Source of the DNA: Rhodospirillales bacterium
Lineage (GTDB): Bacteria > Pseudomonadota > Alphaproteobacteria > MPNO01 > UBA2964
Reading direction: 5' to 3'
Assembly (NCBI GenBank): GCA_038116945.1
Contig: JAYOEY010000002.1
Location: 20,958 to 84,957 of the forward strand
DNA length: 64,000 nucleotides
Shown here piece by piece: positions 1 through 64,000 of the stretch (position 1 is the first letter of the stretch; the number at the start of each line of letters is the position of its first letter). The position numbers were made by a program, and so were the translations under genes. Under the pieces are notes generated by a model. That model ran no database searches. It saw only the letters and a list, made by a program, of their open reading frames with translations, and had not been told where the DNA came from.

Positions 1-1260
1 CAGGGCAGGCCGCTCGACGAAGCGCTGGGGGGGAGCCGGTCGCTGGCCGCGCTGGAAGCGCGCGACCGCGCCTTTGCCCGCATGCTGGTGTCGACCACGC
101 TGCGCCGGCTGGGGCAGATCGACGCGGTGCTGGACGAATTCGTCGAACGCCCCCTGCCCGACCGCGCCTTCGTCATCCGCAACATTCTCAGGCTCGGCGT
201 CGCCCAGCTCCTCGTGCTGGAGACCCCGGCGCATGCCGCGGTCGACAACGCCGTCCGGCTCTGCGTGGTGGTGCGGCAGCAGGGATTCAAGGGGCTGGTC
301 AATGCGGTGATGCGCCGCGTGGCGCGCGATGGCGCCGGCCTCTTCGCAGCCTCCGACCCGATGCTGAACGCGCCGCAATGGCTCCGCGACAGCTGGACTG
401 CCGCGTATGGCGCGCAGGCCCACGACATCGCCAGGGCGCATCTCGTCGAACCGCCGCTGGACCTGACCGTGCGGGGCGACCCGAAGGCGTGGGCCGGGCG
501 GCTGGGCGGCCAGCTCCTGCCCGGCGGGACGGTGCGGCTGCAGGGCGCCGGGGAGGTCACTGCGCTGGTCGGTTTCAAGGGGGGAGGCTGGTGGGTGCAG
601 GACGCCGCGGCGGCCATCCCCGCGAAGTTGCTGCTGTCCGCCCTCGGCGATGCGGCCGGCAGGACGGTCATCGACCTGTGCGCCGCCCCCGGCGGCAAGA
701 CCGCGCAGCTGCTCGATGCCGGCGTTTCCGTGACGGCGGTCGACCGGTCCGATCAAAGGCTGGCGCGGCTGCGCGAAAATCTGAGCCGGCTGCGCTTTGA
801 TGCAAAAATCGTGAAGGCGGACGCGACCCGGTGGCGGCCTGCCGAACCCGCCGATGCGGTCCTGCTCGATGCGCCCTGCAGCGCCACGGGTACCATCCGC
901 CGCCATCCGGATATCGCGTGGAACAAGACGGCAGACGACGTTTCGCGCCTCGCGGAGCTTCAGACGGCGCTGTTGACCGGCGCCGCCGACATGCTGAAGC
1001 CCGGCGGCGTTCTCGTTTACAGCGTCTGTTCGCTTCAGCCCGAGGAAGGTCCCGAACGGATCGCCGCGTTTCTGGCCGCGGACAGCCGGTTCGAGCGGAT
1101 GCCCGTATCCGTGGATGAAGTCGGCGGGATCCCCGGCATTGTCACGCCCGGGGGAGATATCCGCACGCTGCCGGGCCATCTCGGCGATGCGGGCGGGATG
1201 GACGGATTCTTCGTGGCGCGGCTTAAACGCCGGGCGCCGGAGACAGAGTTATTGAATTGA
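1..1260 (+). CDS. rsmB: 16S rRNA (cytosine-C5)-methyltransferase RsmB/Sun, 5'-truncated by window edge
   Basis: Frame 1 is open from nt 1 to the stop at 1258-1260. NusB-like N-terminal region followed by SAM methyltransferase motifs (DLCAAPGGKT, DAPCSATGTIRRHPD, PGGVLVYSVCS). Confidence 0.8.
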   Translation, partial: QGRPLDEALGGSRSLAALEARDRAFARMLVSTTLRRLGQIDAVLDEFVERPLPDRAFVIRNILRLGVAQLLVLETPAHAAVDNAVRLCVVVRQQGFKGLVNAVMRRVARDGAGLFAASDPMLNAPQWLRDSWTAAYGAQAHDIARAHLVEPPLDLTVRGDPKAWAGRLGGQLLPGGTVRLQGAGEVTALVGFKGGGWWVQDAAAAIPAKLLLSALGDAAGRTVIDLCAAPGGKTAQLLDAGVSVTAVDRSDQRLARLRENLSRLRFDAKIVKADATRWRPAEPADAVLLDAPCSATGTIRRHPDIAWNKTADDVSRLAELQTALLTGAADMLKPGGVLVYSVCSLQPEEGPERIAAFLAADSRFERMPVSVDEVGGIPGIVTPGGDIRTLPGHLGDAGGMDGFFVARLKRRAPETELLN

Positions 1261-1327
1261 TAACCTTAGGAGCGTACAAGATTCCACCAGCAAGGTTAAC
1301 GGCCGCGCGGACGCAAGAGATACTCGT

Positions 1328-1762
1328 TTGACGGACTCTGGCACCAATCACGAAATTTTCTTACGCGAAGAAACCGTAAAGACATCAACCGATCGCAGTT
1401 TCGGAATCGTGTTTACGGTCGTTTTCGCGATCATTGGCCTGTGGCCGCTGATGGGCGGACACGGGGTGAGGCTGTGGGCGATCGCGGTCGCCGGGGTCCT
1501 GCTGGTCGTCGCCCTGGTCAGGCCGGTCTGGCTGGCGCCGGCAAACCGGCTCTGGACGAAATTCGGGCTGCTGCTGCACCACGTTACGAATCCCCTCATC
1601 ATGGGGCTGGTATTCTTCGTTGTGGTAACGCCGATGGCGTTGGGAATGCGTTTTCTGGGAAAAGATCCGCTTTGCCGCAAAATCGACAAGTCGGCGAAGA
1701 GCTACTGGATTGACCGCGAACCGCCCGGGCCCAAGCCCGAAACCATGATCAATCAGTTTTGA
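1328..1762 (+). CDS. SxtJ-like small membrane protein (TTG start)
   Basis: 144 aa with two hydrophobic segments (FGIVFTVVFAIIGLWPL, LIMGLVFFVVVTP). The family is usually found beside a carbamoyltransferase and DUF5989. No in-frame ATG lies before the first transmembrane segment, so TTG at 1328 is the likely start. Confidence 0.6.
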   Translation: MTDSGTNHEIFLREETVKTSTDRSFGIVFTVVFAIIGLWPLMGGHGVRLWAIAVAGVLLVVALVRPVWLAPANRLWTKFGLLLHHVTNPLIMGLVFFVVVTPMALGMRFLGKDPLCRKIDKSAKSYWIDREPPGPKPETMINQF

Positions 1763-1769
1763 GTTTCTG

Positions 1770-1919
1770 ATGGGATTTCTCAGGGAATTCTGGAGTTTCA
1801 TGCGGGCGCGCAAGAAATTCTGGCTGCTGCCGATTTTCATTGTGCTGTTGCTGTTCGGCGGGCTCGTGATCCTGACCCAGGGATCCGCAGTGGCGCCGTT
1901 CATCTACACGATATTCTGA
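1770..1919 (+). CDS. DUF5989-like 49-aa membrane micro-protein (absent from ORF track, below its length cut-off)
   Basis: ATG 1770 to TGA 1917-1919, translated by hand as MGFLREFWSFMRARKKFWLLPIFIVLLLFGGLVILTQGSAVAPFIYTIF. It sits 7 nt after the SxtJ-like stop and 15 nt before the carbamoyltransferase. The KKFWLLPI...GSAVAPFIYT pattern matches the conserved SxtJ/carbamoyltransferase companion. Confidence 0.7.
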   Translation: MGFLREFWSFMRARKKFWLLPIFIVLLLFGGLVILTQGSAVAPFIYTIF

Positions 1920-1934
1920 TCTGCTGTCGTGGCG

Positions 1935-3770
1935 ATGCGGATCCTGGGCATATCGGCTTTTTACCATGACAGCGCGGCGGCGCTTGTTGAAGACGGCAAG
2001 GTCGTGGCGGCAGCCCAGGAAGAACGGTTCTCGAGGAAAAAACAGGATTCCGGTTTTCCGCAGGCAGCGATCGACTATTGCCTGGACGAAGTCGGCGCCA
2101 GTCTTTCCGACATCGATTTTGTCGCGTTCTACGACAAGCCTTTCCTGAAGTTCGAAAGACTGCTCGAAACCTACGTCGCCTATGCGCCTCGCGGGTTCGA
2201 ATCGTTCCGCATGGCGATGCCGGTCTGGCTCAAGGAAAAGCTGTTCCAGAAGACGCTGCTGAAGGACAGGCTGCGCAACGAAGCGCCCGATTTCAACTGG
2301 GACAACCGGCTGCTGTTTGCGGAGCACCATCAGAGCCATGCCGCCAGCGCGTTCTATCCGTCGCCTTTCGAAAACGCGGCGATCCTGACCATGGATGGCG
2401 TCGGCGAATGGACGACGACGTCGCTTGGAATCGGCAGCGGCAACAAGGTGGAAATGACGCGGGAGATTCATTTCCCCCATTCTCTCGGCCTGCTCTATTC
2501 CGCGTTTACCTATTACACCGGCTTCCGCGTCAATTCGGGCGAGTACAAGGTGATGGGGCTGGCCCCGTACGGCGAGCCCAGATACACGAAGACGATTCTC
2601 GACAATGTCATCGACGTGAAGGAGGATGGCTCTTTCCGGCTCGACCTTTCCTATTTCGATTTCTGTACCGGTTTGCGCATGACGAACGACAGGTTTCACG
2701 ACCTGTTCGGGGCTCCGCCGCGCGATCCCGAGAGCCTGCTGACCCAGCGCGACATGGACCTCGCCGCGTCGATTCAGGAAGTGACGGAAGAAGTCGTGCT
2801 TCGCCTCGGCCGGTCGATCGCGAAAGAGACGCAGGAAAAGAACCTGTGTCTCGCGGGCGGCGTCGCGCTCAACTGCGTCGCCAACGGCAAGCTGCTGCGC
2901 GACAACTGCTTCGAGAATATCTGGATCCAGCCGGCGGCCGGCGATGCCGGCGGCGCGCTCGGCGCAGCCCTGGTGGGCTATCATTATTTTCAGGATCAGC
3001 CGCGCAAGCTGAATGGCGCGATGGACGGCATGAAAGGCGCCTATCTGGGACCTGAATTCCGGCAGACCGACATCGAGGAGCGTCTTGCGGCGGCGGGGGC
3101 GGTGTTCAGCACGCTGTCGGACGACGATACGATCCGGCGCACCGCGGCCGCCCTGGCCGACGGCAAGGCGGTCGGCTGGTTCCAGGGACGGATGGAGTTC
3201 GGGCCGAGGGCTCTCGGCGGACGCTCGATCCTCGGCGATCCGCGCGACCCGGCCATGCAGAAGACGCTGAATTTGCGGGTCAAATACAGGGAATCGTTCC
3301 GTCCGTTCGCGCCGTCGGTCCTGGGAGAACACGTGTCGGACTGGTTCGAACTCGACAGGGAAAGCCCGTACATGCTGCTTGTCGCCAATGTCAAAGAGGA
3401 ACACCGGCGCGAGATGACGGCGGAAGAGCAGGCGCTGTTCGGAATCGACAAGCTCAACGTACCGCGCTCGTCGATCCCGGCGATCACCCATGTCGACTAT
3501 TCGGCGCGGGTCCAGACCGTACACGCGGAGACCAATCCCCGCTATCACGCGCTGATTTCCGCATTCAGGGACCTGACCGGCTGCCCGGTTCTGGTCAACA
3601 CAAGCTTCAACGTCCGGGGCGAGCCCATCGTGTGTACGCCCGAAGACGCGTTCCGCTGCTTCATGGGCAGCGGCATCGAGGTTCTGGTCGTCGGAAACTG
3701 CTATCTGGCGAAAGAAGATCAGGATCCCGCGCTTGCGGAAGACTACAAAGACAAGTTTGAACTGGATTGA
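1935..3770 (+). CDS. NodU/CmcH-family O-carbamoyltransferase
   Basis: 612 aa beginning MRILGISAFYHDSAAALVEDGKVVAAAQEERFSRKK (Kae1/HypF-like N-domain), with a C-terminal carbamoyltransferase domain. The ATG at 1935 is preferred over the GTG at 1929 used by the track. Confidence 0.85.
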   Translation: MRILGISAFYHDSAAALVEDGKVVAAAQEERFSRKKQDSGFPQAAIDYCLDEVGASLSDIDFVAFYDKPFLKFERLLETYVAYAPRGFESFRMAMPVWLKEKLFQKTLLKDRLRNEAPDFNWDNRLLFAEHHQSHAASAFYPSPFENAAILTMDGVGEWTTTSLGIGSGNKVEMTREIHFPHSLGLLYSAFTYYTGFRVNSGEYKVMGLAPYGEPRYTKTILDNVIDVKEDGSFRLDLSYFDFCTGLRMTNDRFHDLFGAPPRDPESLLTQRDMDLAASIQEVTEEVVLRLGRSIAKETQEKNLCLAGGVALNCVANGKLLRDNCFENIWIQPAAGDAGGALGAALVGYHYFQDQPRKLNGAMDGMKGAYLGPEFRQTDIEERLAAAGAVFSTLSDDDTIRRTAAALADGKAVGWFQGRMEFGPRALGGRSILGDPRDPAMQKTLNLRVKYRESFRPFAPSVLGEHVSDWFELDRESPYMLLVANVKEEHRREMTAEEQALFGIDKLNVPRSSIPAITHVDYSARVQTVHAETNPRYHALISAFRDLTGCPVLVNTSFNVRGEPIVCTPEDAFRCFMGSGIEVLVVGNCYLAKEDQDPALAEDYKDKFELD

Positions 3771-3818
3771 TTCTGCCAACTGGGCGTAGAAAACATCTGC
3801 GAACCAATCGGTGGAACC

Positions 3819-4484
3819 GTGCAGAAACCAGTTCGAATCGCCCCATCCATCCTGTCCGCCGATTTCGGGCGGCTGTCCGAAGAGACCGACGCGATCATCG
3901 CGGCCGGCGGGGACTGGGTCCATGTTGATGTCATGGACGGGCATTTTGTGCCCAATATCACTATCGGTCCCGGCGTGGTGAAGGCGATCCGCAACGCGAC
4001 CCGCGCCGTGTTCGACGTTCACCTGATGATTTCGCCGGTCGATCCGTATATCGGCGATTTCGCGGACGCGGGCGCCGACATCATCACGGCGCATGTTGAA
4101 GCCGGCCCGCATCTGCACCGGACGATCCAGGCAATCCACGCGGCGGGCAAGAAGGCGGGCGTGTCGCTAAACCCGTCCACGCCGGCCGAGGCCGTCGCCC
4201 ACGTGATCGACGATGTCGACCTGATCCTCGTCATGACCGTCAATCCCGGGTTCGGCGGCCAGAGCTTTATCGAAAGCCAGCTCGCCAAGATCAGATCGCT
4301 TCGGTCGATGATCGATGCATCCGGTCGCGATATCGACCTCGAAGTGGATGGCGGCATAACCGTCGATACGGCGCCGAAAGCCATCGCGGCCGGCGCCGAT
4401 GTACTGGTAGCGGGGACGGCATCGTTTCAGGGCGGACCGGACCGTTACGCGGACAATATTCGCGCGCTTCGCGGCTCGGCCTGA
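3819..4484 (+). CDS. rpe: ribulose-phosphate 3-epimerase (GTG start)
   Basis: IAPSILSADFGRLSEE, HVDVMDGHFVPNITIGP, VMTVNPGFGGQSF, EVDGGI motifs. Confidence 0.9.
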   Translation: MQKPVRIAPSILSADFGRLSEETDAIIAAGGDWVHVDVMDGHFVPNITIGPGVVKAIRNATRAVFDVHLMISPVDPYIGDFADAGADIITAHVEAGPHLHRTIQAIHAAGKKAGVSLNPSTPAEAVAHVIDDVDLILVMTVNPGFGGQSFIESQLAKIRSLRSMIDASGRDIDLEVDGGITVDTAPKAIAAGADVLVAGTASFQGGPDRYADNIRALRGSA

Positions 4485-4499
4485 CGGCGGCGGGCGGAC

Positions 4500-6131
4500 A
4501 TGCGCTGGTCAGGATTCCGGGCCCTGAGCCATTCGGCGTTACAGCCCGTTTTCGCCAGCCGGGTCTGGCGCATGACACTGCCGGCCCAGGCCGGCGAAAG
4601 ACCGGTCTTTCCGTCGATCGACCTGTGGCCCGGCGACGCGTCCCGGGGAGCGGTCATTGTCGCCGGCGATTTTCAGTGCGCCGGCAAGACGATCCGGGCC
4701 GCCGAAGCGCCCTGGATGGCGGCCGGCGTGTCGGAAAGCTGGATTTCGATCGTCTCGTCTTTCGAATGGCTGCGCGATCTGCGCGCCGCAGGCGGAGATG
4801 CGGCGCGCGAGCGCAGCCGCCAGCTCGTTCGGCGCTGGATCGAAACGCATGGCGCCCGCTGGCGCAACGCCGGCTGGAGGCCCGATATCCTCGGCGCGCG
4901 CATTGCCAACTGGATTGAGAACGGCGCATTGCTGACGGCTGGCGCCGATGAACGTTTTCTCGATCTGCTCTCCGTGTCTCTCCGGCAGCAGGCGGCGCAT
5001 TTGCAAAGGATCGCGAGGTTCGCAGCGCCCGGCGCCCCGCGAACTCGGGCCCTCAAGGGGCTTGCATTCGCGGCGATTTCCTTTCGCAACGACCGGAACC
5101 TGGCCTCCGCCCTTTCGATGCTGCAGGCGCAGATCGCCAGGGACGTGCTCGCCGATGGAGGGCATGTCGCACGCAGCCCCGCGGTGCAGCTGGCCATCCT
5201 GCGGGATTTGATCGACATCCGCGCCGCCTTGCGCGACGCCAGACAGGAGGTCCCCGAGGATATTCAGACCGCCATCGACCGCATGGGGCCGATGCTCAGG
5301 TTTTTCCGGCACGGCGATGGCGGTCTGGCGCTGTTCAACGGAGCGGATGAGGACGAAGGCTGGCTGATCGACATAGCGCTGACGCGGTCCGAAGCGAGAG
5401 GCAAGCCCCTCGACTCCGCGCCCCATACCGGATTCGAACGCCTGACGGCCAGCCGGACGCTGGTTCTCGTGGATGCCGGCGGCCCTCCGCCTTCCGGCTA
5501 CGATCTCGACGCCCATGCCGCGCCGCTCAGCTTCGAAATGAGCAGCGGCAAGGAACGGCTGGTTGTCAATTGCGGCGCCTATCGCGGCGACAGCCAGGAA
5601 TGGCGCGTGGCGCAGCGAACCACGGCGGCGCATTCCACTGTCACCGTCGAAGACCACAATGCCGCGGAGTTGCTAGAGGGCGGCGGAATCGGGAAACGAC
5701 CGTCCACCGTCCGTGTCGACCGGCGTGAAGGCGACGGCAGCATCTGGGTCGATGGCAGCCATGACGGGTATCAGCGCCAGGACGGTCTGATTCATCGACG
5801 CCGGCTTTACCTGTCGGCCAGCGGCGGCGATCTCCGGGGCGAGGATTCGCTGACCGGCAAGGGCAACCGGAAATACGTCGCCCGGTTTCACCTCCATCCC
5901 TCTGTCCGGGCCTCGATGGTGCAGCAGGGAAGCGCCGTTCTGTTGCGGCTTGCGAGCGGCGAGGGCTGGCGTTTCCGCGCGTCCGGCGGCGCCATCACAT
6001 TGCAGGAGAGCGTCTATCTGGGCACGCGCGACAGCGTCAAAAGATGTGAACAGATCGTCGTGTCGTCGGCCACGCAAAACGGCGAAGGCCAGATCAAATG
6101 GGCGTTTACGCGTCTCGCCAGAGACGGGTAA
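4500..6131 (+). CDS. heparinase II/III-like family protein (alternative start ATG 4572)
   Basis: 543-aa ORF with the architecture of the alphaproteobacterial heparinase II/III-like protein commonly found next to rpe. No signal peptide is obvious. Confidence 0.55.
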   Translation: MRWSGFRALSHSALQPVFASRVWRMTLPAQAGERPVFPSIDLWPGDASRGAVIVAGDFQCAGKTIRAAEAPWMAAGVSESWISIVSSFEWLRDLRAAGGDAARERSRQLVRRWIETHGARWRNAGWRPDILGARIANWIENGALLTAGADERFLDLLSVSLRQQAAHLQRIARFAAPGAPRTRALKGLAFAAISFRNDRNLASALSMLQAQIARDVLADGGHVARSPAVQLAILRDLIDIRAALRDARQEVPEDIQTAIDRMGPMLRFFRHGDGGLALFNGADEDEGWLIDIALTRSEARGKPLDSAPHTGFERLTASRTLVLVDAGGPPPSGYDLDAHAAPLSFEMSSGKERLVVNCGAYRGDSQEWRVAQRTTAAHSTVTVEDHNAAELLEGGGIGKRPSTVRVDRREGDGSIWVDGSHDGYQRQDGLIHRRRLYLSASGGDLRGEDSLTGKGNRKYVARFHLHPSVRASMVQQGSAVLLRLASGEGWRFRASGGAITLQESVYLGTRDSVKRCEQIVVSSATQNGEGQIKWAFTRLARDG

Positions 6132-6141
6132 AGGGATATGT

Positions 6142-7425
6142 TCAGAGCTGCCAGCGCCGGAAATTGGCGGGGAACGAACGCAGCCGCCACATGCCCTTAA
6201 CGTCTGCGATCAGCCCGTCGCCGGCCAGCAGGGCGTTGAAGCGGTCATCCGGAAATTCGACGTAATCGGTATGCGGCACGGCGCCGACAATGCAGTCGTA
6301 CCCTGTCGCGTCGTCGAGCGAAGGCAGCAGGTCGATATTGAAAATCTGCTTCGCTTCTTCCGGATCGGCGAAGGCATCGTGAACGTCGACCGCGAACCCC
6401 CTGTCGGTCAGGCCCCTGACAATATCGATAACATGGGAGTTCCGGAGGTCGGGGACGTTTTCCTTGAAGGTCAGGCCGAGCATCAGGATGCGGCCGTTTC
6501 CGTTCCTGCCCAGGGAAGCCAGTTCCGACGCGATGCAATCCGCGACGTAGCCGCCCATTGCGTCGTTAATCCGGCGTCCGGCCAGGATGATCTCCGGGTG
6601 ATGGCCCATCGCGGTCGCGGCGTGAGCGAGGTAGAACGGATCGACGCCGATACAGTGTCCACCGACCAGACCAGGCGTGAATTTCAGGAAGTTCCACTTG
6701 GTGCCCGCGGCCTCGAGTACGTCGTAAATCGAGATCCCCATCTTCTGGAAGATCGTCGCGACCTCGTTGATGAAGGCGATGTTGATGTCGCGCTGGGCGT
6801 TTTCGATGACCTTGGCGGCTTCGGCGGTGCGGATGTCGCGCGCCTTGAACACGCCGCCCGAGGTCAGCTTGCCGTACATTTCGCACAGAGTGTCCGCGAC
6901 AGCGTCGTTCTGTCCCGCGACGACCTTTGTGATGCGATCGACCGTATGCTCGCGGTCGCCCGGATTGATTCGCTCGGGCGAGTAGCCGAGGAAGAAATCG
7001 ACGCCGCACGTCATCCCGGAGGCCGCCTCGAGCTCTGGGCCGGCGATATCCTCGGTGACGCCGGGATAGACAGTGGATTCGTAAACGACGATCGCGCCTT
7101 TCCGGATGACTCCGCCAACCAGCCGGCTGGCTCCCCGGACGGCAGTCAGGTCAGGTTCGTTGGCGCTGTCGACCGGGGTCGGGACGGTGACGATATAGAT
7201 GTCCGATCCCCGGATGTCGTCCGCCCGATCGGTGAACGTCATGGTCGTCGACGTCAGCTGGTCCGGGCCGATTTCGCGGGTCCGGTCATGGCCGGTCCGA
7301 AGCTCGTCGATCCGCCGGCGATCGATATCGAGTCCCACCACCGGAAAATGCCGGGAGAGATGGATCGCCAGAGGCAGGCCGACATATCCCAGGCCGATCA
7401 CCGCGATCTTCTCGATTTTCGCCAT
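6142..7425 (-). CDS. UDP-N-acetyl-D-glucosamine (or galactosamine) 6-dehydrogenase, TviB/WbpO family
   Basis: MAKIEKIAVIGLGYVGLPLA Rossmann start, VVYESTVYPG, GYSPERINPGD, GGHCIGVDP (catalytic Cys) and ILGLTFKEN motifs. A GGAG ribosome-binding site lies 6 nt upstream on the minus strand. Confidence 0.8.
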   Translation of the reverse strand: MAKIEKIAVIGLGYVGLPLAIHLSRHFPVVGLDIDRRRIDELRTGHDRTREIGPDQLTSTTMTFTDRADDIRGSDIYIVTVPTPVDSANEPDLTAVRGASRLVGGVIRKGAIVVYESTVYPGVTEDIAGPELEAASGMTCGVDFFLGYSPERINPGDREHTVDRITKVVAGQNDAVADTLCEMYGKLTSGGVFKARDIRTAEAAKVIENAQRDINIAFINEVATIFQKMGISIYDVLEAAGTKWNFLKFTPGLVGGHCIGVDPFYLAHAATAMGHHPEIILAGRRINDAMGGYVADCIASELASLGRNGNGRILMLGLTFKENVPDLRNSHVIDIVRGLTDRGFAVDVHDAFADPEEAKQIFNIDLLPSLDDATGYDCIVGAVPHTDYVEFPDDRFNALLAGDGLIADVKGMWRLRSFPANFRRWQL

Positions 7426-7673
7426 TTACCACTCCGTTCGTCCGGCTGGATCGTCTACTCCGGCGATCCGATACGTGTCAATCGAGGCTTGCGACCGCCG
7501 GACAGTAGCGATGAAGGTTAACCGAATCGTTGACGCGCGCGGCCGGAAAATTGCGCCGCGTCGCCAAAAAGCCGAAACCGGTCGTCGCCCGCGCAACAAA
7601 GTTGCAATATGCGTTCAGCCTGCATAGTTTGCCGGCCACTGATTTCGCCCGATTCCACACGGAGAGCCATGCC

Positions 7674-9341
7674 ATGCCGGCATCGCGGACGCCCATACAG
7701 AATGCCGACAACGCGTCAGTGCCCGCGCGCAGGAGTTCCGCGCTGAAGGCGCTGCTGACCTCGCCGCAGACCGAATTCGTCATGGAGGCTCATGACGGGC
7801 TGTCGGCGAAAATCGTCGAAGAAGCGGGGTTCAGGGGAATCTGGGCGTCGGGCCTTACGATGTCGGCGGCGCTTGGCGTTCGAGACAGCAACGAGGCGTC
7901 CTGGACGCAGGTTCTGGAAGTCCTTGAGTTCATGGCGGACGCGACATCGATCCCGATTCTGGTGGACGGCGATACGGGGTACGGCAATTTCAACAATGTG
8001 CGCCGGGTGGTCCGCAAGCTGGGCCAGCGGGGCATCGCCGGGATCTGCATCGAGGACAAGCTGTTTCCCAAGACCAACTCTTTTATCGGCGACGGGCAAC
8101 CGCTTGCCGATATCGACGAGTTCTGCGGCAAGATCAAGGCCGGCAAGGACAGCCAGGTCGACGACGATTTCTGCCTGGTTGCCCGCATCGAGGCGCTGAT
8201 TTCCGGACGCGGCATGGTGGAAGCGCTGAAGCGCGCCAAGGCCTATCACGAGGCCGGAGCCGATGCGCTGCTAATCCATTCCAAACAGCGCGACCCCGAG
8301 GAAATTCTCACCTTCCTCGCCGAATGGGGAAATCGCTGCCCGGTGGTGATCGTGCCGACAACCTATTACGACACGCCGACAGACGCGTGGCGCGATGCCG
8401 GCGTGTCGCTGGTCATCTGGGCCAACCATAATCTGCGCGCCTCCATCTCGGCGATGCGGGAGGTGTCGTCGCGGATCGCCCGCGAGCAGTCGCTGGCGGG
8501 GATCGAAAATTCGGTCGCCACCGTGCGGGAGATTTTTCAGATCGCCGGCAACGACGAGCTCGCGGAGGCCGAACGAAAATACCTGCCGGCGACCCCCGAC
8601 GCACCGCATGCGATCGTGCTGGCGGCTTCGCGCGGAGTCGAACTCGGGGCGCTGACCGAGGACCGTCCCAAATGCATGGTCGAAATTCGCGGGCAGCCGC
8701 TGCTGCGGCGGCTGGTCGATACTTTCCACGGCGGCGGGGTGCATGACATCACGGTGGTTCGCGGCTATCGCAAGGAAATGGTGAACCTTCCCTCGATCCG
8801 CGCCATCGACAACGATGCTTACGACAGCACCGGCGAGCTGGCGACGCTGGCCTGCGCGGCCGACCGGCTCGACGACGAAGTGCTGATCGCGTACGGGGAT
8901 ATCCTGTTTCGCCAGCACATTCTCGATCAGATCCGGAACGCGGATGGCGACATCGTGCTGGCGGTGGATGCGCTTTGGCGCGAACGCGATTCCGATCCCG
9001 GATCGCGCCATCGGGATCTGGTGCAGTGCAGCGCGCCGTTCCAGGTCGATTATCTTCAGGATGCTCCGGTATCGCTTCTCCGGATCGCGCCCGATATCGC
9101 CGAAAGCGACATCAACGGCGAGTGGATCGGACTGGCGCTGGCGCGCGAAAAGGGCACGGCCTCGATTCGGGCAGCAATCGCTACGATGCGCGCGGACGGA
9201 TCGCTTGAACGCGCCGGATTGCCCGGACTGTTTTCCCGGCTGATGGCGGATGGCGTCGAAATCGGCGTCGTCTATGTTGCCGGGCAGTGGCTTGATGTCG
9301 ACGATGCCGCCGACCTGAAGGCCGCGGACAGCTTTCTGTAA
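7674..9341 (+). CDS. ppm: phosphoenolpyruvate phosphomutase fused to a C-terminal LicC/PntC-like (phosphonate) cytidylyltransferase domain
   Basis: The N-domain matches PEP mutase motif for motif ([70 protein letters not shown]). The C-domain has nucleotidyltransferase motifs ([48 protein letters not shown]). The ATG at 7674 follows a GGAGAG ribosome-binding site. The track start at 7530 would add 48 aa with no homologous counterpart. Confidence 0.85.
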
Positions 9342-9348
9342 CCCGGCG

Positions 9349-10794
9349 TCAGATCAGCCCGCGCCGGCCCATATAGGCGTATATCCTGTCGGCGAGATCT
9401 TCGGGCGCATGTCCGACCGTATGCAGCACGATTTCAGCATTGTCGGGCGCCTCGTAAGGCGAATCGACACCCGTAAAGTTGCGGATTTCGCCCGCCCGGG
9501 CCCGGCGGTACAGGCCTTTCGGATCCCGCCGCTCGCATTCCTCGAGCGGCGTGTCGACGAAAATCTCGATGAATTCGTCGGGATCCACCATGTTGCGAAC
9601 CATTTCGCGTTCGCTCCTGAACGGCGAAATCAGCGCCGCCAGGACGATGGTGCCCGAATCGACGAACAGCCTCGCGACCTCGCCGACGCGTCGAATGTTC
9701 TCGACCCGGTCCTCCGGCAGGAACCCGAGGTCGCGGTTTAGCCCGAGACGCAGGTTGTCCCCGTCGAGCAGATAGGTCTGACAGCCTTCGGCATTCAGCC
9801 GCTTTTCAAGGGCGTTCGCAACGGTGGATTTGCCCGACCCGGACAGGCCCGTCAGCCAGATGAGCGCCGGCCTGTGGCCCGTGCGAGCCGAACGTGCCGC
9901 TTTGTCGACCGCCGTTTCATGCCAGGAAACGGTGCTCGATCGCCAGAGTGCGAACTCCAGCGAGCCGCCGCCGGCGGTCTCGCCCGTCGCCCGGTCGACA
10001 AGCAAGAAGCTGCCGTCCGGAGAATTTTCGGATTTCCGGTCCAGCGCAATTGCCGCGTCGAAAGCGATGTTAACATAGGCGAATTCGTATCGTCGCAGGT
10101 CCCGGGCGGCGAGCCTCTCGAGCGAGTCCGGATCGAAACGGTGTTTGATCTCCGTTACGTGAGCGGTCAGCAGCCGGTCGCCGATCCTTGCCGAATAGAG
10201 GCGCTCCGGGTAGAGCGGTTCGTCGGACAGCCAGAAAACATTCGCGGCGAAATGATCCGCGGGGCCCGTCGCATCCGCGTCCGACGATCCCGCAAAGGGC
10301 TGCCTGACCCGGCAGTTTTCCAGCCAGCGCATCACGGACGGTTCTTCCGGCTGCGACCCCGTTACCGAGCTCAAGAGCGGCCCGACGGTTACGCCGGACA
10401 GGCCGAGAGGCGACAGAATGCTCCGCGCCTGTGCCGACAGGTCGGCGAGAACGGCCGGATCTTCCGCATCGATCGCGAGAAAGATGGAGGGCACTCCCAT
10501 CCTGGCGAACAGGTATGCGAGCGACCGGACCGACGTCGACAGGCGGCGTTCCGAATCCGCGATAATGACCGCGGCGTCCGCGACAGATGCAGCAATCGCG
10601 TTCGCGCCCGGAGATTGCTCCGGGTCCCACGCCTCATCGACGCCGTACAGGCGGTCGCCTGCCGACAACCGGCCGTCAGCGACGGGCAACCCGACAGCGG
10701 GGACGGTTTCGCCGTTGCCGTTCCACCTGCGGATAAGAAGACGCAGGCGCGCGTCGCCGTCTTTCGGTTCGTCGATCATGAAACGTTGCGGCAT
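9349..10794 (-). CDS. cysC: adenylylsulfate (APS) kinase CysC fused to a degenerate CysN-like N-terminal region lacking the GTPase P-loop
   Basis: The C-terminal 180 aa are canonical APS kinase ([68 protein letters not shown]). The N-terminal 300 aa align to the late G-domain and domains II/III of CysN ([13 protein letters not shown]...IFLAIDAED; [17 protein letters not shown]), but there is no GxxxxGK[ST] P-loop and NKMD is replaced by IDAED. Confidence 0.8.
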
Positions 10795-10863
10795 CCGGAC
10801 AGAAACTCGGCACTCATGACAGCGGGGCTTTCCCGTTCGACCCAGACCGGCCTGCGCGACAGT

Positions 10864-12588
10864 CTATTGCAGCTTGTCCGTCGAGGGGGCGCAGGGGCTG
10901 ACACCGCCGTTCGCGGTTCCTCTTCTTCGCGCCAGCGCATCCTTCAGCCGGTGTTCGAATACGGTCGATGCCTCGCGCTGATACAGAACGTTCGTCAACG
11001 TCCGCCAGATTCGTTTCGGGTAGAAGAGATAGCTGATGAGGTAGTTGGTCACCATGAAACCCAAACGATAGATCGCAAGTTCCCGGCGGCCGATCGTCTC
11101 GTTGTGCGTGAGCGGCTTGAGCGATGTAAATTCGCTGTTGAGCGACGTCAGCCCGAGGAAATAGCGGTCGCTCAGCTCAATCACGCCGCTTTCCTGAAGG
11201 TGCGCGAAAATTTCCGTGCCGGGATAGGCGGAATAGATGTTGATCGATGCCTCGTCGACGCCCCTTGCGGCCATCTTGAGCCCGAACCAGACGGTCCGGT
11301 ACACATCGGCGCGCGTTTCGCCCGGAAAACCGATGATCAGGTTGGTCCGAAGCGTCAACCCCAGCCTTCGCGCCGCCATCACCGATTCCGTCAGGCGATC
11401 GAGCGACACCTTTTTCTTGATCAGCTCCAGCGTTCTGGGCGAGCCGCTTTCCGGCGCGTAACACAGATAGGTGCAGCCGGTCTTTTTCAGCAGCCCAAGC
11501 GTCTCCGCATCCAGCGCCTCCGAGCGGGTGCCCGACGGCAGCGACCATTTTACGTTGATGCCTTCGTCCAGCATCCGCTGGCACAGTTCGACGGTCCATT
11601 GTTTCTTGGTGATCGCCGTCAGGTCGTAGAGCTGTATCGACGTGATGTCGTATTCGCGGATGTAATGTTTCATCTCGGCGATGACGTCGTCGATGTCGCG
11701 CAGCAGATATCGCGTCGTCCACATCTGCGCGCTCGAGCAGAAGGTGCACTGAAACGGGCAGCCGCGCGAAATCATCATCGGCATGTCCCGTTCGGTCTGG
11801 ATGCCGAAAGACTTGCCGGCAGACCAGAATTTTTCCAGATAGCCGTTCTGCCAGTGGGGCCACGGAATGTTGTCGACATCCCGGATCCGGGTCAGGCCGA
11901 CGCTTTCCAGAAACTGTCCGTCGGGTCCGATCGTACAGACGCTGGCCAGGTTCGCCGGATCGCTTCCCTCGCGAACGGCCTCGACGATTTCGTAGAAGAC
12001 ATGCTCGCCCTCGCCCAGCGCGATGGCATCCAGCGCCGGGCAGTCGCGCAGCGAATATTCCGGCAGCGCGGTTGCGTGTTCGCCTCCCGCGACCAGAAAA
12101 GCGTCGGGAAAACGCGCGCGAACGGCTTCGATCAGCCGACGGTGTATCGGCCACTCGCCGGAAAACATGGTCGAAAACCCGATGACCCGGGCGTTTCCGG
12201 GGATCATCGCGACGGTCTGTTCGATGGTGATGCCCTGACACTGGTATCCGTCGATTCCCTCCGGGTGCCAGATGACGTTGAGCCCTTCGCCGACCGCATC
12301 GACGATGACCGGTTCATAGCCGCGTTTCTTCAGATAGCCGGCAATGAAAGCCAGCCCGATCGCGGGCGTCGCTTCGTTATTGAAAGCCGCGTAGGTGGAA
12401 AGGATCGGGCCCCGGACCAGCGCCACGCCGAATTCCGCTGCGCCGGCGTCGGCCGATACAGCGCCGACATCTCTCATGATCGGGCGCGGATTGCCGAACT
12501 TGCCGGGCGCGGGCGCGTTCAGCGAGCCCGGATCGGAACCCGGATCGGAAGTCGTGTCGATGTTCGCGGAGCCTGACATTGCAACCAT
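10864..12588 (-). CDS. cobalamin-dependent (class B-like) radical SAM enzyme number 1 (possible start at Met38, nt 12477)
   Basis: N-terminal B12-binding-like region (AIGLAFIAGYLKKRGYEPVIVDA) followed by a radical SAM core with ISRGCPFQCTFCSS (C-x3-C-x2-C). Confidence 0.8.
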   Translation of the reverse strand: MVAMSGSANIDTTSDPGSDPGSLNAPAPGKFGNPRPIMRDVGAVSADAGAAEFGVALVRGPILSTYAAFNNEATPAIGLAFIAGYLKKRGYEPVIVDAVGEGLNVIWHPEGIDGYQCQGITIEQTVAMIPGNARVIGFSTMFSGEWPIHRRLIEAVRARFPDAFLVAGGEHATALPEYSLRDCPALDAIALGEGEHVFYEIVEAVREGSDPANLASVCTIGPDGQFLESVGLTRIRDVDNIPWPHWQNGYLEKFWSAGKSFGIQTERDMPMMISRGCPFQCTFCSSAQMWTTRYLLRDIDDVIAEMKHYIREYDITSIQLYDLTAITKKQWTVELCQRMLDEGINVKWSLPSGTRSEALDAETLGLLKKTGCTYLCYAPESGSPRTLELIKKKVSLDRLTESVMAARRLGLTLRTNLIIGFPGETRADVYRTVWFGLKMAARGVDEASINIYSAYPGTEIFAHLQESGVIELSDRYFLGLTSLNSEFTSLKPLTHNETIGRRELAIYRLGFMVTNYLISYLFYPKRIWRTLTNVLYQREASTVFEHRLKDALARRRGTANGGVSPCAPSTDKLQ

Positions 12589-12767
12589 GATATGTATGGG
12601 GTTCGGATTCAGCAGTAAAGGAATTTTGAATCAAGGGTTTCCGGCTATCCTTGCCGTTTCCGGCGTTCAGCCCTCTATCTGCCGGTGTCCCCATGCCGTT
12701 CCGGGAGATCCCGACGCAGCCGGGCGGTCGCGGGAACGACATAAAATAAGGAAAATAAAGAATATTC

Positions 12768-12832
12768 TTGACGTTCATGGCGCGAACGCTTTAGTGTTCG
12801 TGCCGTGAACAAGATTGTTCAGAACGTGAACG
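12768..12832. promoter_or_regulatory. operator cluster 1: three tandem GTTC-N7-GAAC palindromes, overlapped by a TTGACG -35-like hexamer
   Basis: CGTTCATGGCGCGAACG (12772-12788), TGTTCGTGCCGTGAACA (12795-12811), TGTTCAGAACGTGAACG (12816-12832). Centre-to-centre spacings are 23 and 21 bp. TTGACG at 12768-12773. An AT-rich tract (ATAAAATAAGGAAAATAAAGAATATTC) lies immediately upstream. Confidence 0.6.
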
Positions 12833-12876
12833 TTAGCAATTCGCTTCTTTCGAACGATCGTCAAGCTGCAACGCCC

Positions 12877-13509
12877 ATGACAACGAATACTGTCTCGGAA
12901 GATGAAGCGAAAATAACGCTGGGTCTTCTCAACGCCATCGAGGCGAACAGCAAGGTGACGCAGCGAACCGTCGCCCACGACCTCGGTATCGCGCTCGGGC
13001 TGGCCAACGCTTACCTGAAACGATGCGTTCGCAAGGGGCTCATTAAGGTCCAGCAGGTTCCCGCAAACCGGTACGCCTATTATCTCACGCCGCAGGGTTT
13101 TGCGGAAAAGAGCCGGCTTACGGCCGAATATCTCACCATTTCGCTCAATTTTTTCCGCCGCGCGCGAAACGAATGCGCGGAAGTGTTTCGTCAGTGCGAA
13201 CAGCTTGGTTGGCGGCGGGTCGTTCTCGCCGGTACGGGCGACCTGACGGAAATTGCAACGCTGTGCGCGAATCATGCAGAGATCGAGCTGGTCGGTATCT
13301 ACGATCCCGCCGGGACAGCGGCGGATTTTTCCGGTCTGCGGGTGTCCGACAATCTGGCGGCGCTGGAACCCTTCGACGGCGTGGTCATTACCGCGTTCCG
13401 CAATCCGCAGGAAAGTTTCGATGCGCTGGTCCGGATGATTCCGGCCGCGCGCATCGCCGCGCCGGCGCTCCTCGGAATCTCGCGCGAACCGCCGCAGCTG
13501 ATGGAATAG
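12877..13509 (+). CDS. winged helix-turn-helix transcriptional regulator with a C-terminal Rossmann-like domain (Rex-like architecture)
   Basis: N-terminal wHTH (VTQRTVAHDLGIALGLANAYLKRCVRKGLIKV) and a C-terminal alpha/beta region with a glycine-rich loop (RRVVLAGTGDLTEIA). The track start at 12805 is GTG and overlaps the operator boxes, so the ATG at 12877 is preferred. Confidence 0.6.
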   Translation: MTTNTVSEDEAKITLGLLNAIEANSKVTQRTVAHDLGIALGLANAYLKRCVRKGLIKVQQVPANRYAYYLTPQGFAEKSRLTAEYLTISLNFFRRARNECAEVFRQCEQLGWRRVVLAGTGDLTEIATLCANHAEIELVGIYDPAGTAADFSGLRVSDNLAALEPFDGVVITAFRNPQESFDALVRMIPAARIAAPALLGISREPPQLME

Positions 13510-13512
13510 ACG

Positions 13513-14049
13513 ATGAACGCGTTTCTCGCAGATACGATGGACGGAAGCACCTGCTGGTACGTGGTGCACACCCACGCGCGGGCGGAAGAAACCGCGCAGC
13601 GCAATCTGATCCAGCAGGGTTTCCAGGCGTTTCTGCCGCAATACATGAAAAAGCGCCGGCATGCGCGGCGGACCGACTGGGTAAGCGCGCCGCTGTTTCC
13701 GCGTTACCTGTTCGTCGCGATCGATGTCGCCCGGGCGCGCTGGCGGTCGATATCGTCGACCATCGGCGTTCAGCATCTGATCTGCTGCGGGGAAATGCCG
13801 GTGGCGGTTCCTGAGGCGGTGATCGCGGAGATTCGCGCGCGCATGGATGAAACCGGAATGGTTCCGGTCAGACAGAAAGTACCGTTCCGCAAGGGCGAAA
13901 CGGTACTCGTCACCGGCGGGCCGCTTGCCGACCAGGTCGGGCTGTTCGACTGCGTCAGCGACGAGGAAAGGGTATTCCTTCTGCTCGACATTCTCGGGCG
14001 GCAGGTAAAGGTCAGGGTGCCGCTCGACGCCGTCACGCAATTCGCGTAA
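13513..14049 (+). CDS. NusG paralog (RfaH/UpxY/LoaP-like specialised transcription antiterminator)
   Basis: 178 aa with an NGN domain (WYVVHTHARAEETAQRNLIQQGFQAFLPQY...PLFPRYLFVAID) and a KOW-like C-terminus (GETVLVTGGPLADQVGLF). It is not in a secE/rplK context and its ATG lies 4 nt after the regulator's stop codon. Confidence 0.75.
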   Translation: MNAFLADTMDGSTCWYVVHTHARAEETAQRNLIQQGFQAFLPQYMKKRRHARRTDWVSAPLFPRYLFVAIDVARARWRSISSTIGVQHLICCGEMPVAVPEAVIAEIRARMDETGMVPVRQKVPFRKGETVLVTGGPLADQVGLFDCVSDEERVFLLLDILGRQVKVRVPLDAVTQFA

Positions 14050-14052
14050 CGC

Positions 14053-14065
14053 GGCGCGCGGCGCC
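14053..14065 (+). other. short GC hairpin GGCGC-GCG-GCGCC directly after the NusG-paralog stop (possible pause/attenuator; no U-tract)
   Basis: Perfect 5-bp inverted repeat with a 3-nt loop. Confidence 0.2.
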
Positions 14066-14107
14066 AGAGGCCAGCGCCCACGGGTGAGACATCGGTTTCA
14101 CCCGAAC

Positions 14108-14119
14108 GGTGGTAGCGTG
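14108..14119 (+). promoter_or_regulatory. ops-like element GGTGGTAGCGTG (11/12 match to the E. coli RfaH ops GGCGGTAGCGTG) in the leader of the plus-strand Pse operon
   Basis: On the coding strand, 19 nt upstream of the 14138 ATG and 59 nt downstream of the NusG-paralog stop codon. Confidence 0.5.
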
Positions 14120-14137
14120 GCCAAAATCACCCAAGAC

Positions 14138-14800
14138 ATGCCGCTTGCCGACAACGATAGCTGGCCGCTCAACGAAGACGGCGTGTGGATCGACCTCCGC
14201 GGGAAACCTCGGGAAAGGCCCGGTCCGGTCCTGTTTCTCGATCGCGACGGCGTCATCATTTTCGATGCCGTCTATGTCGGCGATCCCGCGGATGTGGCAA
14301 TTCTGCCGGATGCCGCCCGCATGATCGCAACGGCCAACCGGATGGAAATACCGGTCGCCGTCGTTACGAACCAGTCCGGGATCGACCGGGGATATTTCGG
14401 CTGGTCCGATTTCGATGGCGTGATGAAGCGGATTGCCGACGAGCTGGCGTCCAGGGGCGCCCATCTCGATGCGGTGGCCGCCTGTCCCTTTCATCCCGAT
14501 TTCACGCCGGGCTATGGCGCCATGCACGACGGGTGGCGCAAGCCCGGCGCGATGATGATCCTGACCCTGGCAAAAGAACTCAACGCGGATCCGTCGTCGT
14601 CCTGGATGGTCGGCGATCAGGAAAGCGACATCCTTGCGGCGGCGGCGGCGGGGCTGGGCCATGCGCTTCTGTTGAGTGACGCCGGCGGCGACAGCCGCGC
14701 CGCGCCGGTCGGGCCGTCCGGAACGAAGATCGTGACGGGCAATCTGGCGGGTTTCCTGGACAGCGGGACGGGCTTGTTCGCCAGCGCGAAAACGCGTTAG
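14138..14800 (+). CDS. HAD-family phosphatase, D,D-heptose 1,7-bisphosphate phosphatase (GmhB)/histidinol-phosphatase-like
   Basis: LFLDRDGVII (HAD motif I), VVTNQSG, GWRKPGAMMIL and VGDQESD motifs. The ATG at 14138 is preferred over the GTG at 14084, which would bury the ops-like element in coding sequence. Confidence 0.7.
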   Translation: MPLADNDSWPLNEDGVWIDLRGKPRERPGPVLFLDRDGVIIFDAVYVGDPADVAILPDAARMIATANRMEIPVAVVTNQSGIDRGYFGWSDFDGVMKRIADELASRGAHLDAVAACPFHPDFTPGYGAMHDGWRKPGAMMILTLAKELNADPSSSWMVGDQESDILAAAAAGLGHALLLSDAGGDSRAAPVGPSGTKIVTGNLAGFLDSGTGLFASAKTR

Positions 14801-14811
14801 CGGATCGTGGG

Positions 14812-15675
14812 TCAGTCGACGTCGAGACAGCTTTTCAGACCCGTCGACAGGTCGATCCCGGGTCGCCAGCCCAGCAGGGACTCGGCCTGCCTGGTGTCGG
14901 CAAACACGCATGGCGTGGGATCGTCGTCATCCTGACGCTGGGTGACGACTCCATCCTCTCCGCCGGCGATATCCCGCAGGAGCTGGACGACATCGCCGAT
15001 CCTGGTCGGTTTTCCGGTGCCGATATTGAGAGCCGTCATGGCGCCCGGTCTGGTTACGGCTTTTGCAATGGCATGGGCGACGTCGTCGACGTGAATGAAA
15101 TCCCTGATCGATTCCCGGTTTCTCACCTGTGCTTCGCCTTGGCCGCGAATCGCGCGGATAAGGTAAGGTATAAGGAAATATTCGGACTGGCCGGGCCCGT
15201 AGACATTGAACAGCCGGACAATGGTGCCCCTTACGCCGTGGACTTTCGCGTAATGTCGACAGAGTTCCTCACCCATATGTTTCGTCAAGGGATAGAGCCA
15301 GCGGGGCTCAACGGTGGCCGTCTCGGAAAGCGGTTCGGTCTCGGCGCGGGGCGCGTAGACGCCCGAGGTCGATGCAAAGACGATCGCCGCGCTGTTCCGG
15401 CGACAGGCCTCGAGGGCGTTTGCGAGCCCGGCGACGTTTACCGAAACCGTCTCGCCGGGATTTTCGGGCGCCCCGGACGGCGTCCGGGCGGCAAGGTGAA
15501 CGAGAGCGTCGAAATCGGCGCTGAACGTGTCGCTGTCGCGAACGTCTCCGTCGAGGATTCGAACGGCGGCCTTCTCACGCGACAGAGACCTGCGCACCGC
15601 CCGGCCGATGAAGCCGTTCGCTCCGGTGATGGCGATGATCGGGGCGTCGGTTTTACGGGGTTCGCGGGATGCCAT
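14812..15675 (-). CDS. NAD-dependent epimerase/dehydratase (SDR)
   Basis: IAITGANGFIGRAV Rossmann motif and YPLTK (YxxxK). Confidence 0.7.
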   Translation of the reverse strand: MASREPRKTDAPIIAITGANGFIGRAVRRSLSREKAAVRILDGDVRDSDTFSADFDALVHLAARTPSGAPENPGETVSVNVAGLANALEACRRNSAAIVFASTSGVYAPRAETEPLSETATVEPRWLYPLTKHMGEELCRHYAKVHGVRGTIVRLFNVYGPGQSEYFLIPYLIRAIRGQGEAQVRNRESIRDFIHVDDVAHAIAKAVTRPGAMTALNIGTGKPTRIGDVVQLLRDIAGGEDGVVTQRQDDDDPTPCVFADTRQAESLLGWRPGIDLSTGLKSCLDVD

Positions 15676-15719
15676 CGGATCGATCCGGCTTCGATTTCGT
15701 ATGGAGGGTGCGCCGCACC

Positions 15720-16757
15720 ATGACCGTACAGCCCAATCTAGGCAAGGGGGTGAAGGACGCGCGGGCGAACCCGGCGCGGATTTCAGTTGTCGCCCCGGCC
15801 TATAACGAATCGGAAAACCTGCCGGTACTTTTCGAGCGCGTTCGAGAAGCGCTCGAAGGCATAGACGTTCCGTTCCAGCTTCTGGTGGTGGAGAACGGCA
15901 GTACCGACAACAGCATCGATGTGCTGCGGGACATGCATGAACGCGATCCCCGCCTCAACTATATCCGGCTGTCGCGGAATTTCGGACATCAGGGCGCCCT
16001 TACCGCCGGAATGGCGGTGGCGGAGGGCGATGCGTTGATCTCCATGGATGCCGATCTGCAGCACCCGCCCGAGGTGCTGCCTGAAATGATCGCCAAGTGG
16101 CGGGAAGGATATGACGTCGTCATCGCGGTCGCGAACACCAATGCAACGCAGTCCCTTGCCCGGCGGATCATAAACCGGATTTATTATTCCGTGATAACGG
16201 GCATCTCCGGTCTCGACCTGCGCGGCGGGCTTTCGGATTTTCGCCTGATGGACGGAAGCGCCGCCCTCGTCATGAAAAGCCTGCCCGAGCGGTCCCGCTA
16301 TCTGCGCGGTCTGGCCCGCTGGATAGGGTTCTCCCAGACATCGATCAGCTATGAGATCGCCGAGCGGTTTCGCGGGGAGTCGAAATTTTCGCTGGGGCAG
16401 CTCTTTCGATTCGGGGTCGATGGCGCGCTTGCCTTTTCGATCCTGCCGCTCCGGCTGTTCCTGGTTCTCGGATTTTTTGTCGCCGGCTCGTCGTTGCTCT
16501 ACGCATGCTATCTCGTGATGTCAAAGCTGCTGTCCGACCATTTCGGTATCGGAGAGAACGCCGTAAGCGGCTTTACCACCCTCGCGGCCGGCATTTTCTT
16601 CCTGAGCGGCACGATTCTGATGGGGATCGGCATTCTAGGCGAATATATCGGCCGTATTTACGACGAGACGAAAGCGCGTCCGAGCTACATCGTCTGGGAA
16701 TCGTCCCTGAAGGATCCGGATCCTGAATCCGGCTCCGACCCGCGGGAAGCCCGTTGA
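15720..16757 (+). CDS. GT2 polyprenyl-phosphate glycosyltransferase (GtrB/ArnC/DPM1-like)
   Basis: ISVVAPAYNESENL, LLVVENGSTDNS and SMDADLQHPPE (DxD) motifs with two C-terminal transmembrane helices. GGAGGG ribosome-binding site 11 nt upstream. Confidence 0.75.
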   Translation: MTVQPNLGKGVKDARANPARISVVAPAYNESENLPVLFERVREALEGIDVPFQLLVVENGSTDNSIDVLRDMHERDPRLNYIRLSRNFGHQGALTAGMAVAEGDALISMDADLQHPPEVLPEMIAKWREGYDVVIAVANTNATQSLARRIINRIYYSVITGISGLDLRGGLSDFRLMDGSAALVMKSLPERSRYLRGLARWIGFSQTSISYEIAERFRGESKFSLGQLFRFGVDGALAFSILPLRLFLVLGFFVAGSSLLYACYLVMSKLLSDHFGIGENAVSGFTTLAAGIFFLSGTILMGIGILGEYIGRIYDETKARPSYIVWESSLKDPDPESGSDPREAR

Positions 16758-17473
16758 TGGCGGAATTGCCCCATGTCGCCATATTGTGCGGTGGCCGCGG
16801 CGTGCGGTTGCGGCCGCTGACCGAGCAGGTTCCCAAGCCCATGGTGCCGGTCAACGGCCGCCCGATGCTCGATCACGTCATCGATTTTTATGAGGCCAGA
16901 GGAATCCGGCGTTTCACCCTGTGCGCCGGCTATCGCGCGGACGTCATTCGCGAGCATTACGCCGATGCCGGGCGCCCGTCGGTCATTACGATTTCGGAGG
17001 CGGGCGAGGACGCCGGCATGCTGCGTCGTCTGTGGGCGCTCAGGGACGAGCCGTTCGACCGTCTGCTCGTCGCCTATGGCGACACGTTCGTCGACCTCGA
17101 TCTCGACGACCTGATCCGCAGGCATGAAGAGCTCGGAACGCCCGCAACCATTCTGACGGCGGAGATCACCAACCCCTTTGGCCTGGTTGACGAGACCAAC
17201 GGCCGCGTGACCTCGTTTCGCGAAAAGCCCGTGATGCGGTATTACGTAGGCTGCGCGTTGTTCGAACGAGATATTTTTTCGGAAATGACCCCGGAAATGG
17301 TCGACATGCCCGACGGGAACGGGCTGGTCGCTCTTTTTCATAAAATGCTGGGCGACGGTCGGCTCGGCGCCTACCTGCATGGCGGTCTGCAGCTCACCTT
17401 CAACACCCACGAAGAACATCGTCGGGTCGAAAGCGAAATCGGCAGCTACTACACATATAGTGAAAATCAATGA
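16757..17473 (+). CDS. sugar-1-phosphate nucleotidyltransferase (HddC/MurU-like)
   Basis: VAILCGGRGVRLRPLTEQVPKPMVPV and YGDTFVDLD motifs. ATG overlaps the upstream TGA. Confidence 0.7.
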   Translation: MAELPHVAILCGGRGVRLRPLTEQVPKPMVPVNGRPMLDHVIDFYEARGIRRFTLCAGYRADVIREHYADAGRPSVITISEAGEDAGMLRRLWALRDEPFDRLLVAYGDTFVDLDLDDLIRRHEELGTPATILTAEITNPFGLVDETNGRVTSFREKPVMRYYVGCALFERDIFSEMTPEMVDMPDGNGLVALFHKMLGDGRLGAYLHGGLQLTFNTHEEHRRVESEIGSYYTYSENQ

Positions 17474-18465
17474 ATGAACTAAAAGGCAAACGCGTTCTGA
17501 TAACCGGGGGCAGCGGTTTCATCCCGTCGCATCTCACCCGGCGTCTGGTTAAGGGCGGGGCGAACGTCACCATCACGACCAAATACAACAGCGTCATCGA
17601 CAACGCGCGGATCGCCGATGTCTGGAACGACATCAACGTCATCGAGGCGGATCTCCGCAATTTCGACATCCTGCGCCAGCTCGCGGTGCTCAAACCCGAG
17701 ATCATTTTTCACACGGCGGCCTACAATCATGTGGGCTCCAGTTTCGACAATTTCGCCGAGGCGATGGATTCCAACGCCAAGGGGACCGCGAACCTTCTGG
17801 AAGCCTACGAGGATTACGAACGCTTCATCTATATTTCGTCCTCCGAAGTGTACGGGGCGCAGGACAGCGTTCCGTTCGTCGAGACCATGACGCCGCACCC
17901 GATCTCTCCCTATGCGATCGGGAAATATGCCGGCGAGCTTTACGCCTGGATGAAAATGGACCAGGTGGGACGTCCGATTGCGATCGTCCGTCCGTTCAAC
18001 GCCTATGGCCCCTATCAGAGTCAGCGGGCCGTAATTCCCGAGATCATCGTCAAATGTTTGAAGGGCGAGGCCATACCCCTTACCGAAGGTCGCCAGACCC
18101 GCGAATTCAATTACGTCGAGAACCTTGTCGACGGTTTCATCCTCGCGGCGACCAGGGAAGCCGCGCTCGGTCAGGTCATCAATATCGGGGCGGGCGAGGA
18201 AACCTCCATCCGCGACCTGCTGCACCTGATCCATCAGCTCACCGATTCGACTTCCGAACTTCAGATCGGCGCCCTGCCGCATCGGCCGACCGAAATCTGG
18301 CGCATGTGCGCCGACGCCACGCGCGCCCGGGATCTACTCGGCTGGGAGCCAAGGGTCCGGCTGGCCGAGGGGCTCGAACGCACGATCGCCTGGCATCGCG
18401 ACTATATGGACGTGTTCGAGAACCCTGCGGGTGCGCTGCAGCGCCTGGTGACGCACGGCTCGTAA
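17470..18465 (+). CDS. NAD-dependent epimerase/dehydratase (extended SDR)
   Basis: VLITGGSGFIPSHL and YAIGKYAGE (YxxxK). Confidence 0.75.
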   Translation: MNELKGKRVLITGGSGFIPSHLTRRLVKGGANVTITTKYNSVIDNARIADVWNDINVIEADLRNFDILRQLAVLKPEIIFHTAAYNHVGSSFDNFAEAMDSNAKGTANLLEAYEDYERFIYISSSEVYGAQDSVPFVETMTPHPISPYAIGKYAGELYAWMKMDQVGRPIAIVRPFNAYGPYQSQRAVIPEIIVKCLKGEAIPLTEGRQTREFNYVENLVDGFILAATREAALGQVINIGAGEETSIRDLLHLIHQLTDSTSELQIGALPHRPTEIWRMCADATRARDLLGWEPRVRLAEGLERTIAWHRDYMDVFENPAGALQRLVTHGS

Positions 18466-18528
18466 CGCGCCTTTCATCAGGTCCGATCGACCGGAGACGA
18501 AGCAGTGCCGCCTGATGGCGGCGAAACC

Positions 18529-19707
18529 ATGCCCATGACGCAGCGACGTTATATTCCTTACGGCCGCCAGGACATCGACGATCACGACAGGGCCGCCGTC
18601 GACCGAATCCTGCGCGCTGATTTCATCACGCAGGGACCGGCTATCGACGCGTTTGAAGCAGACCTCGCCGGATTGTGCGAATCCCGCTATAGCGTTGCCG
18701 TCAGCAGCGGCACTGCCGCGCTGCACCTCGCCTATCTCGCGCTTGGCGTCGGGCCCGGCGACACCGTCTGGACCACGCCCAACAGTTTTGTCGCGACCGC
18801 GAATGCCGCCCTCCTCTGCGGGGCGAAGGTCGACTTCGTCGATATCGATCCCGACACCCGATGCATGAGCCCCCAGGCGCTGGAGCGCAAGCTGGCCGCG
18901 AGCTCCGCGACAGCGCTGCCCAAGGCGGTCGTACCGGTTCATTTCGGCGGCCATTGCTGCGATATGCCCGCCATCGCCGGGCTCGCCGCAGCGTATGGAT
19001 TCCGGGTCGTCGAGGACGGCGCGCATTCGCTGGGGGCGGCATACAGGGACGCCGACGGCGCCCGGCACATGTTCGGTTCCTGCGCGCACGCCGACCTGGC
19101 GATCGCAAGCTTCCATCCGGTGAAGATAATCACCACCGGAGAGGGCGGTGCGGTCATGACCGGCGATGCCGAACTCGATCGTCGCCTGCGGCTGCTGCGG
19201 AGCCACGGCGTGACCCGCGATGCCGGGCTGATGGAAAACCCCTCAGAGGGCGACTGGTATTACGAGCAGGTTGCGCTCGGCCTCAACTACCGCATCACGG
19301 ATCTGCAATGCGCGCTGGGCAGCAGCCAGCTCGCGCGGCTGCCCGGTTTTCTCGAAAGACGGCGTCACCTGGCGGCCCGGTACGATGAGCTGCTTTCCGG
19401 TCTGCCGGTTCGCCGGCCGACAGTCATGCCGGGACACGAACCGGCCTGGCATCTCTACGCGATAGAGGTCGACGCCGACCGACGCCGATCTGCGTTCGAT
19501 GCCATGCGCGCCGCGGGCATCGGCGTTAACGTGCATTACATCCCGATCCATCTGCAGCCCCATTACCGTCGACTTCAGTTCGCGCCCGGACAGTTCCCGG
19601 TTGCGGAACGGTATTACCGGGGGGCGCTGTCCCTGCCGCTGTTTCCCGGTCTTGAAACTGACGAGCAGGATCATGTGGTATCCGTGCTGGCCGAGGCGCT
19701 GTCGTGA
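18529..19707 (+). CDS. pseC: DegT/DnrJ/EryC1 aminotransferase, PseC-like (UDP-4-amino-4,6-dideoxy-N-acetyl-beta-L-altrosamine transaminase)
   Basis: YIPYGRQDIDDHDRAAV start typical of PseC/ArnB, SSGTAALHLA, SFHPVKIITTGEGG (PLP lysine) and LRSHGV. Confidence 0.7.
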   Translation: MPMTQRRYIPYGRQDIDDHDRAAVDRILRADFITQGPAIDAFEADLAGLCESRYSVAVSSGTAALHLAYLALGVGPGDTVWTTPNSFVATANAALLCGAKVDFVDIDPDTRCMSPQALERKLAASSATALPKAVVPVHFGGHCCDMPAIAGLAAAYGFRVVEDGAHSLGAAYRDADGARHMFGSCAHADLAIASFHPVKIITTGEGGAVMTGDAELDRRLRLLRSHGVTRDAGLMENPSEGDWYYEQVALGLNYRITDLQCALGSSQLARLPGFLERRRHLAARYDELLSGLPVRRPTVMPGHEPAWHLYAIEVDADRRRSAFDAMRAAGIGVNVHYIPIHLQPHYRRLQFAPGQFPVAERYYRGALSLPLFPGLETDEQDHVVSVLAEALS

Positions 19708-20609
19708 GGATTGTGCTGGGGTCCGCGCAGTTCGGGTCCGACTACGGCATATCGAACAAGGTCGGCCGGCTTTCCGGGGACGCGGTGAAATCGCTTCTGA
19801 CTCGCGCCCGCAGTCATGGTATCGACACGATCGACACCGCGTGCCTTTACGGCGACGCTGAAAGCGTCCTTGGCGAATCGCTCGGGGACCCGGGGTGGAA
19901 AATCGTCACCAAGACGCCAAAATTTACCGGCCTGACGGGCGCGCGGGCGGTCGAAGGCCTGCGCGCTGCTTTCGATGCCTCGCTGGAACGTCTTCGCCGG
20001 GACCGGCTGCAAGGTCTGCTGGCACATGATGCCGACGATCTGCTGGGTCCCCATGGACCGCGAATCTGGCGTGCAATGCAGGATCTGAGGGCCGATGGCC
20101 GGGTCGGGATGATCGGGGCTTCGGTCTATACCGGCGGCCAAATCGACGGCCTGCTGGCGAGATACGATCTCGATCTCATCCAGCTGCCCCTTAACATGCT
20201 CGACCGCCGCCTTGTGGATGGAGGCCAGCTGGAAAAGCTATTGGCTGCCGGCGTGACGGTTCATGCGCGATCGGTATTTCTGCAGGGGCTGCTTCTGATG
20301 CCGCCCGAAGGGTTGCCGCCGCGATTTGCGGATATCGCGCCGCGTCTCCGGGTCCTGCGCGAACGGCTGTCCTGCATGGGGTTGTCGCCGGTCGAGGGCG
20401 CCCTCGCAGCGGTCAGGGCAGGACCTGAAATCGACGCTATCGTCGTCGGCGTCACCAGCACCTGCGAGCTGGACGAAATCGTGAGCGCGGCGGAGAGGAT
20501 TGCCGGCCTCGAGACGGATTTGCCGTTTGAAGAATTTGCGGTTGCGGACGCGACCGTTCTCGATCCACAACATTGGCCGGATCGGCGCCCGCAGGGCGTC
20601 GTGGGCTAG
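19704..20609 (+). CDS. aldo/keto reductase (GTG start overlapping pseC stop)
   Basis: VLGSAQFGSDYG, DTIDTACLYGDAE. Confidence 0.7.
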   Translation: MRIVLGSAQFGSDYGISNKVGRLSGDAVKSLLTRARSHGIDTIDTACLYGDAESVLGESLGDPGWKIVTKTPKFTGLTGARAVEGLRAAFDASLERLRRDRLQGLLAHDADDLLGPHGPRIWRAMQDLRADGRVGMIGASVYTGGQIDGLLARYDLDLIQLPLNMLDRRLVDGGQLEKLLAAGVTVHARSVFLQGLLLMPPEGLPPRFADIAPRLRVLRERLSCMGLSPVEGALAAVRAGPEIDAIVVGVTSTCELDEIVSAAERIAGLETDLPFEEFAVADATVLDPQHWPDRRPQGVVG

Positions 20610-20618
20610 GAGAAACGA

Positions 20619-21830
20619 ATGCTGAAAAAATGCAGCCAGTGCGGTCTGCCGGAAACCTACGAGACGATCGAGTTCGACGGACAGGGCGTCTGCAATATCT
20701 GCAATCAGAAGTCCTATCGCGACGGCGCCATCGACTGGGACGCACGCTACGCCATTCTCGCCGATCTGATCGAGCAGTACCGGGGCAAGCACGATTACGA
20801 CTGCATCGTGCCGTTTTCCGGCGGAAAAGATTCGACCTATACGCTGTGGCGGCTGGTAACGGACTTCAAGATCAAGCCGCTGGTGGTTCAGTTCGATCAC
20901 GGCTTCATGAGACGCGGGCTCAGGGAAAACAATCTGAGAACCTTCAAGAAGCTGGGCGTGGACGTTCTTTCCTTCACGCCCAACTGGAAACTGGTCAAGC
21001 GTCTGATGCTGGAGGCGCTCGTCCGCAAGGGCGATTTCTGCTGGCACTGCCATACCGGAATCTTCTCTTACCCCATGCATGTCGCGCTCCGTTACGAGGT
21101 GCCGCTGGTCTTCTGGGGAGAGCCATCGAGCGAATACACGGCCTATTACGACTACCGCGACGACGAGATCGAGGAGGTCGACGAGGAGCGGTTCAACCGG
21201 TTCGTCAATCTGGGGATCACGGCCGAGGACATGGCCGGCATGATCGACGCCGATTTCGAATTCGACAGGCGCGATCTCGCGCCGTTTACCTACCCGCCGC
21301 TCAGGAGCCTCAAGCGGCTGGGTTACCGGTCGGTGTGTCTGGGGTCGTTCATCCCGTGGGATGTTCGCAAACAGGTTGGAATCATAGAACGCGAACTGGG
21401 CTGGAAGGGCGATCAGGTCGAAGGCATGCCGTGGGATGCGTACCCTTATGAAAAGATCGAGTGCTTCATGCAGGGTATGCGCGATTACATCAAGTACATG
21501 AAGCGGGGCTATTCGCGCGTCAGCCAGATGGTTGCGCTCGATCTTCGCAACGGGCGGATCGAAAAGGAAGCGGCGGACAGGCTGGTGGAACAGTTCGAAG
21601 GCCGGAAGCCGCCCTCGCTTGAAATCTTTCTCGAATATCTCGGCCTGACCGAGGACGAATTCAATTCGATCGTCATGAAAACCGTCGTTCCGCCGCACGC
21701 GCCAGACCTTGCGTCGCTTGAGGTTGCTCCCAGGACATGGGATTTCGATCAATGGTATCGCGAGGCGCCCGAGGACCGGGGAATCCCGTGCAAACCGGGC
21801 GCTTGCCGCACCTGTTTCGACTGCGCCTGA
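20619..21830 (+). CDS. PP-loop N-acetyl sugar amidotransferase (PseA/WbuX/WbpG family), copy 1
   Basis: N-terminal Cys cluster (CSQCGLP...CNICNQ) and PP-loop (CIVPFSGGKDSTY). AGGAGA ribosome-binding site 6 nt upstream. Confidence 0.8.
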   Translation: MLKKCSQCGLPETYETIEFDGQGVCNICNQKSYRDGAIDWDARYAILADLIEQYRGKHDYDCIVPFSGGKDSTYTLWRLVTDFKIKPLVVQFDHGFMRRGLRENNLRTFKKLGVDVLSFTPNWKLVKRLMLEALVRKGDFCWHCHTGIFSYPMHVALRYEVPLVFWGEPSSEYTAYYDYRDDEIEEVDEERFNRFVNLGITAEDMAGMIDADFEFDRRDLAPFTYPPLRSLKRLGYRSVCLGSFIPWDVRKQVGIIERELGWKGDQVEGMPWDAYPYEKIECFMQGMRDYIKYMKRGYSRVSQMVALDLRNGRIEKEAADRLVEQFEGRKPPSLEIFLEYLGLTEDEFNSIVMKTVVPPHAPDLASLEVAPRTWDFDQWYREAPEDRGIPCKPGACRTCFDCA

Positions 21831-21863
21831 CGGACGGCGCGACTGCCAACCGGCTCCCGGCGG

Positions 21864-22481
21864 ATGATCGGCATTCTCGACATCGGGATGGGCAATCTCG
21901 GCTCGGTATGGAACGCGACTTACGAGTCGGGGTTCGATCCCGAGATCGTCATCGATCCGGACGATCTCGACCAGATCGACCACCTCATCCTGCCCGGGGT
22001 CGGCCATTTCGCGACCGCGATGGAAAAACTCTGCGAAATGGGCATGGTCTCGCCGCTCAGGAGCTATGTCGAAAGCGGCCGTCCGCTGCTCGGTCTCTGC
22101 GTCGGCATGCAGGTGCTGGCCACCGAGGGAACGGAAGGCGCCAGGACGCCAGGGCTCGATATCATCGCCGGGACGGTCGACCGACTGCCGGTCAATCCGC
22201 CCTTCCGGGTACCGCATATCGGCTGGAACGCGGTCAGCGCCGTCCGGGATCATCCCGTCCTGGAGCGCATCAAACCTGAACGGGACTTTTACTTCGTCCA
22301 TTCCTACGCGTTCCGTCCGGTGGACGAGGCGAACATCGTGGCAAGAACCGAATACGGCGCGCCGTTTGCATCGATCGTCGGCCGGGCGAACGTACTCGGG
22401 TGCCAGTTCCACCCCGAGAAGAGTCAGGCCAACGGGTTGCGGATCCTGGAAAACTTCTGCCGGTGGGACGGGGTATGCTGA
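21864..22481 (+). CDS. HisH-like glutamine amidotransferase (WbuY-like), copy 1
   Basis: IGILDIGMGNLGSV, LLGLCVGMQVL (catalytic Cys), CQFHPEKS. Confidence 0.85.
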   Translation: MIGILDIGMGNLGSVWNATYESGFDPEIVIDPDDLDQIDHLILPGVGHFATAMEKLCEMGMVSPLRSYVESGRPLLGLCVGMQVLATEGTEGARTPGLDIIAGTVDRLPVNPPFRVPHIGWNAVSAVRDHPVLERIKPERDFYFVHSYAFRPVDEANIVARTEYGAPFASIVGRANVLGCQFHPEKSQANGLRILENFCRWDGVC

Positions 22482-23239
22482 AAAAACGCATCATCGCCAT
22501 CCAGCTCCTGCTCGGGGAACGGCTGGTCAAGACCCGCGAATTCGGCGGTTACCGAGATGTCGGCGATCCCGTAAAAAGCGCCGCCGTCTACAATTCGCAG
22601 CATCTCGACGAGCTGATCCTGCTGAATATCGATCGCGACCGGCGCTCGGCTGACGTTTTCGCCGACTGGCTCAAGGAAATTTCCAAGGTCTGTTTCATGC
22701 CGCTGTCGATCGGCGGCGGCATCACCGGGTTCGACGACGCGGCGTTTCTGATCAAGAACGGCGCCGACAAGGTCGTGGTCAACAGCGCCGCATACCGCGA
22801 CAAGAAGCTTCTTGGAGAAATCGCGAACCGTTTCGGATCGCAGGCAGTCGTTGTCGGCATCGATGTGAAGCGGGACCCCTCGGACGGGCGCATCCGGCTC
22901 TATTCGGATTGCGGCCGAAGCGCCGAGCCGGTCGCGCTCGCCGATCACATCCGTTCCTGCGTCGATGCCGGCGCGGGCGAAATTTTTGTCCAGTCGATCG
23001 ACAATGACGGGGTCATGAAAGGGTTCGATATCCCGCTGATCGCGGAAACGCAGGCGGCGGCCGCCGTACCGGTAATCGGCGCCGGCGGGTCCGGCACCTA
23101 CGAGATGCTCCGCGAGGCCTTTGTCGCGACCGATGTCAGCGCGCTCGCCTGCGGCAGCATGTTCAATTTTACGGACAGCCAGTGGATGCGGGCCAAGGCG
23201 CATCTGACCAATTACGGACTTCCCTTCAAGGCGGTGTGA
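22475..23239 (+). CDS. HisF-like cyclase subunit (WbuZ-like), copy 1
   Basis: MLKKRIIAIQLLLGERLVKTREF and SIGGGITGFDD. Overlaps the upstream gene by ATGCTGA. Confidence 0.85.
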   Translation: MLKKRIIAIQLLLGERLVKTREFGGYRDVGDPVKSAAVYNSQHLDELILLNIDRDRRSADVFADWLKEISKVCFMPLSIGGGITGFDDAAFLIKNGADKVVVNSAAYRDKKLLGEIANRFGSQAVVVGIDVKRDPSDGRIRLYSDCGRSAEPVALADHIRSCVDAGAGEIFVQSIDNDGVMKGFDIPLIAETQAAAAVPVIGAGGSGTYEMLREAFVATDVSALACGSMFNFTDSQWMRAKAHLTNYGLPFKAV

Positions 23240-23240
23240 C

Positions 23241-23798
23241 GTGACCGGTTCGACGGAGACGGTTCTCGAAGGGGAGATCATACGGCTGCGTTATCTCGAC
23301 GAGGACGACGCCACCCCGGTTTACGCCGGCTGGATGAATGCGCCGGAAATAAACCGCTTTCTCGAGAGCCGGTTCGCGGTCCAGACCGTCGATACCGTCC
23401 GCGATTTCATCCGTGCCGCGCGCGACAATGAAGATGTCCATCTGTTCGGCATGTTCCTGCGGCGGGACGGCCGACATGTGGGAAACATAAAGCTGGGCCC
23501 CATCGACCGCAGACACGGCACCGCCGATGTCGGGCTTCTTGTCGGGGCGGCGGATGTCTGGGGACAAGGCGTGGCAACCGATGCCATCGCGCTGGTTGCG
23601 CGGTTTGCGACCGGGCCGCTCGGGCTCCGCCGCGTGACGGCTGGCGCCTATGCCCGGAACGCCGGCTGCATCCGCGCTTTCGAGAAAGCGGGTTTCGTCA
23701 GGGAAGGCGTCCTGCGCCGGCAGGTCATCGGGGCCGACGGCGTGGCGGACGATGTGATCAAGCTGGGCGTTCTCGCCGAAGAGCTCGCCGGGTCATGA
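23241..23798 (+). CDS. GNAT family N-acetyltransferase (GTG start)
   Basis: RimL/PseH-like fold (IRLRYLDEDD...NAGCIRAFEKAGFVREGVLR). Confidence 0.65.
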   Translation: MTGSTETVLEGEIIRLRYLDEDDATPVYAGWMNAPEINRFLESRFAVQTVDTVRDFIRAARDNEDVHLFGMFLRRDGRHVGNIKLGPIDRRHGTADVGLLVGAADVWGQGVATDAIALVARFATGPLGLRRVTAGAYARNAGCIRAFEKAGFVREGVLRRQVIGADGVADDVIKLGVLAEELAGS

Positions 23799-24547
23799 TC
23801 GCGATCCTGCAGGCCCGCATGTCGTCGACCCGGCTGCCCGGCAAGGTGCTGGCTCCCATTCTGGGCCGGCCGATGCTGTCATTGCAGATTGAGCGAATCG
23901 GACGCGCGCGCGCCTGTAAAAACCTGATTGTGGCGACCAGCGACCAGGCGGAGGACCAGCCCATTGCCGATCTCTGCGCGGAGATCGGCGTTGCGGTCTA
24001 TCGCGGCTCGCTGAACGACGTCCTCGACCGGTTCTACCGGGCCGCGCTGCCCCACCGGCCGGATCGAGTGATTCGCCTGACGGCCGATTGTCCGCTGGCC
24101 GACTGGACCGTGATCGACCGTGTCTGCGATGCGGCCGAGGCCGGAGGATACGATTACTGTTCCAATACGGTGGACCCCACCTGGCCCGACGGGCTCGACG
24201 TGGAAGTCGTCAGCTTCGAAGCGCTTGAAACCGCCTGGCGGGAAGCGGAATCGCCCTCCGAGCGCGAACATGTCCTGCCGTTCATCCATCGCCGTCCGGA
24301 CAGGTTCGGCATCGGTTCGGTCCGGAACGACCGCGACCTGTCTCATCTGCGATGGACCGTCGACGAACCGGCCGATCTCGATCTGGTGCGGTGCGTGTAC
24401 GAAGCGCTCTACCCCGCCGATCCGGCCTTTACGACCGACGACATTCTCGATTTTCTGGATGCCCACCCCGAGCTTGTCCGGCTTAACGCCCATATCGAAC
24501 GCAACGAAGGCCTGAAGCGTTCGGATGGCGCCGGCAACGCCGCCTGA
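23795..24547 (+). CDS. CTP_transf_3-family cytidylyltransferase (SpsF/COG1861-like), copy 1
   Basis: MIAILQARMSSTRLPGKVL and RLTADCPL. Confidence 0.65.
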   Translation: MIAILQARMSSTRLPGKVLAPILGRPMLSLQIERIGRARACKNLIVATSDQAEDQPIADLCAEIGVAVYRGSLNDVLDRFYRAALPHRPDRVIRLTADCPLADWTVIDRVCDAAEAGGYDYCSNTVDPTWPDGLDVEVVSFEALETAWREAESPSEREHVLPFIHRRPDRFGIGSVRNDRDLSHLRWTVDEPADLDLVRCVYEALYPADPAFTTDDILDFLDAHPELVRLNAHIERNEGLKRSDGAGNAA

Positions 24548-25853
24548 AACGGAAACGCCCGTGAACAGTCCCGTATTTACTGAATCCGAAACCCTGCTCG
24601 AACGGGCGCTTCGCACCATTCCGCTGGGCGCTCAGACTTTTTCCAAGAGCGCGGTCCAGTACCCGCGCGGCGTCTCGCCCTATTTCCTCGAGCGGGGGGA
24701 TGGTTGTCGGGTATGGGATGTCGACGGCAACGAATATATCGATTTCGTCAACGGGCTGTGCGCGATGACCCTGGGCTATCGCGATCCTGACGTCGATGCC
24801 GCGGTCCGGGGGCAGCTCGATCGGGGGGTCATCTTCAGCCTCTCGCACCCGCTCGAGATGCAGGTCGCCGAAACGATTGTCGAGATGGTGCCCTGCGCCG
24901 AGATGGTTCGGTTCGGCAAGAACGGTTCCGATGCGACGACCGGCGCAATTCGTCTGGCCCGCGCCTTTACCGGCCGCGACCGCATCGCCGCGTGCGGCTA
25001 TCACGGCTGGCAGGACTGGTATATCGGATCGACCTCGCGCAATCGGGGGGTTCCGCAGGCTACGCGCGAACTGACCCATGGCTTTGCTTTCAACAAGTTG
25101 GACACATTGCGCGACCTGTTCCGGAAATTTCCCGGCGAGATCGCAGCGGTTATTCTGGAACCCATGAACACGACCCGGCCCGCCCCCGGATTTCTCGAGG
25201 GCGTGCGCGACCTGTGCAAGGCCGAAGGCGCGTTGCTGGTTTTCGACGAAATGATCACCGGTTTCCGGTTCGCCGATGGCGGTGCGCAGCAACTGTTCGG
25301 CGTGACGCCCGATCTTTGCAGCCTCGGCAAGGGCATGGCGAACGGTTATCCCCTGTCGGCGGTCGCGGGCCGGGCGGACGTGATGGCGCTGATGGAGGAG
25401 GTCTTCTTTTCGTTCACGATGGGCGGTGAAGCGCTGTCGCTCGCCGCCGCCCTGGCGACAATGGAAAAGACCAGGACGATGGCGGTTACCGCTCGCCTTG
25501 CCGAACTCGGAACCCGGCTTCAGGACGGAGTGGAGGAACGAATCGCGCGTCACGGCTGCAGCGACTTCCTTTCCAGCGCCGGGCATCCGAGCTGGTCTTT
25601 CCTGCTGTTCGCCGATTGCGGCGACTATTCGTCCTGGGACATCAAGACGCTCTGGATGCAGGAAATTCTCGCGCGCGGAATCCTGTCGTTCGGAACCCAC
25701 AACATGTCCTACGCCCACGGGCCGGCGGAAATCGACCGTCTGCTCGAAGTCTATGACGAGGTGTTTCCGGTTCTTCGCGCAGCGGTGTTAGAAAACAGGA
25801 TGAACGACTATCTGCGGTGCGCCCCGCTGCAACCTCTTTTTCGGGTCCGGTGA
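24525..25853 (+). CDS. class III aminotransferase (glutamate-1-semialdehyde aminomutase-like)
   Basis: VFDEMITGFRF and SLGKGMANGYP (PLP lysine). Confidence 0.75.
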   Translation: MAPATPPETETPVNSPVFTESETLLERALRTIPLGAQTFSKSAVQYPRGVSPYFLERGDGCRVWDVDGNEYIDFVNGLCAMTLGYRDPDVDAAVRGQLDRGVIFSLSHPLEMQVAETIVEMVPCAEMVRFGKNGSDATTGAIRLARAFTGRDRIAACGYHGWQDWYIGSTSRNRGVPQATRELTHGFAFNKLDTLRDLFRKFPGEIAAVILEPMNTTRPAPGFLEGVRDLCKAEGALLVFDEMITGFRFADGGAQQLFGVTPDLCSLGKGMANGYPLSAVAGRADVMALMEEVFFSFTMGGEALSLAAALATMEKTRTMAVTARLAELGTRLQDGVEERIARHGCSDFLSSAGHPSWSFLLFADCGDYSSWDIKTLWMQEILARGILSFGTHNMSYAHGPAEIDRLLEVYDEVFPVLRAAVLENRMNDYLRCAPLQPLFRVR

Positions 25854-27337
25854 TGCAGGCGCCGTCCCGCCGCGCCCTGTTCCGCGCTGATGCCTCTCCT
25901 GCGATCGGCGGCGGGCACGTCATGCGATGCCTGACGCTTGCAAACGAACTGGCAAGGAGGGGGTGGGAATGTCGCTTCGCATCGGTCGGGGAAACGACGC
26001 GGACCGTGCCGGCAGCTTTCTTCGCAGATCATGAAATTCACCGTCTGCCCGCCGATGCGGCCGCGGACCCGGACCGTCTTCCCGATGGCGACTGGGATCT
26101 CCTCGTGGTCGATCACTACGGCCTCGATGCGGAATACGAATGCCGGGTCCGCAACCGCGCGGGGACGGTTCTGGTTCTCGACGATCTGGCCGACCGGCCG
26201 CATGACTGCGATCTTCTGCTCGATCAGAATTTCGGCCGGCGGGGCGAGGATTACCGCTCGCTCGTGCCCGGCAATGCCCGCGTCATGGCCGGCCCCGCCT
26301 ATGCGCTTCTCCGGCCCGCCTTCGCGCGCCTCCGGCCGCAACGCCTGGCCGCGCTCGACAGGCCGGCTGAAAAGGTGGCGGTATCGATGGGGCTCGGCGA
26401 TGCCGACGGGGCCGTGCTGACGGTGATCGAGGGGTTCGCGAAATGCAGCGTGCCGATGGTCGCCGAGATCGTCATCGCCGCCGAAGCGGCCCACTATGCC
26501 GAGGCGAAGGAACGGGCGGCGTCCCTGGGCAGCGGGGTGCGGCTTCACACCCGCGTGGACGATATGGCGGCGCTGCTGGCGGGTTGCGATATCGCCATCG
26601 GCGCCGGTGGCGGAACAAGCTGGGAACGGTGTTGTCTGGCTCTGCCCACCATCCTGATTCCGATCGCCGACAACCAGCTTCCGGGATCGCGCGCCCTGGC
26701 TGCGGCCGGCGCCGTGCATCTTGTCGACCGCGGCGCCGAGCTGAGTGCCGACACGGTTGCCAAAGCGCTGGATCGACTGGTCCTGGAGGACGACTATCGA
26801 CTCGCGATGGCAAAATTGGCGGCAGGAATTTGCGACGGGATCGGGGTGCGGCGCGTCGTTCAGGCGCTCGACCCTCCCAGGGCCCGCGACGGCGGTGCGG
26901 TCATGCTGCGGCCGGCGACCGGGGCGGATGGCGATCTGTTGCTCGAATGGCAGAGTCATCCGGGCGTCCGGCGACATTTCCGCAATCCGGCCGTGCCGAC
27001 GCCCGAGGAACATTTTCGCTGGCTGGAAAGCAAGCTGTCCGACCCGGGTTGTCTTTTCAATATCATCCAGCACGACAGCCGCCCTGCCGGTGTCGTCAGG
27101 CTCGACCGGACAGGCCCGACCGCCTTCGAAGTTTCAATCCTTGCAGCCCCGGGGAGCGAACGGCTCGGGCTGGCGCGCGCCGGTCTCCTGCTCGCGCGGG
27201 ATCTTGTCCCGGACTCAAGTCTGGTCGCGGAAGTGCTGCCCGCAAACGTGGCGGCGCAAAACCTTTTCCGGTCAGCCGGCTACAAGGAAATCAGCCCGGG
27301 GCATTTCGAACAGCCGAACATGGATGCCGCCGCATGA
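25853..27337 (+). CDS. pseG: PseG (UDP-2,4-diacetamido-2,4,6-trideoxy-beta-L-altropyranose hydrolase) fused to a C-terminal PseH-like GNAT
   Basis: N-domain ALFRADASPAIGGGHVMRCLTLANEL (PseG/MurG-like GT-B). C-terminal 150 aa are GNAT (LRPATGADGDLLLEWQSHPGVRRHFRN). ATG overlaps the upstream TGA. Confidence 0.7.
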   Translation: MQAPSRRALFRADASPAIGGGHVMRCLTLANELARRGWECRFASVGETTRTVPAAFFADHEIHRLPADAAADPDRLPDGDWDLLVVDHYGLDAEYECRVRNRAGTVLVLDDLADRPHDCDLLLDQNFGRRGEDYRSLVPGNARVMAGPAYALLRPAFARLRPQRLAALDRPAEKVAVSMGLGDADGAVLTVIEGFAKCSVPMVAEIVIAAEAAHYAEAKERAASLGSGVRLHTRVDDMAALLAGCDIAIGAGGGTSWERCCLALPTILIPIADNQLPGSRALAAAGAVHLVDRGAELSADTVAKALDRLVLEDDYRLAMAKLAAGICDGIGVRRVVQALDPPRARDGGAVMLRPATGADGDLLLEWQSHPGVRRHFRNPAVPTPEEHFRWLESKLSDPGCLFNIIQHDSRPAGVVRLDRTGPTAFEVSILAAPGSERLGLARAGLLLARDLVPDSSLVAEVLPANVAAQNLFRSAGYKEISPGHFEQPNMDAAA

Positions 27338-28029
27338 CCGGCTATCTGGTGGCCGCCATAAAGCCCTGGAATGTCGATGCCTTTCAGCGTCATACGCCGT
27401 CGTTTCCGGGCGAGTGGTCTCTCGTTGACGACCCGGCCGACCTGACGCTCGAGCTGATCGAACGACTGCAACCTCGTTACGTCTTCTTTCCGCACTGGTC
27501 CTGGAAAGTACCGCCGGAAATTCTCTCTGCCGTCGAGTGCGTCTGTTTCCACATGACCGACGTTCCCTATGGCCGGGGCGGGAGCCCGTTGCAGAACCTG
27601 ATCCTCAACGGACATAATGCGACCATGCTCTCAGCGCTTCGGATGGTCGACGAGATGGATGCCGGCCCGGTATACGCAAAGACCGGACTGGATCTTTCGG
27701 GACGCGCACAGGAAATCTACGAGCGCGCGGCGAACCTGATCTACGAACTGATAGGCGATATCGTTGCGCGGGAACCCGAGCCGGTGACACAGGCCGGCGA
27801 CGTCGTGGTCTTTTCGCGTCGGTCGCCGGAGCAAAGCCTGCTTCCGACCAAGGGAACTCTTGAGGCGCTTTTCGATCACATCCGCATGCTCGATGCCGAG
27901 ACCTATCCGCGGGCCTTCCTCAGATACGGCGATTTTCAGCTCGAATTCGATCACGCGGAACTGGCCGGGGACAGGATCACCGCACGGGTTCTGATCCGGC
28001 CGGCAAATACCGAAAAGGACAGAAAATGA
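27334..28029 (+). CDS. formyltransferase-family protein (Fmt N-domain-like)
   Basis: 231 aa beginning MTGYLVAAIKPWN with LSALRMVDEMDAGPVY, read as a formyl_trans_N fold. The track's 26443..28029 ORF is rejected as a run-through N-extension. Confidence 0.6.
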   Translation: MTGYLVAAIKPWNVDAFQRHTPSFPGEWSLVDDPADLTLELIERLQPRYVFFPHWSWKVPPEILSAVECVCFHMTDVPYGRGGSPLQNLILNGHNATMLSALRMVDEMDAGPVYAKTGLDLSGRAQEIYERAANLIYELIGDIVAREPEPVTQAGDVVVFSRRSPEQSLLPTKGTLEALFDHIRMLDAETYPRAFLRYGDFQLEFDHAELAGDRITARVLIRPANTEKDRK

Positions 28030-28718
28030 GCCAGTCCGTACTGGTTGTCGCCGCGCACCCGGACGACGAGGTGCTCGGGGTCGGCGCTACGATCGCGCGT
28101 CATGCATCATCCGGCGATACGGTCCATGTTTTGATACTGGCGGACGGCGAGTCTTCCCGCGCGGCGCAGGGGTCCGATACGGCCGGCGCGGTTGAAGCGC
28201 GGAACGACGCGGCAAAAGCAGCGGCGCGTATTCTGGGGGCTCAGCCGCCCCGTTTTGCGGGTCTGCCCGACAACCGGCTTGACGGGCAGGACCTGCTTGA
28301 CGTCGTTCAGGTCATTGAGGACGCGATCTCCCGGACGACGGCATCGATTATCTATACCCATCATGGGGGCGACCTGAACATCGACCACGCGGTTGCGCAC
28401 CGGGCGACCCTGACGGCCTGCCGCCCCCTGCCCGGAAGCACGGTTCGTGAGATCTATGCCTTTGAAACCCCGTCCAGCACGGAATGGGAATCGATAGAAC
28501 AGACCGGCGGTTTCCGGCCCAACCACTGGGTAGAAATAACGTCGTCGCTGGACAGAAAAATGGCCGCGCTCGATGCCTACGCGTCGGAGATGCGTCCGTT
28601 TCCGCATGCCCGGTCGCGCGAGGCCATCGAGGCGCTGGCGCGGCTGAGAGGCTGCCAGGCCGGCGTGGCGGCGGCTGAAGCATTCGCCGTCCTTCGCTCG
28701 ATCCGGCTTTGCGCCTAG
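28026..28718 (+). CDS. PIG-L/LmbE-family N-acetyl-sugar deacetylase
   Basis: VLVVAAHPDDEVLGVG and HGGDLNIDH. Confidence 0.75.
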   Translation: MSQSVLVVAAHPDDEVLGVGATIARHASSGDTVHVLILADGESSRAAQGSDTAGAVEARNDAAKAAARILGAQPPRFAGLPDNRLDGQDLLDVVQVIEDAISRTTASIIYTHHGGDLNIDHAVAHRATLTACRPLPGSTVREIYAFETPSSTEWESIEQTGGFRPNHWVEITSSLDRKMAALDAYASEMRPFPHARSREAIEALARLRGCQAGVAAAEAFAVLRSIRLCA

Positions 28719-28814
28719 CTCGCCATGGTCGCGGTCGTCAGTCCGGATGCCGCATCCCGACCCGCTTCTGCGGAAGCCGGGAAACCCCTTTCATTCTGAA
28801 TTCATAGAAGCTTG

Positions 28815-30170
28815 ATGAAGATACTTATCCACGTCGACTCCCTTATTCGCGACTTCGCCCATCTGGGGGTGCTGGCCGAACTCCTGACGCGGATGGGGCA
28901 CAACGTCCAGCTCAGCTCGCGAATGACGACGATCCCCCTTATCAGGCTCTGGCGGCCGGATCACATTATCCACAGCCTGGGGGATCAGATCGGGGGTCTC
29001 TTCGATGCCGGGCTCATGGGCCGGAAGGGCGTCGAGGTTTCTTTTATTCCGCAGGAAGGCAGCGAGCGGCACGAACTCAACCGTCAGTTCATTTACAACC
29101 GGGTTCTCGAACCGGACTGTCTCGACAGGATCGCCCATATTTTCTGCTGGAACGACGCGCACCGGCAATGGCTCCTGTCGCGCGACGCCGGTCTCGGAGA
29201 CCGGCTTTCGGTCGTGGGCAACCCCCGTCTCGACATCGCAAAATTCTGGAGCGGCGGCGGCAAGCCCCGCCAACGCATCCGTATCGGGTTCGTCGGCCGC
29301 TTTCCGTTTATCAACAAGTACAATCGGCCCGATTTTCTCGAACTCCTGACCATGGGCGACCGTCCGCTTTGCTCGAAAGACGATTGCGACTGGGATGAGC
29401 TCGAAGCCAGCACAGAGGCGATCCTAAGCCAGGTCGCCACGTATTCGCGCTACTGCCAGCTCATTCATTACTTCATGGCCAATACGGACTACGAGGTGAG
29501 CCTGCGGCCGCATCACGAGGAAGCGGCGCGCGGGCCGGCGTTCAATGCGCTCAAGGCGGCCTACGGCGACCGGGTCGAGATCGATCACGGGTTCTCGATC
29601 TACGAATGGGCCAGCGGCCTCGACGCCATCCTGACAACCGCATCCCTGACCTTCGCCGAAGCCTACATTGCCGGGGTCCCGGTGATCTCCATCGACAAGC
29701 TGACGCGCGTCAGCGACTATCTCGGCTTCGAAGCCAGGGAAATCCTGAACTCCTATGATCGACGGTTCGTTCCCGATACTTACGACGAACTCATGCAGAC
29801 GCTTGAAGACTGCCTCGCAGATGGTTTCGTGCCGCCTAAAGTTCCCGGCATGGAAACCTATATGAAAGAGGATTTCAGCCATCCCTATACGGGGTCATCG
29901 CTCCTCAAGATCGCGCGTACCATCGATAAAAGGGTTCGCGCCGCAGGCAGCGTCGGCGGGCCCAGCCTCGTGCCGGCATGGCTGGTGCAGCAGTCGTACT
30001 GGGTGCAGCTGTTCCGTTATCATGGCAACCAGCCGAGTGTCGGGATAGACAAGCATTACCATCCGTCGCCGCATCGTACGCCCGATTACATCGGCCGCAT
30101 CGTCGCGAACATCCTGGCCGAGGAAGCGGCGGAAGCCGATCGGAAGACCGGCGCATCCGAGGCGGCGTAA
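28815..30170 (+). CDS. hypothetical protein, surface-carbohydrate-biosynthesis type (putative GT-B-like transferase)
   Basis: 451 aa with no diagnostic motif. Its position between the deacetylase and pseI is typical of uncharacterised Pse-cassette proteins. Confidence 0.35.
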   Translation: MKILIHVDSLIRDFAHLGVLAELLTRMGHNVQLSSRMTTIPLIRLWRPDHIIHSLGDQIGGLFDAGLMGRKGVEVSFIPQEGSERHELNRQFIYNRVLEPDCLDRIAHIFCWNDAHRQWLLSRDAGLGDRLSVVGNPRLDIAKFWSGGGKPRQRIRIGFVGRFPFINKYNRPDFLELLTMGDRPLCSKDDCDWDELEASTEAILSQVATYSRYCQLIHYFMANTDYEVSLRPHHEEAARGPAFNALKAAYGDRVEIDHGFSIYEWASGLDAILTTASLTFAEAYIAGVPVISIDKLTRVSDYLGFEAREILNSYDRRFVPDTYDELMQTLEDCLADGFVPPKVPGMETYMKEDFSHPYTGSSLLKIARTIDKRVRAAGSVGGPSLVPAWLVQQSYWVQLFRYHGNQPSVGIDKHYHPSPHRTPDYIGRIVANILAEEAAEADRKTGASEAA

Positions 30171-30174
30171 GGCA

Positions 30175-31251
30175 ATGGCGGCGGGCAAGAAATCCACGTC
30201 CGGTCCGGTCGTCGTCGGTGGCCGGGTCATCGGACCCGGCGAACCGCCATGGATGGTGGCGGAACTGTCCGCCAACCATAACGGAGACATCGATCGCGCC
30301 CTGGAGCTGATGCGAACAGCAAAAACGGCGGGCGCGGACGCGGTCAAGCTGCAGACCTATACCGCCGATACAATGACCATCGATTGCGACGCCGACGATT
30401 TCAGGATTTCCGGCGGACCGTGGGACGGCTACACGCTTTACGATCTCTATCGCGAAGCGCATACGCCCTGGGAATGGCACGACGCGCTGTACGAAGAAGG
30501 CCGCCGTCTCGGGCTGACGGTATTCTCCACGCCGTTCGATGCCAGCTCGGTCGAGCTGCTCGAGCGACTCGGCAACCCGGTATACAAAATCGCCTCGTTC
30601 GAGCTGGTCGACCTGCCGCTGATCGCATACGTCGCGAAAACCGGGAAACCCATGATCATGTCGACCGGCATGGCGTCGCTGGGAGAAATAGAGGATGCGG
30701 TGACGTGCGCACGCGACAACGGCTGCGATGCGCTGGTCTTGCTGCACTGCGTCAGCGCCTATCCGGCGCCGCCGGCCGACGCAAACCTGCGGACGCTGTC
30801 TCATCTCGCCGAGGCTTTCGGCGTTGCAACCGGGCTTTCCGATCATACGCTGGGCGGCTCGGTCGCCGTCGCCGCCGCGGCGCTCGGGGCGTGCGTAATC
30901 GAAAAGCACTTCACCATGCGCCGTGCGGATGGCGGTCCCGACTCCGGATTTTCGATGGAACCCGAAGAGTTCGCGGCCATGGCGGCGGATTGCCGGACGG
31001 CGGCCGCTGCGACCGGCCGAATCCATTACGAGCGGGAATCGTCCGAACAGGAGAACGTCATATTCAGAAGATCGATTTACGCGGTGCGCGACATCGCGGC
31101 GGGAGAACGGTTCACCGAACAGAATATCCGCATCATCCGCCCCGGACACGGGCTGGCGCCGAAATATTTTCCGGACGTTCTGAACCGGAGCGCCGCCAGG
31201 CCCGTGACGAGAGGCACGCCCGTATCGTGGTCGCTGGTCGCCGATGACTGA
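30175..31251 (+). CDS. pseI: pseudaminic acid synthase (NeuB family)
   Basis: MVAELSANHNGDIDRALELMRTAKTAGADAVKLQTY and SDHTLG. C-terminal SAF/antifreeze-like domain. Confidence 0.85.
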   Translation: MAAGKKSTSGPVVVGGRVIGPGEPPWMVAELSANHNGDIDRALELMRTAKTAGADAVKLQTYTADTMTIDCDADDFRISGGPWDGYTLYDLYREAHTPWEWHDALYEEGRRLGLTVFSTPFDASSVELLERLGNPVYKIASFELVDLPLIAYVAKTGKPMIMSTGMASLGEIEDAVTCARDNGCDALVLLHCVSAYPAPPADANLRTLSHLAEAFGVATGLSDHTLGGSVAVAAAALGACVIEKHFTMRRADGGPDSGFSMEPEEFAAMAADCRTAAAATGRIHYERESSEQENVIFRRSIYAVRDIAAGERFTEQNIRIIRPGHGLAPKYFPDVLNRSAARPVTRGTPVSWSLVADD

Positions 31252-32539
31252 CACGTCGCTTGCGCTGTTCGGCGGCCCGCCCGCCGTCACCCGGCCGCTT
31301 GAGCCGTACCGCTCGGTCGGTACCGAAGAGGCCGAGGCCCTCAGGGCGGTCATCGACGACAACTGCCTGTCGGGTTTTTACGGCTCGTGGGGCGCGGAGT
31401 TCCTGGGGGGGCCGCGCATCCGGGCATTCGAGGAGAGATGGGCGGAGCGGTTCGGCGGTCGCTTTGCGATTTCGTCGAACAGCGCGACCTCGAGCCTGTT
31501 TTCCGCGATGGCGGCGATAGGGATCAGCCCCGGCGACGAGGTGATCGTCCCGCCGACGACGATGTCGGCCAGCGTCATGGCGCCTCTGCTTTACGGCGGC
31601 ATCCCCGTCTTCGCCGATATCGAAGACGAAACGTTCTGCCTCGATCCGGAAGCGGTCGAAGCTGCGATTACGCCGCGCACGAAGGCGATAATCGTCGTCA
31701 ATCTTTTCGGTCATCCCGCTCAGCTCGCACGGCTGCGGGATATCGCCGACAGGCACGGTCTGTACCTCGTCGAGGACAACGCCCAGGGCCCGCTCGCTGA
31801 AGAATACGGCCGCCCTGCCGGCTCTGTCGGCCACATCGGAATCTTCAGCCTGAACTATCACAAGCACATTCATACCGGCGAGGGCGGCATGTGCCTGACC
31901 GACGACGAAACGCTCGCCGGACGGCTCAGAATGGTGCGCAATCACGGCGAGAACTGTATCGACGACAGCGGCGTCAACGACATAACCAACCTGGTCGGCT
32001 TCAACTTCCGCATGACGGAAATGAGCGCCGCCATCGGGCTGGTGCAGCTCGACCGGATCGATGCGCATGTCGAAAAGCGGATCGCGCTCGCCGAAGCGCT
32101 GTCCGGGGGTCTGCGGAATCTCGAAGGCATTACGCCGCCCGCCGTACGCTCCGATTGCCGACACGTGTATTACACCTGGACCTTCAAGCTCGACGAAGCC
32201 GCGCTCGGCGTCGACCGCGAGACGTTTCTTCAGGCCCTGCGGGCGGAAGGCTTTCCGGCCTATGGCGGTTATGTCGAGCCGCTTTATCGTCTTCCCCTGT
32301 TCCAGAGGCGTCAGGCGATCGGTCGCGACGGGTTTCCCTTTACCCTGACCGACAGGTCCTACGAAGGCGAGTTGTGCCCGGTTGCGGAAAGGCTTTACCG
32401 GCACGAGTTCGCGCTATTCGAGACCTGCGCCTTCGATGTGGACGATGAACTCGCCCGGCAGTTCGTGGCGTCGGTCCGCAAGGTTCATGAGAACCGCGAC
32501 GCCCTGGCGCGGGCCGCTGCCGTTCGAAACAGAAACTGA
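31244..32539 (+). CDS. DegT/DnrJ/EryC1-family aminotransferase, copy 2
   Basis: NSATSSLFSAMAAIGISPGDEVIVPPTT and SLNYHKHIHTGEGG (PLP lysine). Confidence 0.75.
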   Translation: MTDTSLALFGGPPAVTRPLEPYRSVGTEEAEALRAVIDDNCLSGFYGSWGAEFLGGPRIRAFEERWAERFGGRFAISSNSATSSLFSAMAAIGISPGDEVIVPPTTMSASVMAPLLYGGIPVFADIEDETFCLDPEAVEAAITPRTKAIIVVNLFGHPAQLARLRDIADRHGLYLVEDNAQGPLAEEYGRPAGSVGHIGIFSLNYHKHIHTGEGGMCLTDDETLAGRLRMVRNHGENCIDDSGVNDITNLVGFNFRMTEMSAAIGLVQLDRIDAHVEKRIALAEALSGGLRNLEGITPPAVRSDCRHVYYTWTFKLDEAALGVDRETFLQALRAEGFPAYGGYVEPLYRLPLFQRRQAIGRDGFPFTLTDRSYEGELCPVAERLYRHEFALFETCAFDVDDELARQFVASVRKVHENRDALARAAAVRNRN

Positions 32540-33279
32540 TGCCCGGAGTGGTGGCAAGCATCGAGGCGCGCATGGGCTCCTCGAGATTTCCCGGCAAGGT
32601 GCTCACCGATATTGCCGGCCAGCCGAGCCTGACGCGTTTGCTGACCCGGCTGCGGTCGGCGAAGCGGCTCGACGGCATCGTTCTCGCCACTTCCGCCCAT
32701 GCCGCCGACGATCCGGTCGAAGAATGGGCGCGTGCGCAGAATCTTCCCTGCTTTCGCGGCAGCGAAGACGATGTGCTCAACCGGGTGGTCGAAGCCCACC
32801 GAATGATGGACAGCGATATCATTGTCGAGATAACGGGCGATTGTCCGCTCGCCGATCCCGAGCTGATCGATCAGGGAATCGACACATTCCTGGTCAATGA
32901 TTGCGACGTTGTCAGCAACTGCTACCACCTCAGCTACCCGATGGGCGCCGATGTCCAGGTTTTTCGGCGCGCCGATCTGGAATGGGTGGAAAGCAATATC
33001 GGCGACCCGGCGGTGCGCGAGCATGTCTCGCTATATTTTTACGAAAACCCCGAACGCTACCGCATCATCCACATGCGGGCGCCGGCACGCTGCCATGGCC
33101 CCGACCTCCGGTTCCAGTTCGATTATCCCGAGGACCGCGAATTCATAGAAGCCGTATATCGGCGTCTCGAACCGCAGTTCGGGCCCGTCTTTGGCGTCGC
33201 CGAAGTGATGGAATTGCTTCGGCGCGAGCCCGAGCTGGCTGAAATCAACCGGCACTGCGAAGAGCGCCCGGTACGCTGA
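32539..33279 (+). CDS. CTP_transf_3-family cytidylyltransferase (SpsF/COG1861-like), copy 2
   Basis: ASIEARMGSSRFPGKVL and EITGDCPL. Confidence 0.65.
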   Translation: MPGVVASIEARMGSSRFPGKVLTDIAGQPSLTRLLTRLRSAKRLDGIVLATSAHAADDPVEEWARAQNLPCFRGSEDDVLNRVVEAHRMMDSDIIVEITGDCPLADPELIDQGIDTFLVNDCDVVSNCYHLSYPMGADVQVFRRADLEWVESNIGDPAVREHVSLYFYENPERYRIIHMRAPARCHGPDLRFQFDYPEDREFIEAVYRRLEPQFGPVFGVAEVMELLRREPELAEINRHCEERPVR

Positions 33280-34307
33280 TGGGCGCGGGGTTCCCGACGG
33301 TCGTAATCGGGTTCGGCCGGATCGGCGCCGGATATGCGGACGATCCGGTGATGGCTCGCCACTATCCGTATGCGACCCATGCCCAGGTATTGCGCGATCA
33401 CGAGGCTTTCGACTGGATCGGCGTCGTCGACCCTTCCGAAAGCGCCCGGGAGACAGCGCGAAGCCGATGGTCGGCGCCCGAAGTTGCCGCCGATGTCGGA
33501 GATCTCCGGGCGGCGGAGCGAGCCGAAATCGCCGTGCTCGCCACGCCGCCGGCTGACAGGCTGTCCCTGCTGGACGGCCTGCCGAACCTTCGGGCAGTGC
33601 TTGTCGAAAAACCGCTGGCTGCGTCTTTCGGCGAGGCGTGTGCGTTCATCGAGGCCTGCGAAGCGCGCAACATCGCAATCCAGGTCAATCTGTGGCGTCG
33701 CGCGGACCGGCTGTTCCGGGAGCTGTCCCTCGGAGGACTCGGGCGCCGCCTCGGCGAGGTGCAGACGGCGTTCGGCGTTTACAGCAACGGGCTCCGCAAT
33801 AACGGCCTCCACATGATCGACATGGTCCGGATGATGCTGGGCGAAATCGACTGGGTGGAATCTCTCGGGCCGCCCGCCGCCCGCACGGCACTGCCGCTGG
33901 CAGGCGACGTCGATATTCCCTTCGCGCTGGCGCTGGCGTCCGGGCAGAGGATCTGCTTCGCGCCGGTCGATGTCGCGAGCTATCGCGAGAACGGCCTCGA
34001 CATCTGGGGCAGCAACGGGATGCTGTCGATCCGTCAGGAGGGGCTCTGCGTCAAAGCGTTCGCCCGAAAGCCCAACCGGGCGATGGCAGGCAGCTTCGAA
34101 ATCGAGAGCGATGGCGGGGAAGAACTCCGAAGCACCGTCGGATACGCCCTGTGGGAGGTCTACGACAATCTCTCAGGTTTTCTGGCAGACCGCGCCGAGC
34201 TTTGCGCGCCGGCGAAAGAGGCGCTCGCCAGCGAAGCGGCGGTGGAGGCACTGATTCAATCCCTGGACAGCGGCGGCACCCGCGTTGCACCGGAAAAACA
34301 TGACTAA
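33279..34307 (+). CDS. Gfo/Idh/MocA-family oxidoreductase
   Basis: VVIGFGRIGAGY and LVEKPLA. Confidence 0.7.
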   Translation: MGAGFPTVVIGFGRIGAGYADDPVMARHYPYATHAQVLRDHEAFDWIGVVDPSESARETARSRWSAPEVAADVGDLRAAERAEIAVLATPPADRLSLLDGLPNLRAVLVEKPLAASFGEACAFIEACEARNIAIQVNLWRRADRLFRELSLGGLGRRLGEVQTAFGVYSNGLRNNGLHMIDMVRMMLGEIDWVESLGPPAARTALPLAGDVDIPFALALASGQRICFAPVDVASYRENGLDIWGSNGMLSIRQEGLCVKAFARKPNRAMAGSFEIESDGGEELRSTVGYALWEVYDNLSGFLADRAELCAPAKEALASEAAVEALIQSLDSGGTRVAPEKHD

Positions 34308-34309
34308 AC

Positions 34310-35533
34310 ATGTCTCGACAACGCGTCGCCGAACGAGCGGGTTTCGGCAAATCCCGCCAGGCCGTACGGCGGCGCGCTGAAATTGCCGTGACCGCCCGAG
34401 TTCTCATATTTGTCGAGGACCCCGGCGCCGCTAATTTTGCCGCGCCGCTGGCAGCGGCGCTCGGCGAATCCGGGATCGACGTCATTCGTCTCGCAGCCGG
34501 GCATGCCTCGGCGTTTCTTTCGAACGACGACGCTTCGTGGGCCACCCCCGATGACGATGCCGACGCGATCCTGTCAGCCCGACGTCCCGACGCGGTGCTG
34601 GTCGGCACTTCCGAAAATCATTGCAGTCTGGCCCACCGCCTTGTCGAGGCGGCCGGGAAGCGGCGCCTGCGGACCGCCGCGCTGATCGACGGCCTGGCCA
34701 ATGCGACGCACCGGTTTTCCGGCGGCGACGCCGCGTCGCCGCTGCGTCATTGCCCCGACTGGCTGCTGGTTCCCGACGCAGCGGTACGCAATGCCTATCT
34801 CGAGCTCGGCCTGTCCGACGAACGCGCGATCGTCGTCGGGCATCCGTATTTTGACGTCGTGCGGCGCAGGGCCTGCGATCTCGACCCGGAAAAACGTGCG
34901 ACAGCGCGGCGCGCCCTTCTGCCGGCGATTGCCCCGGATCGGCCTGTCGTCACGTTTCTCGCGGAAGTGAATGACGGGCTCGATCCCGCGGGCTACCGGC
35001 GAACGGCGGCGTACACGCTTCGCGGCCGCGGTTCCCGCGACGACCGGACCGGGATCGTTCTGGAAGAAGTCCTCGACGCGTGCGCCGGTCTGCATCCCCG
35101 GCCCGCACTCGTGCTCCGACCGCATCCGAAAAACGCGCCCGGGGATTTCGGCGGGCTGAAAAACGAAGTCGATGCCGTCATCGAGGCGGTGCCGATCTTC
35201 GACCTTCTCGCCGTCTCGGCGGTCGCGGTCGGCATGACGTCGATGCCGTTGACGGAGGCAGTGCTGATGGGCGTTCCGGCGCTCAGCGTATTGCCCCGTG
35301 CGATCGAGGCGCAATGGCTGTCGTGCACCGCGCTGGGGCTCGTTCCGGTCGCCGCCACCCGAGACGAGGTCGCGCCGTCGATCGCGTCGGCACTCGGCGG
35401 CGCAAACCAGCCGGCACGGGAAGCCGTCGATTCGGCATTTCCCCACGGCGCCATCGAAAATGCGGCGGCGGCGGTGCGGAGAATGCTGGGCGACGGTTCG
35501 GAGCGCCCGGTTATTCCGCGAGAAGCGCCCTGA
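34310..35533 (+). CDS. hypothetical protein (Rossmann/GT-B-like, function unknown)
   Basis: 407 aa with no diagnostic motif. It is the last gene of the plus-strand operon and converges on pseB with a 23 bp overlap. Confidence 0.35.
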   Translation: MSRQRVAERAGFGKSRQAVRRRAEIAVTARVLIFVEDPGAANFAAPLAAALGESGIDVIRLAAGHASAFLSNDDASWATPDDDADAILSARRPDAVLVGTSENHCSLAHRLVEAAGKRRLRTAALIDGLANATHRFSGGDAASPLRHCPDWLLVPDAAVRNAYLELGLSDERAIVVGHPYFDVVRRRACDLDPEKRATARRALLPAIAPDRPVVTFLAEVNDGLDPAGYRRTAAYTLRGRGSRDDRTGIVLEEVLDACAGLHPRPALVLRPHPKNAPGDFGGLKNEVDAVIEAVPIFDLLAVSAVAVGMTSMPLTEAVLMGVPALSVLPRAIEAQWLSCTALGLVPVAATRDEVAPSIASALGGANQPAREAVDSAFPHGAIENAAAAVRRMLGDGSERPVIPREAP

Positions 35534-36497
35534 GCCGTTCGGCGTCAAGCCAGTCCTCGTTTCGGTCGCTGGCGTATATGAAGCCTTCCGGTACCGGACG
35601 CACGCCCTTGTAGCTGACCGTCTGGTCGTGCCAGAAGGCGAAGGCCGGCCGGATAACGTACAGATCTCCCAGATCCACGCAGTTGCGACCATCGTCTTCG
35701 GTGATCATGACCTCGTGCAGCTTTTCGCCGGGCCTGATGCCGACCACCTTGATTCCCAGATCGGGCGCCATGGTCCTGGCCAGGTCGACGACCTTCATGC
35801 TCGGCAGTTTGGGAATGAAAATTTCTCCGCCGACCGTCCTCTCCAGCGCCCCGAGGACGAAATCCACGCCCTGCTGGAGCGTAATCCAGAACCGCGTCAT
35901 GCGTTCGTCGGTAATCGGCAGCTCTTCCACGCCTTCGTTTATCAGCCGCCGGAATAACGGAACGACGCTTCCCCGGCTGCCGATCACGTTGCCGTAGCGG
36001 ACGACCGCGAACCGGGCGCCCATCCCCCCCGCCAGATTGTTGGCCGCGACGAAAATCTTGTCCGCGGCCAGCTTCGACGCCCCATACAGATTGATCGGGT
36101 TCGCCGCCTTGTCCGTCGACAGGGCGATGACCCTTTCGACGCCGGCCCGCAACGCTGCGGTGACGACGTTTTCGGCCCCGAATACGTTGGTATTGATGCA
36201 TTCGAACGGGTTGTACTCAGCGGCCGGCACCTGCTTCAGGGCGGCCGCATGCACCACGTAATCGACGTCGCGCATCGCCATTTCCAGCCGCTGTGCATCC
36301 CGCACGTCGCCGATAAAGAAACGCAGTTCCTGCCGGTCCTTGAAGGCCGGGTCTTCCTGCATCTGATACTGTTTTAGTTCGTCGCGCGAAAATACGATGA
36401 CCTTCGCGGGTTCGTACCGCTCAAGAACCGTTTTTATGAACGCGCGACCGAAGGAACCGGTCGCGCCCGTCACCAGAATTGATTTGTTATTCAGCAT
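35511..36497 (-). CDS. pseB: UDP-N-acetylglucosamine 4,6-dehydratase (inverting), PseB/FlaA1
   Basis: MLNNKSILVTGATGSFG, DELKQ, HAAALKQVP, YNPFECI, LSTDKAANPINLYGASKL, VVRYGNVIGSRGSVVP, TDERMTRFWIT. Closely parallels H. pylori FlaA1 motif for motif. Confidence 0.9.
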   Translation of the reverse strand: MLNNKSILVTGATGSFGRAFIKTVLERYEPAKVIVFSRDELKQYQMQEDPAFKDRQELRFFIGDVRDAQRLEMAMRDVDYVVHAAALKQVPAAEYNPFECINTNVFGAENVVTAALRAGVERVIALSTDKAANPINLYGASKLAADKIFVAANNLAGGMGARFAVVRYGNVIGSRGSVVPLFRRLINEGVEELPITDERMTRFWITLQQGVDFVLGALERTVGGEIFIPKLPSMKVVDLARTMAPDLGIKVVGIRPGEKLHEVMITEDDGRNCVDLGDLYVIRPAFAFWHDQTVSYKGVRPVPEGFIYASDRNEDWLDAERLRALLAE

Positions 36498-36637
36498 GTT
36501 TGATTTCGGCGGTTTCTGCGGAGCAATTTCTGTTAAATGAAGCGGCCAGCGAAGTCCACCGTTCTGACCGCCCGTCCAGCCGCGCCGCGGAAGCCCGACC
36601 GGGAAAACGGCCCTGCCCTGGTCCAGCCGGCCAGGCG

Positions 36638-38455
36638 CTAGCGGCCCGCATCTTCCATCCTGTTCAGTTCCATCATGCGGCGGAACCCGGCGTCCGCTCT
36701 CGAAAGTTCGTCGAGCGTTCCCGATGCGGCGAGACGCCCATGATCGAGCAGATGGACCGTGCTGCAGCCGCTTACCGTGGACAGGCGATGAGCAATGACG
36801 ATCAGGGTAACCTTGCCCGTCAGCGCGGAAATCGATTCGGTGATGGCGGCTTCCGTTTCCGCGTCCAGCGCGCTGGTAGCCTCGTCAAGCACCAGCAGCG
36901 ACGGTTCCCGGTACAGCGCCCGGGCGATTCCGATGCGTTGTCGCTGGCCGCCCGACAGACGCACGCCGCGGTCGCCAACCATGGTCGCATAGGCGTCCGG
37001 AAGCTCGGTTTCCACGAAGTCGGCGATATGCGCCAGCCGCGCCGCCTCTTTTACCCTGGCCATGTCGATCCGGTCGTCGGGGCATCCGAACGCGATATTG
37101 CGCGCCACCGTGTCGTCGGCGAGGAAAATATGCTGCGGCACATAACCGGTCCGGGCGCGCCAGGCGACCCGGCTGTTCCCGTCGAGCGGCCTGCCGTCCA
37201 CCAGCACCCTGCCTGTTCCCGGTTCGATCAGACCCAGCAGCATGTCGACGAGGGTCGATTTGCCGGCGCCTGTCGCACCAACGAAGCCGACCGCCGAATT
37301 GCACTCGATAAACAGGCTTACGGCATCGATCGCCGGTGCCGATCGCTCCGGAAACGTATAGCTGACATTTTCGAATGCAATGCCGTCGCGGAACGTCGGC
37401 GCTTCCGCCTGGCTTTGCCGTTCCTGGGCGAAAGACGGCGGGTCGGGCCGCAACTCGTCGCCGACGATTGCCAGCGCTGCTTCGTTGAACCGGATTTCGG
37501 CCAGCGACGACGCGACGCTCCGCACCGACGGCATCAGGCGATAGGCGGCGAACGCGTAAAGGCTCACCTCGGCGACGACCGCGGCGGGATCCACCGCGTG
37601 TCGCAGAGATACCAGCATCAGCGTCATCAGGACGGCGAAAGCGGCCCCTTCCAGAACATAGTGCGGGACCTGGGACAGAAGCTTGTGAATGAGTTCGTAC
37701 CGGACGAAACGCTTCGATACCTGCGCGAACCGGGCCCCGTATTCCGCTTCGCTGCCGAATACCTTGATCTCCTTGAATCCGGTAAGCGCCTCGGTTGCGA
37801 TCTTGAAGCGGCCTTCGTCGGTTTCCGCCCGGAGAGATCCGAAACGCCGTTCGGGCCCCAGGGTCGCCAGGTACAGCGCGCCATAGATGGCGCCGATGAC
37901 GGCGATCACGACGATCGATGTCTTGGGATTGTAAACGATCAGGGCGGTTCCGATCGCGCCGGCGATGATCCCGTGCGATACGAGTTGCACGCATGGCAGC
38001 AGGACGCCGTTCACGAACCGCGGCACCTCGGAAATCAGGTTCTTGTTCAGGGCCGCAGAATTCAGCGCGAGGAAATCCTCGTAGGACCTGTTCAGATACC
38101 GCGCCAGAAGCCGTTCCGCGAAAAGATGGATGCGGGACAGTCCAAACGCGTCCTGCGTCAGCACCAGCGTGAGCGACACCAGAATTCGAAACAGAAACAC
38201 GCCGAGCACGAGCAGGCCGGTTACGGTCAGAAATTCCTTGTCTCCCGGCACGGCGAGCGTTTCCTTCAGCCATGCCAGCGCCCTGTACTGTTCCGCCGCC
38301 TGCGGGTCGACGACGAGGTTGAAAAACCAGAAGATTCCCCCGACGCCGACGACCTCGACCGCGGCGGTCAGCAGGCTGAGGACCAGGATCCCGCCGAGGA
38401 ACAGCCGGTCTCCCGGCGTGAGCACCCGTGCGACGGATCGGAATATCCGAATCAT
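36638..38455 (-). CDS. fused TMD-NBD ABC exporter (MsbA/PglK-like)
   Basis: Six predicted transmembrane helices followed by Walker A GATGAGKST, signature LSGGQRQR and Walker B LLVLDEATSALD. Met59 at 38455 is preferred over the track start at 38629. Confidence 0.8.
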   Translation of the reverse strand: MIRIFRSVARVLTPGDRLFLGGILVLSLLTAAVEVVGVGGIFWFFNLVVDPQAAEQYRALAWLKETLAVPGDKEFLTVTGLLVLGVFLFRILVSLTLVLTQDAFGLSRIHLFAERLLARYLNRSYEDFLALNSAALNKNLISEVPRFVNGVLLPCVQLVSHGIIAGAIGTALIVYNPKTSIVVIAVIGAIYGALYLATLGPERRFGSLRAETDEGRFKIATEALTGFKEIKVFGSEAEYGARFAQVSKRFVRYELIHKLLSQVPHYVLEGAAFAVLMTLMLVSLRHAVDPAAVVAEVSLYAFAAYRLMPSVRSVASSLAEIRFNEAALAIVGDELRPDPPSFAQERQSQAEAPTFRDGIAFENVSYTFPERSAPAIDAVSLFIECNSAVGFVGATGAGKSTLVDMLLGLIEPGTGRVLVDGRPLDGNSRVAWRARTGYVPQHIFLADDTVARNIAFGCPDDRIDMARVKEAARLAHIADFVETELPDAYATMVGDRGVRLSGGQRQRIGIARALYREPSLLVLDEATSALDAETEAAITESISALTGKVTLIVIAHRLSTVSGCSTVHLLDHGRLAASGTLDELSRADAGFRRMMELNRMEDAGR

Positions 38456-38504
38456 GCCAGTTCCGGCACGGGATTGCCCAGGCCCATCCGCGCGATATCG
38501 CCGG

Positions 38505-39338
38505 TCATGCGAGAAGGTTGCGCAGGCGGTGCGACAACCCTTCGAGATAACGGAAATCGAGGTGTGCATACTGTCGCGGCTTGGTGGAATGAAAAGTTCC
38601 GCGCCGGTGGAATCCCTGCGTGTTCGCAATGATGCAGGTGTTTGCCTTGCCGCACATCTGCGTTTCCTTCAGCCCCCATGCCTCCGCAAAAGGAGCCGCG
38701 TCGAAATCCGTTCCGTCCTTTCGGCGCGTCATTTCCACGCTTCGCTGGATTTCGTATGCCCGGCGCTCGGGCGTCAGCCGATGCGAGCCCGGGACATAGG
38801 TGAACGCCGCGTTTTCCTCGTCAATGTCGTTCAGACAGTAGAAAACCTTGACTGTCGGGTAATGGGTATCGGCATGCAGGATGCGGGCGGCCGTCGTGTC
38901 TTCGGCGGTTTCGTTTTCGAGCTGCAGCATCCAGATATACGGGGCGGGCGGCCGCGAAATCTTTCGATGGGTGACGGCTTCGGCAAGCGCCAGGAGAAGC
39001 GGATGGGCCGCGAATTCGCCGGTAAAGGTCGGCGTGTCGATAATTTCGCTGATTTCCGTCAGGCCGGCGGAACTGAACGGTTTCATTGACGGAAGGGTCG
39101 CCGTCAGTTCGGCCTGCAGCCTGTCCCAGGACTCCTGCGGAAGAAACTCTGGAATCGAGACCACGCCGTCGCGATCCAGCGTTCCGAGCGCGTCTTCAAA
39201 CCGCGCGTCCGGAACCGACCCCGTCGGCAGGTCGCGCGGATGGTGGCGCCAGTCTGAGTGAATCCTGATGCGCAGTTTCTGCAGGCCGAGTCTGGCCAGC
39301 GTTTCCGAACCGCAATTGTATGCCGGGGCTGATAACAT
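38505..39338 (-). CDS. phytanoyl-CoA dioxygenase (PhyH)-family Fe(II)/2-oxoglutarate oxygenase
   Basis: HADTHYP (HxD), NTQGFHRRG (distal His, Arg). Confidence 0.6.
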   Translation of the reverse strand: MLSAPAYNCGSETLARLGLQKLRIRIHSDWRHHPRDLPTGSVPDARFEDALGTLDRDGVVSIPEFLPQESWDRLQAELTATLPSMKPFSSAGLTEISEIIDTPTFTGEFAAHPLLLALAEAVTHRKISRPPAPYIWMLQLENETAEDTTAARILHADTHYPTVKVFYCLNDIDEENAAFTYVPGSHRLTPERRAYEIQRSVEMTRRKDGTDFDAAPFAEAWGLKETQMCGKANTCIIANTQGFHRRGTFHSTKPRQYAHLDFRYLEGLSHRLRNLLA

Positions 39339-39464
39339 GTCGTTCCTGATTTTCGGAAACCGGTCTCTCGGTAAAACTAATTTATCCAGACGGCCGTTGC
39401 CACGGCAAGAATCGCTTTGCCCCAGGCGGCGCCGGTTGAGCGCCGTGACAGATGACGAAACGTC

Positions 39465-40541
39465 TCATCGCCCGGTCGCCCGTCTGCGTTCAGTTGGCCT
39501 GCAGCGACTTGCCGACAACGTTTCGGAATATTCCGTTTTCAACAGGCGACCGAACCGTTCGCTGTATTTACGGGCGCCGCGCAAGGCGAGGTGGCCGTAA
39601 TCGTAAAAGTCGCCTGGAACAAGCCCCCATCCTGACGGTTCGTCGCGTTGGAGGATCTCGGCATTCCGCAGGCTGGCGGTCTCCGCCTCATAGGCCCGAA
39701 GAAATCCGCTGTGTCGCGCCGCAATGTAATCCAGATATGTCTGGCGCAACGGAACCCTTGTAACGAGAACGCGTACGCCATCCGATCGGGCCAGGTCGAT
39801 AAATCTGCGAAGCGCCCTGAAGAGGTAGCCGTCCTTCGTATAACCGCGCACCAGCCCATCGGCCGTTGCGCCGACCTCCGGGTCCACGTCCGGCCCGGTT
39901 TCCGTTTCGGCAGACCTCCACCTGATACGACCGTCTTCGGTCAGCCAGACGCGGGACGGGTCGTCTCCGGTGAAAATCGAAAGCGTCCGTGTCCAGAGAA
40001 AGGACTGGATCAGGGCGCGCGCGTCGTATGTCCGGAAAATCCATCCCGCCAGCAGGCTGAGCCTAAACTGCGACGGAAATTCGTTCAGCCTCTCGCCTAG
40101 GGTCGCGAAGCGCCGGTCCCGATGGGTCGGCGAACTTTCTCCGTTGAGATACCAGTCTTCTATACCGACAACGAAGATGCAGCTGTGTTTAAGCCGGTCC
40201 CTGTTTCGCTGGTAAAACCGCACCGCATCGAAAGGGTTGCCGGTCGTGATTCCCAAATTCATTACCGACGCTGGCGCGAGTCCCGCGGCTTTCGCGAGGC
40301 GTCGCGGCATTATGGCGTCACGCATGCGGCTCGATCCGAAAAAAACGACCGCCGGTCTGGCCGATTTGGCGATGACATGCCGTTCGAGCGCATCGAAGGC
40401 GCCGGTTGCCGATTGCGGCGTTGCGGACCAGATCCAGCCCGACCGGACCGCCAGAAACTCCACGGCCAGCAAAAGAGCCAGCGCCAGAAGACCGGCAGCG
40501 GTCAGCAGTCGCTTAAAACTGGAAATAAATGAACGGAACAT
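39465..40541 (-). CDS. membrane-anchored AlgX/AlgJ/DltD-like SGNH-fold protein (O-acyltransferase partner)
   Basis: N-terminal signal-anchor (LLTAAGLLALALLLAV), VVFFGSSRM (GDS-like block) and DYGHL (DxxH). It overlaps the 3' end of the MBOAT gene. First ATG at 40541; a TTG at 40565 is also possible. Confidence 0.5.
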   Translation of the reverse strand: MFRSFISSFKRLLTAAGLLALALLLAVEFLAVRSGWIWSATPQSATGAFDALERHVIAKSARPAVVFFGSSRMRDAIMPRRLAKAAGLAPASVMNLGITTGNPFDAVRFYQRNRDRLKHSCIFVVGIEDWYLNGESSPTHRDRRFATLGERLNEFPSQFRLSLLAGWIFRTYDARALIQSFLWTRTLSIFTGDDPSRVWLTEDGRIRWRSAETETGPDVDPEVGATADGLVRGYTKDGYLFRALRRFIDLARSDGVRVLVTRVPLRQTYLDYIAARHSGFLRAYEAETASLRNAEILQRDEPSGWGLVPGDFYDYGHLALRGARKYSERFGRLLKTEYSETLSASRCRPTERRRATGR

Positions 40542-41910
40542 CGGCGCCGCTGAAAGCAATGACAAGAACGATCAGGCCCGCATAAACGAATCCGCGGGGC
40601 ACCCAGTGCCAGGTGCGGATCAGCGTGTCTTCTTCGTTTTCCCTCTGACACAGATCAATGGCTGCAACGGCGATCAGGCAGATCGCGGCGAGCAGCGCTG
40701 TAATGAAATCGATCCCCGGCCGGAAACTCAACAGACCGCTGAAGAACGCTGCGGCCTGATCGAATGTCTGGGCGCGGAAAAATATCCAGGCCATGCCGAC
40801 TACCGTCATGGTCAGGGTCCACCCCAGAACCCGCGCGCCCCATCCCGGCTCGGGGCCGGGTTCGCCCCGCCAGCGACGCCACGCCCTGTTTGCCGCCAGC
40901 GCAAGACCGTGGATGCCGCCCCAGACCACAAAGGTCCAGGCTGCGCCGTGCCATAAGCCGCCGAGAAGCATCGTCGCGAGGAGATTGCCGTATGTCCGCA
41001 TCGGGCCGCGCCGGTTCCCGCCGAGAGGAATATAAAGGTAGTCTCGAAGCCAGAACGACAGGGATATGTGCCAGCGGCGCCAGAAATCCGTAATGGACGT
41101 CGCGAAATAGGGCCGTCTGAAATTCACGATGAGGTCGATCCCCAGCATGCGCGCGAGACCGCGCGCCATATCGGAATATCCCGCGAAATCGCCATAGATC
41201 TGCAGTCCGAACAGAAAGGCGCCGACGGCAAGGTCGATGCTGGAATGGGATGCCGGGTTCGCGAAGATGCGATCGACATGCGCCGCTGCCGTATCGGCGA
41301 TGACGACTTTCCGGGCGAGACCGATCAAGACAAGCACGAATCCGGACCGCAGCCTTTCCGCCGTTATCGGGGCGGGTCTGAGGATCTGCGGCACCAGGTG
41401 CTGCGCCCGTTCGATCGGGCCGGCCACAAGCTGGGGGAAGAAGCTCACATAGGAGGCGTACAGGGTCCAGTCCCGGATAGGCTGCATTCGGCCGCGATAG
41501 ACGTCGATCGTGTAGGCCATCGACTGAAAGGTGAAAAAGCTTATTCCAATGGGCAGGAGGATGCTCAATGTGGGCCGGTGAGCCGCCAGGCCCAGCGATT
41601 CGACGAGGACAATCGCGTTGTCCAGAAAGAAGTCAAAATATTTGAAGAATGCCAGGACGGTGAGGTCAGTTGCGACGCTTGCCACGAGCCAGAGGCGCCG
41701 GTTTGCCCCTGGACGACTCATCAGGCGGCCGCACGCCCAGTCCAGGGTAATCGTAAAAAGGATCAGCCCCAGGAAACGCCAGTCCCACCATCCGTAGAAC
41801 AACAGCGACGCCGGAAGCAGCACGAAACGCCGCCGTTCGACCGGCACGCTGGCTGAGAGCGCAAGCACGACAACGAAAAAGAACAGGAAGACGAGAGAGT
41901 TAAACTGCAT
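40513..41910 (-). CDS. MBOAT-family membrane O-acyltransferase (AlgI/DltB-like)
   Basis: Polytopic membrane protein with the conserved MBOAT His (WRRWHISLSFWLRDYLYIPLGG). Confidence 0.85.
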   Translation of the reverse strand: MQFNSLVFLFFFVVVLALSASVPVERRRFVLLPASLLFYGWWDWRFLGLILFTITLDWACGRLMSRPGANRRLWLVASVATDLTVLAFFKYFDFFLDNAIVLVESLGLAAHRPTLSILLPIGISFFTFQSMAYTIDVYRGRMQPIRDWTLYASYVSFFPQLVAGPIERAQHLVPQILRPAPITAERLRSGFVLVLIGLARKVVIADTAAAHVDRIFANPASHSSIDLAVGAFLFGLQIYGDFAGYSDMARGLARMLGIDLIVNFRRPYFATSITDFWRRWHISLSFWLRDYLYIPLGGNRRGPMRTYGNLLATMLLGGLWHGAAWTFVVWGGIHGLALAANRAWRRWRGEPGPEPGWGARVLGWTLTMTVVGMAWIFFRAQTFDQAAAFFSGLLSFRPGIDFITALLAAICLIAVAAIDLCQRENEEDTLIRTWHWVPRGFVYAGLIVLVIAFSGADVPFIYFQF

Positions 41911-41952
41911 TCCGCGGCTGTCGATACGCCCAGAGACGACGAGTGTTTGCGA

Positions 41953-41992
41953 CGTTCATTGCCTGAACAATACATTGTTCGCGGCGTGAACA
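41953..41992. promoter_or_regulatory. operator cluster 2: CGTTCATTGCCTGAACA + TGTTCGCGGCGTGAACA
   Basis: Same two-box architecture and 23 bp spacing as clusters 1 and 3. Located 43 bp upstream of the MBOAT start codon (minus strand). Confidence 0.55.
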
Positions 41993-42273
41993 GGGTAAAT
42001 TTTTCCGATGCCGGCGTCCAACATGTCGGGCACCCCGGTCCGGCTTCGCGAACGCCGTTCGATCCAGCGCGAAAGCGGGGCCGAACGGTTTCTATACGGC
42101 AGCGACTCGAGAACGTTCCCGGAAGTTATGATTCGTCAACGTTCCGGGTCCCGGTTCAGCGGGGTGAAGGAGGCGACGGAACGGCGGGGTAACCGGCTGC
42201 GAACCGGCCATGCCATGCGTCCTGAACATGCTTCGTTCCGGGTGCGACCGCTCTTCGCCCGAACGGACCCGGC

Positions 42274-44370
42274 TCAGCCGCCGGTATTGACGCCGATGCC
42301 GGCGGCCTGCCGCTTGAACATCCGGGCGAAAATGAACGTGCTGCCCCTCAGGAAGGTGACGAACTTGTCGAAGGTCCGGATATCCAGAAGGTGCTCAAGC
42401 AATTTTCTCGGGCGCAGGTAAAAGCGCCGGAAGGCATATTTCTGCAATTCCAGAATGCGTTCGTCGGACAGGCTTTCGAGATGATGCACAGGCCGCGTGT
42501 AGACCCCGTACATGGAATAGTCCCGGCTGTCGATCAGCCCTTTCTCGTCGAGCTGGTAATACACCTCGCTGCCGGGAAACGGTTTCAAAATCAGAAACTT
42601 GGCAAATTTGACATCGAGCTCGACGGCGAACTCGATGGTTTCCTTTATGCTTTCCTCGTCGTCGCCCGGCAGGCCGATCATGAAGAAGCCCCAGGTATCG
42701 AGCCCCAGACCCTTTGCGGTATCGACGGCTTTGCGGACGCGATCCTTGTTGATTCCCTTCTTGATCACCTTGAGGACCCGTTCGCTGCCCGACTCGATCC
42801 CGAATCCGACATTGGTCAGGCCGACATCGCGCAGCAGGGTCAGGATTTCCTCGTTGACCATATCGGCACGCAGCCCATTGGCTACCTGAAGTCGCAGCTT
42901 GTACGGCTCCTGTTTCAGGAGCGTACAGAACTCCCTGACGAAAGGTTTGTTGGCGGTGATGACGTCGTCGAGAAAATGAATTTCCTTTACGCCGTATGTC
43001 TCCACCAGATGCCGAATCTCCTCGATAACGTTCTGGGGAGACCGGAACCGCGTCCGGCGGCCGAAAATGTTCTTGGTCTGGCAATAGGTGCACTGACCGG
43101 GGCATCCGCGCGACACCATCACCGGCGCCACTGGCAGAAACTCCGCGTCGGCCGGCTCGTACTTGTCCAGGTGATTGATCAGATGCATCGCGGGAGGCGG
43201 ATAATCGTCCAGTTCGGGCGCAAGGCTCCGCGCGCCGGTCGCAAGGATTTCTCCATCGTCCGTACGCGTTACGATGCCCTTGATGCGCGAGATGTCGCGA
43301 TCGTTGGCCATGATCGCGTCGACCAGCTCGACCGCAGTGCACTCGGCTTCGCCCACCGCGATATAGTCGAGACAGGTCTCCTTGGCGCAATTCATCGGGT
43401 CGATGGTGGCGTGAATACCGCCAAGAATCGTGCGAATCGCCGGGTTCGCCTTCTTGGCTTCGGAAGCAATGGCGACCGCATTCGGGAATGTCGGCGTCGT
43501 TGCGGTGATGCCCAGGACATCGAAGCGACCTTCCGTCACGCGCTGCACCACTTCCGGCAGATTGATGCCGTCCGCATCCTGATCAATGACCTCGACGTAA
43601 TGCCCGGCCTTTTCGAGCATCGCCGCGATCCACAACACGCCCAGCGCCGGATAGGCCGGCGGGATTTCCACCCCGTATACGTTGAACTGAGAAGGGATCA
43701 CCAGCAAGACGCGTCCGCAAACTCTGTCGCGGCCAAGAATCGACCCGACGGTTTCCTCTTCGGGCAAAGAAGCCGGCGCAACCGGCGTATTCAGCCATAC
43801 GTCGGAAAACCCCTGACCTTCCACCGTCTTCTTGGTGTAGGAGGCAATCACTTCCGACATCTTCGCCTGGCGGTCGAAAATCGCGCGATTGACGGATACG
43901 CCCGCCGGTGCCGCGGTGGCGGCGTCGAACTCTGGATTCTCCGCGATCGCCAGCACCGGCGCGAGGCTGTCGATTGCCGCCGCGAAATGGGCGGATCTGA
44001 CCCGCTGAAACGGATCCGCATCCGAAGAGCCGGTCGCCCCGATCAGGACAGTGCGCACCTTGGGGAAATGATAAATACAGCGCTGAGCGAGCAGGGCGGG
44101 ATCGTAACCCGGCGCGGTTGCGTCCAGCAGGAAAACGACATCGGGCGCGCCCAGTTCGTTGTCCAGCATGAACATCGCGTCTTCGATGGTTTGCTCGACC
44201 GCATCGATTTCGATCAACTCATGGTCAATGTCCGCAGACCGGAGCGCATCGCGCAACGGCGGAAAGTCATTTTCCCCGCCGGTTGCCGGCGCGCGAGGCA
44301 CCAGTGCGACGATGCCGCCCTCGGTCGAACCCAGGGAGCGTGAAACCTGTCGTGTTTCGGTGGAATCCAT
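42274..44370 (-). CDS. cobalamin-dependent radical SAM enzyme number 2, with an extra N-terminal alpha/beta domain of about 220 aa
   Basis: VSRGCPGQCTYCQ (C-x3-C-x2-C) and B12-domain-like LLVIPSQ...GVLWIAAMLEKAGHYVEVID beginning around residue 236. The first ATG is at 44370; the track start at 44409 is TTG. Confidence 0.8.
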   Translation of the reverse strand: MDSTETRQVSRSLGSTEGGIVALVPRAPATGGENDFPPLRDALRSADIDHELIEIDAVEQTIEDAMFMLDNELGAPDVVFLLDATAPGYDPALLAQRCIYHFPKVRTVLIGATGSSDADPFQRVRSAHFAAAIDSLAPVLAIAENPEFDAATAAPAGVSVNRAIFDRQAKMSEVIASYTKKTVEGQGFSDVWLNTPVAPASLPEEETVGSILGRDRVCGRVLLVIPSQFNVYGVEIPPAYPALGVLWIAAMLEKAGHYVEVIDQDADGINLPEVVQRVTEGRFDVLGITATTPTFPNAVAIASEAKKANPAIRTILGGIHATIDPMNCAKETCLDYIAVGEAECTAVELVDAIMANDRDISRIKGIVTRTDDGEILATGARSLAPELDDYPPPAMHLINHLDKYEPADAEFLPVAPVMVSRGCPGQCTYCQTKNIFGRRTRFRSPQNVIEEIRHLVETYGVKEIHFLDDVITANKPFVREFCTLLKQEPYKLRLQVANGLRADMVNEEILTLLRDVGLTNVGFGIESGSERVLKVIKKGINKDRVRKAVDTAKGLGLDTWGFFMIGLPGDDEESIKETIEFAVELDVKFAKFLILKPFPGSEVYYQLDEKGLIDSRDYSMYGVYTRPVHHLESLSDERILELQKYAFRRFYLRPRKLLEHLLDIRTFDKFVTFLRGSTFIFARMFKRQAAGIGVNTGG

Positions 44371-44606
44371 TAAAGCCCCATTTCCGTTGGGCGTTACCGA
44401 ATCAAACAAGTCCCCGGCGGTCGTTCCGGGCGCCGACGGGGAATGAACTTCCGCCTGCCGACGGGGCTTGTCCGCCCGATTCCAGTATGAAATCCTGCCC
44501 TTTAGACAAAACGTTATGTAGTCTGCGCCCCCGACTCGATCAACCCTTAACTTGTCGACGCCTCGCCGATTGACCGTCGGGCGCCGGCCGGACCGCCTGC
44601 TGAACC

Positions 44607-46790
44607 ATGGAAGCTTCGATCAACGTAAACACAATAGAGACCGGCGTTCACCACGCCGTTCTGGTCGCGACCTTCGGCGCGGGCCTGTTCCTGCGTCCGC
44701 GGATCGACCGGCGCCGCGCACGGCTGTTCGTCGCCCTCTGGCTGGCGTTCTGGAGCGCGGAATTCTGGATATTCGGCCCCGCCTCCTTCATCCACTCGTT
44801 CGACGAGGCCAATCAGAGCTTTCCGCTGCTCGTATACACCGCGGAGTTTCTCAAGGGATCGTTTGCGCATGGCCATGCCGGCGGCATCGACGCGAGCACC
44901 ATGCCCTGGGCCTCCGCCTTCATAAGTTTCGAACGAACGCTTTTTCAGGTTTTCCCCCCCTGGATCGGGTTTCTGATCCACAAGGTCACGGTCGCCGGCA
45001 CGGCCATGATCGGAACGTACCTGCTGCTGCGCAGGCTGTGCCGGACCGAACGGTGGCTGGCGCTCTGGCTGGCCGCTTTCTATACGGTGTCGCATCGATA
45101 TGTCGCTCTCGTGACGCTCGCGGAAGGGATCGCCTTCGCGGGGGTTCCGCTGCTTGCCTATCTGGTTGTCGTCAGGGCGCGTCGGGTCAGCGCCACCACC
45201 GATTTCCGGTATTTTCTCGCGGTAGCGGCTTTTGCATCGTTCTACGCGATCAGCACGATGCCGGTTCACGCGGCCCTGATCTGCGCATCGACCCTGGCGG
45301 CCGTTACAGTGCTCGCGGGCGGCGTCCGCTGGTCCCGACTTGCCGGGTCCGGCGCCATCCTCCTTGCGGCGATCCTCGCGAACTGGTTCGTCTATCTCTA
45401 CGTGCTGACCGCCTATTCCCCCGAATCGGCGCGTCTGACGGGGGTCGACTTTACGTTGCCCGTCGATGCTTTTCTGACGAATCTCCTGGAGTACATCCCC
45501 GACGAAACCCAGATTTCGTCGCTGTCGCTGAGTGCGGTGGCCCTGCTTTGCCTTATTTTCTTCCGCGACGGGAGAGAACGCCTGCCACGGGTTCTCGGCG
45601 CCCTCGCCATTGTCCTGCTGACCGGCCCGATTCTGGCGGCGGTTCCCTGGGCCGACTTCGGCATTCCGCACCTGTCGGCCATCCAGTTCCGCTACATGAG
45701 TTATGGGATGCCGCTCGTTGCGGTGATCGCGCTGGCGCACGCTTTCGACGTCGTCGCCCGCCGGCCGGATTCGACGGGTCCGTCATCCGGCCTGGCATCG
45801 GCAGTGTCATGGCGCGCGACCGTGCCGGCCGCATTTGCGCTCGCCCTCGCTCTTGCGCAACTTTCCGCGAACAAGGCGAGCAACCTGATTTACTGGACCG
45901 GTCTCGGCGGCCAGCGCGCCATGCTGGGGCTGGACGGTCTGCGCAACGCGGCGTGGCATCCGGCGGAACCGTTCCGGGTCAGCGCCGTCCCGCTGCGGCT
46001 GCCGCCGTCCGCTCTCTCAACATACGGTCTCGAAGCCTTCGACGGATATCCGCAGATCCCGTCCCGGCACTGGGTATATTACTGGCTCCACGGCGTCGGC
46101 ATGCCGCCGCACTTCCTGTATGCATCCGTCGCCCAGGCCGGCCATGGCGCGCGATCCGATATCTGGCGTTGTTGCGAATCGCACGACATCACGAAGCAGA
46201 CCGACCTGGATCTGCTGCGCGTCGCAAACGTCACGCACATGATCAGCCTGGTGCCGCTGTCCGGTGGCGGCATTGCAGAAGTAGCCGGCCCTCCGCCGGA
46301 GGACCGGCCGCTGATTGTTCCGGCCCAGGCGTCGATGCGGCAGAAAATCGGAAATTATGTCTCTCGCAATTTTTCGCCCGGCCATCCGTATGTCTATGCG
46401 CTGCAGGGCGCATTGCCCCGGCTGTTCATGGCGCAAGGGGTCTATTTGACCGGGCATTCGCCCACCGACAAAGGTTACTATCGCGATGTCGCCCGGCATG
46501 CCCTGCAACGCACCCTGGTGACGCAGGACACGGCCTTTCCGAAAAGCGCCGTTTCGCGCAGGGCGGCCATCGATACGTTTTCCCGCCGGGCGGACGGTTA
46601 CGACGTTTCGGTATCCGCTCCCGAAGGCGGCGTTCTGGTGTTCAACCACAGCCGCTCCCGGTTCTGGCACGTGTCGGCGGACGGCCGGCCGCTTGAGACG
46701 TGGTCGGTAAACGGCATCCATATGGCGGTGGTCCTGCCGCCCGGAAGCCGGCGGGTCAGCGCCACTTACAGGTCGCCCCGGCCATGGTGA
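44607..46790 (+). CDS. large polytopic membrane protein (YfhO/GT-C-like, putative periplasmic glycosyltransferase)
   Basis: 727 aa with at least 12 hydrophobic segments in the first 430 aa and a C-terminal soluble domain. Confidence 0.4.
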   Translation: MEASINVNTIETGVHHAVLVATFGAGLFLRPRIDRRRARLFVALWLAFWSAEFWIFGPASFIHSFDEANQSFPLLVYTAEFLKGSFAHGHAGGIDASTMPWASAFISFERTLFQVFPPWIGFLIHKVTVAGTAMIGTYLLLRRLCRTERWLALWLAAFYTVSHRYVALVTLAEGIAFAGVPLLAYLVVVRARRVSATTDFRYFLAVAAFASFYAISTMPVHAALICASTLAAVTVLAGGVRWSRLAGSGAILLAAILANWFVYLYVLTAYSPESARLTGVDFTLPVDAFLTNLLEYIPDETQISSLSLSAVALLCLIFFRDGRERLPRVLGALAIVLLTGPILAAVPWADFGIPHLSAIQFRYMSYGMPLVAVIALAHAFDVVARRPDSTGPSSGLASAVSWRATVPAAFALALALAQLSANKASNLIYWTGLGGQRAMLGLDGLRNAAWHPAEPFRVSAVPLRLPPSALSTYGLEAFDGYPQIPSRHWVYYWLHGVGMPPHFLYASVAQAGHGARSDIWRCCESHDITKQTDLDLLRVANVTHMISLVPLSGGGIAEVAGPPPEDRPLIVPAQASMRQKIGNYVSRNFSPGHPYVYALQGALPRLFMAQGVYLTGHSPTDKGYYRDVARHALQRTLVTQDTAFPKSAVSRRAAIDTFSRRADGYDVSVSAPEGGVLVFNHSRSRFWHVSADGRPLETWSVNGIHMAVVLPPGSRRVSATYRSPRPW

Positions 46791-46844
46791 CGCCGGCGAT
46801 GGCGGTTCCGGTCCGCCGAAATTCGGGCGACGTCGCCGGCCGCG

Positions 46845-48254
46845 TTACTGCGGCCGCATTCCCTTTTCCCTGATGGCGTTCAGGACGGCCTCCGCGACAA
46901 GCCGGTATCCTTCAGGGGTATAGTGCGAAAAACGCCGGTAATAGAAATACGCTCCGGGGTCGGGCTGTTTGCGAAATTCGGCCACCATATCCAGGACAGG
47001 AATGCCTTCGCCGGCGATGGCCTGCAGCGCCGCCCGCCTGAGAGGAGTCATGTCCCATGTCCCCATGATCGTCTCATTGTCCGGCAGGTCGACGACGATC
47101 AGTTTGCCGCCGGACGCCTCGACGATGCTCTTGATGCGCCGCGCGATCTTCGGGAGCGTTTCGAGCGATTCCCGGTAATCGGCGGGATCGCTGCTGTTGA
47201 ATTTCGAGCGCCAGCCTAACGCTCTCGCTATCATGTCGCGGAGGCTGTACAGAATCCTGAAATTCGCGAAACGCTCGCGAAAGCGGTCCGCGTCACGCGT
47301 TGCTTCAACCTGTTTGATGCGGTCGTCGATGGCCCGGTCGATCTTGTCCTGCATGTCCTGGACGCCCTGACGAAAGTCCGGATCGCCAAGGTACTGGCGA
47401 AGGACCGGCTGGCGTCCCAGATTCAGGGCGATATCCTCCACGTCGTTCGGCGCGAAGAAAAACCACAGAACCAGTTTCGGCTTCAGTTTCGGGACGAACT
47501 CCTGAATCGTCGCCAGCGCAATCGATGAGTCGTTTCCGCCCTTGCCGAGATTCAGCGTCTGCGGAAATTCCTTGCGCAGATGGGCGGCCATGTTGAGCGC
47601 CGGCGGAACGCAGGCTCCCTCGGTGAAGGAATCGCCGATCATGACGATATCGACCGGCTTGCCCCAAAGCCCCGGCGGATTGTTGAAGCCGTGCCTGTCG
47701 GTCTTGTAGACGAGGCGTTCGCCGCTTTCGTTGCAGTAAACCAGTGTGGCGTTGCTTTGCGATCCGAGCGGAATAACCTGCTTTCCGTCGATCGTCACGG
47801 GATCTCCGGTCAGGGTGAAATTGGCTGGAAATGTCGCTGGATACGCCTTGACGCCTTTTTGCCTGAGGTCGTCGACGACGTCGGCGACGGAGCGCCGGTC
47901 GAAGCTCTCTGGCAGGCCCTTCATGTAGTCGGGAACGTCGAAGAAATCGAGATAGGCCTCGAATGCGTACAGGGAGACGCCGACCGAGACCGCCACCATG
48001 GCCAGGTTGACGCGAAAGGCCTCCGATCTGAGGAGCGCGGCGATGACGAGAATGTCGAACACCGCGAGGACGCCGCCGAACAGGATGACCTGCTTGCTGA
48101 TCCCGATAAACTGGATGCTGCCGTATATCCGGTACCCGGCATAGGCGGAAACGACAAGAAACAGCCACAGCAGCGTGGTTACAACGAGCGAAATACCGCG
48201 GGGAATGCTGTCTCGGGTTTCGCCAACCGGTTCGCCGTCGCCCTGTCTGCCCAT
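46845..48254 (-). CDS. membrane-anchored SGNH/GDSL hydrolase-family protein
   Basis: Three N-terminal transmembrane helices, then IVMIGDSFTEG (GDS block) and a DxxH-like HYTPEG near the C-terminus. Confidence 0.6.
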   Translation of the reverse strand: MGRQGDGEPVGETRDSIPRGISLVVTTLLWLFLVVSAYAGYRIYGSIQFIGISKQVILFGGVLAVFDILVIAALLRSEAFRVNLAMVAVSVGVSLYAFEAYLDFFDVPDYMKGLPESFDRRSVADVVDDLRQKGVKAYPATFPANFTLTGDPVTIDGKQVIPLGSQSNATLVYCNESGERLVYKTDRHGFNNPPGLWGKPVDIVMIGDSFTEGACVPPALNMAAHLRKEFPQTLNLGKGGNDSSIALATIQEFVPKLKPKLVLWFFFAPNDVEDIALNLGRQPVLRQYLGDPDFRQGVQDMQDKIDRAIDDRIKQVEATRDADRFRERFANFRILYSLRDMIARALGWRSKFNSSDPADYRESLETLPKIARRIKSIVEASGGKLIVVDLPDNETIMGTWDMTPLRRAALQAIAGEGIPVLDMVAEFRKQPDPGAYFYYRRFSHYTPEGYRLVAEAVLNAIREKGMRPQ

Positions 48255-48481
48255 GCTTCTCCGTTCGCTCCTGCGTTGCTAGGACTGTTTCTGGAACCGG
48301 ACCGCCGCCCGCCAGCGATGCGCAGATGGTTTACGCGAAACGGTATAGCTTCCGGATGGCCGATGAAGCGATATATTTGATACGTTGCCCGATGCCGGTC
48401 AACCTGTTTCGGACTCGCCCGGCGACCGCATGGAATCGCCGCTCGTCGTTTGCGGCGGGCGATTGTCCGGGTCTGTGCCGG

Positions 48482-49033
48482 TCAGGTCCGGTCGTTGGAA
48501 TACAGGGCGGCATGGATCATGTCGACCGGCTGGCCGTCGACCAGATAATGCCCCTTGCGACAGCCGTCGGGCTGCATGCCCGCCTTTTCCATGATCGCGA
48601 CCATCGCCTTGTTTGCGGCCAGCGCCCCCGCCGTGACTTTTCTGGTTCCCGCCGATCGCAACAGCCAGTCGCACACGGCGATCCATGCTTCGCCCCCGAG
48701 TCCCGAGCCCCAGGCCTTTCGCTCGCCGATCAGAATCGCCACGTCGGCAAGGCCGTTCGGCGAATCCAGTGTCGCGGTAATGTTGCCGATATGCCCGAGA
48801 GACGCATCGCGCGCCGCAATGGCCCAGATATGATGACCGGCGGCGGTGAAAGTCCGGACGTATTCGCGACAGGAACCCGCATCATGACGCCGGTGGCGCT
48901 GTTCGCTGAACCGGACGACCTCCGGATCGTTCAGCCAGGAAACATAACGCGCCGTCAAATGAAGTTTCTCGCTGAACGGCAGCAGCAAAAGGCGCCCGGT
49001 CTCGAGTACCGGCGTGGCCATGCTCCGGTCCAT
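48482..49033 (-). CDS. GNAT family N-acetyltransferase (start at Met60 or Met64)
   Basis: RimL-like (LETGRLLLLPFSE...NKAMVAIMEKAGMQPDG). The track N-extension to 49210 would run through the operator boxes. Confidence 0.65.
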   Translation of the reverse strand: MDRSMATPVLETGRLLLLPFSEKLHLTARYVSWLNDPEVVRFSEQRHRRHDAGSCREYVRTFTAAGHHIWAIAARDASLGHIGNITATLDSPNGLADVAILIGERKAWGSGLGGEAWIAVCDWLLRSAGTRKVTAGALAANKAMVAIMEKAGMQPDGCRKGHYLVDGQPVDMIHAALYSNDRT

Positions 49034-49120
49034 CAGTCGCCGCCCGGCCGAAACGCCGGTTTCAGCCTCCCGCCCGAACGGGTCGAAAATACCGTTGCCA
49101 CCTGCTATCCCCCGCACAGC

Positions 49121-49164
49121 TTGACGTTCACCGTTTGAACGATATATTGTTCGTGCCGTGAACA
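49121..49164. promoter_or_regulatory. operator cluster 3 with sigma70-like promoter: TTGACG-16-TATATT, CGTTCACCGTTTGAACG + TGTTCGTGCCGTGAACA
   Basis: The second box (49148-49164) is identical over 17/17 nt to box 12795-12811 and overlaps the -10-like TATATT (49143-49148). TTGACG at 49121-49126 overlaps the first box. The site lies between the divergent GNAT (minus) and radical SAM number 3 (plus) genes. Confidence 0.55.
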
Positions 49165-49529
49165 TGTCAATTCTGGCGATGATCGGCGGTTGCGACAAGA
49201 CCTGTAACACAGCGGGTCCGGATCGACCGCGACAGTCGGCGGGAGTGGCATTAACAGCGGATTTCCGCGGGTGCGGGAACGCGTGGCCGTCTCCGGCGGG
49301 CGGCGAATTTCTCCCGCCCCCCGAATCGGCTAAACGGGCAATATAGGCAAGCGGCGGTTTCTGCTTACCTTGCCGTCGGCACCGGAGCGCTTGTGCGCCG
49401 GAAATGCGATGCCAACGGGTGGACCTGTTTCACCCGAAGTACGGTAGTGTGCCTCATCGCAGGGTTGACATTCCCGACGATGCGCCGCCCGATATCTGTC
49501 AACATGTTTCAAGGTCACCAGCCGACGAC

Positions 49530-51578
49530 ATGAAAATATTCCTCGCCGATCTGGTTCATACCTGGGAAAAGGTCAGTCTGTGGACCTTTCCGCTTAATGT
49601 CGGCTACATCGCATCCTACGCGCAGGCCCGTATCGAGGAAAATCTCGAGATCCGTCTGTTCAAGCGTCCGGAAGTCATGATCGACGCCATCAAGGCCGAG
49701 AAACCCGATATCGTGGCGCTGGCGCATTACGTCTGGAATACGAATCTCAACAAACTCGTCTTCGGGATCGCCAAGGAGCATGTTCCCGGGGTCCTTACGG
49801 TCGGCGGCGGCCCGATCTTCACCGGCGCCAACGCCGACGCGGCCCATGCCGGCCGGTTCTTCGACGCGACGCCCGATTGCGACGCCTTTGTCGTCAACCA
49901 GGGCGAACGCGGGTTTCTGGAGCTTCTCCGGCGCTATCTCGAACTCGGCGGGGATGTCGCCCGGTTGCGACGGAACCCGGTGCCCGGCGTTCTGCTCAAC
50001 GACCCGGGCGCCGGCGACAGGGTTCATGTCGGCGAAACCCTCGACGTTATCCGCGATCTCGACGAAATTCCTTCGCCCTATCTCAACCACATGCTGGACG
50101 AATTTTTCGAAGAGCCGTTCGTCCCGATACTCGAGACCAACCGATCCTGTCCCTATCGCTGCACCTTCTGCGCCTGGGGGATCGGCACGGGCAAGCTGGC
50201 CAGGTTCAGCGATGAACGCGTCTTTGCCGAGATCGATTACCTGGGACGCAACTGCAGAAAGACGGGAAACCTGTTCGTCGCCGACGCCAATTTTTCCATT
50301 CTCGACCGGGACCGGCTGATCGCGGGCCGTCTCCGGGACAGCCACGAATCCACCGGCTATCCCGGTCATGTCAGTTGCCAGTGGAACAAGACGCGCCCCG
50401 ACAGGGTGCTCGAGGTTGCCCGCGCTCTGGGCGATCTCGGCGAGGTCGGCGCGTCGATGCAGACGCTCGACGACGACGTACTGGCCGCGATCAAGCGCCG
50501 TAACCTGCCGCTCGATTCGGTTGCCGAAATGATTGGCACGCTGCGCGCCGAAGGACACGAGACGTCGCTGTTTTCGGAACTCATATTGGGGCTGCCCAAC
50601 GAAACGCGGCAGGGCCACATCGACGCGAACAAACGGCTGATCGACCTGGGCGCCGAAGTCTTCAACTACAATCTCCACCTGCTGCCCGGCACGGAAATGG
50701 ACACGCCGGAATCCAGGTCGGCCTATTTCAAGCGGACTGGATGGCGGCTCCACGACAATGCTTTCGGCGTCTATGACGGCGAAACGGTGTTCGAAGGCCA
50801 GGAAGTCGTGCTGGCGACCAACGCGATGTCGATGGACGATCTCAGGGGCTTCCGGTTCATCCATTTCCTGCTTCAGTTCATGTGGGGCCGGAAATGGTAC
50901 TACGACTATCTCCAGCTCATGAACGAAGCCGGTTTTCACCCGGTCGACATGGTCGTCTATATCGCGGAGCGCTTTCCCGAGGACAGGGACGAGATGGGCG
51001 CCCTGTACGAACGGTTCCGGGCCGATCACGAGCTCGAAAATTTCGAAACCTTCGAGGCGCTGGCGGAATACTGGGCAAAACCCGAAAATCTCGACCGGCT
51101 CCGGCGCGGCGATTACGGCAAGCTGAACTACGTCTACACGTACGAAATTCTTCTGTCGTGCTATGAGGCGTTCAACGCCTTTCTCCTTCGAATCGCGGCG
51201 GAAAAGGCCGAGGGGCTTCCTGCCGGGGAACGCGAAGGGTTTATGGACCGCTGCACGGAAATCCTGGCATTCAGTCAGGAGCTTCGCATTACGCTCACGC
51301 AGTCGATGGACGAAGTCGTGGCCCGGAAGCGCCGCCAGTTTCGCTACGACGTGCTTGCGTGGCGCGAAAGCGGCTATCAGGGCGTGCCGGCGCCGATCAG
51401 CACCAGCGACAGGTTCGAATTCGAATTCTTTCTGCCCGAACGGCAACTTCGTATGCTGCAGACGCAGCTTGAGCAGTTCCGGTCGCATAACCAGAGCCTG
51501 ACCCTGCGCAAGATGTCCGAAGAAATGAGTGCCGACGATTTCTTCTACCGGGTTCGCGCGATAGAGGCGGCCGCCTAG
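49530..51578 (+). CDS. cobalamin-dependent radical SAM enzyme number 3
   Basis: MKIFLADLVHTWEKV...DIVALAHYVWN (B12-domain-like) and NRSCPYRCTFCAWG (C-x3-C-x2-C). The ATG at 49530 is preferred over the upstream track start. Confidence 0.8.
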   Translation: MKIFLADLVHTWEKVSLWTFPLNVGYIASYAQARIEENLEIRLFKRPEVMIDAIKAEKPDIVALAHYVWNTNLNKLVFGIAKEHVPGVLTVGGGPIFTGANADAAHAGRFFDATPDCDAFVVNQGERGFLELLRRYLELGGDVARLRRNPVPGVLLNDPGAGDRVHVGETLDVIRDLDEIPSPYLNHMLDEFFEEPFVPILETNRSCPYRCTFCAWGIGTGKLARFSDERVFAEIDYLGRNCRKTGNLFVADANFSILDRDRLIAGRLRDSHESTGYPGHVSCQWNKTRPDRVLEVARALGDLGEVGASMQTLDDDVLAAIKRRNLPLDSVAEMIGTLRAEGHETSLFSELILGLPNETRQGHIDANKRLIDLGAEVFNYNLHLLPGTEMDTPESRSAYFKRTGWRLHDNAFGVYDGETVFEGQEVVLATNAMSMDDLRGFRFIHFLLQFMWGRKWYYDYLQLMNEAGFHPVDMVVYIAERFPEDRDEMGALYERFRADHELENFETFEALAEYWAKPENLDRLRRGDYGKLNYVYTYEILLSCYEAFNAFLLRIAAEKAEGLPAGEREGFMDRCTEILAFSQELRITLTQSMDEVVARKRRQFRYDVLAWRESGYQGVPAPISTSDRFEFEFFLPERQLRMLQTQLEQFRSHNQSLTLRKMSEEMSADDFFYRVRAIEAAA

Positions 51579-51626
51579 CGGGTCTTCGGCCGCGAACGCC
51601 TTTCTCCACACAGTTTTTCAGGAACC

Positions 51627-52628
51627 ATGTCCCAGAAACACGTTCTGATTCCCGGCGGCGCCGGTTATGTCGGCACCGCGCTTGCGCGCGAACTGCTCGA
51701 CGCGAACTACCGCGTCACCGTTCTTGATTCGCTGCTTTACGGGCACGGGTTTGCGGTGCAGCAGTTTCTCAATCATCCCGCTTTCCGCTTCGTCCGGGGC
51801 GACATCAGAAACGCCGACCAGGTGGCGCAAGCGCTCGACGGCGTCGACCATGTGGTCCTCCTGGCCGCGCTCGTCGGCGATCCCGTCTGCAAGAAATATC
51901 CGGACCTCGCGCGGGCGACGAATCTCGACGCCAGCACGAGGCTGTTCGACATGGCGATGGGGCGCGGCATCGACCGTTTCGTCTTCGCGTCGACCTGCAG
52001 CAATTACGGGCTGCGCGAAACCGACGATCTGGCGACCGAGGAGGCGGAGCTCAACCCCGTATCGCTCTACGCGGAGACCAAGGTCGCGATGGAGCGGCAT
52101 ATCCTCAACAATGCCAACCGTGCGGATTTCTCCGCGACTGTGCTGCGCTTCGCAACCGCCTACGGGTTCTCCCAGCGCATGCGGTTCGACCTGACCGTTT
52201 CGGAATTCATCCGCGAACTCGCCATGGGTAAGGATCTGCTGGTGTACGACGAGAATACCTGGCGCCCATACTGCCATGTCGTCGATATTTCGCGAGCCAT
52301 CCGAACGGTGCTGGAGGCGGACGATTCCGACGTGCGGGCCGAAGTCTTCAACGTCGGAAGCCCCGACGAGAACTACACGAAAAAAATGATCGTCGAGATC
52401 GCGCTCGAATGCGGCGTGCCCGGTACGGTGCGCTACAACGAAGGCGGGGTCGATCCTCGCAATTACAGGGTTTCCGTCGATAAGTTCCGCGACCGTTTCG
52501 GCTTTGCCAACGCCCGCAACGTGCACGAAGAGGCGCCCCGGCTTATCGCTGCGGTGCAGGCGGGGCTATTCGACGACGTCGACCAGCGGCGCAACCATTA
52601 CGGCAACTATTCGATTGACGCGGAATAG
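51627..52628 (+). CDS. NAD-dependent epimerase/dehydratase (LegB/PseB-paralog-like SDR)
   Basis: VLIPGGAGYVGTALA and YAETK (YxxxK). Confidence 0.7.
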   Translation: MSQKHVLIPGGAGYVGTALARELLDANYRVTVLDSLLYGHGFAVQQFLNHPAFRFVRGDIRNADQVAQALDGVDHVVLLAALVGDPVCKKYPDLARATNLDASTRLFDMAMGRGIDRFVFASTCSNYGLRETDDLATEEAELNPVSLYAETKVAMERHILNNANRADFSATVLRFATAYGFSQRMRFDLTVSEFIRELAMGKDLLVYDENTWRPYCHVVDISRAIRTVLEADDSDVRAEVFNVGSPDENYTKKMIVEIALECGVPGTVRYNEGGVDPRNYRVSVDKFRDRFGFANARNVHEEAPRLIAAVQAGLFDDVDQRRNHYGNYSIDAE

Positions 52629-52657
52629 GTTCCGCCGGCAACACGCAGAGTTACAGG

Positions 52658-53710
52658 ATGGCATCGGCCCTTGAAGACAGCCTGCTCTCGTCGGGTGCGA
52701 CGATTCGCGACGCGATCGAAACCATAGACAGAAGCCTTCACAAGATCGCCCTGGTGATCGACGGAGACGGGCGTTTGACGGGGACGATCACCGACGGCGA
52801 TATCCGTCGCGCCCTGCTTGCGGGCAGGACGACGGAACATCCTGCGGAATCCATCATGTTCCGATCGCCGCTCTCTGCATCCGTCGATGGCGCCCTGGAT
52901 GAGGTGGAACGGATCGCGCAAAGGCGTCAGATACGCAAGGTGCCGGTTCTCGACGCCGACGGCCGGGTTGTCGCGGTGCATACAATCGACGGAGTCGGTA
53001 CGGGGCCCTTCGCCGAAAACGAAGTCGTGCTGATGGCGGGCGGGCTCGGCACCCGGCTGCAGCCGCTGACCAAGGACTCCCCCAAGCCGCTTCTCAATGT
53101 CGGCGAAAAGCCGATGCTGGAAACGATCGTCGACCAGCTCGTCAGCCAGGGTTTCCGGACGTTCCATTTTTCCGTCCGGTACAAGGCCGAGATGGTCGAA
53201 GCGCATTTCGGAAACGGAGACAGGTGGGACGCCGAGTTTCATTATCTTCACGAGGACGCGCCGCTGGGCACGGCGGGCGCCCTGTCCCTGCTGCCGAAAC
53301 GGCCGACGCTTCCATTCATCGTCATGAATGCAGACGTCCTGACCAAGGTCGATCTGATGCATCTGCTCGATTTCCACGCGGAGACCCGGGCGGTAGCAAC
53401 CATGTGCGTTCGCGCCCACGACGTTCAGATTCCCTTCGGCGTCGTTGCGACGGACGGGTCCCGGATCCTGTCCGTCGAGGAAAAGCCGGTTAAAAAATAC
53501 TTCGTGAATGCCGGTATCTACGCGCTCGCCCCGGAAGTCCTCGATCGCGTTCCCGCCGACGAGGCGCTGGACATGCCCGACCTGTTCAACGGCCTTGTCG
53601 CGGAGAACTGCAGGGTCGCGGCGTTTCCGGTTCGCGAATACTGGATCGATGTCGGACGGCACGAGGATTTTCGGCGCGCCAACGACGATTACGCGGGCCA
53701 GTTCTCGTGA
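52658..53710 (+). CDS. tandem CBS domain + sugar-1-phosphate nucleotidyltransferase (PtmE-like)
   Basis: N-terminal CBS pair, then VVLMAGGLGTRLQPLTKDSPKPLL. Confidence 0.75.
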   Translation: MASALEDSLLSSGATIRDAIETIDRSLHKIALVIDGDGRLTGTITDGDIRRALLAGRTTEHPAESIMFRSPLSASVDGALDEVERIAQRRQIRKVPVLDADGRVVAVHTIDGVGTGPFAENEVVLMAGGLGTRLQPLTKDSPKPLLNVGEKPMLETIVDQLVSQGFRTFHFSVRYKAEMVEAHFGNGDRWDAEFHYLHEDAPLGTAGALSLLPKRPTLPFIVMNADVLTKVDLMHLLDFHAETRAVATMCVRAHDVQIPFGVVATDGSRILSVEEKPVKKYFVNAGIYALAPEVLDRVPADEALDMPDLFNGLVAENCRVAAFPVREYWIDVGRHEDFRRANDDYAGQFS

Positions 53711-54396
53711 TAGACGGCCGGACCGTACTGGGGCTTGTCATCGCGCGCGGCGGGTCCAAGGGCGTGCCGCGTAAGAACGTCCTCGATGTCTGCGGCAAAC
53801 CGCTGATCGCCTGGACGATCGAAGCGGCGGCGGGTTCCCGCTATGTCGACCGGATCGTTCTCTCGTCCGAGGATGAGGAAATCATCGAGGTCGCCCGCGC
53901 CAATGGCTGCGAAGCGCCCTTTGTACGGGATGCCGCACTGGCCACCGATGAAGCGACCGGGACCGCTGTCGTTCTCGACGCCATCGAACGGGTTTCCGGT
54001 TACGATCTTGTCGTGCTGCTTCAGGCTACCTCTCCGCTTCGTCTCGCCGAGGACATCGATGGCGCGATCGAACGGTGCGTTTCGTCGGGCCGACCGGCAT
54101 GCGTTTCGGTCGCCCCGCTCGGCAAGCCGCTGGAATGGCTGCTGGATGTGGATGCTGACGGCATGCTGACGCCGGTTGCCGGGCGCGACCTGCCGGAGCG
54201 CCGGCAGGAAGCGACCGCCGTCTATGCGCCGAACGGCGCCGTTTTCGTGGCCGACTGCGCCTGGCTGAGGAAGTCGGGGTCGCTCTACGGGGATGAAACG
54301 ATAGCCTATGTCATGCCCGCCGACCGTTCCGTCGATATCGATTCGCCCACCGATCTGGCGATCGCGCGGGCGCTGCTTGCCGAACGCCGGATCTGA
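53707..54396 (+). CDS. acylneuraminate cytidylyltransferase family, CMP-nonulosonic acid synthetase (PseF/LegF/NeuA-like; GTG start)
   Basis: LGLVIARGGSKGVPRKNV, LQATSPL. Confidence 0.8.
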   Translation: MIDGRTVLGLVIARGGSKGVPRKNVLDVCGKPLIAWTIEAAAGSRYVDRIVLSSEDEEIIEVARANGCEAPFVRDAALATDEATGTAVVLDAIERVSGYDLVVLLQATSPLRLAEDIDGAIERCVSSGRPACVSVAPLGKPLEWLLDVDADGMLTPVAGRDLPERRQEATAVYAPNGAVFVADCAWLRKSGSLYGDETIAYVMPADRSVDIDSPTDLAIARALLAERRI

Positions 54397-54416
54397 TACG
54401 GCCGGACCTGATCGAC

Positions 54417-55199
54417 ATGGCCAATATCCGTCTCATCCCGCGTCTGGATGTCAAGGCTCCCAACCTGATCAAGGGAGTCCATCTCGAGGGGCTGCGGGTA
54501 GTTGGCTCGCCGGGGGAATTTGCGCGGCGATACTATGAAGAGGGCGCGGACGAACTGCTCTACATGGATATCGTGGCGAGCCTGTACGGGCGCAACAATC
54601 TGGAGCAGATCGTGTCGGATACCGCGCGCGACGTGTTCATCCCGATGTGCGTCGGCGGCGGCATCCGGTCGGTCGACGACGCCACCCGCCTGCTGCGCGC
54701 CGGCGCCGACAAGGTGGCGATCAATACCGCCGCAATCGCCAACCCTGGTTTAATAGAAACGCTGTCCCGGCGCTTCGGGTCGCAGTGCATCGTTCTGTCC
54801 ATCGAAGCCAAACAAACGCGGGCGGGCGGCTGGGAGGCCTTTACGGACAACGGGCGCGAAAAGACCGGTCGCGACGCCATCGCCTGGGCGATCGAAGCCG
54901 CCGAACGAGGCGTCGGCGAAATACTCGTCACCTCGGTCGACCGGGAAGGGACGCGAAAGGGCTTCGATATCGCGCTTGCCGACGCCATCGCCGGCGCGGT
55001 GCCGGTGCCGGTAATCGCAAGCGGCGGCATGGGTTCGGTCGAACATCTTGTCGAAGTCGTCCGCAACGGTCATGTCGACGCCGTCGCGATGGCGGATGTC
55101 CTTCACTACGAGCGGCTGAGCCTGAAGGAAATCAGACGCGCGGCGCTGGATGCAGGGCTGGCCGTCAGGCCGGAAGCGCCCGCCGCGCTGGCCTCATGA
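54417..55199 (+). CDS. HisF-like cyclase subunit, copy 2
   Basis: IRLIPRLDVKAPNLIKGVHLEG and CVGGGIRSVDD. Confidence 0.8.
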   Translation: MANIRLIPRLDVKAPNLIKGVHLEGLRVVGSPGEFARRYYEEGADELLYMDIVASLYGRNNLEQIVSDTARDVFIPMCVGGGIRSVDDATRLLRAGADKVAINTAAIANPGLIETLSRRFGSQCIVLSIEAKQTRAGGWEAFTDNGREKTGRDAIAWAIEAAERGVGEILVTSVDREGTRKGFDIALADAIAGAVPVPVIASGGMGSVEHLVEVVRNGHVDAVAMADVLHYERLSLKEIRRAALDAGLAVRPEAPAALAS

Positions 55200-55831
55200 C
55201 GAAAATTGCCGTCATCGATTACGGCGCAGGGAACCTGTTCAGCATTGCGCGCGCGCTCGAACATTGCGGCGCGACGCCGGTATTTACCGCCGATCCCGAT
55301 TCCCTTCGAAAGGCCGACAGGGCCATCCTTCCCGGCGTCGGCGCGTTCGGCGACGGCATGGCGGCCCTGCGACAGGCAAGCCTGTCAGCCGCGATTGCAG
55401 AGCTTGCCGCGGCGGGGAACCCGGTTCTCGGAATCTGCCTCGGCATGCAGATGCTGTTCGATGCCAGCGAGGAGTTCGGCGACCATACCGGTCTGGCGCT
55501 GATCCCGGGCCGGGTATTGCCGCTGCCGCGGACCCGGGCCGACGGCGCGCCGCAGAAGGTGCCGCATATCGGCTGGAACGATCTGTGCGAACCGGCTCCC
55601 GGTCGTTGGGCGGGCACTCCGCTGGCAGCCATCGCGCCGGGAACATCGGCCTATTTCGTTCACTCCTTCGCCGCCGTGCCAGCAGACGGCCGCGACGCGA
55701 TCGCGACATGCGTCTATGGCGGCCACGCGATTACCGCCGCCGTGCAAAGGGACAATGTCTGCGGCTGCCAGTTCCATCCGGAGCGCAGCGGTCCGGCGGG
55801 CCTGTCGATCATCCGGCAGTTTCTGGCCTGA
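55196..55831 (+). CDS. HisH-like glutamine amidotransferase, copy 2
   Basis: IAVIDYGAGNLFSI, VLGICLGMQML, CQFHPERS. The ATG at 55196 overlaps the upstream TGA. The track's 54647 start is a spurious extension. Confidence 0.8.
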   Translation: MTKIAVIDYGAGNLFSIARALEHCGATPVFTADPDSLRKADRAILPGVGAFGDGMAALRQASLSAAIAELAAAGNPVLGICLGMQMLFDASEEFGDHTGLALIPGRVLPLPRTRADGAPQKVPHIGWNDLCEPAPGRWAGTPLAAIAPGTSAYFVHSFAAVPADGRDAIATCVYGGHAITAAVQRDNVCGCQFHPERSGPAGLSIIRQFLA

Positions 55832-55850
55832 CAGCGAATTGCGCCGAATT

Positions 55851-55865
55851 CCCGCCGCAGGCGGG
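55851..55865 (+). other. hairpin CCCGCC-GCA-GGCGGG after the HisH-like copy 2 stop (possible factor-independent terminator lacking a U-run)
   Basis: Perfect 6-bp stem and 3-nt loop, 20 nt after the stop codon. The next gene starts about 60 nt further downstream. Confidence 0.2.
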
Positions 55866-55927
55866 AGGACGGATCCCTGAAACCCTTACCCGATGCCAGA
55901 ACGCATCAAATCTTGGAAAGTGGCTGA

Positions 55928-56638
55928 ATGACCGAAATACTGGATTACAAACATACCGAAGTTTACTACCCCGACCATCGCGACGAGCCGAAACAGCTGT
56001 TTGTCGAGATCGCCGACCGCATAGAACTGAGCGCCGGCGGCTCCCCTTTCGACCTGCTCGACGTCGGCGGCGCATCGGGCGATTTCGTATACTATATCGG
56101 GAAACGTTTTCCCGATTCCGCCTGCACCTGCATCGAGTATGACAGCGAACTGGTCGCGCTCGGCCAGGAACGCGTGCCGGCCTGCCGCTACATTCAAGGC
56201 GATGCCAACGACATGAAGGAGTTTTCCGACCGGTCGTTCGATTTCGTCACCATGACGGGCGTGCACAGCATTTTCGACGATTTTCGGCCGTCGCTGGCGG
56301 AGTCGATCCGCGTTACCCGGGATGGCGGGCGCTGCATCATTACCGGGCTTTTCAACGATTACCCCATCGATGCGCTGATCTACTGGCACTATGCCGGCGA
56401 CGAGAACGGCCTGCGGCGCGGATACAATTTCATCTCGACGCAGACCGTAAGCACGTTCCTCGAATCGCAGGATCGCGTCGCCGCGTTCCGCTTCGAGCCC
56501 TTCAGGATCCCGTTCGATCTCGAAAAACCCGACGACCCCATACGGTCCTGGACCGAACCGGGCGCCGACGGTGAGCGCGTCATCATAAACGGGATCATGC
56601 CGCTCAATATTCAGTCGCTCGTCCTCGAGATATCCTGA
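55928..56638 (+). CDS. class I SAM-dependent methyltransferase
   Basis: LLDVGGASGDF (motif I), IQGDANDM. Confidence 0.7.
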   Translation: MTEILDYKHTEVYYPDHRDEPKQLFVEIADRIELSAGGSPFDLLDVGGASGDFVYYIGKRFPDSACTCIEYDSELVALGQERVPACRYIQGDANDMKEFSDRSFDFVTMTGVHSIFDDFRPSLAESIRVTRDGGRCIITGLFNDYPIDALIYWHYAGDENGLRRGYNFISTQTVSTFLESQDRVAAFRFEPFRIPFDLEKPDDPIRSWTEPGADGERVIINGIMPLNIQSLVLEIS

Positions 56639-56672
56639 CTCCGTCCCGCAACGGACCCCGGCTCTGCCCGGC

Positions 56673-58706
56673 ATGGATCAAACAGTCATGAAATCCCCGC
56701 CGCACGCCCGCTCGCCGACGCCTGTCCGGCATTCGAGCATCGGCGTCGACCATCTGGATTTCTGGGCGGCGCTGCATCTGATCCGCAGGCCGCCCACCGG
56801 GCGAATCGTTTGCCTGACCCGGAGCACGGGGTTCTGCGCCCGGTTCGTCGTATCGCTGTTGCGCCGCAGGGGCATCCGCGTCGATACGGTCACTTCGCCG
56901 CTCGTCGAAAGACCGGCACCCGGCTATTACGCGGAGTTCATGGAGCGCAAGGTCGATTGCAGCATCAACCATGTGGAACCCGCCATCGCCCGTACGCTCG
57001 CGGACTGGCACTTTGCGAACGATCTCGAAAGGCGGCGAACGGTTCGATATCTGCTGCTTGCCCACTCGCGCGTCGTCATGCGTCAGACGGAGTTGGTCGA
57101 GGCGGCGATCCGTCTCGACAGGGCCGACGGACCCGTGGCCGTCCTGATGCAGAAAGACGGTCTGAGCGAAGGGCTGGCGGGATTTGCGCGGGCCTCCGGG
57201 CTGGAGGCCGAGTTTTACAGGGCGCCGTTCCGGCTTCGCATGACGCGACGGCCGGATCTGGGAACCCATGAGACCGATCTCTGGTCCGGCGAAGCTGCCC
57301 TGCGGCACGTACTGAGATGGTTTGCGTTGGTCGGCTTGAACGCGGGAGCCTTGCTCCGGCGTCAGACCGGCGGCGCGCCCCCCGAATTCGATATCATTGC
57401 CCTGACGGCCCGCCCGTCGCCGACCCCCGAGATCGACGACCTCTACTGGCTCGACGATTTGCGTCGGACCGGCGATGTCCGTATCGGACTGTTTTATACG
57501 ACGCCGGTATCCACCGACGCCCGGACCCGTTACGGCGGGCGTCTCGACGGGCCCTACGAAATAGCGGCGCTGACCCGCGGCCGCCAGGCCGGTTGCGATC
57601 TCGGCAGGCAGTTTCTTGCCTGCCGGCTGCGCGGGATTGTTGCGGCCGGCAAGCGCATCGTCGGCCCCGTTCTGCGCCGCCGGCTTCCCGTCGCATTCGG
57701 CGCCGCGCTGCTCACGCTCTGGGAGCGGGCGTCGCTCTATGAGGCGTTGATGCTTCGGACAGGAGCGAGAGTGGGATGGGCGATGAACGAAGGCCATGAG
57801 CTCAACACCCAGGCGATCGCGATCGCGGCGGCGCGAACCGGCGGGATCGTGGCGGGCTCGACCTGGTCGATCTGGTTCGGCCCGCAGCTCGATTCGGCGC
57901 TCAACAGGAACGATGTCATGTTCGTATGGGGCGAGCGACACGTCCGGCTGTTCGAGGCGTCCGCAGCTCTGATCGACAGCCAGGTCATCGCCGGATATCC
58001 GTCTCGGGGTTTCAGGGACGACGACAGCGCCGCGCGCGACATCGTCGCCCGCTGGCGGCATCAGGACCCCGACGCGCTTGTGTTGTGCCTCTACGACAAT
58101 GCGGCGGCGCAGGACTTTCCCGTCGTGGCGTCCGAAATCGAGGGCCTCTATCGTGCGATCGTCAACGCCATGGACCGCAGGTCCGAACTGAGGCTCATTC
58201 TCAAGACCAAGCGGCCGGACCTGGCATCGAATTCGCTGCCGTTTCGAAGCGATCTGGAACGCCTGTTCGCCGAGGACCGCATTGCCGTCGTTGACCGTTA
58301 CGGGGATCTTGCGCCGGGCCTCGCCGCCGACGTCGTGATCGGGGTTTCCGCATCGTCGCTCGGGCTCATGTGCGCCCATCGCGGCAAGCCTTTCATCGCC
58401 TTCGATCCGAGCGGCATCCTCATACGCTATCCGGCGCGCGGTCTCGCCGACCTGCGCATCGTCGAAGGACCCGAACAGCTCGAGACCGCCCTCATCGAAC
58501 TGACCGCCGACGGCGAAAAGCGGTGCCCGGCGTCGGACGATATCGACGGTTTTGCCGATACCGCCGGCGCCCGGCGCGCGGCGCAATATCTCAACGCTGT
58601 GGTTGCCGCCGCCCGCGAAGGGGCCTCCCGGGACGAAATGATTGACAGCGGCCGTCGGGAGGCAGAGTCATGGCGTTCCTGTCACACACTCGAAAAAACC
58701 GCCTGA
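56673..58706 (+). CDS. large hypothetical protein (677 aa; possible glycan transferase, unassigned)
   Basis: No diagnostic motif. It sits between the methyltransferase and amidotransferase copy 2 within a tightly packed operon. Confidence 0.35.
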   Translation: MDQTVMKSPPHARSPTPVRHSSIGVDHLDFWAALHLIRRPPTGRIVCLTRSTGFCARFVVSLLRRRGIRVDTVTSPLVERPAPGYYAEFMERKVDCSINHVEPAIARTLADWHFANDLERRRTVRYLLLAHSRVVMRQTELVEAAIRLDRADGPVAVLMQKDGLSEGLAGFARASGLEAEFYRAPFRLRMTRRPDLGTHETDLWSGEAALRHVLRWFALVGLNAGALLRRQTGGAPPEFDIIALTARPSPTPEIDDLYWLDDLRRTGDVRIGLFYTTPVSTDARTRYGGRLDGPYEIAALTRGRQAGCDLGRQFLACRLRGIVAAGKRIVGPVLRRRLPVAFGAALLTLWERASLYEALMLRTGARVGWAMNEGHELNTQAIAIAAARTGGIVAGSTWSIWFGPQLDSALNRNDVMFVWGERHVRLFEASAALIDSQVIAGYPSRGFRDDDSAARDIVARWRHQDPDALVLCLYDNAAAQDFPVVASEIEGLYRAIVNAMDRRSELRLILKTKRPDLASNSLPFRSDLERLFAEDRIAVVDRYGDLAPGLAADVVIGVSASSLGLMCAHRGKPFIAFDPSGILIRYPARGLADLRIVEGPEQLETALIELTADGEKRCPASDDIDGFADTAGARRAAQYLNAVVAAAREGASRDEMIDSGRREAESWRSCHTLEKTA

Positions 58707-60043
58707 TTATGGATTCGAAATCAGAAACGTCCCCGCCATCCGGCGCCTTCGATATCGACGCCTTCGCGCCCGAAGCCAACGAACTTCCGGCGCGTTACGG
58801 ACTTCCCCGGGATGTCGCTTTCTGTAACCGGTGCGTTATTTCCAATCAGCGTCCGTCATCCAGTATCGAATTCAAGACTCGGGCTGACAGTCCCAAGACG
58901 ACGATCCGGATGGACGACGACGGAGTCTGCGACGCCTGTCATTTCGCCGAGCACAAGCAGAAAGAGATCGACTGGAACGCGCGGGAAGACGAACTGCGCG
59001 AACTGTGCGACCGGTTCCGGCGCACCGACGGCGCTTACGACTGCGTTGTTCCCGGCTCGGGTGGAAAGGACAGCGTCTATGCGGCGCATGTCCTGAAATA
59101 CAAGTACGGCATGCATCCGCTGACGGTTACCTGGGCGCCGCATATCTATACCGACTGGGGATGGAAGAATTTCCAGGCGTGGCTCCATTCGGGTTTCGAC
59201 AATCAGCTGTTTACGCCCAACGGCCGGGTGCACCGGCTCCTGACCCGGCTGGCGCTCGACCGCCTGCTGCATCCGTTCCAGTCCTTCGTGCTGGGACAGA
59301 AGAACGTGGCTCCCAGGGTGGCGGCGCGCTACGGCATTCCCCTGATCTTTTACGGCGAAAACGAAGCCGAGTACGGCAATCCCATTGCGGACAATACAAG
59401 CGCGAGACGCGACTGGTCCTACTTCAGCGCGCAGGACGATTCCGATATTTTCATCAGCGGCGCGTCGGTGGAGGAGCTGATCGGCGACTACGGCGTCGAC
59501 CGCGCGGACCTGCAGCCGTACATGCCGGCGGATCCGTCGCAGCTCGAACGCCACAATATCGAGGTCCATTATCTCGGCTACTACCTCAAATGGCATCCGC
59601 AGAGCTGCTATTACTACGCGGTGGAACATTGCGGGTTCGAGGCCGCGCCGGAACGCACCTCGGGCACCTACAGCAAGTATAACTCGATCGACGACAAGGT
59701 CGACGACCTGCATTACTACACGACCTATATAAAGTTCGGCATCGGCCGAGCGACCTACGATGCGGCGCAGGAAATCCGTTCCGGCGATATCACGCGCGAA
59801 GAGGGCATCGCGCTGGTCAAACGGTTCGACGGCGAATATCCCGAGCGGTTCTTCGACGAGCTGATGACCTATCTCAGCATTCCGGAGGAAGAATTCCCCG
59901 TTGCGCACGGGCGCTTCGATCAGCCCCTCATGGACAGGGCCTGTTTCGATGCGCTGTGCGACAGTTTCCGGTCTCCTCATATATGGAAATACGAAGGCGG
60001 TGAATGGCGTCTGCGCCGCACCGTCTGGGAAGACGTTCTTTAA
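58670..60043 (+). CDS. PP-loop N-acetyl sugar amidotransferase, copy 2 (alternative start ATG 58709)
   Basis: CNRCVISNQ...CDACHF Cys cluster and CVVPGSGGKDSVY PP-loop. Same architecture as 20619..21830. Confidence 0.8.
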   Translation: MAFLSHTRKNRLIMDSKSETSPPSGAFDIDAFAPEANELPARYGLPRDVAFCNRCVISNQRPSSSIEFKTRADSPKTTIRMDDDGVCDACHFAEHKQKEIDWNAREDELRELCDRFRRTDGAYDCVVPGSGGKDSVYAAHVLKYKYGMHPLTVTWAPHIYTDWGWKNFQAWLHSGFDNQLFTPNGRVHRLLTRLALDRLLHPFQSFVLGQKNVAPRVAARYGIPLIFYGENEAEYGNPIADNTSARRDWSYFSAQDDSDIFISGASVEELIGDYGVDRADLQPYMPADPSQLERHNIEVHYLGYYLKWHPQSCYYYAVEHCGFEAAPERTSGTYSKYNSIDDKVDDLHYYTTYIKFGIGRATYDAAQEIRSGDITREEGIALVKRFDGEYPERFFDELMTYLSIPEEEFPVAHGRFDQPLMDRACFDALCDSFRSPHIWKYEGGEWRLRRTVWEDVL

Positions 60044-60066
60044 CCGAAGAGAGGGAGGAAGTGGCG

Positions 60067-60237
60067 ATGGCCGATATCCTGAAGGGAAATTTTGAAACCA
60101 GAAAAAAGGTCGAGCCGGCGGCGAAAAGCGCCGAGGACGAGCTGGAAGAGAAATTCGAACGAGAAGCCATGAAGCGGCTTGGCGGTTCGATCGCGTTCGT
60201 TTCCAAGAAAAAGGTCAAGTGGGACCTGGACGACTGA
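60067..60237 (+). CDS. 56-aa highly charged small protein (hypothetical)
   Basis: GAGGGAGG ribosome-binding site 8 nt upstream of ATG 60067. Translates as MADILKGNFETRKKVEPAAKSAEDELEEKFEREAMKRLGGSIAFVSKKKVKWDLDD. Confidence 0.35.
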   Translation: MADILKGNFETRKKVEPAAKSAEDELEEKFEREAMKRLGGSIAFVSKKKVKWDLDD

Positions 60238-60264
60238 CGAGCACGGATTCGGCGGACAGGATCG

Positions 60265-61296
60265 ATGGCGGATAACAAAGCCGGATCGCTCGGCGAGGCG
60301 CTGGTCGCCCGCATGGAGCAGATGACATGGGACCGAATTGGTGAACTCAGCCAGCAGAACATCCGGCGCAACGCGTCGGTGCTCGACAGGGGCCTGTCCC
60401 TGAAAGCGCTGCGCGACGCAACGGTCGGCCGGGGCGACAGCGCGATTGTCATCGCCGCAGGTCCCAGCATCCACCGCCACGATCCGATTGCCGCGATCAA
60501 GCAGAGCGGTTATCGCGGCGCCATCGTCGCGACAGAGAGCGCGATGGTCTATTGCCTGCGCAACGGCGTGGTGCCCGACCTTGTCGTGACGGTCGATCCG
60601 CACGACCGGATCAAGAGATGGTTCGGCGATCCCAACCTGAGTCAGGATGAACTTGATGCCGACGATTACTATCGCCGTCAGGACATGGACGAATCGGTTC
60701 GCCGGGAGCGCGAATTCAATGACGAAGTCCTCCGGCTGCTGGAGCGTCACGGACGGGATATCCGCATCGCCGTTGCCACGACCGCGGGCGAAAACGTGGT
60801 GAGACGCTGTATCGACACCGGCATGCAGATCTACTGGTGGAACCCGATGCTGGACGACCCCGATGCCGAAGACAGCGTCAGCCGCGCCATCTGGCGCGAA
60901 AACCGGCTGCCCCTGGTGAACGCCGGCGGCAATGTCGGCACCTCGTGCTGGATGATGGCGCACGCGGTGCTCGGCAAGGCGAAAGTTGCGCTCACCGGCA
61001 TGGATTTCTCCTATTACGGCGGCACCGATTTCCTGCGCACCCAGTACTACTACGAAATCCGCGACCTGGTCGGCGAGGACCGGCTGGGCGAGGTGTTCAT
61101 GGCGATCCGCAATCCCTATCTGGACCGGGAATTTTTCACAGACCCGGCCTATAAATGGTATTGCGAGTGTTTTCTCGAACTCGCCGCCGATGCCGAATGC
61201 GAAACGGTGAACTGTACCGAGGGCGGCATCCTGTTCGGCGATCATGTCGCGTTCCGGCCGCTTGCCGACTTTCTCGCGGAAACCGTTGACGGATAG
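60265..61296 (+). CDS. MptE-like/DUF115 protein (motility-accessory-factor-like putative nonulosonic acid transferase)
   Basis: AIVIAAGPSIHRHDP...DLVVTVDPHD arrangement reminiscent of Maf/PseE-type DUF115 proteins. Assigned from memory of the family pattern. Confidence 0.5.
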   Translation: MADNKAGSLGEALVARMEQMTWDRIGELSQQNIRRNASVLDRGLSLKALRDATVGRGDSAIVIAAGPSIHRHDPIAAIKQSGYRGAIVATESAMVYCLRNGVVPDLVVTVDPHDRIKRWFGDPNLSQDELDADDYYRRQDMDESVRREREFNDEVLRLLERHGRDIRIAVATTAGENVVRRCIDTGMQIYWWNPMLDDPDAEDSVSRAIWRENRLPLVNAGGNVGTSCWMMAHAVLGKAKVALTGMDFSYYGGTDFLRTQYYYEIRDLVGEDRLGEVFMAIRNPYLDREFFTDPAYKWYCECFLELAADAECETVNCTEGGILFGDHVAFRPLADFLAETVDG

Positions 61297-61321
61297 ATAA
61301 AGGACACAGGGGAATACCGAT

Positions 61322-62866
61322 ATGGCCAAGGTCCTGTTCATAAATCCGACAGTGCGTCAGGAAGACGTGCCCCGCCATGTGCCTTACGGCATCGCTTTGC
61401 TGGCGGCCATCGCCATGGAGAAAGGCCACCAGGTCCAGGTCTATGACGAAAACGCCTGGCGTCTTGGCCCGGAGACCCGGAAGCAGGTGCTCGAAGCCGA
61501 CGACTGGGACGTCATCGCGATGGGCGGCATCACCACCGCCTACCGGTCGATCAAAAGCGCAGTCGCCATGGCGCGGGAGGTCTGTCCCGACGCGGTGATC
61601 GTTCTGGGCGGCGGCGTCCTGACATCGATTCCGCACGACATCATGGGATGGCTCGACGCGGTCGATGTCGGCTGCGTCGGAGAGGGGTTCGTGACCTTTC
61701 CCGAGATTCTCGAGATGGTCGATTCCGGCAAGCGCGACTGGCACATGATCAAGGGCACGGTTTATCGCCGGGAAGACGGCAGGACGATGCTGTCGGGAGC
61801 GCGCGAACTGTTGCAGGATCTCGATTCGCTGCCCTATCCGGCGTGGGATCTGTTCCCGCTGGAAGATGTCTATTTCAAGAACAGCGCGGCGCTGTTTTCC
61901 GAAGAAGGCATGCTGGCGAGCCGGCGGCTCGACATCAACACGTCATACGGCTGTTCGCTCGTCTGCAAGTTCTGCTACCACCTCGGCATCGCCGGCGACA
62001 TGCGTTACGAGGAAGACGATTCCGGCAGGGTCAACGTGGCGTTTGACCAGACCGGCAGCTACACACGCGACATCCGCTACCACAGCCCGGAATATGTCGT
62101 GAAAATGGTCAAGCATGCCTACGACAAGTACAACATCAATTTTATCGGGTTCCTCGACGAGAACCTGATGACCATGGATGTGTTCTCCGGCCGGACCTGG
62201 ATGAAGGAAATCTGCCGCCTGTGGCACGAGTACGGCCTGGCGCCCAAAGCGCGGCCGGACGGGACCTGGGAGGGCATCCACTGGGGCGGCACCAGCCATG
62301 CCACGCTGTGCAATCAGGAAATCCTGAAGATCATGCGCGAAGCGGGCTGTTCGCACCTGGTCTACGGGTATGAATCCTTTGCGCCGCACGTCCTGAAAAC
62401 GATCGGCAAGGGATCGACCGTCAAGACCAACCTGCGCAGCTTCTTCTGGACGCTGGAAGCGGGCATCCGGCCCATCCCCAACCAGATCATTGGGTTTCCC
62501 AACGAGGATTTCGACTCGCTTCGCATGTCGATGGACGCGTGGCACAAGCTCGGGATCGTCGTCAAACCGCACTTCGCGACGCCCTACCCAGGATCGGAAT
62601 GGTTCACGGTGCACCGCAAGCGTATCGAAGAGCAGTACGGCGGCGACCTGGAAAAATTCATCATCGATGTCGGGGACGCGTCTCAGATTTCGGCGGTGAT
62701 TTCGCATAATTTCAACGCGGTCGAGCTGATCGGCCTGCGCGAGTTCATGGTCAATTTCCAGTACGACAAGATCGACGCTTATGAGAAAGAATGGCGCCGA
62801 CGCCACAATGTTCCCGAAGGCGCGCCATCGTCCCTCATTCCGCTCGCCAAGAGCGCCGCGGAATAA
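61322..62866 (+). CDS. cobalamin-dependent radical SAM enzyme number 4
   Basis: MAKVLFINPTVRQ...GIALLAAIAMEKGHQVQVYDEN (B12-domain-like) and SYGCSLVCKFCYH (C-x3-C-x2-C). AGGGGAA ribosome-binding site upstream. Confidence 0.8.
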   Translation: MAKVLFINPTVRQEDVPRHVPYGIALLAAIAMEKGHQVQVYDENAWRLGPETRKQVLEADDWDVIAMGGITTAYRSIKSAVAMAREVCPDAVIVLGGGVLTSIPHDIMGWLDAVDVGCVGEGFVTFPEILEMVDSGKRDWHMIKGTVYRREDGRTMLSGARELLQDLDSLPYPAWDLFPLEDVYFKNSAALFSEEGMLASRRLDINTSYGCSLVCKFCYHLGIAGDMRYEEDDSGRVNVAFDQTGSYTRDIRYHSPEYVVKMVKHAYDKYNINFIGFLDENLMTMDVFSGRTWMKEICRLWHEYGLAPKARPDGTWEGIHWGGTSHATLCNQEILKIMREAGCSHLVYGYESFAPHVLKTIGKGSTVKTNLRSFFWTLEAGIRPIPNQIIGFPNEDFDSLRMSMDAWHKLGIVVKPHFATPYPGSEWFTVHRKRIEEQYGGDLEKFIIDVGDASQISAVISHNFNAVELIGLREFMVNFQYDKIDAYEKEWRRRHNVPEGAPSSLIPLAKSAAE

Positions 62867-62923
62867 CCCGCACGCCGTCCACTCACCGGAAACCGGACCG
62901 GCCGTCCCCCGGCGGCAAAGCAC

Positions 62924-64000
62924 ATGACAGACAGAATTTTCCTTTCCGCGCCCTCGATGGGCGGTGACGAAAAGCGCCTGATCGGCGAGGCGATCGATGC
63001 CAGCGAAATCGCGCTCGGCCGTCATCTCGCCGATCTCGAAAAACGGCTCGCCGAACAGGCGGGGGTGCGCGCCGCCGCGGCGGTCGCATCCGGCACGGCA
63101 GCGCTCCATCTGGCGTACGACGTGCTCGGGATCGGTCCGGGCGATCTCGTGTTCTGTTCGTCCCTGACCTTCGTTGCGACGGTTGCGCCCGCCTGCCAGC
63201 TGGGCGCCACCCCGGTCTTTATCGACTGCGAACCGGAAAGCTGGAACATGTCGCCGCGCGCGCTCGAACGCGCCTTCGCGGACGCTGCGAAGAACAATCG
63301 GATGCCCAAGGCGGTCGTGGTAGCGAGCATTTACGGACAGAGCGCGGATTTCGACCCGCTTTCGAAAATCTGCGACCGGTTTGGCGTGCCTGTCGTCGAG
63401 GACGCCGCCGAAGTTCTCGGCGCAACCTACAGGGATCGCCCGTGCGGCGGTCTCGGGGCGATCGGAATCTATTCCTTCAACGGCAACAAGATCATCTCCA
63501 CCGGCGGGGGCGGCGCGGTGCTGTGCGACGACGAAGAGACGATCCGCCGCATCCGGTTCCTGTCCGGCCAGGCGCGCGATCCGGGCTGGCATTACGAACA
63601 TACGAGGCTCGGCTACAACTACCGCATGAGCAATATCGCGGCGGCGATGGGCATGGCGCAGATGGACCGGCTCGAGGACCGCATTGCGCGCCGTCAGGAA
63701 ATCTTTGCGCGGTACAGGGCGGCGCTCGGCGACATCGACGGAATCGGCTTCATGCCGGTTGCCGGTTACGGCAGACATACCTGCTGGCTCAGCGTGATTT
63801 CGATAGAGCCCCGTCCCGGCCGGCCGGCCATTCCGGAAATCTGCGCCGCGCTCGACGGACAGGCGATCGAGGCGCGCCCGGTCTGGAAGCCGTTGCACCG
63901 CCAGCCGGTATTCGACGGCTCCGCCTATTTCTCGCATGGCGAGAACGAGAGCGTGTCGGAGCAGGTGTTCGCCAACGGGCTGTGCCTGCCTGCCGGACCC
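62924..64000 (+). CDS. DegT/DnrJ/EryC1-family aminotransferase, copy 3 (LegC/PglE-like), 3'-truncated by window end
   Basis: Hand translation from ATG 62924 gives MTDRIFLSAPSMGGDEKRLIGEAIDAS...ASGTAALHLAYDVLGIGPGD...IYSFNGNKIISTGGGG. No stop before nt 64000. Absent from the track because it is open-ended. Confidence 0.7.
   Translation, partial: MTDRIFLSAPSMGGDEKRLIGEAIDASEIALGRHLADLEKRLAEQAGVRAAAAVASGTAALHLAYDVLGIGPGDLVFCSSLTFVATVAPACQLGATPVFIDCEPESWNMSPRALERAFADAAKNNRMPKAVVVASIYGQSADFDPLSKICDRFGVPVVEDAAEVLGATYRDRPCGGLGAIGIYSFNGNKIISTGGGGAVLCDDEETIRRIRFLSGQARDPGWHYEHTRLGYNYRMSNIAAAMGMAQMDRLEDRIARRQEIFARYRAALGDIDGIGFMPVAGYGRHTCWLSVISIEPRPGRPAIPEICAALDGQAIEARPVWKPLHRQPVFDGSAYFSHGENESVSEQVFANGLCLPAGP

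Follow-up and report, generated by a model that had tools for sequence, protein, structure and literature searches.

A PEP mutase-nucleotidyltransferase fusion gene at the edge of a Rhodospirillales glycan locus, apart from its usual ppd partner

The reading we prefer for this locus, with a probability of roughly 0.65, is that it carries a working aepX-type enzyme that has been relocated, that the phosphonopyruvate decarboxylase (Ppd) and transaminase it needs are supplied in trans, and that the genes downstream are not a Fom3-like module. The window, by which we mean the entire 64 kb stretch analyzed (1-64000), contains the fusion gene alone at one edge of a polysaccharide region.

The fusion protein and its closest counterparts

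By its sequence, the protein encoded at 7674-9341 is a genuine PEP mutase (Ppm) fused to a LicC/PntC-type nucleotidyltransferase, and both halves of the identification made in the initial annotation hold. It matches the Pfam families PEP_mutase (210.7 bits) and NTP_transf_3 (48.1 bits, cut-off 27), and passes the NCBIfam equivalog for PEP mutase, TIGR02320 (391.7, cut-off 319.55), while scoring below cut-off on the models for phosphonopyruvate hydrolase, carboxyPEP mutase and methylisocitrate lyase, the last being the type of enzyme named beforehand as the alternative for this domain. The N-terminal domain also aligns with a PEP mutase of known structure and contains the motif EDKXXXXXNS by which Ppm is specifically defined (Rice 2019; Yu 2013; Table 1). 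The nucleotidyltransferase domain matches LicC (1jyk, E 5e-9) and Tde-PntC (6pd1, E 5e-5) in the PDB, over its nucleotide-binding N-terminal half only, and includes the signature LAASRGxxLGxLTxDRPKCM, conserved throughout the fusion family. All of the best 120 of 8000 candidate homologues share the architecture of Ppm plus PF12804, and one member of a public collection (P0001, 555 aa) is identical to the window protein. Because the C-terminal domain is LicC/PntC-like, formation of a C-P bond combined with CMP activation for a surface glycan would be the expected logic (Rice 2019), as the initial annotation had also supposed.

Table 1. Features of the fusion gene and its surroundings (window coordinates)
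Feature	Position	Strand	Basis or remarks
Divergent intergenic region between the fusion gene and the TviB-like UDP-sugar dehydrogenase gene (6142-7425, -)	7426..7673	.	ORF map
Bifunctional Ppm-PntC gene (aepX type)	7674..9341	+	555 aa; PF13714 + PF12804
PEP mutase domain, residues 17-306	7722..8591	+	End-to-end alignment with Mytilus edulis PEP mutase 1m1b, E 3e-125
Ppm-specific motif (10 residues), residues 127-136	8052..8081	+	Regular-expression match
LicC/PntC-type nucleotidyltransferase domain, residues ~312-555	8607..9338	+	PF12804 48.1 bits; PDB matches
APS kinase (CysC) domain, intact, stop codon included	9349..9939	-	TIGR00455, NF003013
Decayed CysN part: GTPase-domain remnant, domain II deleted, domain III kept	9940..10794	-	Alignment A1
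Cobalamin-dependent radical SAM number 1	10864..12588	-	574 aa; PF02310 + PF04055
HTH_24 regulator and NusG-like protein, divergent from radical SAM number 1	12805..14049	+	Pfam

The closest known counterparts are the aepX-type Ppm-PntC proteins of 'CDP-OH' phosphonolipid clusters (the Roseomonas marmotae p1318-3 aepX-aepY genes and loci in Burkholderia and Mycetohabitans), which have the same domain order and length (~550 aa), are 53-60% identical over 94-97% of the protein, and share with the window fusion the residues conserved family-wide. Their genes are translationally coupled to ppd and accompanied by genes for AEP transaminase (AEPT), CDP-alcohol phosphatidyltransferases, MMPL and hopanoid synthesis, whereas none of them accompanies the window gene, which is isolated at the margin of a glycan locus. 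The free or AEPT-fused relatives of the C-terminal domain are more distant: PntC of Treponema denticola (Tde1415) and Atopobium rimae and LicC of S. pneumoniae belong to the same PF12804 fold family and suggest the same role, production of a CMP-conjugate donor for surface decoration (Rice 2019), but similarity to 1jyk and 6pd1 is low and limited to ~105-120 residues, the window signature is AASRGVEL where theirs is AAGLGTRL or AGGLGSRL, and the window domain is fused to Ppm.

Linkage to ppd among related loci

Among 79 non-redundant related loci whose sequence extends 1.2 kb or more past the fusion gene, ppd lies directly 3' of it in 65, at a median gap of -1 bp (range -20 to +54). The ppd-linked loci are phosphonolipid clusters with AEPT, CDP-alcohol phosphatidyltransferases and MMPL, hopanoid genes adjoining; that of Roseomonas marmotae is annotated aepX-aepY in RefSeq. 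The window, by contrast with these ppd-linked relatives, belongs to a monophyletic ppd-less subclade of ~10 species (with L001, L003, L004, L005, L007-L011, L058 and L090), across which the position of the fusion is unchanged and follows the order RsmB-SxtJ-DUF5989-carbamoyltransferase-Rpe-heparinase-like-UDP-sugar dehydrogenase-fusion. In this subclade the fusion gene has moved out of the ppm-pntC/ppd operon into a polysaccharide locus; in L003 there is nothing between the acetyl-CoA synthetase gene and DUF1674, where L006 carries fusion and ppd. The gene is under strong purifying selection (dN/dS against clade relatives of 0.03-0.06 for the Ppm domain and 0.11-0.18 for the nucleotidyltransferase domain, dS being near-saturated) and appears to be functional. 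Only two fixed differences separate the ppd-less from the ppd-linked enzymes at conserved columns, both conservative (W239/F and T391/S); the chemistry is therefore likely to be unchanged and Ppd still needed.

As first annotated, the window has no ppd and no class-V AEP transaminase. Pfam scans of its called genes gave no match to TPP_enzyme or Aminotran_5, and a search of all six-frame ORFs of at least 40 aa in the 64 kb, with a Ppd HMM built from 64 sequences (positive control E 3e-210) and an AEPT query, returned best E-values of 1.4 and 1.9. Throughout the ppd-less subclade, neither gene was found within 10 kb of the fusion at E<0.01. A full-length Ppd (P0355; 639 bits against the Ppd HMM) nevertheless appears to be encoded on the same chromosome as the fusion of subclade member L005, more than 10 kb away from it: the only contig for P0355 measures 4,149,033 bp (NCBI and ENA), the same figure from the same sources as the chromosome carrying P0050/L005. 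Judging from this one relative, the gene for the decarboxylase serving the window's fusion most likely lies in another part of the genome. The initial annotation had left the committed step either encoded elsewhere or non-canonical; the former is favored and the latter disfavored. Scattered pathway genes are normal in the fusion family, AEPT being nearby in only 25 of 76 comparison loci (a set unfiltered for redundancy or downstream length).

Genes flanking the fusion

Upstream, the fusion gene is divergent from that of the dehydrogenase (386 bits against the NCBIfam NDP-sugar dehydrogenase model), a pair also present in L001, L003, L004, L005, L007 and L032. Downstream, it converges on a 481-aa ORF at 9349-10794 with a stop-to-stop gap of 7 bp (9342-9348), and a 69-bp gap separates that ORF from radical SAM number 1, upstream of it on the same strand, an arrangement that agrees with the one first described. 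The HTH_24 and NusG-like pair beyond forms the head of the variable glycan region, and the same boundary occurs in L001, L004, L005, L089 and L090. Neither a sulfotransferase nor a LicD-type, CDP-alcohol or other recognizable phosphonate transferase was found among the called genes of the window in Pfam and NCBIfam scans.

The 481-aa product, initially described as an APS-kinase fusion, does contain an APS kinase; the remainder is better described as the relic of a CysNC protein that has lost its GTPase motifs and domain II. In Pfam it retains APS_kinase (227.6 bits) and GTP-eEF1A_C. In the CysN part the P-loop segment is missing, EAWDPEQ stands in place of DAPGHEQ and IDAED in place of NKMD; domain II is reduced to 1 residue, against 81 in intact orthologues; and the G-domain shows 31% identity and domain III 51%, where intact orthologues are 71% and 83% identical among themselves. 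The protein fails the models for CysN (TIGR02034, 77 bits against a cut-off of 336) and CysNC (NF004035, 378 against 715). The kinase domain passes TIGR00455 (252 bits, cut-off 139) and NF003013 (283, cut-off 163), is 76-79% identical to the kinase domains of intact CysNC, and retains the P-loop and LDGDN motifs (E 3.6e-65 against Arabidopsis APS kinase 3uie). Orthologues of the gene in syntenic position are the full-length CysNC genes of cysD-cysNC operons in L001 and L003, from which it differs in its lack of GTPase motifs, domain II and cysD; it is best read as a decaying CysNC inherited by synteny with its kinase intact. Separately, two non-homologous sulfate-activation systems adjoin the fusion in different clade members, which plain synteny does not fully explain.

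Radical SAM number 1 occupies the slot held by cysD in L001 and L003. It belongs to class B and carries a B12 domain and a CPFQCTFC (CxxxCxxC) cluster motif at residue 277 (11737-11760). Its best curated families are the Sden_1168 'P-methyltransferase' family (162, cut-off 575), HpnJ (131, cut-off 578) and PhpK (78, cut-off 600), all far under cut-off, and radical SAM number 2 of the window scores similarly on all three. In a published similarity network HpnJ and SD1168 share the broad class-B methylase main cluster with Fom3, so that sequence places radical SAM number 1 only within this cluster and points neither way on a phosphonate substrate.

Competing readings and proposed role

The initial annotation had likened the fusion and radical SAM number 1 to the fosfomycin pair Fom1/Fom3, with the latter methylating the C or P of the fusion's CMP-phosphonate to yield a methylated phosphonate on the glycan. 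The two systems do resemble each other in placing a cytidylyltransferase-fused Ppm near a cobalamin radical SAM, and in L090 the radical SAM number 1 orthologue converges directly with the fusion gene; Campylobacter ppm-ppd neighborhoods flanked by radical SAM and adenylylsulfate kinase genes (GCF 385) have also been reported (Li & Horsman 2022). The analogy nonetheless finds no support in family or position. The cytidylyltransferase of Fom1 is PF01467 and N-terminal (Rice 2019), that of the window PF12804 and C-terminal; the window lacks Ppd and the alcohol dehydrogenase that would form HEP; and the product of its locus is a glycan rather than a small-molecule antibiotic. Fusion and radical SAM are not consistently neighbors: of the 10 clade loci whose sequence continues past the end of the fusion gene, 8 have no homologue of radical SAM number 1. 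Orthologues at 75-85% identity are seen only in the window clade; the radical SAM-CysNC pair of L089 has no ppm within 10 kb, and relatives at ~60% identity (Paramagnetospirillum and other taxa) sit in ppm-free glycan loci among glycosyltransferases, SAM methyltransferases, AsnB, MBOAT and NeuB. Comparative genomics thus lends no support to a Fom3-like role, which we consider unlikely, and the downstream genes probably have no place in a fosfomycin-like pathway. To an equal degree we doubt a route independent of Ppd, in which an unlinked or unrecognized enzyme reduces, transaminates or directly cytidylylates phosphonopyruvate in the subclade. The missing Ppd within 10 kb in ~10 species-level genomes despite selection on the fusion, the empty site in L003, and the existence of a 'pre-Ppd other' neighborhood class (Li & Horsman 2022) speak for it; against it stand P0355 on the apparent L005 chromosome, the near-identity of conserved columns with ppd-linked enzymes, the lack of a conserved VlpB-, PalB- or FrbC-like gene beside the fusion in the clade loci compared, and the window's aminotransferases, which are DegT sugar aminotransferases and one GSA-aminomutase-like enzyme.

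A further reading sees in the kinase a step of PAPS-like activation, phosphorylating the 3'-OH of the CMP-phosphonate to give a 3'-phospho-CMP-phosphonate donor, by analogy with Campylobacter Cj1415 and Cj1416, which produce CDP-phosphoramidate 3'-phosphate. The APS-kinase domain would correspond to Cj1415 and the PF12804 domain to Cj1416, which has been aligned with PntCs (Rice 2019). The kinase has stayed whole despite the decay of the CysN half and the loss of cysD, 5 clade loci but no ppd-linked locus have an APS-kinase gene beside the fusion (one weak match lies ~5 kb from the fusion in L060, ppd-less and outside the window clade), and GCF 385 likewise unites Ppm, APS kinase and a radical SAM, the last comparable by description of enzyme class. 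Those Campylobacter loci keep ppd, however, and the window kinase is a canonical CysC domain that passes equivalog cut-offs, has plant and human APS kinases among its matches (E 1e-50 to 1e-65), and closely resembles CysC domains in complete cysD-cysNC operons. With complete sulfate-activation sets neighboring the fusion in relatives, PAPS synthesis is the simple reading, and 3'-phosphorylation of the CMP-phosphonate is very improbable. Least credible of all is that a phosphonate operon broke up and left the fusion gene behind without function: its operon partners are lost and it stands between two opposite-strand genes, but its frame is intact, every motif is present, its position is the same in ~10 species, and the selection analysis (dN/dS 0.03-0.18) contradicts decay.

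We hypothesize instead, in keeping with a relocated and working aepX-type enzyme, that the N-terminal domain converts PEP to phosphonopyruvate, that the thermodynamically required decarboxylase and then a transaminase would be supplied from elsewhere in the genome, and that the C-terminal domain would yield a CMP-phosphonate donor, CMP-2-aminoethylphosphonate being the likeliest, with which a cell-surface molecule, the presumed acceptor, would be decorated. In a subclade of what appear to be marine Rhodospirillales-type bacteria, the gene would have left the usual ppm-pntC/ppd phosphonolipid operon and would now lie by itself on the border of a hypervariable locus for polysaccharide and nonulosonic acid. 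The adjacent CysNC gene, its partner cysD lost and its GTPase half being lost, may keep a canonical APS kinase for PAPS supply, and radical SAM number 1, one of the glycan island's four class-B radical SAM enzymes, may have taken the place of cysD. The locus is thus an ordinary one with a modest twist, its fusion belonging to the most widespread type of phosphonate-forming enzyme known (33% of 1485 Ppm are fused to PF12804, the most frequent Ppm architecture; Rice 2019).

Identity and absence of partners of the Ppm-PntC fusion

The fusion gene, its CysNC-derived neighbour and radical SAM 1 are three ORFs that lie where the initial annotation had placed them (Table), the first two with convergent stops 7 bp apart. 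The fusion comprises, in Pfam order, PEP_mutase (210.7 bits) and NTP_transf_3 (PF12804, 48.1 bits, cut-off 27). Its N-terminal domain is a true PEP mutase (Ppm), as had been proposed, scoring 391.7 against TIGR02320 (cut-off 319.55) and falling below the NCBIfam cut-offs for phosphonopyruvate hydrolase (257.5 vs 374.4) and carboxyPEP mutase (92.7 vs 420); for methylisocitrate lyase, the alternative originally raised for this domain, the score is likewise under the cut-off (140.8 vs 354.4). The Ppm catalytic motif EDKXXXXXNS is found at residues 127-136, and the structurally solved Mytilus PEP mutase aligns with the domain over its full length (E 3e-125). This domain is predicted to convert PEP to phosphonopyruvate. 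The assignment of the C-terminal domain as LicC/PntC-like also stands: its nucleotide-binding half is similar to LicC of S. pneumoniae (1jyk) and to the PntC-AEPT protein of T. denticola (6pd1), the LicC/PntC nucleotide-binding motif aligns and the PK lysine is retained, while the Gly-x-Gly-Thr-Arg signature has become Ser-Arg-Gly-Val-Glu across the entire fusion family. Sequence alignments to 6pd1 and 1jyk end near residue 120 of the domain, and of the amine-binding acidic positions of Tde-PntC tied to AEP preference, Glu104 and Glu196, the second lies outside them. According to Rice et al. (2019), 59.5% of 1485 motif-bearing Ppm proteins are fused, most commonly to PF12804 (33%). A search of 5.8 billion proteins gave 8000 matches, the best 120 of which all have the same two domains (63-100% identity, 519-574 aa), and cultured relatives at 53-60% identity (Roseomonas, Burkholderia, Mycetohabitans) carry the aepX annotation. 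The fusion is another member of a well-described family.

Neither phosphonopyruvate decarboxylase (Ppd) nor a class-V AEP transaminase (AEPT) had been recognised in the 64 kb, and this absence was borne out. Over the whole 64 kb, none of the gene calls matched a ThDP enzyme or a class-V aminotransferase in Pfam or NCBIfam; in a stricter test, a Ppd HMM from 64 sequences and the AEPT of a related locus were run against every six-frame ORF of at least 40 aa, with best E-values of 1.4 (Ppd) and 1.9 (AEPT), against 3e-210 for the positive control. For comparison, 80 species-representative loci and several metagenomic loci were fetched. Of the 79 non-redundant loci whose sequence extends at least 1.2 kb past the fusion, 65 carry ppd directly behind it, its start offset from the end of the fusion by -20 to +54 bp (median -1 bp). 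These ppd-linked loci are phosphonolipid clusters beside hopanoid genes, encoding a PhyH oxygenase, a second PntC, the fusion, Ppd and often AEPT, as well as CDP-alcohol phosphatidyltransferases, an LPG-synthase-like membrane protein, MMPL and MlaC; one is annotated by RefSeq in Roseomonas marmotae, and they correspond to the 'CDP-OH' group of Li & Horsman. The remaining 14 loci are ppd-less, and ten of these, the window among them, group as a single clade by neighbour-joining, with the shared gene order RsmB, SxtJ, DUF5989, carbamoyltransferase, Rpe, heparinase II/III-like, TviB-like UDP-sugar dehydrogenase (minus strand), fusion. A sensitive HMM search of the clade loci detected neither Ppd nor AEPT within 10 kb. 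The phosphonolipid partners (PhyH, second PntC, CDP-alcohol transferases, LPG-synthase-TM and a sulfatase-family protein) were also sought in the window, with only generic nucleotidyltransferase and SDR similarity found; the window's PhyH protein is not related to the phosphonate-linked ones.

The four ppd-less loci outside the clade (L056, L060, L077, L079) are sporadic and have no alternative branch enzyme in common, their neighbours being transporters, peptidases, PhyH and a sulfatase-family protein. L060 has a co-directional run of ABC exporter, fusion, PhyH-family oxygenase and sulfatase/alkaline-phosphatase-family protein, with a weak APS-kinase-like match about 5 kb beyond it; this member of the alkaline-phosphatase superfamily may be an EptA/LtaS-type phosphonate transferase. 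L056, labelled as a Nitrosotalea sp. MAG, and L040, from a Candidatus Rokuibacteriota MAG, carry alphaproteobacterial-type fusions at 64-67% identity, and the archaeal-labelled contig has 67% G+C; both cases probably reflect mis-binning rather than gene transfer.

A probable decarboxylase in trans

A stand-alone fusion gene might be a non-functional remnant, a possibility dismissed on dN/dS, which against the nearest relatives amounts to 0.03-0.06 in the Ppm and 0.11-0.18 in the transferase domain (dS 0.7-1.5). When 12 ppd-less sequences were compared with 67 ppd-linked ones, only two of the columns at least 90% conserved in both groups differed between them, both conservatively (W239/F and T391/S). 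Judged from its sequence, the stand-alone gene appears functional and unchanged, and nothing suggests a new substrate or a new reaction. Given no sign of changed chemistry, the fusion should still need a phosphonopyruvate sink of the usual kind.

Most likely, the missing decarboxylase is encoded elsewhere in the genome and acts in trans, a reading that for the window's own genome is carried over from the clade member L005. A protein search with the Ppd of L006, a relative that keeps ppd, listed 120 matches, among them P0355 (379 aa, TPP_enzyme_N/C), which scores 639 bits against the Ppd HMM. Its sole contig is 4,149,033 bp at both NCBI and ENA, the same figures as for the complete chromosome that carries P0050, the ppd-less fusion of L005. 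We place both proteins on one chromosome by this identical seven-digit figure, for which coincidence is very unlikely; P0355 lies outside the 10 kb around the L005 fusion. AEPT is likewise missing from the fetched region in 51 of 76 comparison loci (a set not filtered for redundancy or downstream length), so that scattered pathway genes are normal in the fusion family, and Li & Horsman report two ppm neighbourhoods in 18% of ppm-bearing genomes.

The surface-glycan island

The window is a surface-glycan island of 62% G+C (Table). Its genes of pseudaminic-acid type are a PseB-like gene, the DegT aminotransferases, a PseG-PseH fusion, NeuB and a CMP-sugar synthetase. PseG (TIGR03590, 246 bits, above cut-off) and a C-terminal PseH-like GNAT are encoded as a single ORF, followed by a short formyltransferase-like ORF and then a PIG-L/LmbE deacetylase; a long ORF on the opposite strand (25808-27073) was considered and judged spurious. 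The island further has MBOAT and SGNH acyltransferases, an MptE/Maf-like protein and four cobalamin radical SAM genes. Two WbuX-type N-acetyl-sugar amidotransferases are present, the first adjoined by HisH- and HisF-like genes and the other with a second HisF-like gene 3.4 kb upstream, which suggests acetamidino groups on the island's sugars. Neither a phosphonate transferase nor a sulfotransferase was recognised in the window, and relaxed thresholds brought up no LicD-type transferase or sulfotransferase among window ORFs without a family match. Four ORFs of coding-type GC3 have no Pfam or NCBIfam match even when thresholds are relaxed; if the island does encode a phosphonate or sulfate transferase that went unrecognised, it must be one of these four.

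A triad of SxtJ, DUF5989 (49 aa) and carbamoyltransferase, also found in L001 and L003-L006, is a conserved left border of the variable glycan region in every relative examined, the ppd-keeping L006 included. An HTH_24 and NusG-like pair heads the variable region in the window and in L001, L004, L005, L089 and L090, and resembles the locus-specific antitermination pairs of polysaccharide loci.

Features of the window and of selected comparison loci
Locus	Feature	Position	Strand	Remark
Window	SxtJ, DUF5989, carbamoyltransferase	1328-3770	+	
Window	Ppm-PntC fusion	7674-9341	+	555 aa
Window	CysNC-derived gene	9349-10794	-	
Window	Radical SAM 1	10864-12588	-	best match Sden_1168/HpnJ
Window	HTH_24 and NusG-like pair	12805-14049	+	
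Window	ORF without family match	19674-20237	-	
Window	WbuX genes with HisH/HisF-like partners	20619-23239, 54297-55199, 58646-60043	+	
Window	PseG-PseH fusion	25817-27337	+	
Window	Formyltransferase-like ORF	27349-28029		
Window	PIG-L/LmbE deacetylase	28026-28718		
Window	NeuB	30049-31251		
Window	CMP-sugar synthetase	32491-33279		
Window	ORF without family match	34577-35704	-	
Window	PseB-like	35511-36884		
Window	PhyH	38505-39464		
Window	ORF without family match	39468-40571	-	
Window	Cobalamin radical SAM	42274-44619	-	best match BchE/HpnJ
Window	Cobalamin radical SAM	49347-51578	+	best match KedN5
Window	ORF without family match	56589-58703	+	
Window	Cobalamin radical SAM	61301-62866	+	best match BchE/HpnJ (weak)
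L001	PK-PUA_2-ATP-sulfurylase gene	7541-9721	-	
L004	PK-PUA_2-ATP-sulfurylase gene	12237-14429	-	
L060	Exporter, fusion, PhyH, sulfatase-family run	8140-14328	+	
L089	Full-length CysNC	11764-13623	+	no cysD

The CysNC-derived gene and radical SAM 1

The gene convergent with the fusion had been described as an APS-kinase fusion. An APS-kinase domain is indeed present and intact; its partner half is a decaying CysN from a CysNC protein. Pfam detects the kinase domain and a fragment of CysN domain III, and in L001, L002 and L003 the gene in this convergent position is a full-length CysNC (631 aa) preceded by cysD. Aligned to intact CysNC, the window protein is without the P-loop segment, has EAWDPEQ in place of DAPGHEQ and IDAED in place of NKMD, and has lost CysN domain II (1 residue vs 81 in intact orthologues). 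Its identity to intact CysNC is 76-79% (kinase), 51% (domain III) and 31% (G-domain remnant), compared with 85%, 83% and 71% among the intact orthologues themselves. The protein scores 378 against the CysNC model NF004035, under the cut-off of 715, but its kinase domain passes the apsK equivalog TIGR00455 (252.3, cut-off 138.7), retains the motifs GLSGSGKST and LLDGDNLR, and aligns with APS kinases from plants and humans (E 1e-50 to 1e-65; 3uie, E 3.6e-65). The gene is a CysNC without its former catalytic partner, retaining the kinase and shedding the GTPase half. In L089, a locus without ppm, a full-length CysNC lies downstream of the radical SAM 1 orthologue without cysD and already has a degenerate G3 motif (EDTPSPEQ vs DAPGHEQ), which looks like an intermediate state. 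Decay of CysN domain by domain after loss of cysD makes a tidy example of partial pseudogenisation inside a fusion protein.

Radical SAM 1 stands where cysD would be, on the same strand as the CysNC-derived gene and upstream of it, a pairing also seen in L089. With an N-terminal B12-binding domain (PF02310, 49.9 bits) and a CxxxCxxC radical SAM core (PF04055, 68.5 bits; CPFQCTFC at residue 277) it fits the class-B definition. Orthologues at 75-85% identity exist, that of L090 being directly convergent with a fusion gene. No homologue is present in L001-L005, L009-L011 or L058, and 8 of the 10 clade loci that have sequence downstream of the fusion lack the gene; L089, L092, L093 and L094 have the radical SAM gene and no ppm. 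More distant family members (about 60% identity), from Paramagnetospirillum magnetotacticum among other genomes, have no ppm beside them, their neighbours being glycosyltransferases, SAM methyltransferases, AsnB-type amidotransferases, MBOAT, NeuB and ABC exporters; this family context draws on five loci, and a metagenome scan for the gene gave one partial locus. Against curated models radical SAM 1 scores far under every cut-off (Sden_1168, NF038361, 162.3 vs 575; HpnJ, 131 vs 578; PhpK, TIGR04479, 78.1 vs 600), and a review groups Fom3, MoeK5 and HpnJ, with SD1168 (physiological substrate unknown) in the same main cluster of single-methylation enzymes. Radical SAM 1 is therefore probably one of the island's class-B methylases; on a phosphonate substrate these data speak neither for nor against. 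None of the four cobalamin radical SAMs of this pseudaminic-acid/Maf-type island reaches a curated cut-off, and the Paramagnetospirillum locus L092 likewise holds several such genes.

The pairing of the fusion with radical SAM 1 had been likened to Fom1 and Fom3 of fosfomycin biosynthesis. The analogy lacks comparative support: the cytidylyltransferase of Fom1 is an N-terminal PF01467 domain (Rice et al. 2019), that of the fusion a C-terminal PF12804 domain, and co-occurrence of the radical SAM with ppm is not kept across relatives. It is nonetheless tempting to speculate that in the ppd-less clade the fusion, the retained APS-kinase domain and radical SAM 1 form a new module that builds a methylated or PAPS-like 3'-phosphorylated CMP-phosphonate donor for a pseudaminic-acid-type glycan, in parallel with the chemistry of Fom1/Fom3 and Cj1416/Cj1415. 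Li & Horsman describe ppm-ppd loci of Campylobacter with a radical SAM and an APS kinase on their flanks, and in the Campylobacter Cj1415/Cj1416 precedent an APS-kinase homologue acts on a cytidine conjugate made by a PF12804-type enzyme. Such a module might explain why two unrelated sulfate-activation systems are repeatedly placed beside the fusion, which a decarboxylase in trans does not settle: cysD-cysNC and an APS kinase with a PK-PUA_2-ATP-sulfurylase protein are non-homologous, adjoin the fusion in different clade members (both in L001), and neither occurs in any ppd-linked locus. However, the orthologues of the window kinase domain are CysC domains within complete cysDNC operons, and we therefore rate a Cj1415-like action on a cytidine conjugate as low; the tailoring module as a whole we consider improbable, and a decarboxylase encoded elsewhere remains the preferred reading. 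In L001 and L004 the sulfurylase protein (726-730 aa; pyruvate-kinase PF00224, PUA_2 and ATP-sulfurylase domains) adjoins the Ppm-PntC gene, and a separate APS kinase comes next after it; the joining of a PEP-binding-type barrel to a sulfurylase, beside a PEP mutase, is architecturally unusual.

The novelty here is modest, a conserved ppd-less subclade moved into a glycan locus and the domain-wise decay of CysN; only in the improbable case that radical SAM and kinase act on a CMP-phosphonate would there be new biochemistry. Annotation pipelines would class the clade as 'pre-Ppd, possibly novel' though its decarboxylase is probably just elsewhere. If so, the fusion is a clear example of a phosphonate gene that left its operon and was yet maintained, and the window would add one more marine alphaproteobacterial lineage with phosphonate, probably on a surface glycan rather than on lipid.

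Follow-up and report, generated by a model that had tools for sequence, protein, structure and literature searches.

The window, i.e. the whole 64-kb stretch of DNA analysed, contains about 52 ORFs. One of them encodes a 481 aa protein in which a vestige of CysN precedes an apparently intact APS kinase (CysC). The features of this ORF and its surroundings, with the evidence in brackets, are as follows:

7530–9341, plus strand: fusion of PEP mutase with an NTP_transf_3 nucleotidyltransferase (pepM-NT), convergent neighbour (TIGR02320, synteny)
9349–10794, minus strand: whole ORF, vestigial CysN and apparently intact APS kinase, 481 aa plus stop
9352–9939, minus strand: CysC domain (APS kinase), residues 286–481 (PF01583, TIGR00455, 3UIE, Foldseek, contact-residue mapping, dN/dS)
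9940–10272, minus strand: CysN domain III (GTP-eEF1A_C β barrel), residues 175–285 (PF22594, 1ZUN_B, pLDDT, dN/dS)
10273–10794, minus strand: shortened, degenerate CysN G domain, predicted to be GTPase-dead, residues 1–174 (BLASTP, alignment, AF2 model, dN/dS)
10459–10473, minus strand: G4 relic IDAED, compared with NKMD (protein alignment, BLASTP)
10615–10638, minus strand: G3/switch II relic DEAWDPEQ, compared with (C)DAPGHEQ (protein alignment, BLASTP)
10705–10728, minus strand: G1 P-loop relic RWNGNGET, residues 23–30, compared with GSVDDGKS (protein alignment; alignment of the DNA with L087 and L006)
10795–10863, minus strand: 69-bp spacer from the radical SAM stop to the ORF start
10864–12588, minus strand: B12-binding radical SAM gene, upstream and co-directional

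The pepM-NT product scores 391 bits with TIGR02320 (cut-off 320). The ORF shares its strand with the radical SAM gene, with which the first-pass annotation placed it in one operon, and starts 69 bp downstream of it. The top NCBIfam match of the radical SAM protein is a P-methyltransferase family, far under the cut-off. The radical SAM gene is also located upstream of cysD in one related locus (P0007) and is absent from two others (L087 and P0006). No good ribosome-binding site was found before the annotated ATG of the ORF. The coding sequence of the CysN remnant is of coding type (GC3 0.78), and its 174-codon frame would be open by chance with a probability of about 0.016. The remnant is presumably translated and probably still folds, apparently with no catalytic role.

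The APS kinase domain

The C-terminal part of the protein was initially described as a textbook APS kinase, and this description holds, since all the curated cut-offs are exceeded and the motifs are present. PF01583 covers residues 309–457 (E 7.6e-68, 227.8 bits, cut-off 21.1); the scores with TIGR00455 and PRK03846 are 252.3 bits (cut-off 138.7) and 283.5 bits (cut-off 163), respectively. The kinase matches Arabidopsis thaliana APK1 (3UIE) with an E-value of 5e-64 in a sequence search and with 52% identity in the Foldseek alignment; the target-normalised TM-score (TMt) against APS kinases is at least 0.9. Identity to the kinases of relatives with an intact operon is 76–80%. The Walker A and LDGD(N) motifs of APS kinases (PMC4373884) are found as the P-loop GLSGSGKST (residues 316–324) and LDGDN (residues 343–347), the latter including the catalytic aspartate.

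The residues that contact ATP and APS in Mycobacterium tuberculosis CysC have been described (PMC4373884). When mapped by offset, R349, R363, F358 and F440 correspond to R483, R497, F492 and F576 of the mycobacterial protein, and I389–S390, C420, R423 and K426 to I523–S524, C556, R559 and K562; K322 and D346 likewise correspond to such contacts. The two arginines contact the phosphosulfate, the phenylalanines form a sandwich around the adenine, the Ile–Ser pair contributes its backbone, and the cysteine, arginine and lysine belong to the lid, as does F440. In 50 CysNC sequences, K322, D346, R349, F358, R363, I389/S390, C420, R423, K426 and F440 are invariant or nearly so, and none of the kinase catalytic motifs is disrupted in the window or in two relatives with the same architecture (L001 and L003).

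Judging by these features, the kinase appears to be an ordinary APS kinase and not a new enzyme, having the same fold and catalytic machinery as stand-alone CysC and plant APK1 (PDB 3UIE, 4FXP). Most probably, it catalyses the same predicted reaction, ATP + APS → PAPS + ADP (EC 2.7.1.25). Unlike the stand-alone enzymes, it bears 285 additional residues of CysN origin at its N-terminus. In M. tuberculosis, the CysC domain on its own dimerises and has activity even when CysN is absent (PMC4373884); the remnant is therefore unlikely to be needed for catalysis.

The CysN remnant

Residues 34–159 align with residues 90–220 of a full-length CysNC from a syntenic locus (P0007; BLASTP, 28% identity, E 2e-10). 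Matches to CysN domain III span residues 178–281 (PF22594, E 1.7e-12), and this domain aligns with residues 332–431 of 1ZUN_B. The N-terminal part had been ascribed to the late G domain and domains II and III of CysN. The G domain and domain III are recognisable, but domain II, a β barrel of about 90 aa, is wholly deleted at the C-terminal edge of the G-domain remnant. The P-loop and switch regions had been considered absent. Switch I is indeed lost, along with helix 1, in a deletion of about 50 residues; the P-loop preceding this deletion, however, is still visible as the relic RWNGNGET, which aligns codon for codon with GSVDDGKS, the first glycine being replaced by arginine and the lysine by glutamate. 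In G3, DAPG is changed to EAWD, and in G4, NKMD is changed to IDAE, the alignment confirming the earlier reading of IDAED at this position.

The ORF has no Pfam matches to GTP_EFTU (PF00009) or domain II (PF03144). Its scores are 77 bits with the CysN model TIGR02034 (cut-off 336) and 377.9 bits with the bifunctional CysNC/NodQ model NF004035 (cut-off 715), the latter match being confined to model positions 329–629. With G1, G3 and G4 destroyed, and switch I and domain II deleted, the CysN part, as far as its sequence indicates, cannot be a GTPase. Binding or hydrolysis of GTP in the manner of CysN, and driving of the CysD sulfurylase, would be impossible for such a protein. In annotation, proteins of this kind can easily be mistaken for CysN or CysNC.

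The possibility that an assembly error or frameshift masks a normal CysNC has practically no likelihood, and no point in its favour was found. The gap between the ORF and the upstream gene is just 69 bp, a tblastn search with full CysNC in all frames of the window retrieved no further piece of the G domain or domain II, and independent assemblies of different sources share the architecture. The same three observations rule out a hidden exon or frameshifted segment carrying the P-loop.

An exhaustive HMMER search with residues 1–177 among 1.84 billion representative proteins matched no canonical CysN, this part being too degenerate by itself; it retrieved only the representative of the protein's own family, one repetitive protein and a 215 aa protein (P0122), the last of these matches covering residues 18–64 of the query. 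The family possessing the remnant constitutes a single 50%-identity cluster among these representatives.

Relatives, selection and the origin of the gene

In three relatives (P0007, P0004/L087 and P0006), the same site is occupied by cysD (299 aa, 900 bp), which lies immediately upstream of a full-length cysNC (631–633 aa) and overlaps it. These intact pairs are convergent with the same pepM-NT gene as in the window, and the adjacency of pepM-NT to cysNC or its remnant is kept in all close relatives. The right flank common to the window and the intact loci comprises genes for a UDP-sugar dehydrogenase, a heparinase II/III-like protein, rpe, a carbamoyltransferase, DUF5989, SxtJ and rsmB. The proteins of P0004 and P0007 are 68% identical to the window ORF over domain III and the kinase. 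The first-pass annotation placed a dedicated PAPS-generating gene inside a glycan island; the gene lies instead at the island's conserved edge, precisely where the relatives carry the complete cysD–cysNC operon.

The architecture of the window ORF recurs in independent assemblies (P0001, with 100% identity, L001, L003 and L088). A neighbour-joining tree built from domain III and the kinase groups the truncated clade as sister of the intact one, with bootstraps of 50/50 and 45/50. Among 88 sequences (87 loci and the window), cysD adjoins cysNC in 69; no cysD was found in the 64-kb window or in L001–L003, and neither DNA alignment nor tblastn detected a relic of cysD in the 69-bp spacer. Two scans of genome contigs yielded no relatives in the first case and only canonical CysNC, with identity of at most 61%, in the second. 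A metagenome scan added only L088, a near-duplicate of L001, and L089, an intact relative cut at its 5′ end; a plasmid collection gave distant partial matches only and supplied no annotation for the locus.

In the truncated form, dN is 0.316 in the N-terminal part, 0.131 in domain III and 0.058 in the kinase; for the pair L001/L003, the dN/dS values of these parts are 0.31, 0.23 and 0.10, respectively. Across estimates, dN/dS ranges over 0.31–0.45 for the N-terminal remnant, 0.23–0.27 for domain III and 0.10–0.15 for the kinase; these ratios are rough because they are pairwise NG86 estimates with dS (0.5–1.6) near saturation. In the intact pair L087/L006, the G domain has a dN/dS of 0.12, domain II one of 0.07, and domain III and the kinase 0.06 each; the neighbouring genes have values of 0.05–0.13. 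Purifying selection acts on the kinase as it does on the genes around it, and the remnant is relaxed but short of neutral. A vestige under a weak constraint on fold or solubility would show such a rate.

The make-up of the domains, the lost motifs, the shared synteny with intact operons and the relative rates of evolution are direct observations; enzymatic activity, the origin of APS and the destination of PAPS are inferred. Since the same site holds an intact cysD and a full-length cysNC in three relatives, the window gene is best explained as a working APS kinase with a CysN vestige, left by the erosion of a complete cysD–cysNC operon in place (estimated probability about 0.7). The ancestor would have had a normal sulfate-activation operon at this chromosomal site. 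In the clade of the window, cysD would have been deleted; the P-loop lysine, helix 1 with switch I, G3, G4 and all of domain II of the CysN GTPase would then have been lost, the kinase meanwhile being held by strong purifying selection. The direct evolutionary parent would be a bifunctional CysN/CysC (NodQ type; M. tuberculosis Rv1286; Pseudomonas syringae CysN, PDB 1ZUN). Like CysNC, the window ORF keeps the order of G domain, domain III and APS kinase; unlike CysNC, it has no functional G1, G3 or G4, no switch I or domain II, and no adjoining cysD.

Decay could have gone further, leaving a wholly non-functional pseudogene heading for loss. The loss of cysD, the erosion of the CysN half, the weak ribosome-binding site and the apparently frameshifted copy in L002 are compatible with this. 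However, the dN/dS of the kinase equals that of neighbouring functional genes, the window, L001 and L003 have every catalytic motif unbroken, and L002 contains many other split genes, suggestive of errors in its assembly. A pseudogene is accordingly highly improbable.

The first-pass annotation regarded the CysN part as a pseudo-GTPase scaffold. Its view of a dead GTPase stands, with G1, G3 and G4 destroyed and no cysD in the window; the scaffold part fares less well, as the remnant evolves 3–5 times faster than the kinase. As a functional scaffold, the degenerate G domain and domain III would dock a partner (for instance a sulfotransferase, or a CysD or Sat whose gene lies elsewhere) or determine oligomerisation so as to channel APS or PAPS. 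Such a function would agree with the dN/dS of 0.23–0.45 for the remnant and with an open frame that has persisted in at least three lineages. It would also agree with the retention of domain III in three independent domain-II-less derivatives, and has a precedent in the APS kinase of Thiobacillus denitrificans with its inactive ATP-sulfurylase-like domain (PDB 3CR8; cited in PMC4373884). AF2 predicts a compact α/β core missing the helix after strand 1 (the P-loop helix), with pLDDT of 66–91 over residues 11–140 and about 90 in domain III, but this confidence is possibly inflated by intact CysN sequences in the input alignment. In addition, the contacts of CysN with CysD are made near switch I/II and the β barrels (PMC5770160), and these regions are deleted or mutated in the window ORF; no partner gene adjoins it. 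Compared with intact relatives, constraint is relaxed 3–4-fold both in the remnant and in domain III, and a single 50%-identity cluster is more readily expected of a recent decay product than of a long-established module. On balance, a scaffold seems unlikely. The vestige may nevertheless keep a residual role in folding, oligomerisation or partner docking, because dN/dS values of 0.2–0.45 are well below 1 and domain III is also kept in P0012 and P0106.

Decay in place would represent the stepwise paring of a multi-enzyme sulfate-activation operon to the single activity still needed, i.e. reductive evolution, with relatives still holding the intact ancestral state at this locus. P0012 and P0106, independent CysNC derivatives, offer parallel cases in which domain II was dropped and domain III kept. 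The known chemistry of the pathway is unchanged by the window gene.

The fate of PAPS and comparable systems

Pfam, NCBIfam and motif scans agree with the initial statement that no sulfotransferase is recognisable in the window: none of its about 52 ORFs matched a sulfotransferase model or, in a regular-expression search, a 5′-PSB-like motif, a result valid for the window and not for the whole locus, since the glycan island extends beyond the window end. It had been proposed, as one of two alternatives, that one of three large hypothetical proteins is an unrecognised sulfotransferase. This proposal finds no support in the profile and 5′-PSB searches, and PDB sequence searches with the three proteins also retrieved no sulfotransferase. 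The products of 28812–30170 and 34310–35533 have weak matches to glycosyltransferase-like NCBIfam models, and the AF2 model of 56673–58706 (677 aa) matches GT-B folds in Foldseek; all three look like GT-B glycosyltransferases. In contrast to the NodPQ/NodH sulfation module, the kinase has no sulfotransferase beside it within the window, and the context of the locus alone is insufficient ground to infer PAPS-dependent sulfation.

No ATP sulfurylase was found within the 64 kb either, so that both the source of APS and the sink of PAPS lie out of sight there. APS would have to come from a separate ATP sulfurylase whose gene lies in another part of the genome. As to the destination of PAPS, a sulfotransferase encoded outside the window and PAPS-dependent sulfate assimilation have roughly even odds.

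The neighbouring pepM-NT gene suggests another substrate. By analogy with Cj1415 of Campylobacter jejuni, a recruited kinase might 3′-phosphorylate a nucleotide-activated phosphonate made by pepM-NT, giving a PAPS-like phosphonyl donor. Taylor and Raushel are said to have recognised Cj1415 as an APS kinase homologue in 2018. Cj1415 is one of four enzymes (Cj1415–Cj1418) that jointly make CDP-phosphoramidate 3′-phosphate (pathway cited in PMC11800397). Compared by description, both kinases are of the APS kinase type and lie in a surface-glycan locus beside a nucleotidyltransferase; the adjacency of pepM-NT in every close relative and the lack of a sulfotransferase in the window also speak for a phosphonate substrate. 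The window kinase, however, unlike Cj1415, groups tightly with genuine CysNC kinases, being 76–80% identical to those of its relatives, with every APS-contact residue kept and no rate acceleration. The intact CysD and CysN GTPase of the relatives at the same place imply genuine sulfate activation. The two genes are convergent and therefore not co-transcribed, and the linkage to pepM is missing outside a small clade. None of the about 52 window ORFs encodes a counterpart of Cj1416–Cj1418 (cytidylyltransferase, amidohydrolase, glutamine kinase), and a literature search found nothing tying PEP mutase or phosphonates to APS kinase. A phosphonate-directed kinase is thus very unlikely. Its more specific form, in which a kinase freed from CysD and CysN would provide the phosphonyl donor decorating a nonulosonic-acid glycan, as a phosphonate counterpart of the Cj1415 pathway, is extremely unlikely.

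As an APS kinase carrying a CysN vestige, the window protein would join a short list of APS kinases with dead relics of the preceding pathway enzyme. The two-domain T. denitrificans enzyme is similar in this respect, but its inactive domain belongs to the homo-oligomeric Sat type (PDB 3CR8; Gay, Segel and Fisher 2009, cited in PMC4373884), whereas that of the window protein is derived from the CysN GTPase subunit. The alignment of 3CR8 with the window ORF covers the kinase region only (residues 303–476).

Domain composition and integrity of the gene

The gene and its neighbours on either side are:
7530–9341, plus strand: PEP mutase (TIGR02320, 391 bits, above cut-off) fused to an NTP_transf_3 nucleotidyltransferase
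9349–10794, minus strand: 481-aa APS kinase with an N-terminal CysN remnant, start codon ATG
10864–12588, minus strand: B12-binding radical SAM enzyme

The product of 9349–10794 can be assigned to the APS kinase family. It passes the curated cut-offs of two NCBIfam adenylyl-sulfate kinase models (TIGR00455, 252 bits against 139; PRK03846, 284 bits against 163), and A. thaliana APK1 (PDB 3UIE) matches its kinase domain with an E-value of 5e-64, in agreement with the APS kinase C-terminus proposed in the first-pass annotation. The Pfam APS_kinase match covers residues 309–457 (E = 7.6e-68), and against solved APS kinases the AlphaFold model reaches a target-normalised TM-score (TMt) of at least 0.9. 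All defining tests for CysN and CysNC are failed by this protein. The CysNC model scores 378 bits, far under its cut-off of 715 and over model positions 329–629 only; the CysN model scores 77 bits, far under 336. A Pfam search of the ORF found no GTP_EFTU or EF-Tu domain 2.

The N-terminus was aligned with full-length CysNC proteins and compared by BLASTP with the closest of these, P0007. Residues 34–159 are homologous to CysN residues 90–220 of P0007 (28% identity, E = 2e-10), a stretch that runs from the strand behind switch I up to and including G5. As judged from the alignment, every GTPase motif is destroyed: G3 has changed from DAPG to EAWD, G4 from NKMD to IDAE (a loss already noticed in the first pass), G5 from SAL to LSS and the P-loop from GSVDDGKS to RWNGNGET. 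The P-loop and switch regions had been described as absent; switch I is indeed deleted, but the relic of the P-loop is still visible. At the DNA level, strand 1 and this relic are traceable codon for codon, with 13 residues opposite LRLITCGSVDDGK; after the relic, a deletion of about 50 residues has removed helix 1 and switch I. Both β barrels had been thought to persist. Domain III is present (GTP-eEF1A_C, the CysN/eEF1A C-terminal barrel, residues 181–278, E = 1.7e-12), but domain II, the first barrel of about 90 residues, is wholly deleted. The AlphaFold model places an α/β core without the post-P-loop helix before domain III and the kinase; intact homologues among the aligned sequences may flatter its confidence over the N-terminus. 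Searched alone against 1.84 billion representative proteins, the N-terminal 177 aa match P0003, the representative of their own family, and no canonical CysN.

An artefactual truncation was considered and rejected: 69 bp separate the radical SAM stop codon from the start codon, tblastn with full CysNC matches only this ORF in the window, with no further CysNC piece and no P-loop exon missed through a frameshift, and independent assemblies have an identical architecture (P0001, 100% identical; P0002 at locus L001; P0003 at L003; L088). Many genes of a further relative, L002 (GCA_038141065.1, contig JAYQHJ010000028.1), are split or frameshifted, including those for PEP mutase, the heparinase-like protein, rsmB and the CysN-remnant kinase; faulty assembly seems a likelier cause than pseudogenisation. 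Upstream of the kinase gene, a 13-codon mini-ORF (ATGAGTGCC...TCATGA; 10776–10817, minus strand) ends in a stop codon that overlaps the second in-frame ATG (10779) as ATGA, and translational coupling is possible there. The annotated ATG at 10794 lacks a clear Shine–Dalgarno sequence upstream.

Origin and constraint of the CysN remnant

The closest full-length CysNCs (P0004, P0006 and P0007) are 68% identical over domain III and the kinase, and their genes occupy the same chromosomal site in relatives. A 299-aa cysD there overlaps a 631–633-aa cysNC, and both genes converge on the same PEP mutase–nucleotidyltransferase gene. The shared flank that follows comprises UDP-sugar dehydrogenase, heparinase II/III-like, rpe, carbamoyltransferase, DUF5989, SxtJ, rsmB and M48 peptidase genes. 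A neighbour-joining tree of domain III and the kinase recovers the truncated proteins (window, P0002 and P0003) as a monophyletic group (50/50 bootstraps) that is sister to the intact clade (45/50). The window and L001–L003 lack cysD, and DNA alignment revealed no cysD relic in the spacer upstream of the kinase gene. Given the shared site and flank, the sister clades and the missing cysD, the window gene is best read as an in-place decay product of a cysD–cysNC operon. It had been placed inside the glycan island; synteny with relatives shows that it marks the conserved island edge instead. The radical SAM gene upstream is part of the variable island: the P0007 locus has it, and the L087 (P0004) and P0006 loci lack it. 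An LPG_synthase_TM-family membrane gene, located in relatives between an HTH_24/NusG-like regulator pair and the radical SAM gene (L003 3602–4606; L002 6893–7861), is missing from window 12589–12804.

Pairwise Nei–Gojobori dN/dS; values are rough, dS being 0.5–1.6
Truncated pair L001/L003, N-terminal remnant: 0.31 (dN 0.316)
Truncated pair L001/L003, domain III: 0.23 (dN 0.131)
Truncated pair L001/L003, kinase: 0.10 (dN 0.058)
Intact pair L087/L006: 0.12 (G domain), 0.07 (domain II), 0.06 (domain III) and 0.06 (kinase)
Neighbouring genes, whole: 0.05–0.13

Between the window and its relatives, neighbouring gene products are 81–92% identical, whereas the CysN-remnant kinase reaches only 55–63% overall. 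According to these figures, the kinase domain shows the conservation of a working gene; the CysN part as a whole, domain III included, is relaxed several-fold, yet is not neutral. The GC3 of the remnant is 0.78, which is coding-type, and the chance probability of an open 174-codon frame is about 0.016. The remnant had been interpreted as a pseudo-GTPase scaffold; these values are better explained by a vestige that is still translated and held mainly by the demands of folding and solubility than by a specialised scaffold.

P0012 (L004 383–2035) and P0106 (L005 274–1890) are CysNC derivatives without domain II and without an upstream cysD. These two independent derivatives fall in separate clades, so reduction of this kind is recurrent. 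P0106 has intact GTPase motifs (P-loop, DxPGH, NKMD), and its C-terminal part is about 95% identical to P0117 and P0054 (607–613 aa). In concept, the closest case is the APS kinase of T. denitrificans, to which, as cited in PMC4373884, an inactive Sat-type sulfurylase domain is attached (PDB 3CR8); the dead part of the window protein is instead derived from the CysN GTPase. Such a decayed CysN–APS kinase is instructive for evolution and annotation; the biochemical surprise is modest.

Predicted activity of the kinase

The ATP and APS contacts of M. tuberculosis CysC are the P-loop Lys, Asp480 (catalytic), Arg483, Arg497, Phe492, Phe576, Ile523–Ser524, Cys556, Arg559 and Lys562 (PMC4373884). 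Their counterparts in the window kinase are, in the same order, K322, D346, R349, R363, F358, F440, I389–S390, C420, R423 and K426; across 50 CysNC sequences, these positions show little or no variation. Catalysis does not require the CysN part, since the kinase domain of M. tuberculosis is both active and dimeric in isolation (PMC4373884). The regions around switch I/II and in the barrel domains where CysN contacts CysD (PMC5770160) are those that the window protein has lost. We infer that the window protein would act as a GTP-independent APS kinase, with APS supplied by some other sulfurylase.

The conserved PEP mutase–nucleotidyltransferase neighbour could point to 3′-phosphorylation of a nucleotidyl phosphonate, and a passage in PMC11800397 describes C. 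jejuni Cj1415–Cj1418 as together producing CDP-phosphoramidate 3′-phosphate. This activity is improbable: relatives retain complete CysD/CysN at the same place, and their kinases share 76–80% identity with this one, which keeps every APS contact and shows no rate acceleration. Moreover, the kinase and PEP mutase genes are convergent and therefore not co-transcribed, and their linkage is confined to a small clade and absent from the literature. The equilibrium of PEP mutase is unfavourable and needs pulling; the approximately 52 ORFs in 64 kb include no recognisable TPP-type phosphonopyruvate decarboxylase.

Glycan island and destination of PAPS

The PAPS formed by an APS kinase at this site may be used for sulfation or PAPS-dependent assimilation. 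A scan of the approximately 52 window ORFs found no sulfotransferase family match and no 5′-PSB-like motif, bearing out the earlier impression that no sulfotransferase is recognisable in the window. Three hypothetical proteins had been suggested as candidates; they look glycosyltransferase-like instead:
28812–30170, plus strand: Pfam-less; weak matches to TIGR04396 ('surface carbohydrate biosynthesis protein', this ORF only) and the BFO_1060 family
34310–35533, plus strand: Pfam-less; weak match to the BFO_1060 family
56673–58706, plus strand: 677 aa, adjoining WbuX amidotransferase and Maf/MptE-like genes

The weak matches of the first two are to glycosyltransferase-like NCBIfam models, and their products are probably nonulosonic-acid-related transferases. 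For the third, a 5.8-billion-protein index yields only three homologues, one of them carrying PF27878; the 677-aa protein itself is modelled by AF2 (pLDDT 69) with a GT-B fold resembling UDP-GlcNAc 2-epimerases, OGT and GT-B glycosyltransferases.

By gene content, the window is a nonulosonic-acid glycan island, which extends past the window end. It encodes NeuB, two DegT aminotransferases, PseB-like and PseG-like enzymes, three CMP-sugar synthetase-like proteins, two WbuX amidotransferases with HisH/HisF-like partners, a Maf/MptE-like protein, MBOAT, an ABC exporter and four B12-radical SAM enzymes. The two WbuX-type N-acetyl sugar amidotransferase sets (20619–23239, plus strand; 54417–55199 and 58670–60043, plus strand) imply acetamidino-modified sugars, and a PtmE-like CBS-nucleotidyltransferase (52658–53710) suggests the coexistence of legionaminic-type and pseudaminic-type pathways. 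The radical SAM enzyme of 10864–12588 is most similar to P-methyltransferase family NF038361, far under its cut-off; the others lie at 42274–44409 (minus strand), 49404–51578 and 61322–62866 (both plus strand). Between rsmB and rpe, a conserved trio (1328–3770, plus strand) of SxtJ, DUF5989 (49 aa) and a NodU/CmcH-type carbamoyltransferase suggests carbamoylation of a surface glycan.

Follow-up and report, generated by a model that had tools for sequence, protein, structure and literature searches.

We consider it rather probable that the whole stretch of DNA analysed here (64 kb, the window) represents a surface-glycan biosynthesis island, mosaic in make-up and about 60 kb long, of an uncultured Rhodospirillales-type bacterium, with four class-B (B12-domain) radical SAM tailoring enzymes from four different families, and that one of these, rSAM3, is a TokK/CysS-type C-methyltransferase acting on an intermediate of a nonulosonic acid (NulO) pathway. 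The feature is real, and such a biosynthetic role for B12-type radical SAM enzymes is undescribed so far. A polysaccharide locus is the most likely reading of the island, with protein glycosylation as a further possibility. The products of the island would be CMP-pseudaminic acid and part of a second, legionaminic-like NulO, together with acetamidino groups, a nucleotide-activated phosphonate and O-acyl decorations. The reading of rSAM3 is based on its domain architecture, its homology and its kept linkage to NulO genes and cobalamin-uptake genes; its substrate, the methylation site and the number of methylations we infer. The other three enzymes, rSAM1, rSAM2 and rSAM4, may tailor the same glycans as rSAM3, by methylation or by another radical reaction.

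Four radical SAM genes in a glycan island

The four radical SAM genes are as follows:
10864..12588, minus strand: rSAM1, 574 aa, B12-binding domain and radical SAM core (Pfam), CPFQCTFC at residue 277
42274..44370, minus strand: rSAM2, 698 aa, extra N-terminal Rossmann-like domain, B12-type Rossmann domain and radical SAM core (Pfam), CPGQCTYC at residue 423
49530..51578, plus strand: rSAM3, 682 aa, TokK/CysS/KedN5-type B12 radical SAM protein, predicted C-methyltransferase, CPYRCTFC at residue 207
61322..62866, plus strand: rSAM4, 514 aa, B12-binding domain and radical SAM core (Pfam), CSLVCKFC at residue 211

All four ORFs stand where the first-pass annotation placed them and contain Radical_SAM (PF04055, Pfam, E 4e-30 to 2e-12), and apart from their cluster motifs nothing in the window's 52 called proteins matches CxxxCxxC. 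The first-pass annotation had described these motifs together with an N-terminal B12-binding-like Rossmann region, and both were borne out: the B12-binding domain (PF02310, Pfam) is above its gathering score in rSAM1 (50.0 bits), rSAM2 (79.6 bits) and rSAM4 (47.2 bits), and in rSAM3, where the match is under it (28.1 vs 32.1), the region is supported by the alignment to TokK and a full-length superposition. Because the four proteins share only 21-27% identity in pairwise comparison, their genes are not recent duplicates, in agreement with the first-pass annotation. Each protein aligns end to end with its own homologues and is therefore intact, and the predicted starts of rSAM2 (44370) and rSAM3 (49530) are backed by homologue alignments.

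The genes for pseudaminic acid (Pse) and the first acetamidino module lie between rSAM1 and rSAM2 (PseB, also in this interval, is listed with rSAM2 below):
18505..19707, plus strand: PseC aminotransferase (NCBIfam, 494 bits vs a cut-off of 423.5)
20619-21830, plus strand: WbuX N-acetyl sugar amidotransferase of the first amidino module (NCBIfam, 314 bits vs a cut-off of 203)
21864-22481, plus strand: HisH-like gene of the first amidino module (GATase, Pfam)
22400-23239, plus strand: HisF-like ORF of the first amidino module (His_biosynth, Pfam)
25817-27337, plus strand, start refined: PseG fused to a GNAT (PseH-like) domain (NCBIfam, PseG 246.5 bits vs a cut-off of 153.55, weak PseH match)
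27334-28029, plus strand: formyltransferase-like gene (Formyl_trans_C_2, Pfam)
30175..31251, plus strand: PseI pseudaminic acid synthase (NCBIfam, 492.5 bits vs a cut-off of 340), the only NeuB-family gene in the window

PseB, PseC, PseG and PseI are each above the NCBIfam equivalog cut-off and the Pse pathway is complete; the window holds two WbuX amidotransferases and two HisH/HisF pairs. The interleaving of the radical SAM genes with pse, amidotransferase and ppm genes was thus correctly recognised, since PseB/C/G/I, WbuX and PEP mutase all passed their profile cut-offs. To call this arrangement highly unusual is mistaken if rare is meant. Multiple radical SAM genes occur repeatedly in glycan loci, and such genes stand three to seven together at other loci; for the rSAM1 family, 3807 of the 8000 candidates scored were significant homologues, and metagenomes yielded at least 493 relatives of rSAM3.

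rSAM3 as a predicted C-methyltransferase

TokK/ThnK (carbapenem) and CysS (cystobactamid), grouped here with the KedN5 family, are cobalamin-dependent radical SAM enzymes that methylate carbon sequentially. Like TokK and CysS, rSAM3 has a Rossmann cobalamin domain, a radical SAM barrel and a helical C-terminal domain, and it matched TokK from residue 48 onward (phmmer, E 8.7e-51, identity 27-28%) and CysS (2.1e-30). Its AF2 model (pLDDT 89.9) superposes on TokK over the full length with TM 0.75/0.77 and on CysS with 0.70/0.77. The cluster motif ETNRxCPYxCxFCxWG is conserved with TokK and CysS, and W216 of rSAM3 aligns to W215 of TokK, which sits between cobalamin and cluster (PMC12931638). The KedN5 model gave 175 bits against a cut-off of 700, and rSAM3 therefore belongs to a separate family. 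Unlike TokK, CysS and KedN5, which are found in antibiotic clusters, rSAM3 is set in NeuB/NeuC/NeuA clusters and has no pantetheine or carrier-protein context. The substrates of TokK and CysS are pantetheine-linked and are not sugars, which counts against our reading of rSAM3.

The gene neighbourhood argues for a NulO substrate. Among loci of at least 8 kb with an rSAM3 homologue, 18 of 36 contain NeuB and 16 of 36 a CMP-NulO transferase; where the locus exceeds 13 kb (18 loci, GC 24-63%), NeuB, a NeuC-type 2-epimerase or a NeuA-type gene lies within 6 kb in 15 of the 18, and the gene orders in the family are co-directional and operon-like. Magnetofaba australis IT-1 is one carrier of the family. 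Cobalamin is linked to the family in marine loci: in 10 of 11, the rSAM3 homologue is immediately flanked by an AdoCbl-II riboswitch with a TonB receptor and a DUF6580 protein after it. These riboswitch loci show two different arrangements and their rSAM3 homologues are 50-98% identical to each other, and the linkage could partly be inherited synteny of related lineages. Neither a cobalamin riboswitch nor B12 genes were found within the 64-kb window. Two genes upstream of rSAM3 have homologues that adjoin an rSAM3 homologue elsewhere (locus L017):
44607-46790, plus strand: polytopic membrane protein (transmembrane scan), weak DUF6044 match (Pfam)
46845-48254, minus strand: AlgX/SGNH-type acyl-modification protein (Pfam)

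From sequence and model, we read rSAM3 as a cobalamin-dependent C-methylase that would act on a NulO intermediate. In the proposed reaction, one SAM would methylate cob(I)alamin and a second would be cleaved at the [4Fe-4S] cluster, giving a 5'-deoxyadenosyl radical that would take a hydrogen from an unactivated sp3 carbon of the NulO-pathway intermediate; the substrate radical would then be methylated by methylcobalamin, perhaps repeatedly. The candidate substrate is a nucleotide-linked sugar, or its N-acyl or acetimidoyl side chain.

rSAM1, rSAM2 and rSAM4

The gene of rSAM2 heads a minus-strand operon with MBOAT, PhyH, ABC exporter and PseB genes:
40513-41910, minus strand: MBOAT acyltransferase (Pfam), downstream of rSAM2
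39465-40565, minus strand: 366-aa protein with an N-terminal membrane anchor (hydropathy scan), downstream of rSAM2
38505-39338, minus strand: PhyH-type dioxygenase (Pfam), downstream of rSAM2
36638-38629, minus strand: ABC exporter (Pfam), downstream of rSAM2
35511..36497, minus strand: PseB (NCBIfam, 521.6 bits vs a cut-off of 407.75), last gene of the operon begun by rSAM2

By profile, sequence and fold, QCMT/MgmA (9CCB), BchE, HpnJ and ApyD are nearest to rSAM2 and, more distantly, to rSAM1 and rSAM4. The top Foldseek matches of the rSAM2 AF2 model (pLDDT 79) are QCMT/MgmA 9ccb, AprD4, TsrM, OxsB, CysS and TokK, and phmmer gave 4.9e-27 against 9ccb. rSAM2 differs from its four nearest relatives in the extra Rossmann-like domain (about residues 20-160), which is kept across its family (alignment A2) and absent from theirs. 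One rSAM2 homologue occurs with MBOAT, SGNH, GT2 and PseB-like genes (L012), and another together with an rSAM1 homologue (L010).

rSAM1 is, by sequence, a member of a very large uncharacterised family, with homologues about 60% identical in Magnetospirillum MS-1, Myxococcales and Rokubacteria. In Magnetospirillum and other bacteria, members are found in glycan loci, surrounded by glycosyltransferases, class I methyltransferases, AsnB, ABC exporters and NeuB. Its neighbours in the window are:
7530..9341, plus strand: PEP mutase (NCBIfam, PEP_mutase 391.5 bits vs a cut-off of 319.55) carrying the [10 protein letters not shown] motif at residue 175, with a nucleotidyltransferase domain fused at the C-terminus (NTP_transf_3, residues 361-480, Pfam)
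9349..10794, minus strand, directly downstream of rSAM1: CysN(C-terminal)/CysC-like APS kinase (APS_kinase and GTP-eEF1A_C, Pfam; apsK 252 bits, NCBIfam), without the N-terminal GTPase domain
12805..14049, plus strand: winged-helix regulator ORF (12805-13509, ORF listing), then a NusG paralogue (13513-14049, Pfam)

The pair of rSAM1 and the CysN/CysC-like gene recurs in L006/L007, with an rSAM1 homologue of 77% identity. The regulator and NusG paralogue are the first genes of the plus-strand glycan operon, divergent from rSAM1, and an HTH_24 and NusG pair is likewise divergent from the rSAM1 homologue in L006.

The close subfamily of rSAM4 is rare: among 1.84 billion representatives there was one 50%-identity cluster 66% identical to it, and about four more full-length clusters at 41-44%. 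Its surroundings are:
51627..56638, plus strand: SDR dehydratase/epimerase, CBS-nucleotidyltransferase (PtmE-like), CMP-NulO cytidylyltransferase, HisF2, HisH2 and class I methyltransferase (Pfam; NCBIfam; L002 gene calls with Pfam; L003 synteny)
58670-60043, plus strand: second WbuX amidotransferase (NCBIfam, 392.6 bits), kept beside rSAM4 in L003
60265-61296, plus strand: MptE-like (Maf/PseD-type domain) protein (Pfam, 55.6 bits vs a cut-off of 34.6), kept beside rSAM4 in L003
62867..64000, plus strand: DegT-family aminotransferase (LegC-like; DegT_DnrJ_EryC1 4.7e-87, Pfam), cut by the window end

Locus L003, from a Rhodospirillales MAG, has an rSAM4 homologue (70% identical) in the same position and an rSAM3 homologue (68%), and keeps both with SDR, DegT, NeuB, PtmE-like, WbuX, HisF/H, CMP-transferase and MptE-like genes; the DegT homologue lies upstream of rSAM3 there. 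rSAM4 is co-inherited with the MptE-like and Leg-like genes. The PtmE-like, CMP-transferase, SDR and DegT genes and the synteny with L003 support the "leg-like" genes of the first-pass annotation, with the qualification that PseI is the only NeuB-family synthase in the window. The Leg-like pathway that we infer from them is probably cut off at base 64000.

Alternative explanations

One or more of rSAM1, rSAM2 and rSAM4 may be no methylase and may direct the 5'-deoxyadenosyl radical to different sugar chemistry, whether or not cobalamin takes part, such as dehydration or deoxygenation (AprD4), ring contraction or rearrangement (HpnJ, OxsB), epimerisation, or oxidation or cyclisation (BchE); we regard this as a serious possibility, somewhat short of even. 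The substrate of HpnJ is a sugar (the glucosamine moiety in a hopanoid). All three proteins are far under every curated NCBIfam cut-off, and their best curated matches include BchE and HpnJ (210 and 207 bits for rSAM2, 85 and 84.5 bits for rSAM4), with 131 bits between rSAM1 and HpnJ. AprD4 ranks first or second among the PDB sequence matches of each and second by structure for rSAM2, and the three match this cobalamin-free enzyme about as well as true cobalamin enzymes. BchE, HpnJ and OxsB are non-methylating, and AprD4 and ArsL have Rossmann-like domains with no cobalamin bound (2026 review, PMC12931638). However, the AprD4 sequence matches fall in the radical SAM core, outside the N-terminal domain, in which PF02310 is above its gathering score in all three; methylases are the majority of the characterised class-B enzymes, and rSAM2 matches best, in sequence as well as in structure, to the cobalamin-dependent C-methylase QCMT/MgmA. 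The three are BchE/HpnJ/QCMT-like, and methylation is for them one possibility. The first-pass annotation predicted C-methylated or otherwise radical-modified decorations; C-methylation is strongly backed for rSAM3 by its TokK/CysS homology and conserved neighbourhood, and not for the others, whose nearest families include non-methylating and even cobalamin-free enzymes.

It had also been suggested that a phosphonate is modified, in which case rSAM1 would be a Fom3- or PhpK-like C- or P-methyltransferase acting on the product of the neighbouring PEP mutase fusion and giving a methylated phosphonate decoration. A true PEP mutase-nucleotidyltransferase fusion lies 1.5 kb from rSAM1, whose top NCBIfam match is the Sden_1168 P-methyltransferase family, and the substrate of Fom3 is a CMP-activated phosphonate (HEP), which counts for this role. 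Nevertheless, we consider it unlikely: the match reaches 162 bits (cut-off 575) and that to PhpK 78 (cut-off 600), the two genes are convergent and in separate transcription units with the APS-kinase gene in between, and no phosphonopyruvate decarboxylase was found within the window. The link is not conserved either, as L005, L006 and L008 have no PEP mutase homologue beside the rSAM1 homologue and keep CysNC, class I methyltransferases, AsnB and glycosyltransferases instead. That the four genes are unrelated to the glycan, being peptide (RiPP), lipid or cofactor enzymes placed by chance in a hypervariable island, is very unlikely in our view. Such an origin might be suggested by the Magnetococcales rSAM2 homologue without glycan neighbours (L011) and by the ApyD (RiPP) and QCMT (protein) families among the matches, but the four genes lie in 52 kb, each inside or heading sugar-gene operons, their homologues occur repeatedly in glycan loci, and no precursor-peptide or lipid-pathway genes were found within the window.

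Relation to known systems

The window resembles the canonical Pse (PseBCHGIF) and Leg/Ptm loci of Campylobacter, Helicobacter, Legionella and Tannerella in its PseB/C/G/I equivalogs, PtmE-like CBS-nucleotidyltransferase, CMP-transferases, acetamidino-forming genes and Maf/PseD-type MptE-like domain, and differs from them in the addition of four radical SAM genes, PEP mutase, MBOAT/SGNH genes and the NusG-paralogue regulator. Precedents for class-B methylation of sugar carbons and nucleotide-activated substrates are found among the characterised enzymes GenK, GenD1, Fms7 and MoeK5 (aminoglycoside/moenomycin sugar C-methylases) and Fom3 (2026 review, PMC12931638), which we liken to the present enzymes by description only; these belong to secondary-metabolite pathways and have been reported neither for cell-surface glycans nor for nonulosonic acids. 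Our literature search gave no paper connecting radical SAM enzymes with Pse or Leg biosynthesis, in agreement with the initial statement that such decorations are not described for these sugars. The rSAM3 family, widespread and unstudied and found alongside NulO genes, predicts carbon-methylated nonulosonic acids, which have not been described before.

Four intact B12-type radical SAM genes in one surface-glycan island

Genes were called in the window from open reading frames and codon-position GC, and their products were scanned against Pfam and NCBIfam. The four B12-type radical SAM genes proposed in the first-pass annotation are real and intact:

10864-12588, minus strand, rSAM1 (574 aa)
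42274-44370, minus strand, rSAM2 (698 aa)
49530-51578, plus strand, rSAM3 (682 aa)
61322-62866, plus strand, rSAM4 (514 aa)

All four products carry the Pfam radical SAM core (PF04055, E 4e-30 to 2e-12) with the cluster motifs CPFQCTFC, CPGQCTYC, CPYRCTFC and CSLVCKFC, respectively, and a search for CxxxCxxC gave no further matches among the 52 called proteins of the window. Since each aligns approximately end to end with its homologues, none of them is a pseudogene. The B12-binding-type domains that had been read N-terminal to the cores are borne out by domain analysis: PF02310 exceeds its gathering score in rSAM1, rSAM2 and rSAM4, and rSAM3, which stays under it (28.1 bits against 32.1), nevertheless has an N-terminal domain that is homologous to the cobalamin domain of TokK, a sequential C-methylase, and also matches it in fold. 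The four proteins share only 21-27% pairwise identity, in agreement with the mutual divergence claimed for them. With four such genes in 52 kb, each within or heading a sugar operon, the clustering is clearly non-random.

The window is a single large surface-glycan island with a GC content of about 62%. It comes from a metagenome assembly, and proteins identical to its own are encoded on Logan contigs (3 kb for rSAM1, 23.5 kb for rSAM3) and on a 360-kb NCBI contig; exact look-up gave no record for rSAM4 or the MptE-like protein. Besides the radical SAM genes, its landmarks include:

12805-13509, plus strand, winged-helix regulator gene, heading a long plus-strand operon
13513-14049, plus strand, NusG paralogue, heading the same operon
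27334-28029, formyltransferase-like gene

PseB, PseC, PseG (GNAT-fused) and PseI of the pseudaminic acid (Pse) pathway score above the NCBIfam equivalog cut-offs; for PseH there are GNAT domains only (29.9 bits against 93.1), and the best PseF candidate (53707-54396) reaches 145 bits against 205.7, with two other CTP_transf_3 genes present. Two WbuX N-acetyl-sugar amidotransferases are each accompanied by a HisH/HisF pair, and the island further holds three CMP-sugar cytidylyltransferases and a PtmE-like CBS-nucleotidyltransferase, several DegT aminotransferases and SDRs, a PIG-L deacetylase, GNATs, a class I methyltransferase, two weak BFO_1060/TIGR04396-type putative nonulosonic acid (NulO) transferases, and an MptE-like (Maf/PseD-type) protein of 343 aa. 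A minus-strand operon contains, in order, rSAM2, an MBOAT gene, a gene for an anchored 366-aa protein, a PhyH dioxygenase gene, an ABC exporter and PseB, and it is adjoined by genes for a polytopic membrane protein and an AlgX/SGNH protein. A carbamoyltransferase gene, Ugd and a heparinase II/III-like gene occupy the left end. Two large products, encoded at 56688-58706 (672 aa) and 44607-46790 (727 aa, polytopic), have no or faint matches (PFTS_polysacc, DUF6044) and may be glycan transferases or polymerases of the island.

PseI is the sole NeuB-family synthase in the window, and neither a second NeuB (LegI) nor an Epimerase_2 (LegG) of the legionaminic acid (Leg) pathway was found within it. 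A Leg-like gene set starts at rSAM3 and runs into the window end at base 64000. A scan of genome contigs found only two relatives, a Rhodospirillales MAG and a Magnetovibrio MAG. Because the corresponding block of the syntenic Rhodospirillales locus (L003), the nearest genomic relative, also holds a 2-epimerase and a second NeuB, genes of the legI/legG type probably lie beyond base 64000. We did not adopt the reading of a pure flagellin-glycosylation island: the sole Maf-like signal is the 343-aa MptE-like protein, there are no flagellar genes in the window, and the NusG-paralogue regulator, the ABC exporter, the periplasmic acylation genes of MBOAT and AlgX type, Ugd and the heparinase-like gene also speak against it.

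rSAM3 resembles TokK and CysS over its full length

Among the four proteins, the glycan-methylation reading of the first-pass annotation has strong support for rSAM3, and it is plausible but open for rSAM1, rSAM2 and rSAM4. The sequence of rSAM3 matches TokK at E 8.7e-51 and CysS, another cobalamin-dependent sequential C-methylase, at E 2.1e-30. The block ETNRxCPYxCxFCxWG is kept in the rSAM3-TokK alignment, where W216 of rSAM3, a position conserved in at least 90% of its family, is aligned to W215 of TokK, which a 2026 review (PMC12931638) places between cobalamin and the [4Fe-4S] cluster. An AlphaFold model of rSAM3 (23 homologues in the alignment, pLDDT 89.9) superposes full length on TokK (7KDX) with TM 0.75/0.77 and on CysS (9N1D) with TM 0.70/0.77, with TsrM and AprD4 far behind. 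Thus rSAM3 has the features of the TokK/CysS type, namely homology over the full length, C-terminal domain included, and the inter-cofactor tryptophan, but it falls outside the KedN5 family (NCBIfam NF033712), for which it scores 175.5 bits against a cut-off of 700.

The rSAM3 family is associated with nonulosonic acid genes

The rSAM3 family is both sizeable and conserved. In the protein collection it forms over 400 clusters with 47-87% identity, whose sources are Magnetococcales, Deltaproteobacteria, Magnetofaba, one Woesearchaeota bin and Tara samples, and at least 493 metagenome-contig stretches encode a relative. We sampled 80 metagenomic and 2 genomic loci, mostly short, and clustered the neighbours within 6 kb.

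Genes found near rSAM3 homologues in the 82 sampled loci
CMP-NulO cytidylyltransferase: 19-22 loci
NeuB: 19-20 loci
UDP-GlcNAc 2-epimerase (NeuC/LegG type): 18 loci
DUF6580 membrane protein: 16 loci
SDR dehydratase: 15 loci
DegT: 13 loci
TonB-dependent receptor: 12 loci
Second B12 radical SAM: 8-9 loci

When the loci longer than 13 kb are taken, at least one of NeuB, NeuC and NeuA lies within 6 kb of the rSAM3 homologue in 15 of 18. The gene orders are co-directional and operon-like, and the GC content of the NulO-linked loci ranges from 24 to 63%. Since NeuB occurs at only about one to two genes per genome, NulO genes would be very largely enriched beside the rSAM3 family. On a 165-kb metagenome contig (L017:1-14388), an rSAM3 homologue (52% identical) is flanked by homologues of genes of the window, including a carbamoyltransferase (75% identical), MBOAT, AlgX/SGNH, a DUF6044 membrane protein, GT2, a dehydratase and DegT; their reshuffled order shows an apparent exchange of modules between loci.

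Ten of 11 marine rSAM3 loci carry cobalamin riboswitches

We scanned 11 low-GC (25-28%) marine metagenome loci with Rfam (L053:10001-14878, L088:1-7322, L036, L039, L054, L058, L060, L061, L064, L066 and L069), whose rSAM3 homologues are 50-98% identical to one another. In 10 of them an AdoCbl-II riboswitch (72-96 bits for complete copies) stands upstream of a pair formed by a TonB-dependent receptor and a DUF6580 membrane protein, in that order, and this block lies beside the rSAM3 homologue and NulO genes, divergently in some loci and in tandem in others. Neither a cobalamin riboswitch nor other RNA families or tRNAs were found in the window, and a PDB sequence search with DUF6580, meant to show whether it resembles a solved B12 transporter, gave no match. 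The riboswitch-TonB context of the homologues gives contextual support to a probable use of cobalamin by the rSAM3 family, the only one of the four with support of this kind, and part of the linkage may be inherited synteny. The marine blocks adjoin a 23S rRNA gene at its 3' end, with no 5S gene. The O-chain cluster of Pelagibacterales has this same known boundary (PMC11898729), and the marine glycan islands next to the 23S rRNA gene would resemble that cluster.

rSAM1, rSAM2 and rSAM4

For rSAM1, the top NCBIfam match is the Sden_1168 P-methyltransferase (162 bits against a cut-off of 575), and the scores for PhpK (78 bits against 600), BchE (121 against 481) and HpnJ (131 against 578) do not reach the cut-offs either. 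Its family is very large, with 3807 significant matches among 8000 scored candidates, and homologues of about 60% identity occur in Myxococcales, Rokubacteria and Paramagnetospirillum magnetotacticum MS-1. All three contexts of rSAM1 homologues are glycan loci, with GT2, GT4, several class I methyltransferases, AsnB-type amidotransferases, ABC exporters and NeuB as neighbours, and two other radical SAM genes lie at the MS-1 locus. The nearest relative (77% identical; L006/L007) retains the downstream CysNC gene and the divergent pair of an HTH regulator and NusG.

In the window, the winged-helix and NusG genes (12805-14049) stand head to head with rSAM1 and ahead of the glycan operon, and the trio is kept in L006/L007, which suggests a putative dedicated antitermination control of the island. 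The CysNC-like protein encoded at 9349-10794 keeps the EF1A-C-terminal and APS-kinase domains and is missing the GTPase domain that its L006/L007 orthologue (619-632 aa, beside the rSAM1 homologue) has; its first approximately 180 residues gave no family match.

For rSAM2, the best curated matches are BchE (210 bits) and HpnJ (207 bits), both under their cut-offs of 481 and 578, and the top PDB match is the cobalamin-dependent glutamine C-methylase QCMT/MgmA (9CCB, E 4.9e-27). Some 40 full-length clusters make up this small family, and they derive from Magnetococcales, Dormibacteraeota and Binatia bins. Its members share an N-terminal extension (about residues 1-220) that is conserved, with motifs such as QTMEQALF..SNE and NTPVAPK.LP.EETV, and that is predicted from the model to be a second Rossmann-like domain before the B12-type domain. 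The AlphaFold model has a pLDDT of 79, and its top Foldseek matches are QCMT, AprD4, TsrM, OxsB, CysS and TokK. One rSAM2 homologue (L012) has MBOAT, SGNH, GT2, PMT_2 and PseB-like neighbours, and no glycan genes were present at the locus of another (L011). Seven radical SAM genes, of which three encode B12 domains, are packed into the 22 kb of a JGI metagenome locus (L010:1-22109). Homologues of rSAM2 (61% identical) and rSAM1 (42% identical) are among them, and the locus also encodes a heptosyltransferase, an epimerase, Asp/Arg hydroxylase-like and cupin/JmjC-like oxygenases, and large unannotated proteins.

For rSAM4, the best curated matches are BchE (85 bits) and HpnJ (84.5 bits), again under the cut-offs of 481 and 578, and its PDB matches are marginal. 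Close relatives are rare: one 50%-identity cluster at 66% identity among 1.84 billion representatives, about four more full-length clusters at 41-44% identity, and then the generic B12 radical SAM background. The syntenic locus L003 has an rSAM4 homologue (70% identical) at the same position, after a 58%-identical MptE-like gene, and it shares the block with an rSAM3 homologue and with WbuX, HisF/H, PtmE-like and CMP-transferase genes. A putative function of rSAM4 is therefore read from gene association only.

Discussion

We infer from the TokK/CysS homology and fold, the NulO-gene neighbourhood and the cobalamin context that rSAM3 is probably a methylcobalamin-dependent C-methyltransferase in NulO biosynthesis. 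Its candidate substrates would be a nucleotide-linked intermediate, a CMP-NulO, or the methyl group of an N-acetyl or acetimidoyl substituent. C-methylated or otherwise radical-modified phosphonate decorations had been predicted alongside sugar ones, and for rSAM1 the window does hold a genuine PEP mutase gene (7530-9341), whose product passes the TIGR02320 cut-off (391.5 bits against 319.55), has the EDKxxxxxNS motif and is fused to a C-terminal nucleotidyltransferase. However, no PEP mutase is present at the rSAM1-homologue loci compared, so conservation lends the idea no support, and within the window neither a phosphonopyruvate decarboxylase nor another obvious coupling enzyme was found that would draw the unfavourable equilibrium of the mutase forward. 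With the sub-threshold scores of rSAM1 as well, phosphonate methylation was dropped as the leading idea.

Non-methylating reactions are also catalysed by class-B radical SAM enzymes, among them BchE, HpnJ and OxsB. AprD4, like ArsL, has a B12-type Rossmann domain without using cobalamin (PMC12931638), so such a domain alone is no proof of cobalamin use, and the radical SAM cores of rSAM1, rSAM2 and rSAM4 match AprD4 well. We put the chance that at least one of these three is a non-methylase only a little below even.

The view of the locus as highly unusual does not hold, because loci with several radical SAM genes recur (two in L003, three in L005 and seven in L010), and a second B12 radical SAM gene is present at many loci of the rSAM3 family. 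The picture from gene content is of what would be a shared toolbox of glycan-tailoring modules among environmental Proteobacteria and relatives. To our knowledge, nearly all class-B radical SAM enzymes described so far belong to antibiotic, cofactor, lipid or RiPP pathways. The known decorations of NulOs are N-acyl, amidino, N-methyl and O-acyl groups, which conventional enzymes make. In the full-text literature we found no paper that ties radical SAM enzymes functionally to pseudaminic, legionaminic or nonulosonic acid, and none relevant for O-antigen; a Campylobacter phase-variation paper mentions radical SAM in the form of non-B12 genes of MoaA/SkfB type, the paper on the Pelagibacterales O-chain mentions none of the radical SAM or NulO terms, and the words glycan, polysaccharide and sugar are all missing from the 2026 review of B12 radical SAM enzymes (PMC12931638). 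The link between B12 radical SAM enzymes and NulO loci appears not to have been recognised before, and our verdict is that rSAM1 to rSAM4 represent a known enzyme class in a role not yet described.

A TokK-like family in NeuB/NeuC/NeuA clusters would predict a new class of C-alkylated NulOs and, by the same token, a kind of substrate new to B12 radical SAM chemistry, and the gene-to-structure hypothesis that follows from the rSAM3 family is directly testable. Its carriers range from magnetotactic bacteria and Rhodospirillales to marine bacteria that are abundant and low in GC. It is possible, although we hold this with more doubt than confidence, that it forms a widespread, unrecognised branch of NulO biosynthesis in which a methylcobalamin enzyme resembling TokK would alkylate a carbon of the sugar itself or of its N-acyl or acetimidoyl group, B12 supply then shaping the surface glycans of the ocean. 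If this is true, the products would be, for example, propionyl- or isobutyryl-type side chains or C-methyl NulOs, and the window would be the most elaborate case, in which the same glycans would undergo three more tailoring steps by radical SAM enzymes. With rSAM1, rSAM2 and rSAM4, more radical tailoring steps in bacterial glycans await exploration. Immune evasion, phage recognition and, by way of flagellin glycosylation, motility all depend in large part on NulOs. The riboswitch-linked marine loci suggest a putative B12-dependent step in the surface glycans of abundant marine bacteria and hence that the structure of surface glycans may, unexpectedly, depend on vitamin B12, whose supply would then directly shape these glycans and, with them, recognition by phages and grazers in the ocean.
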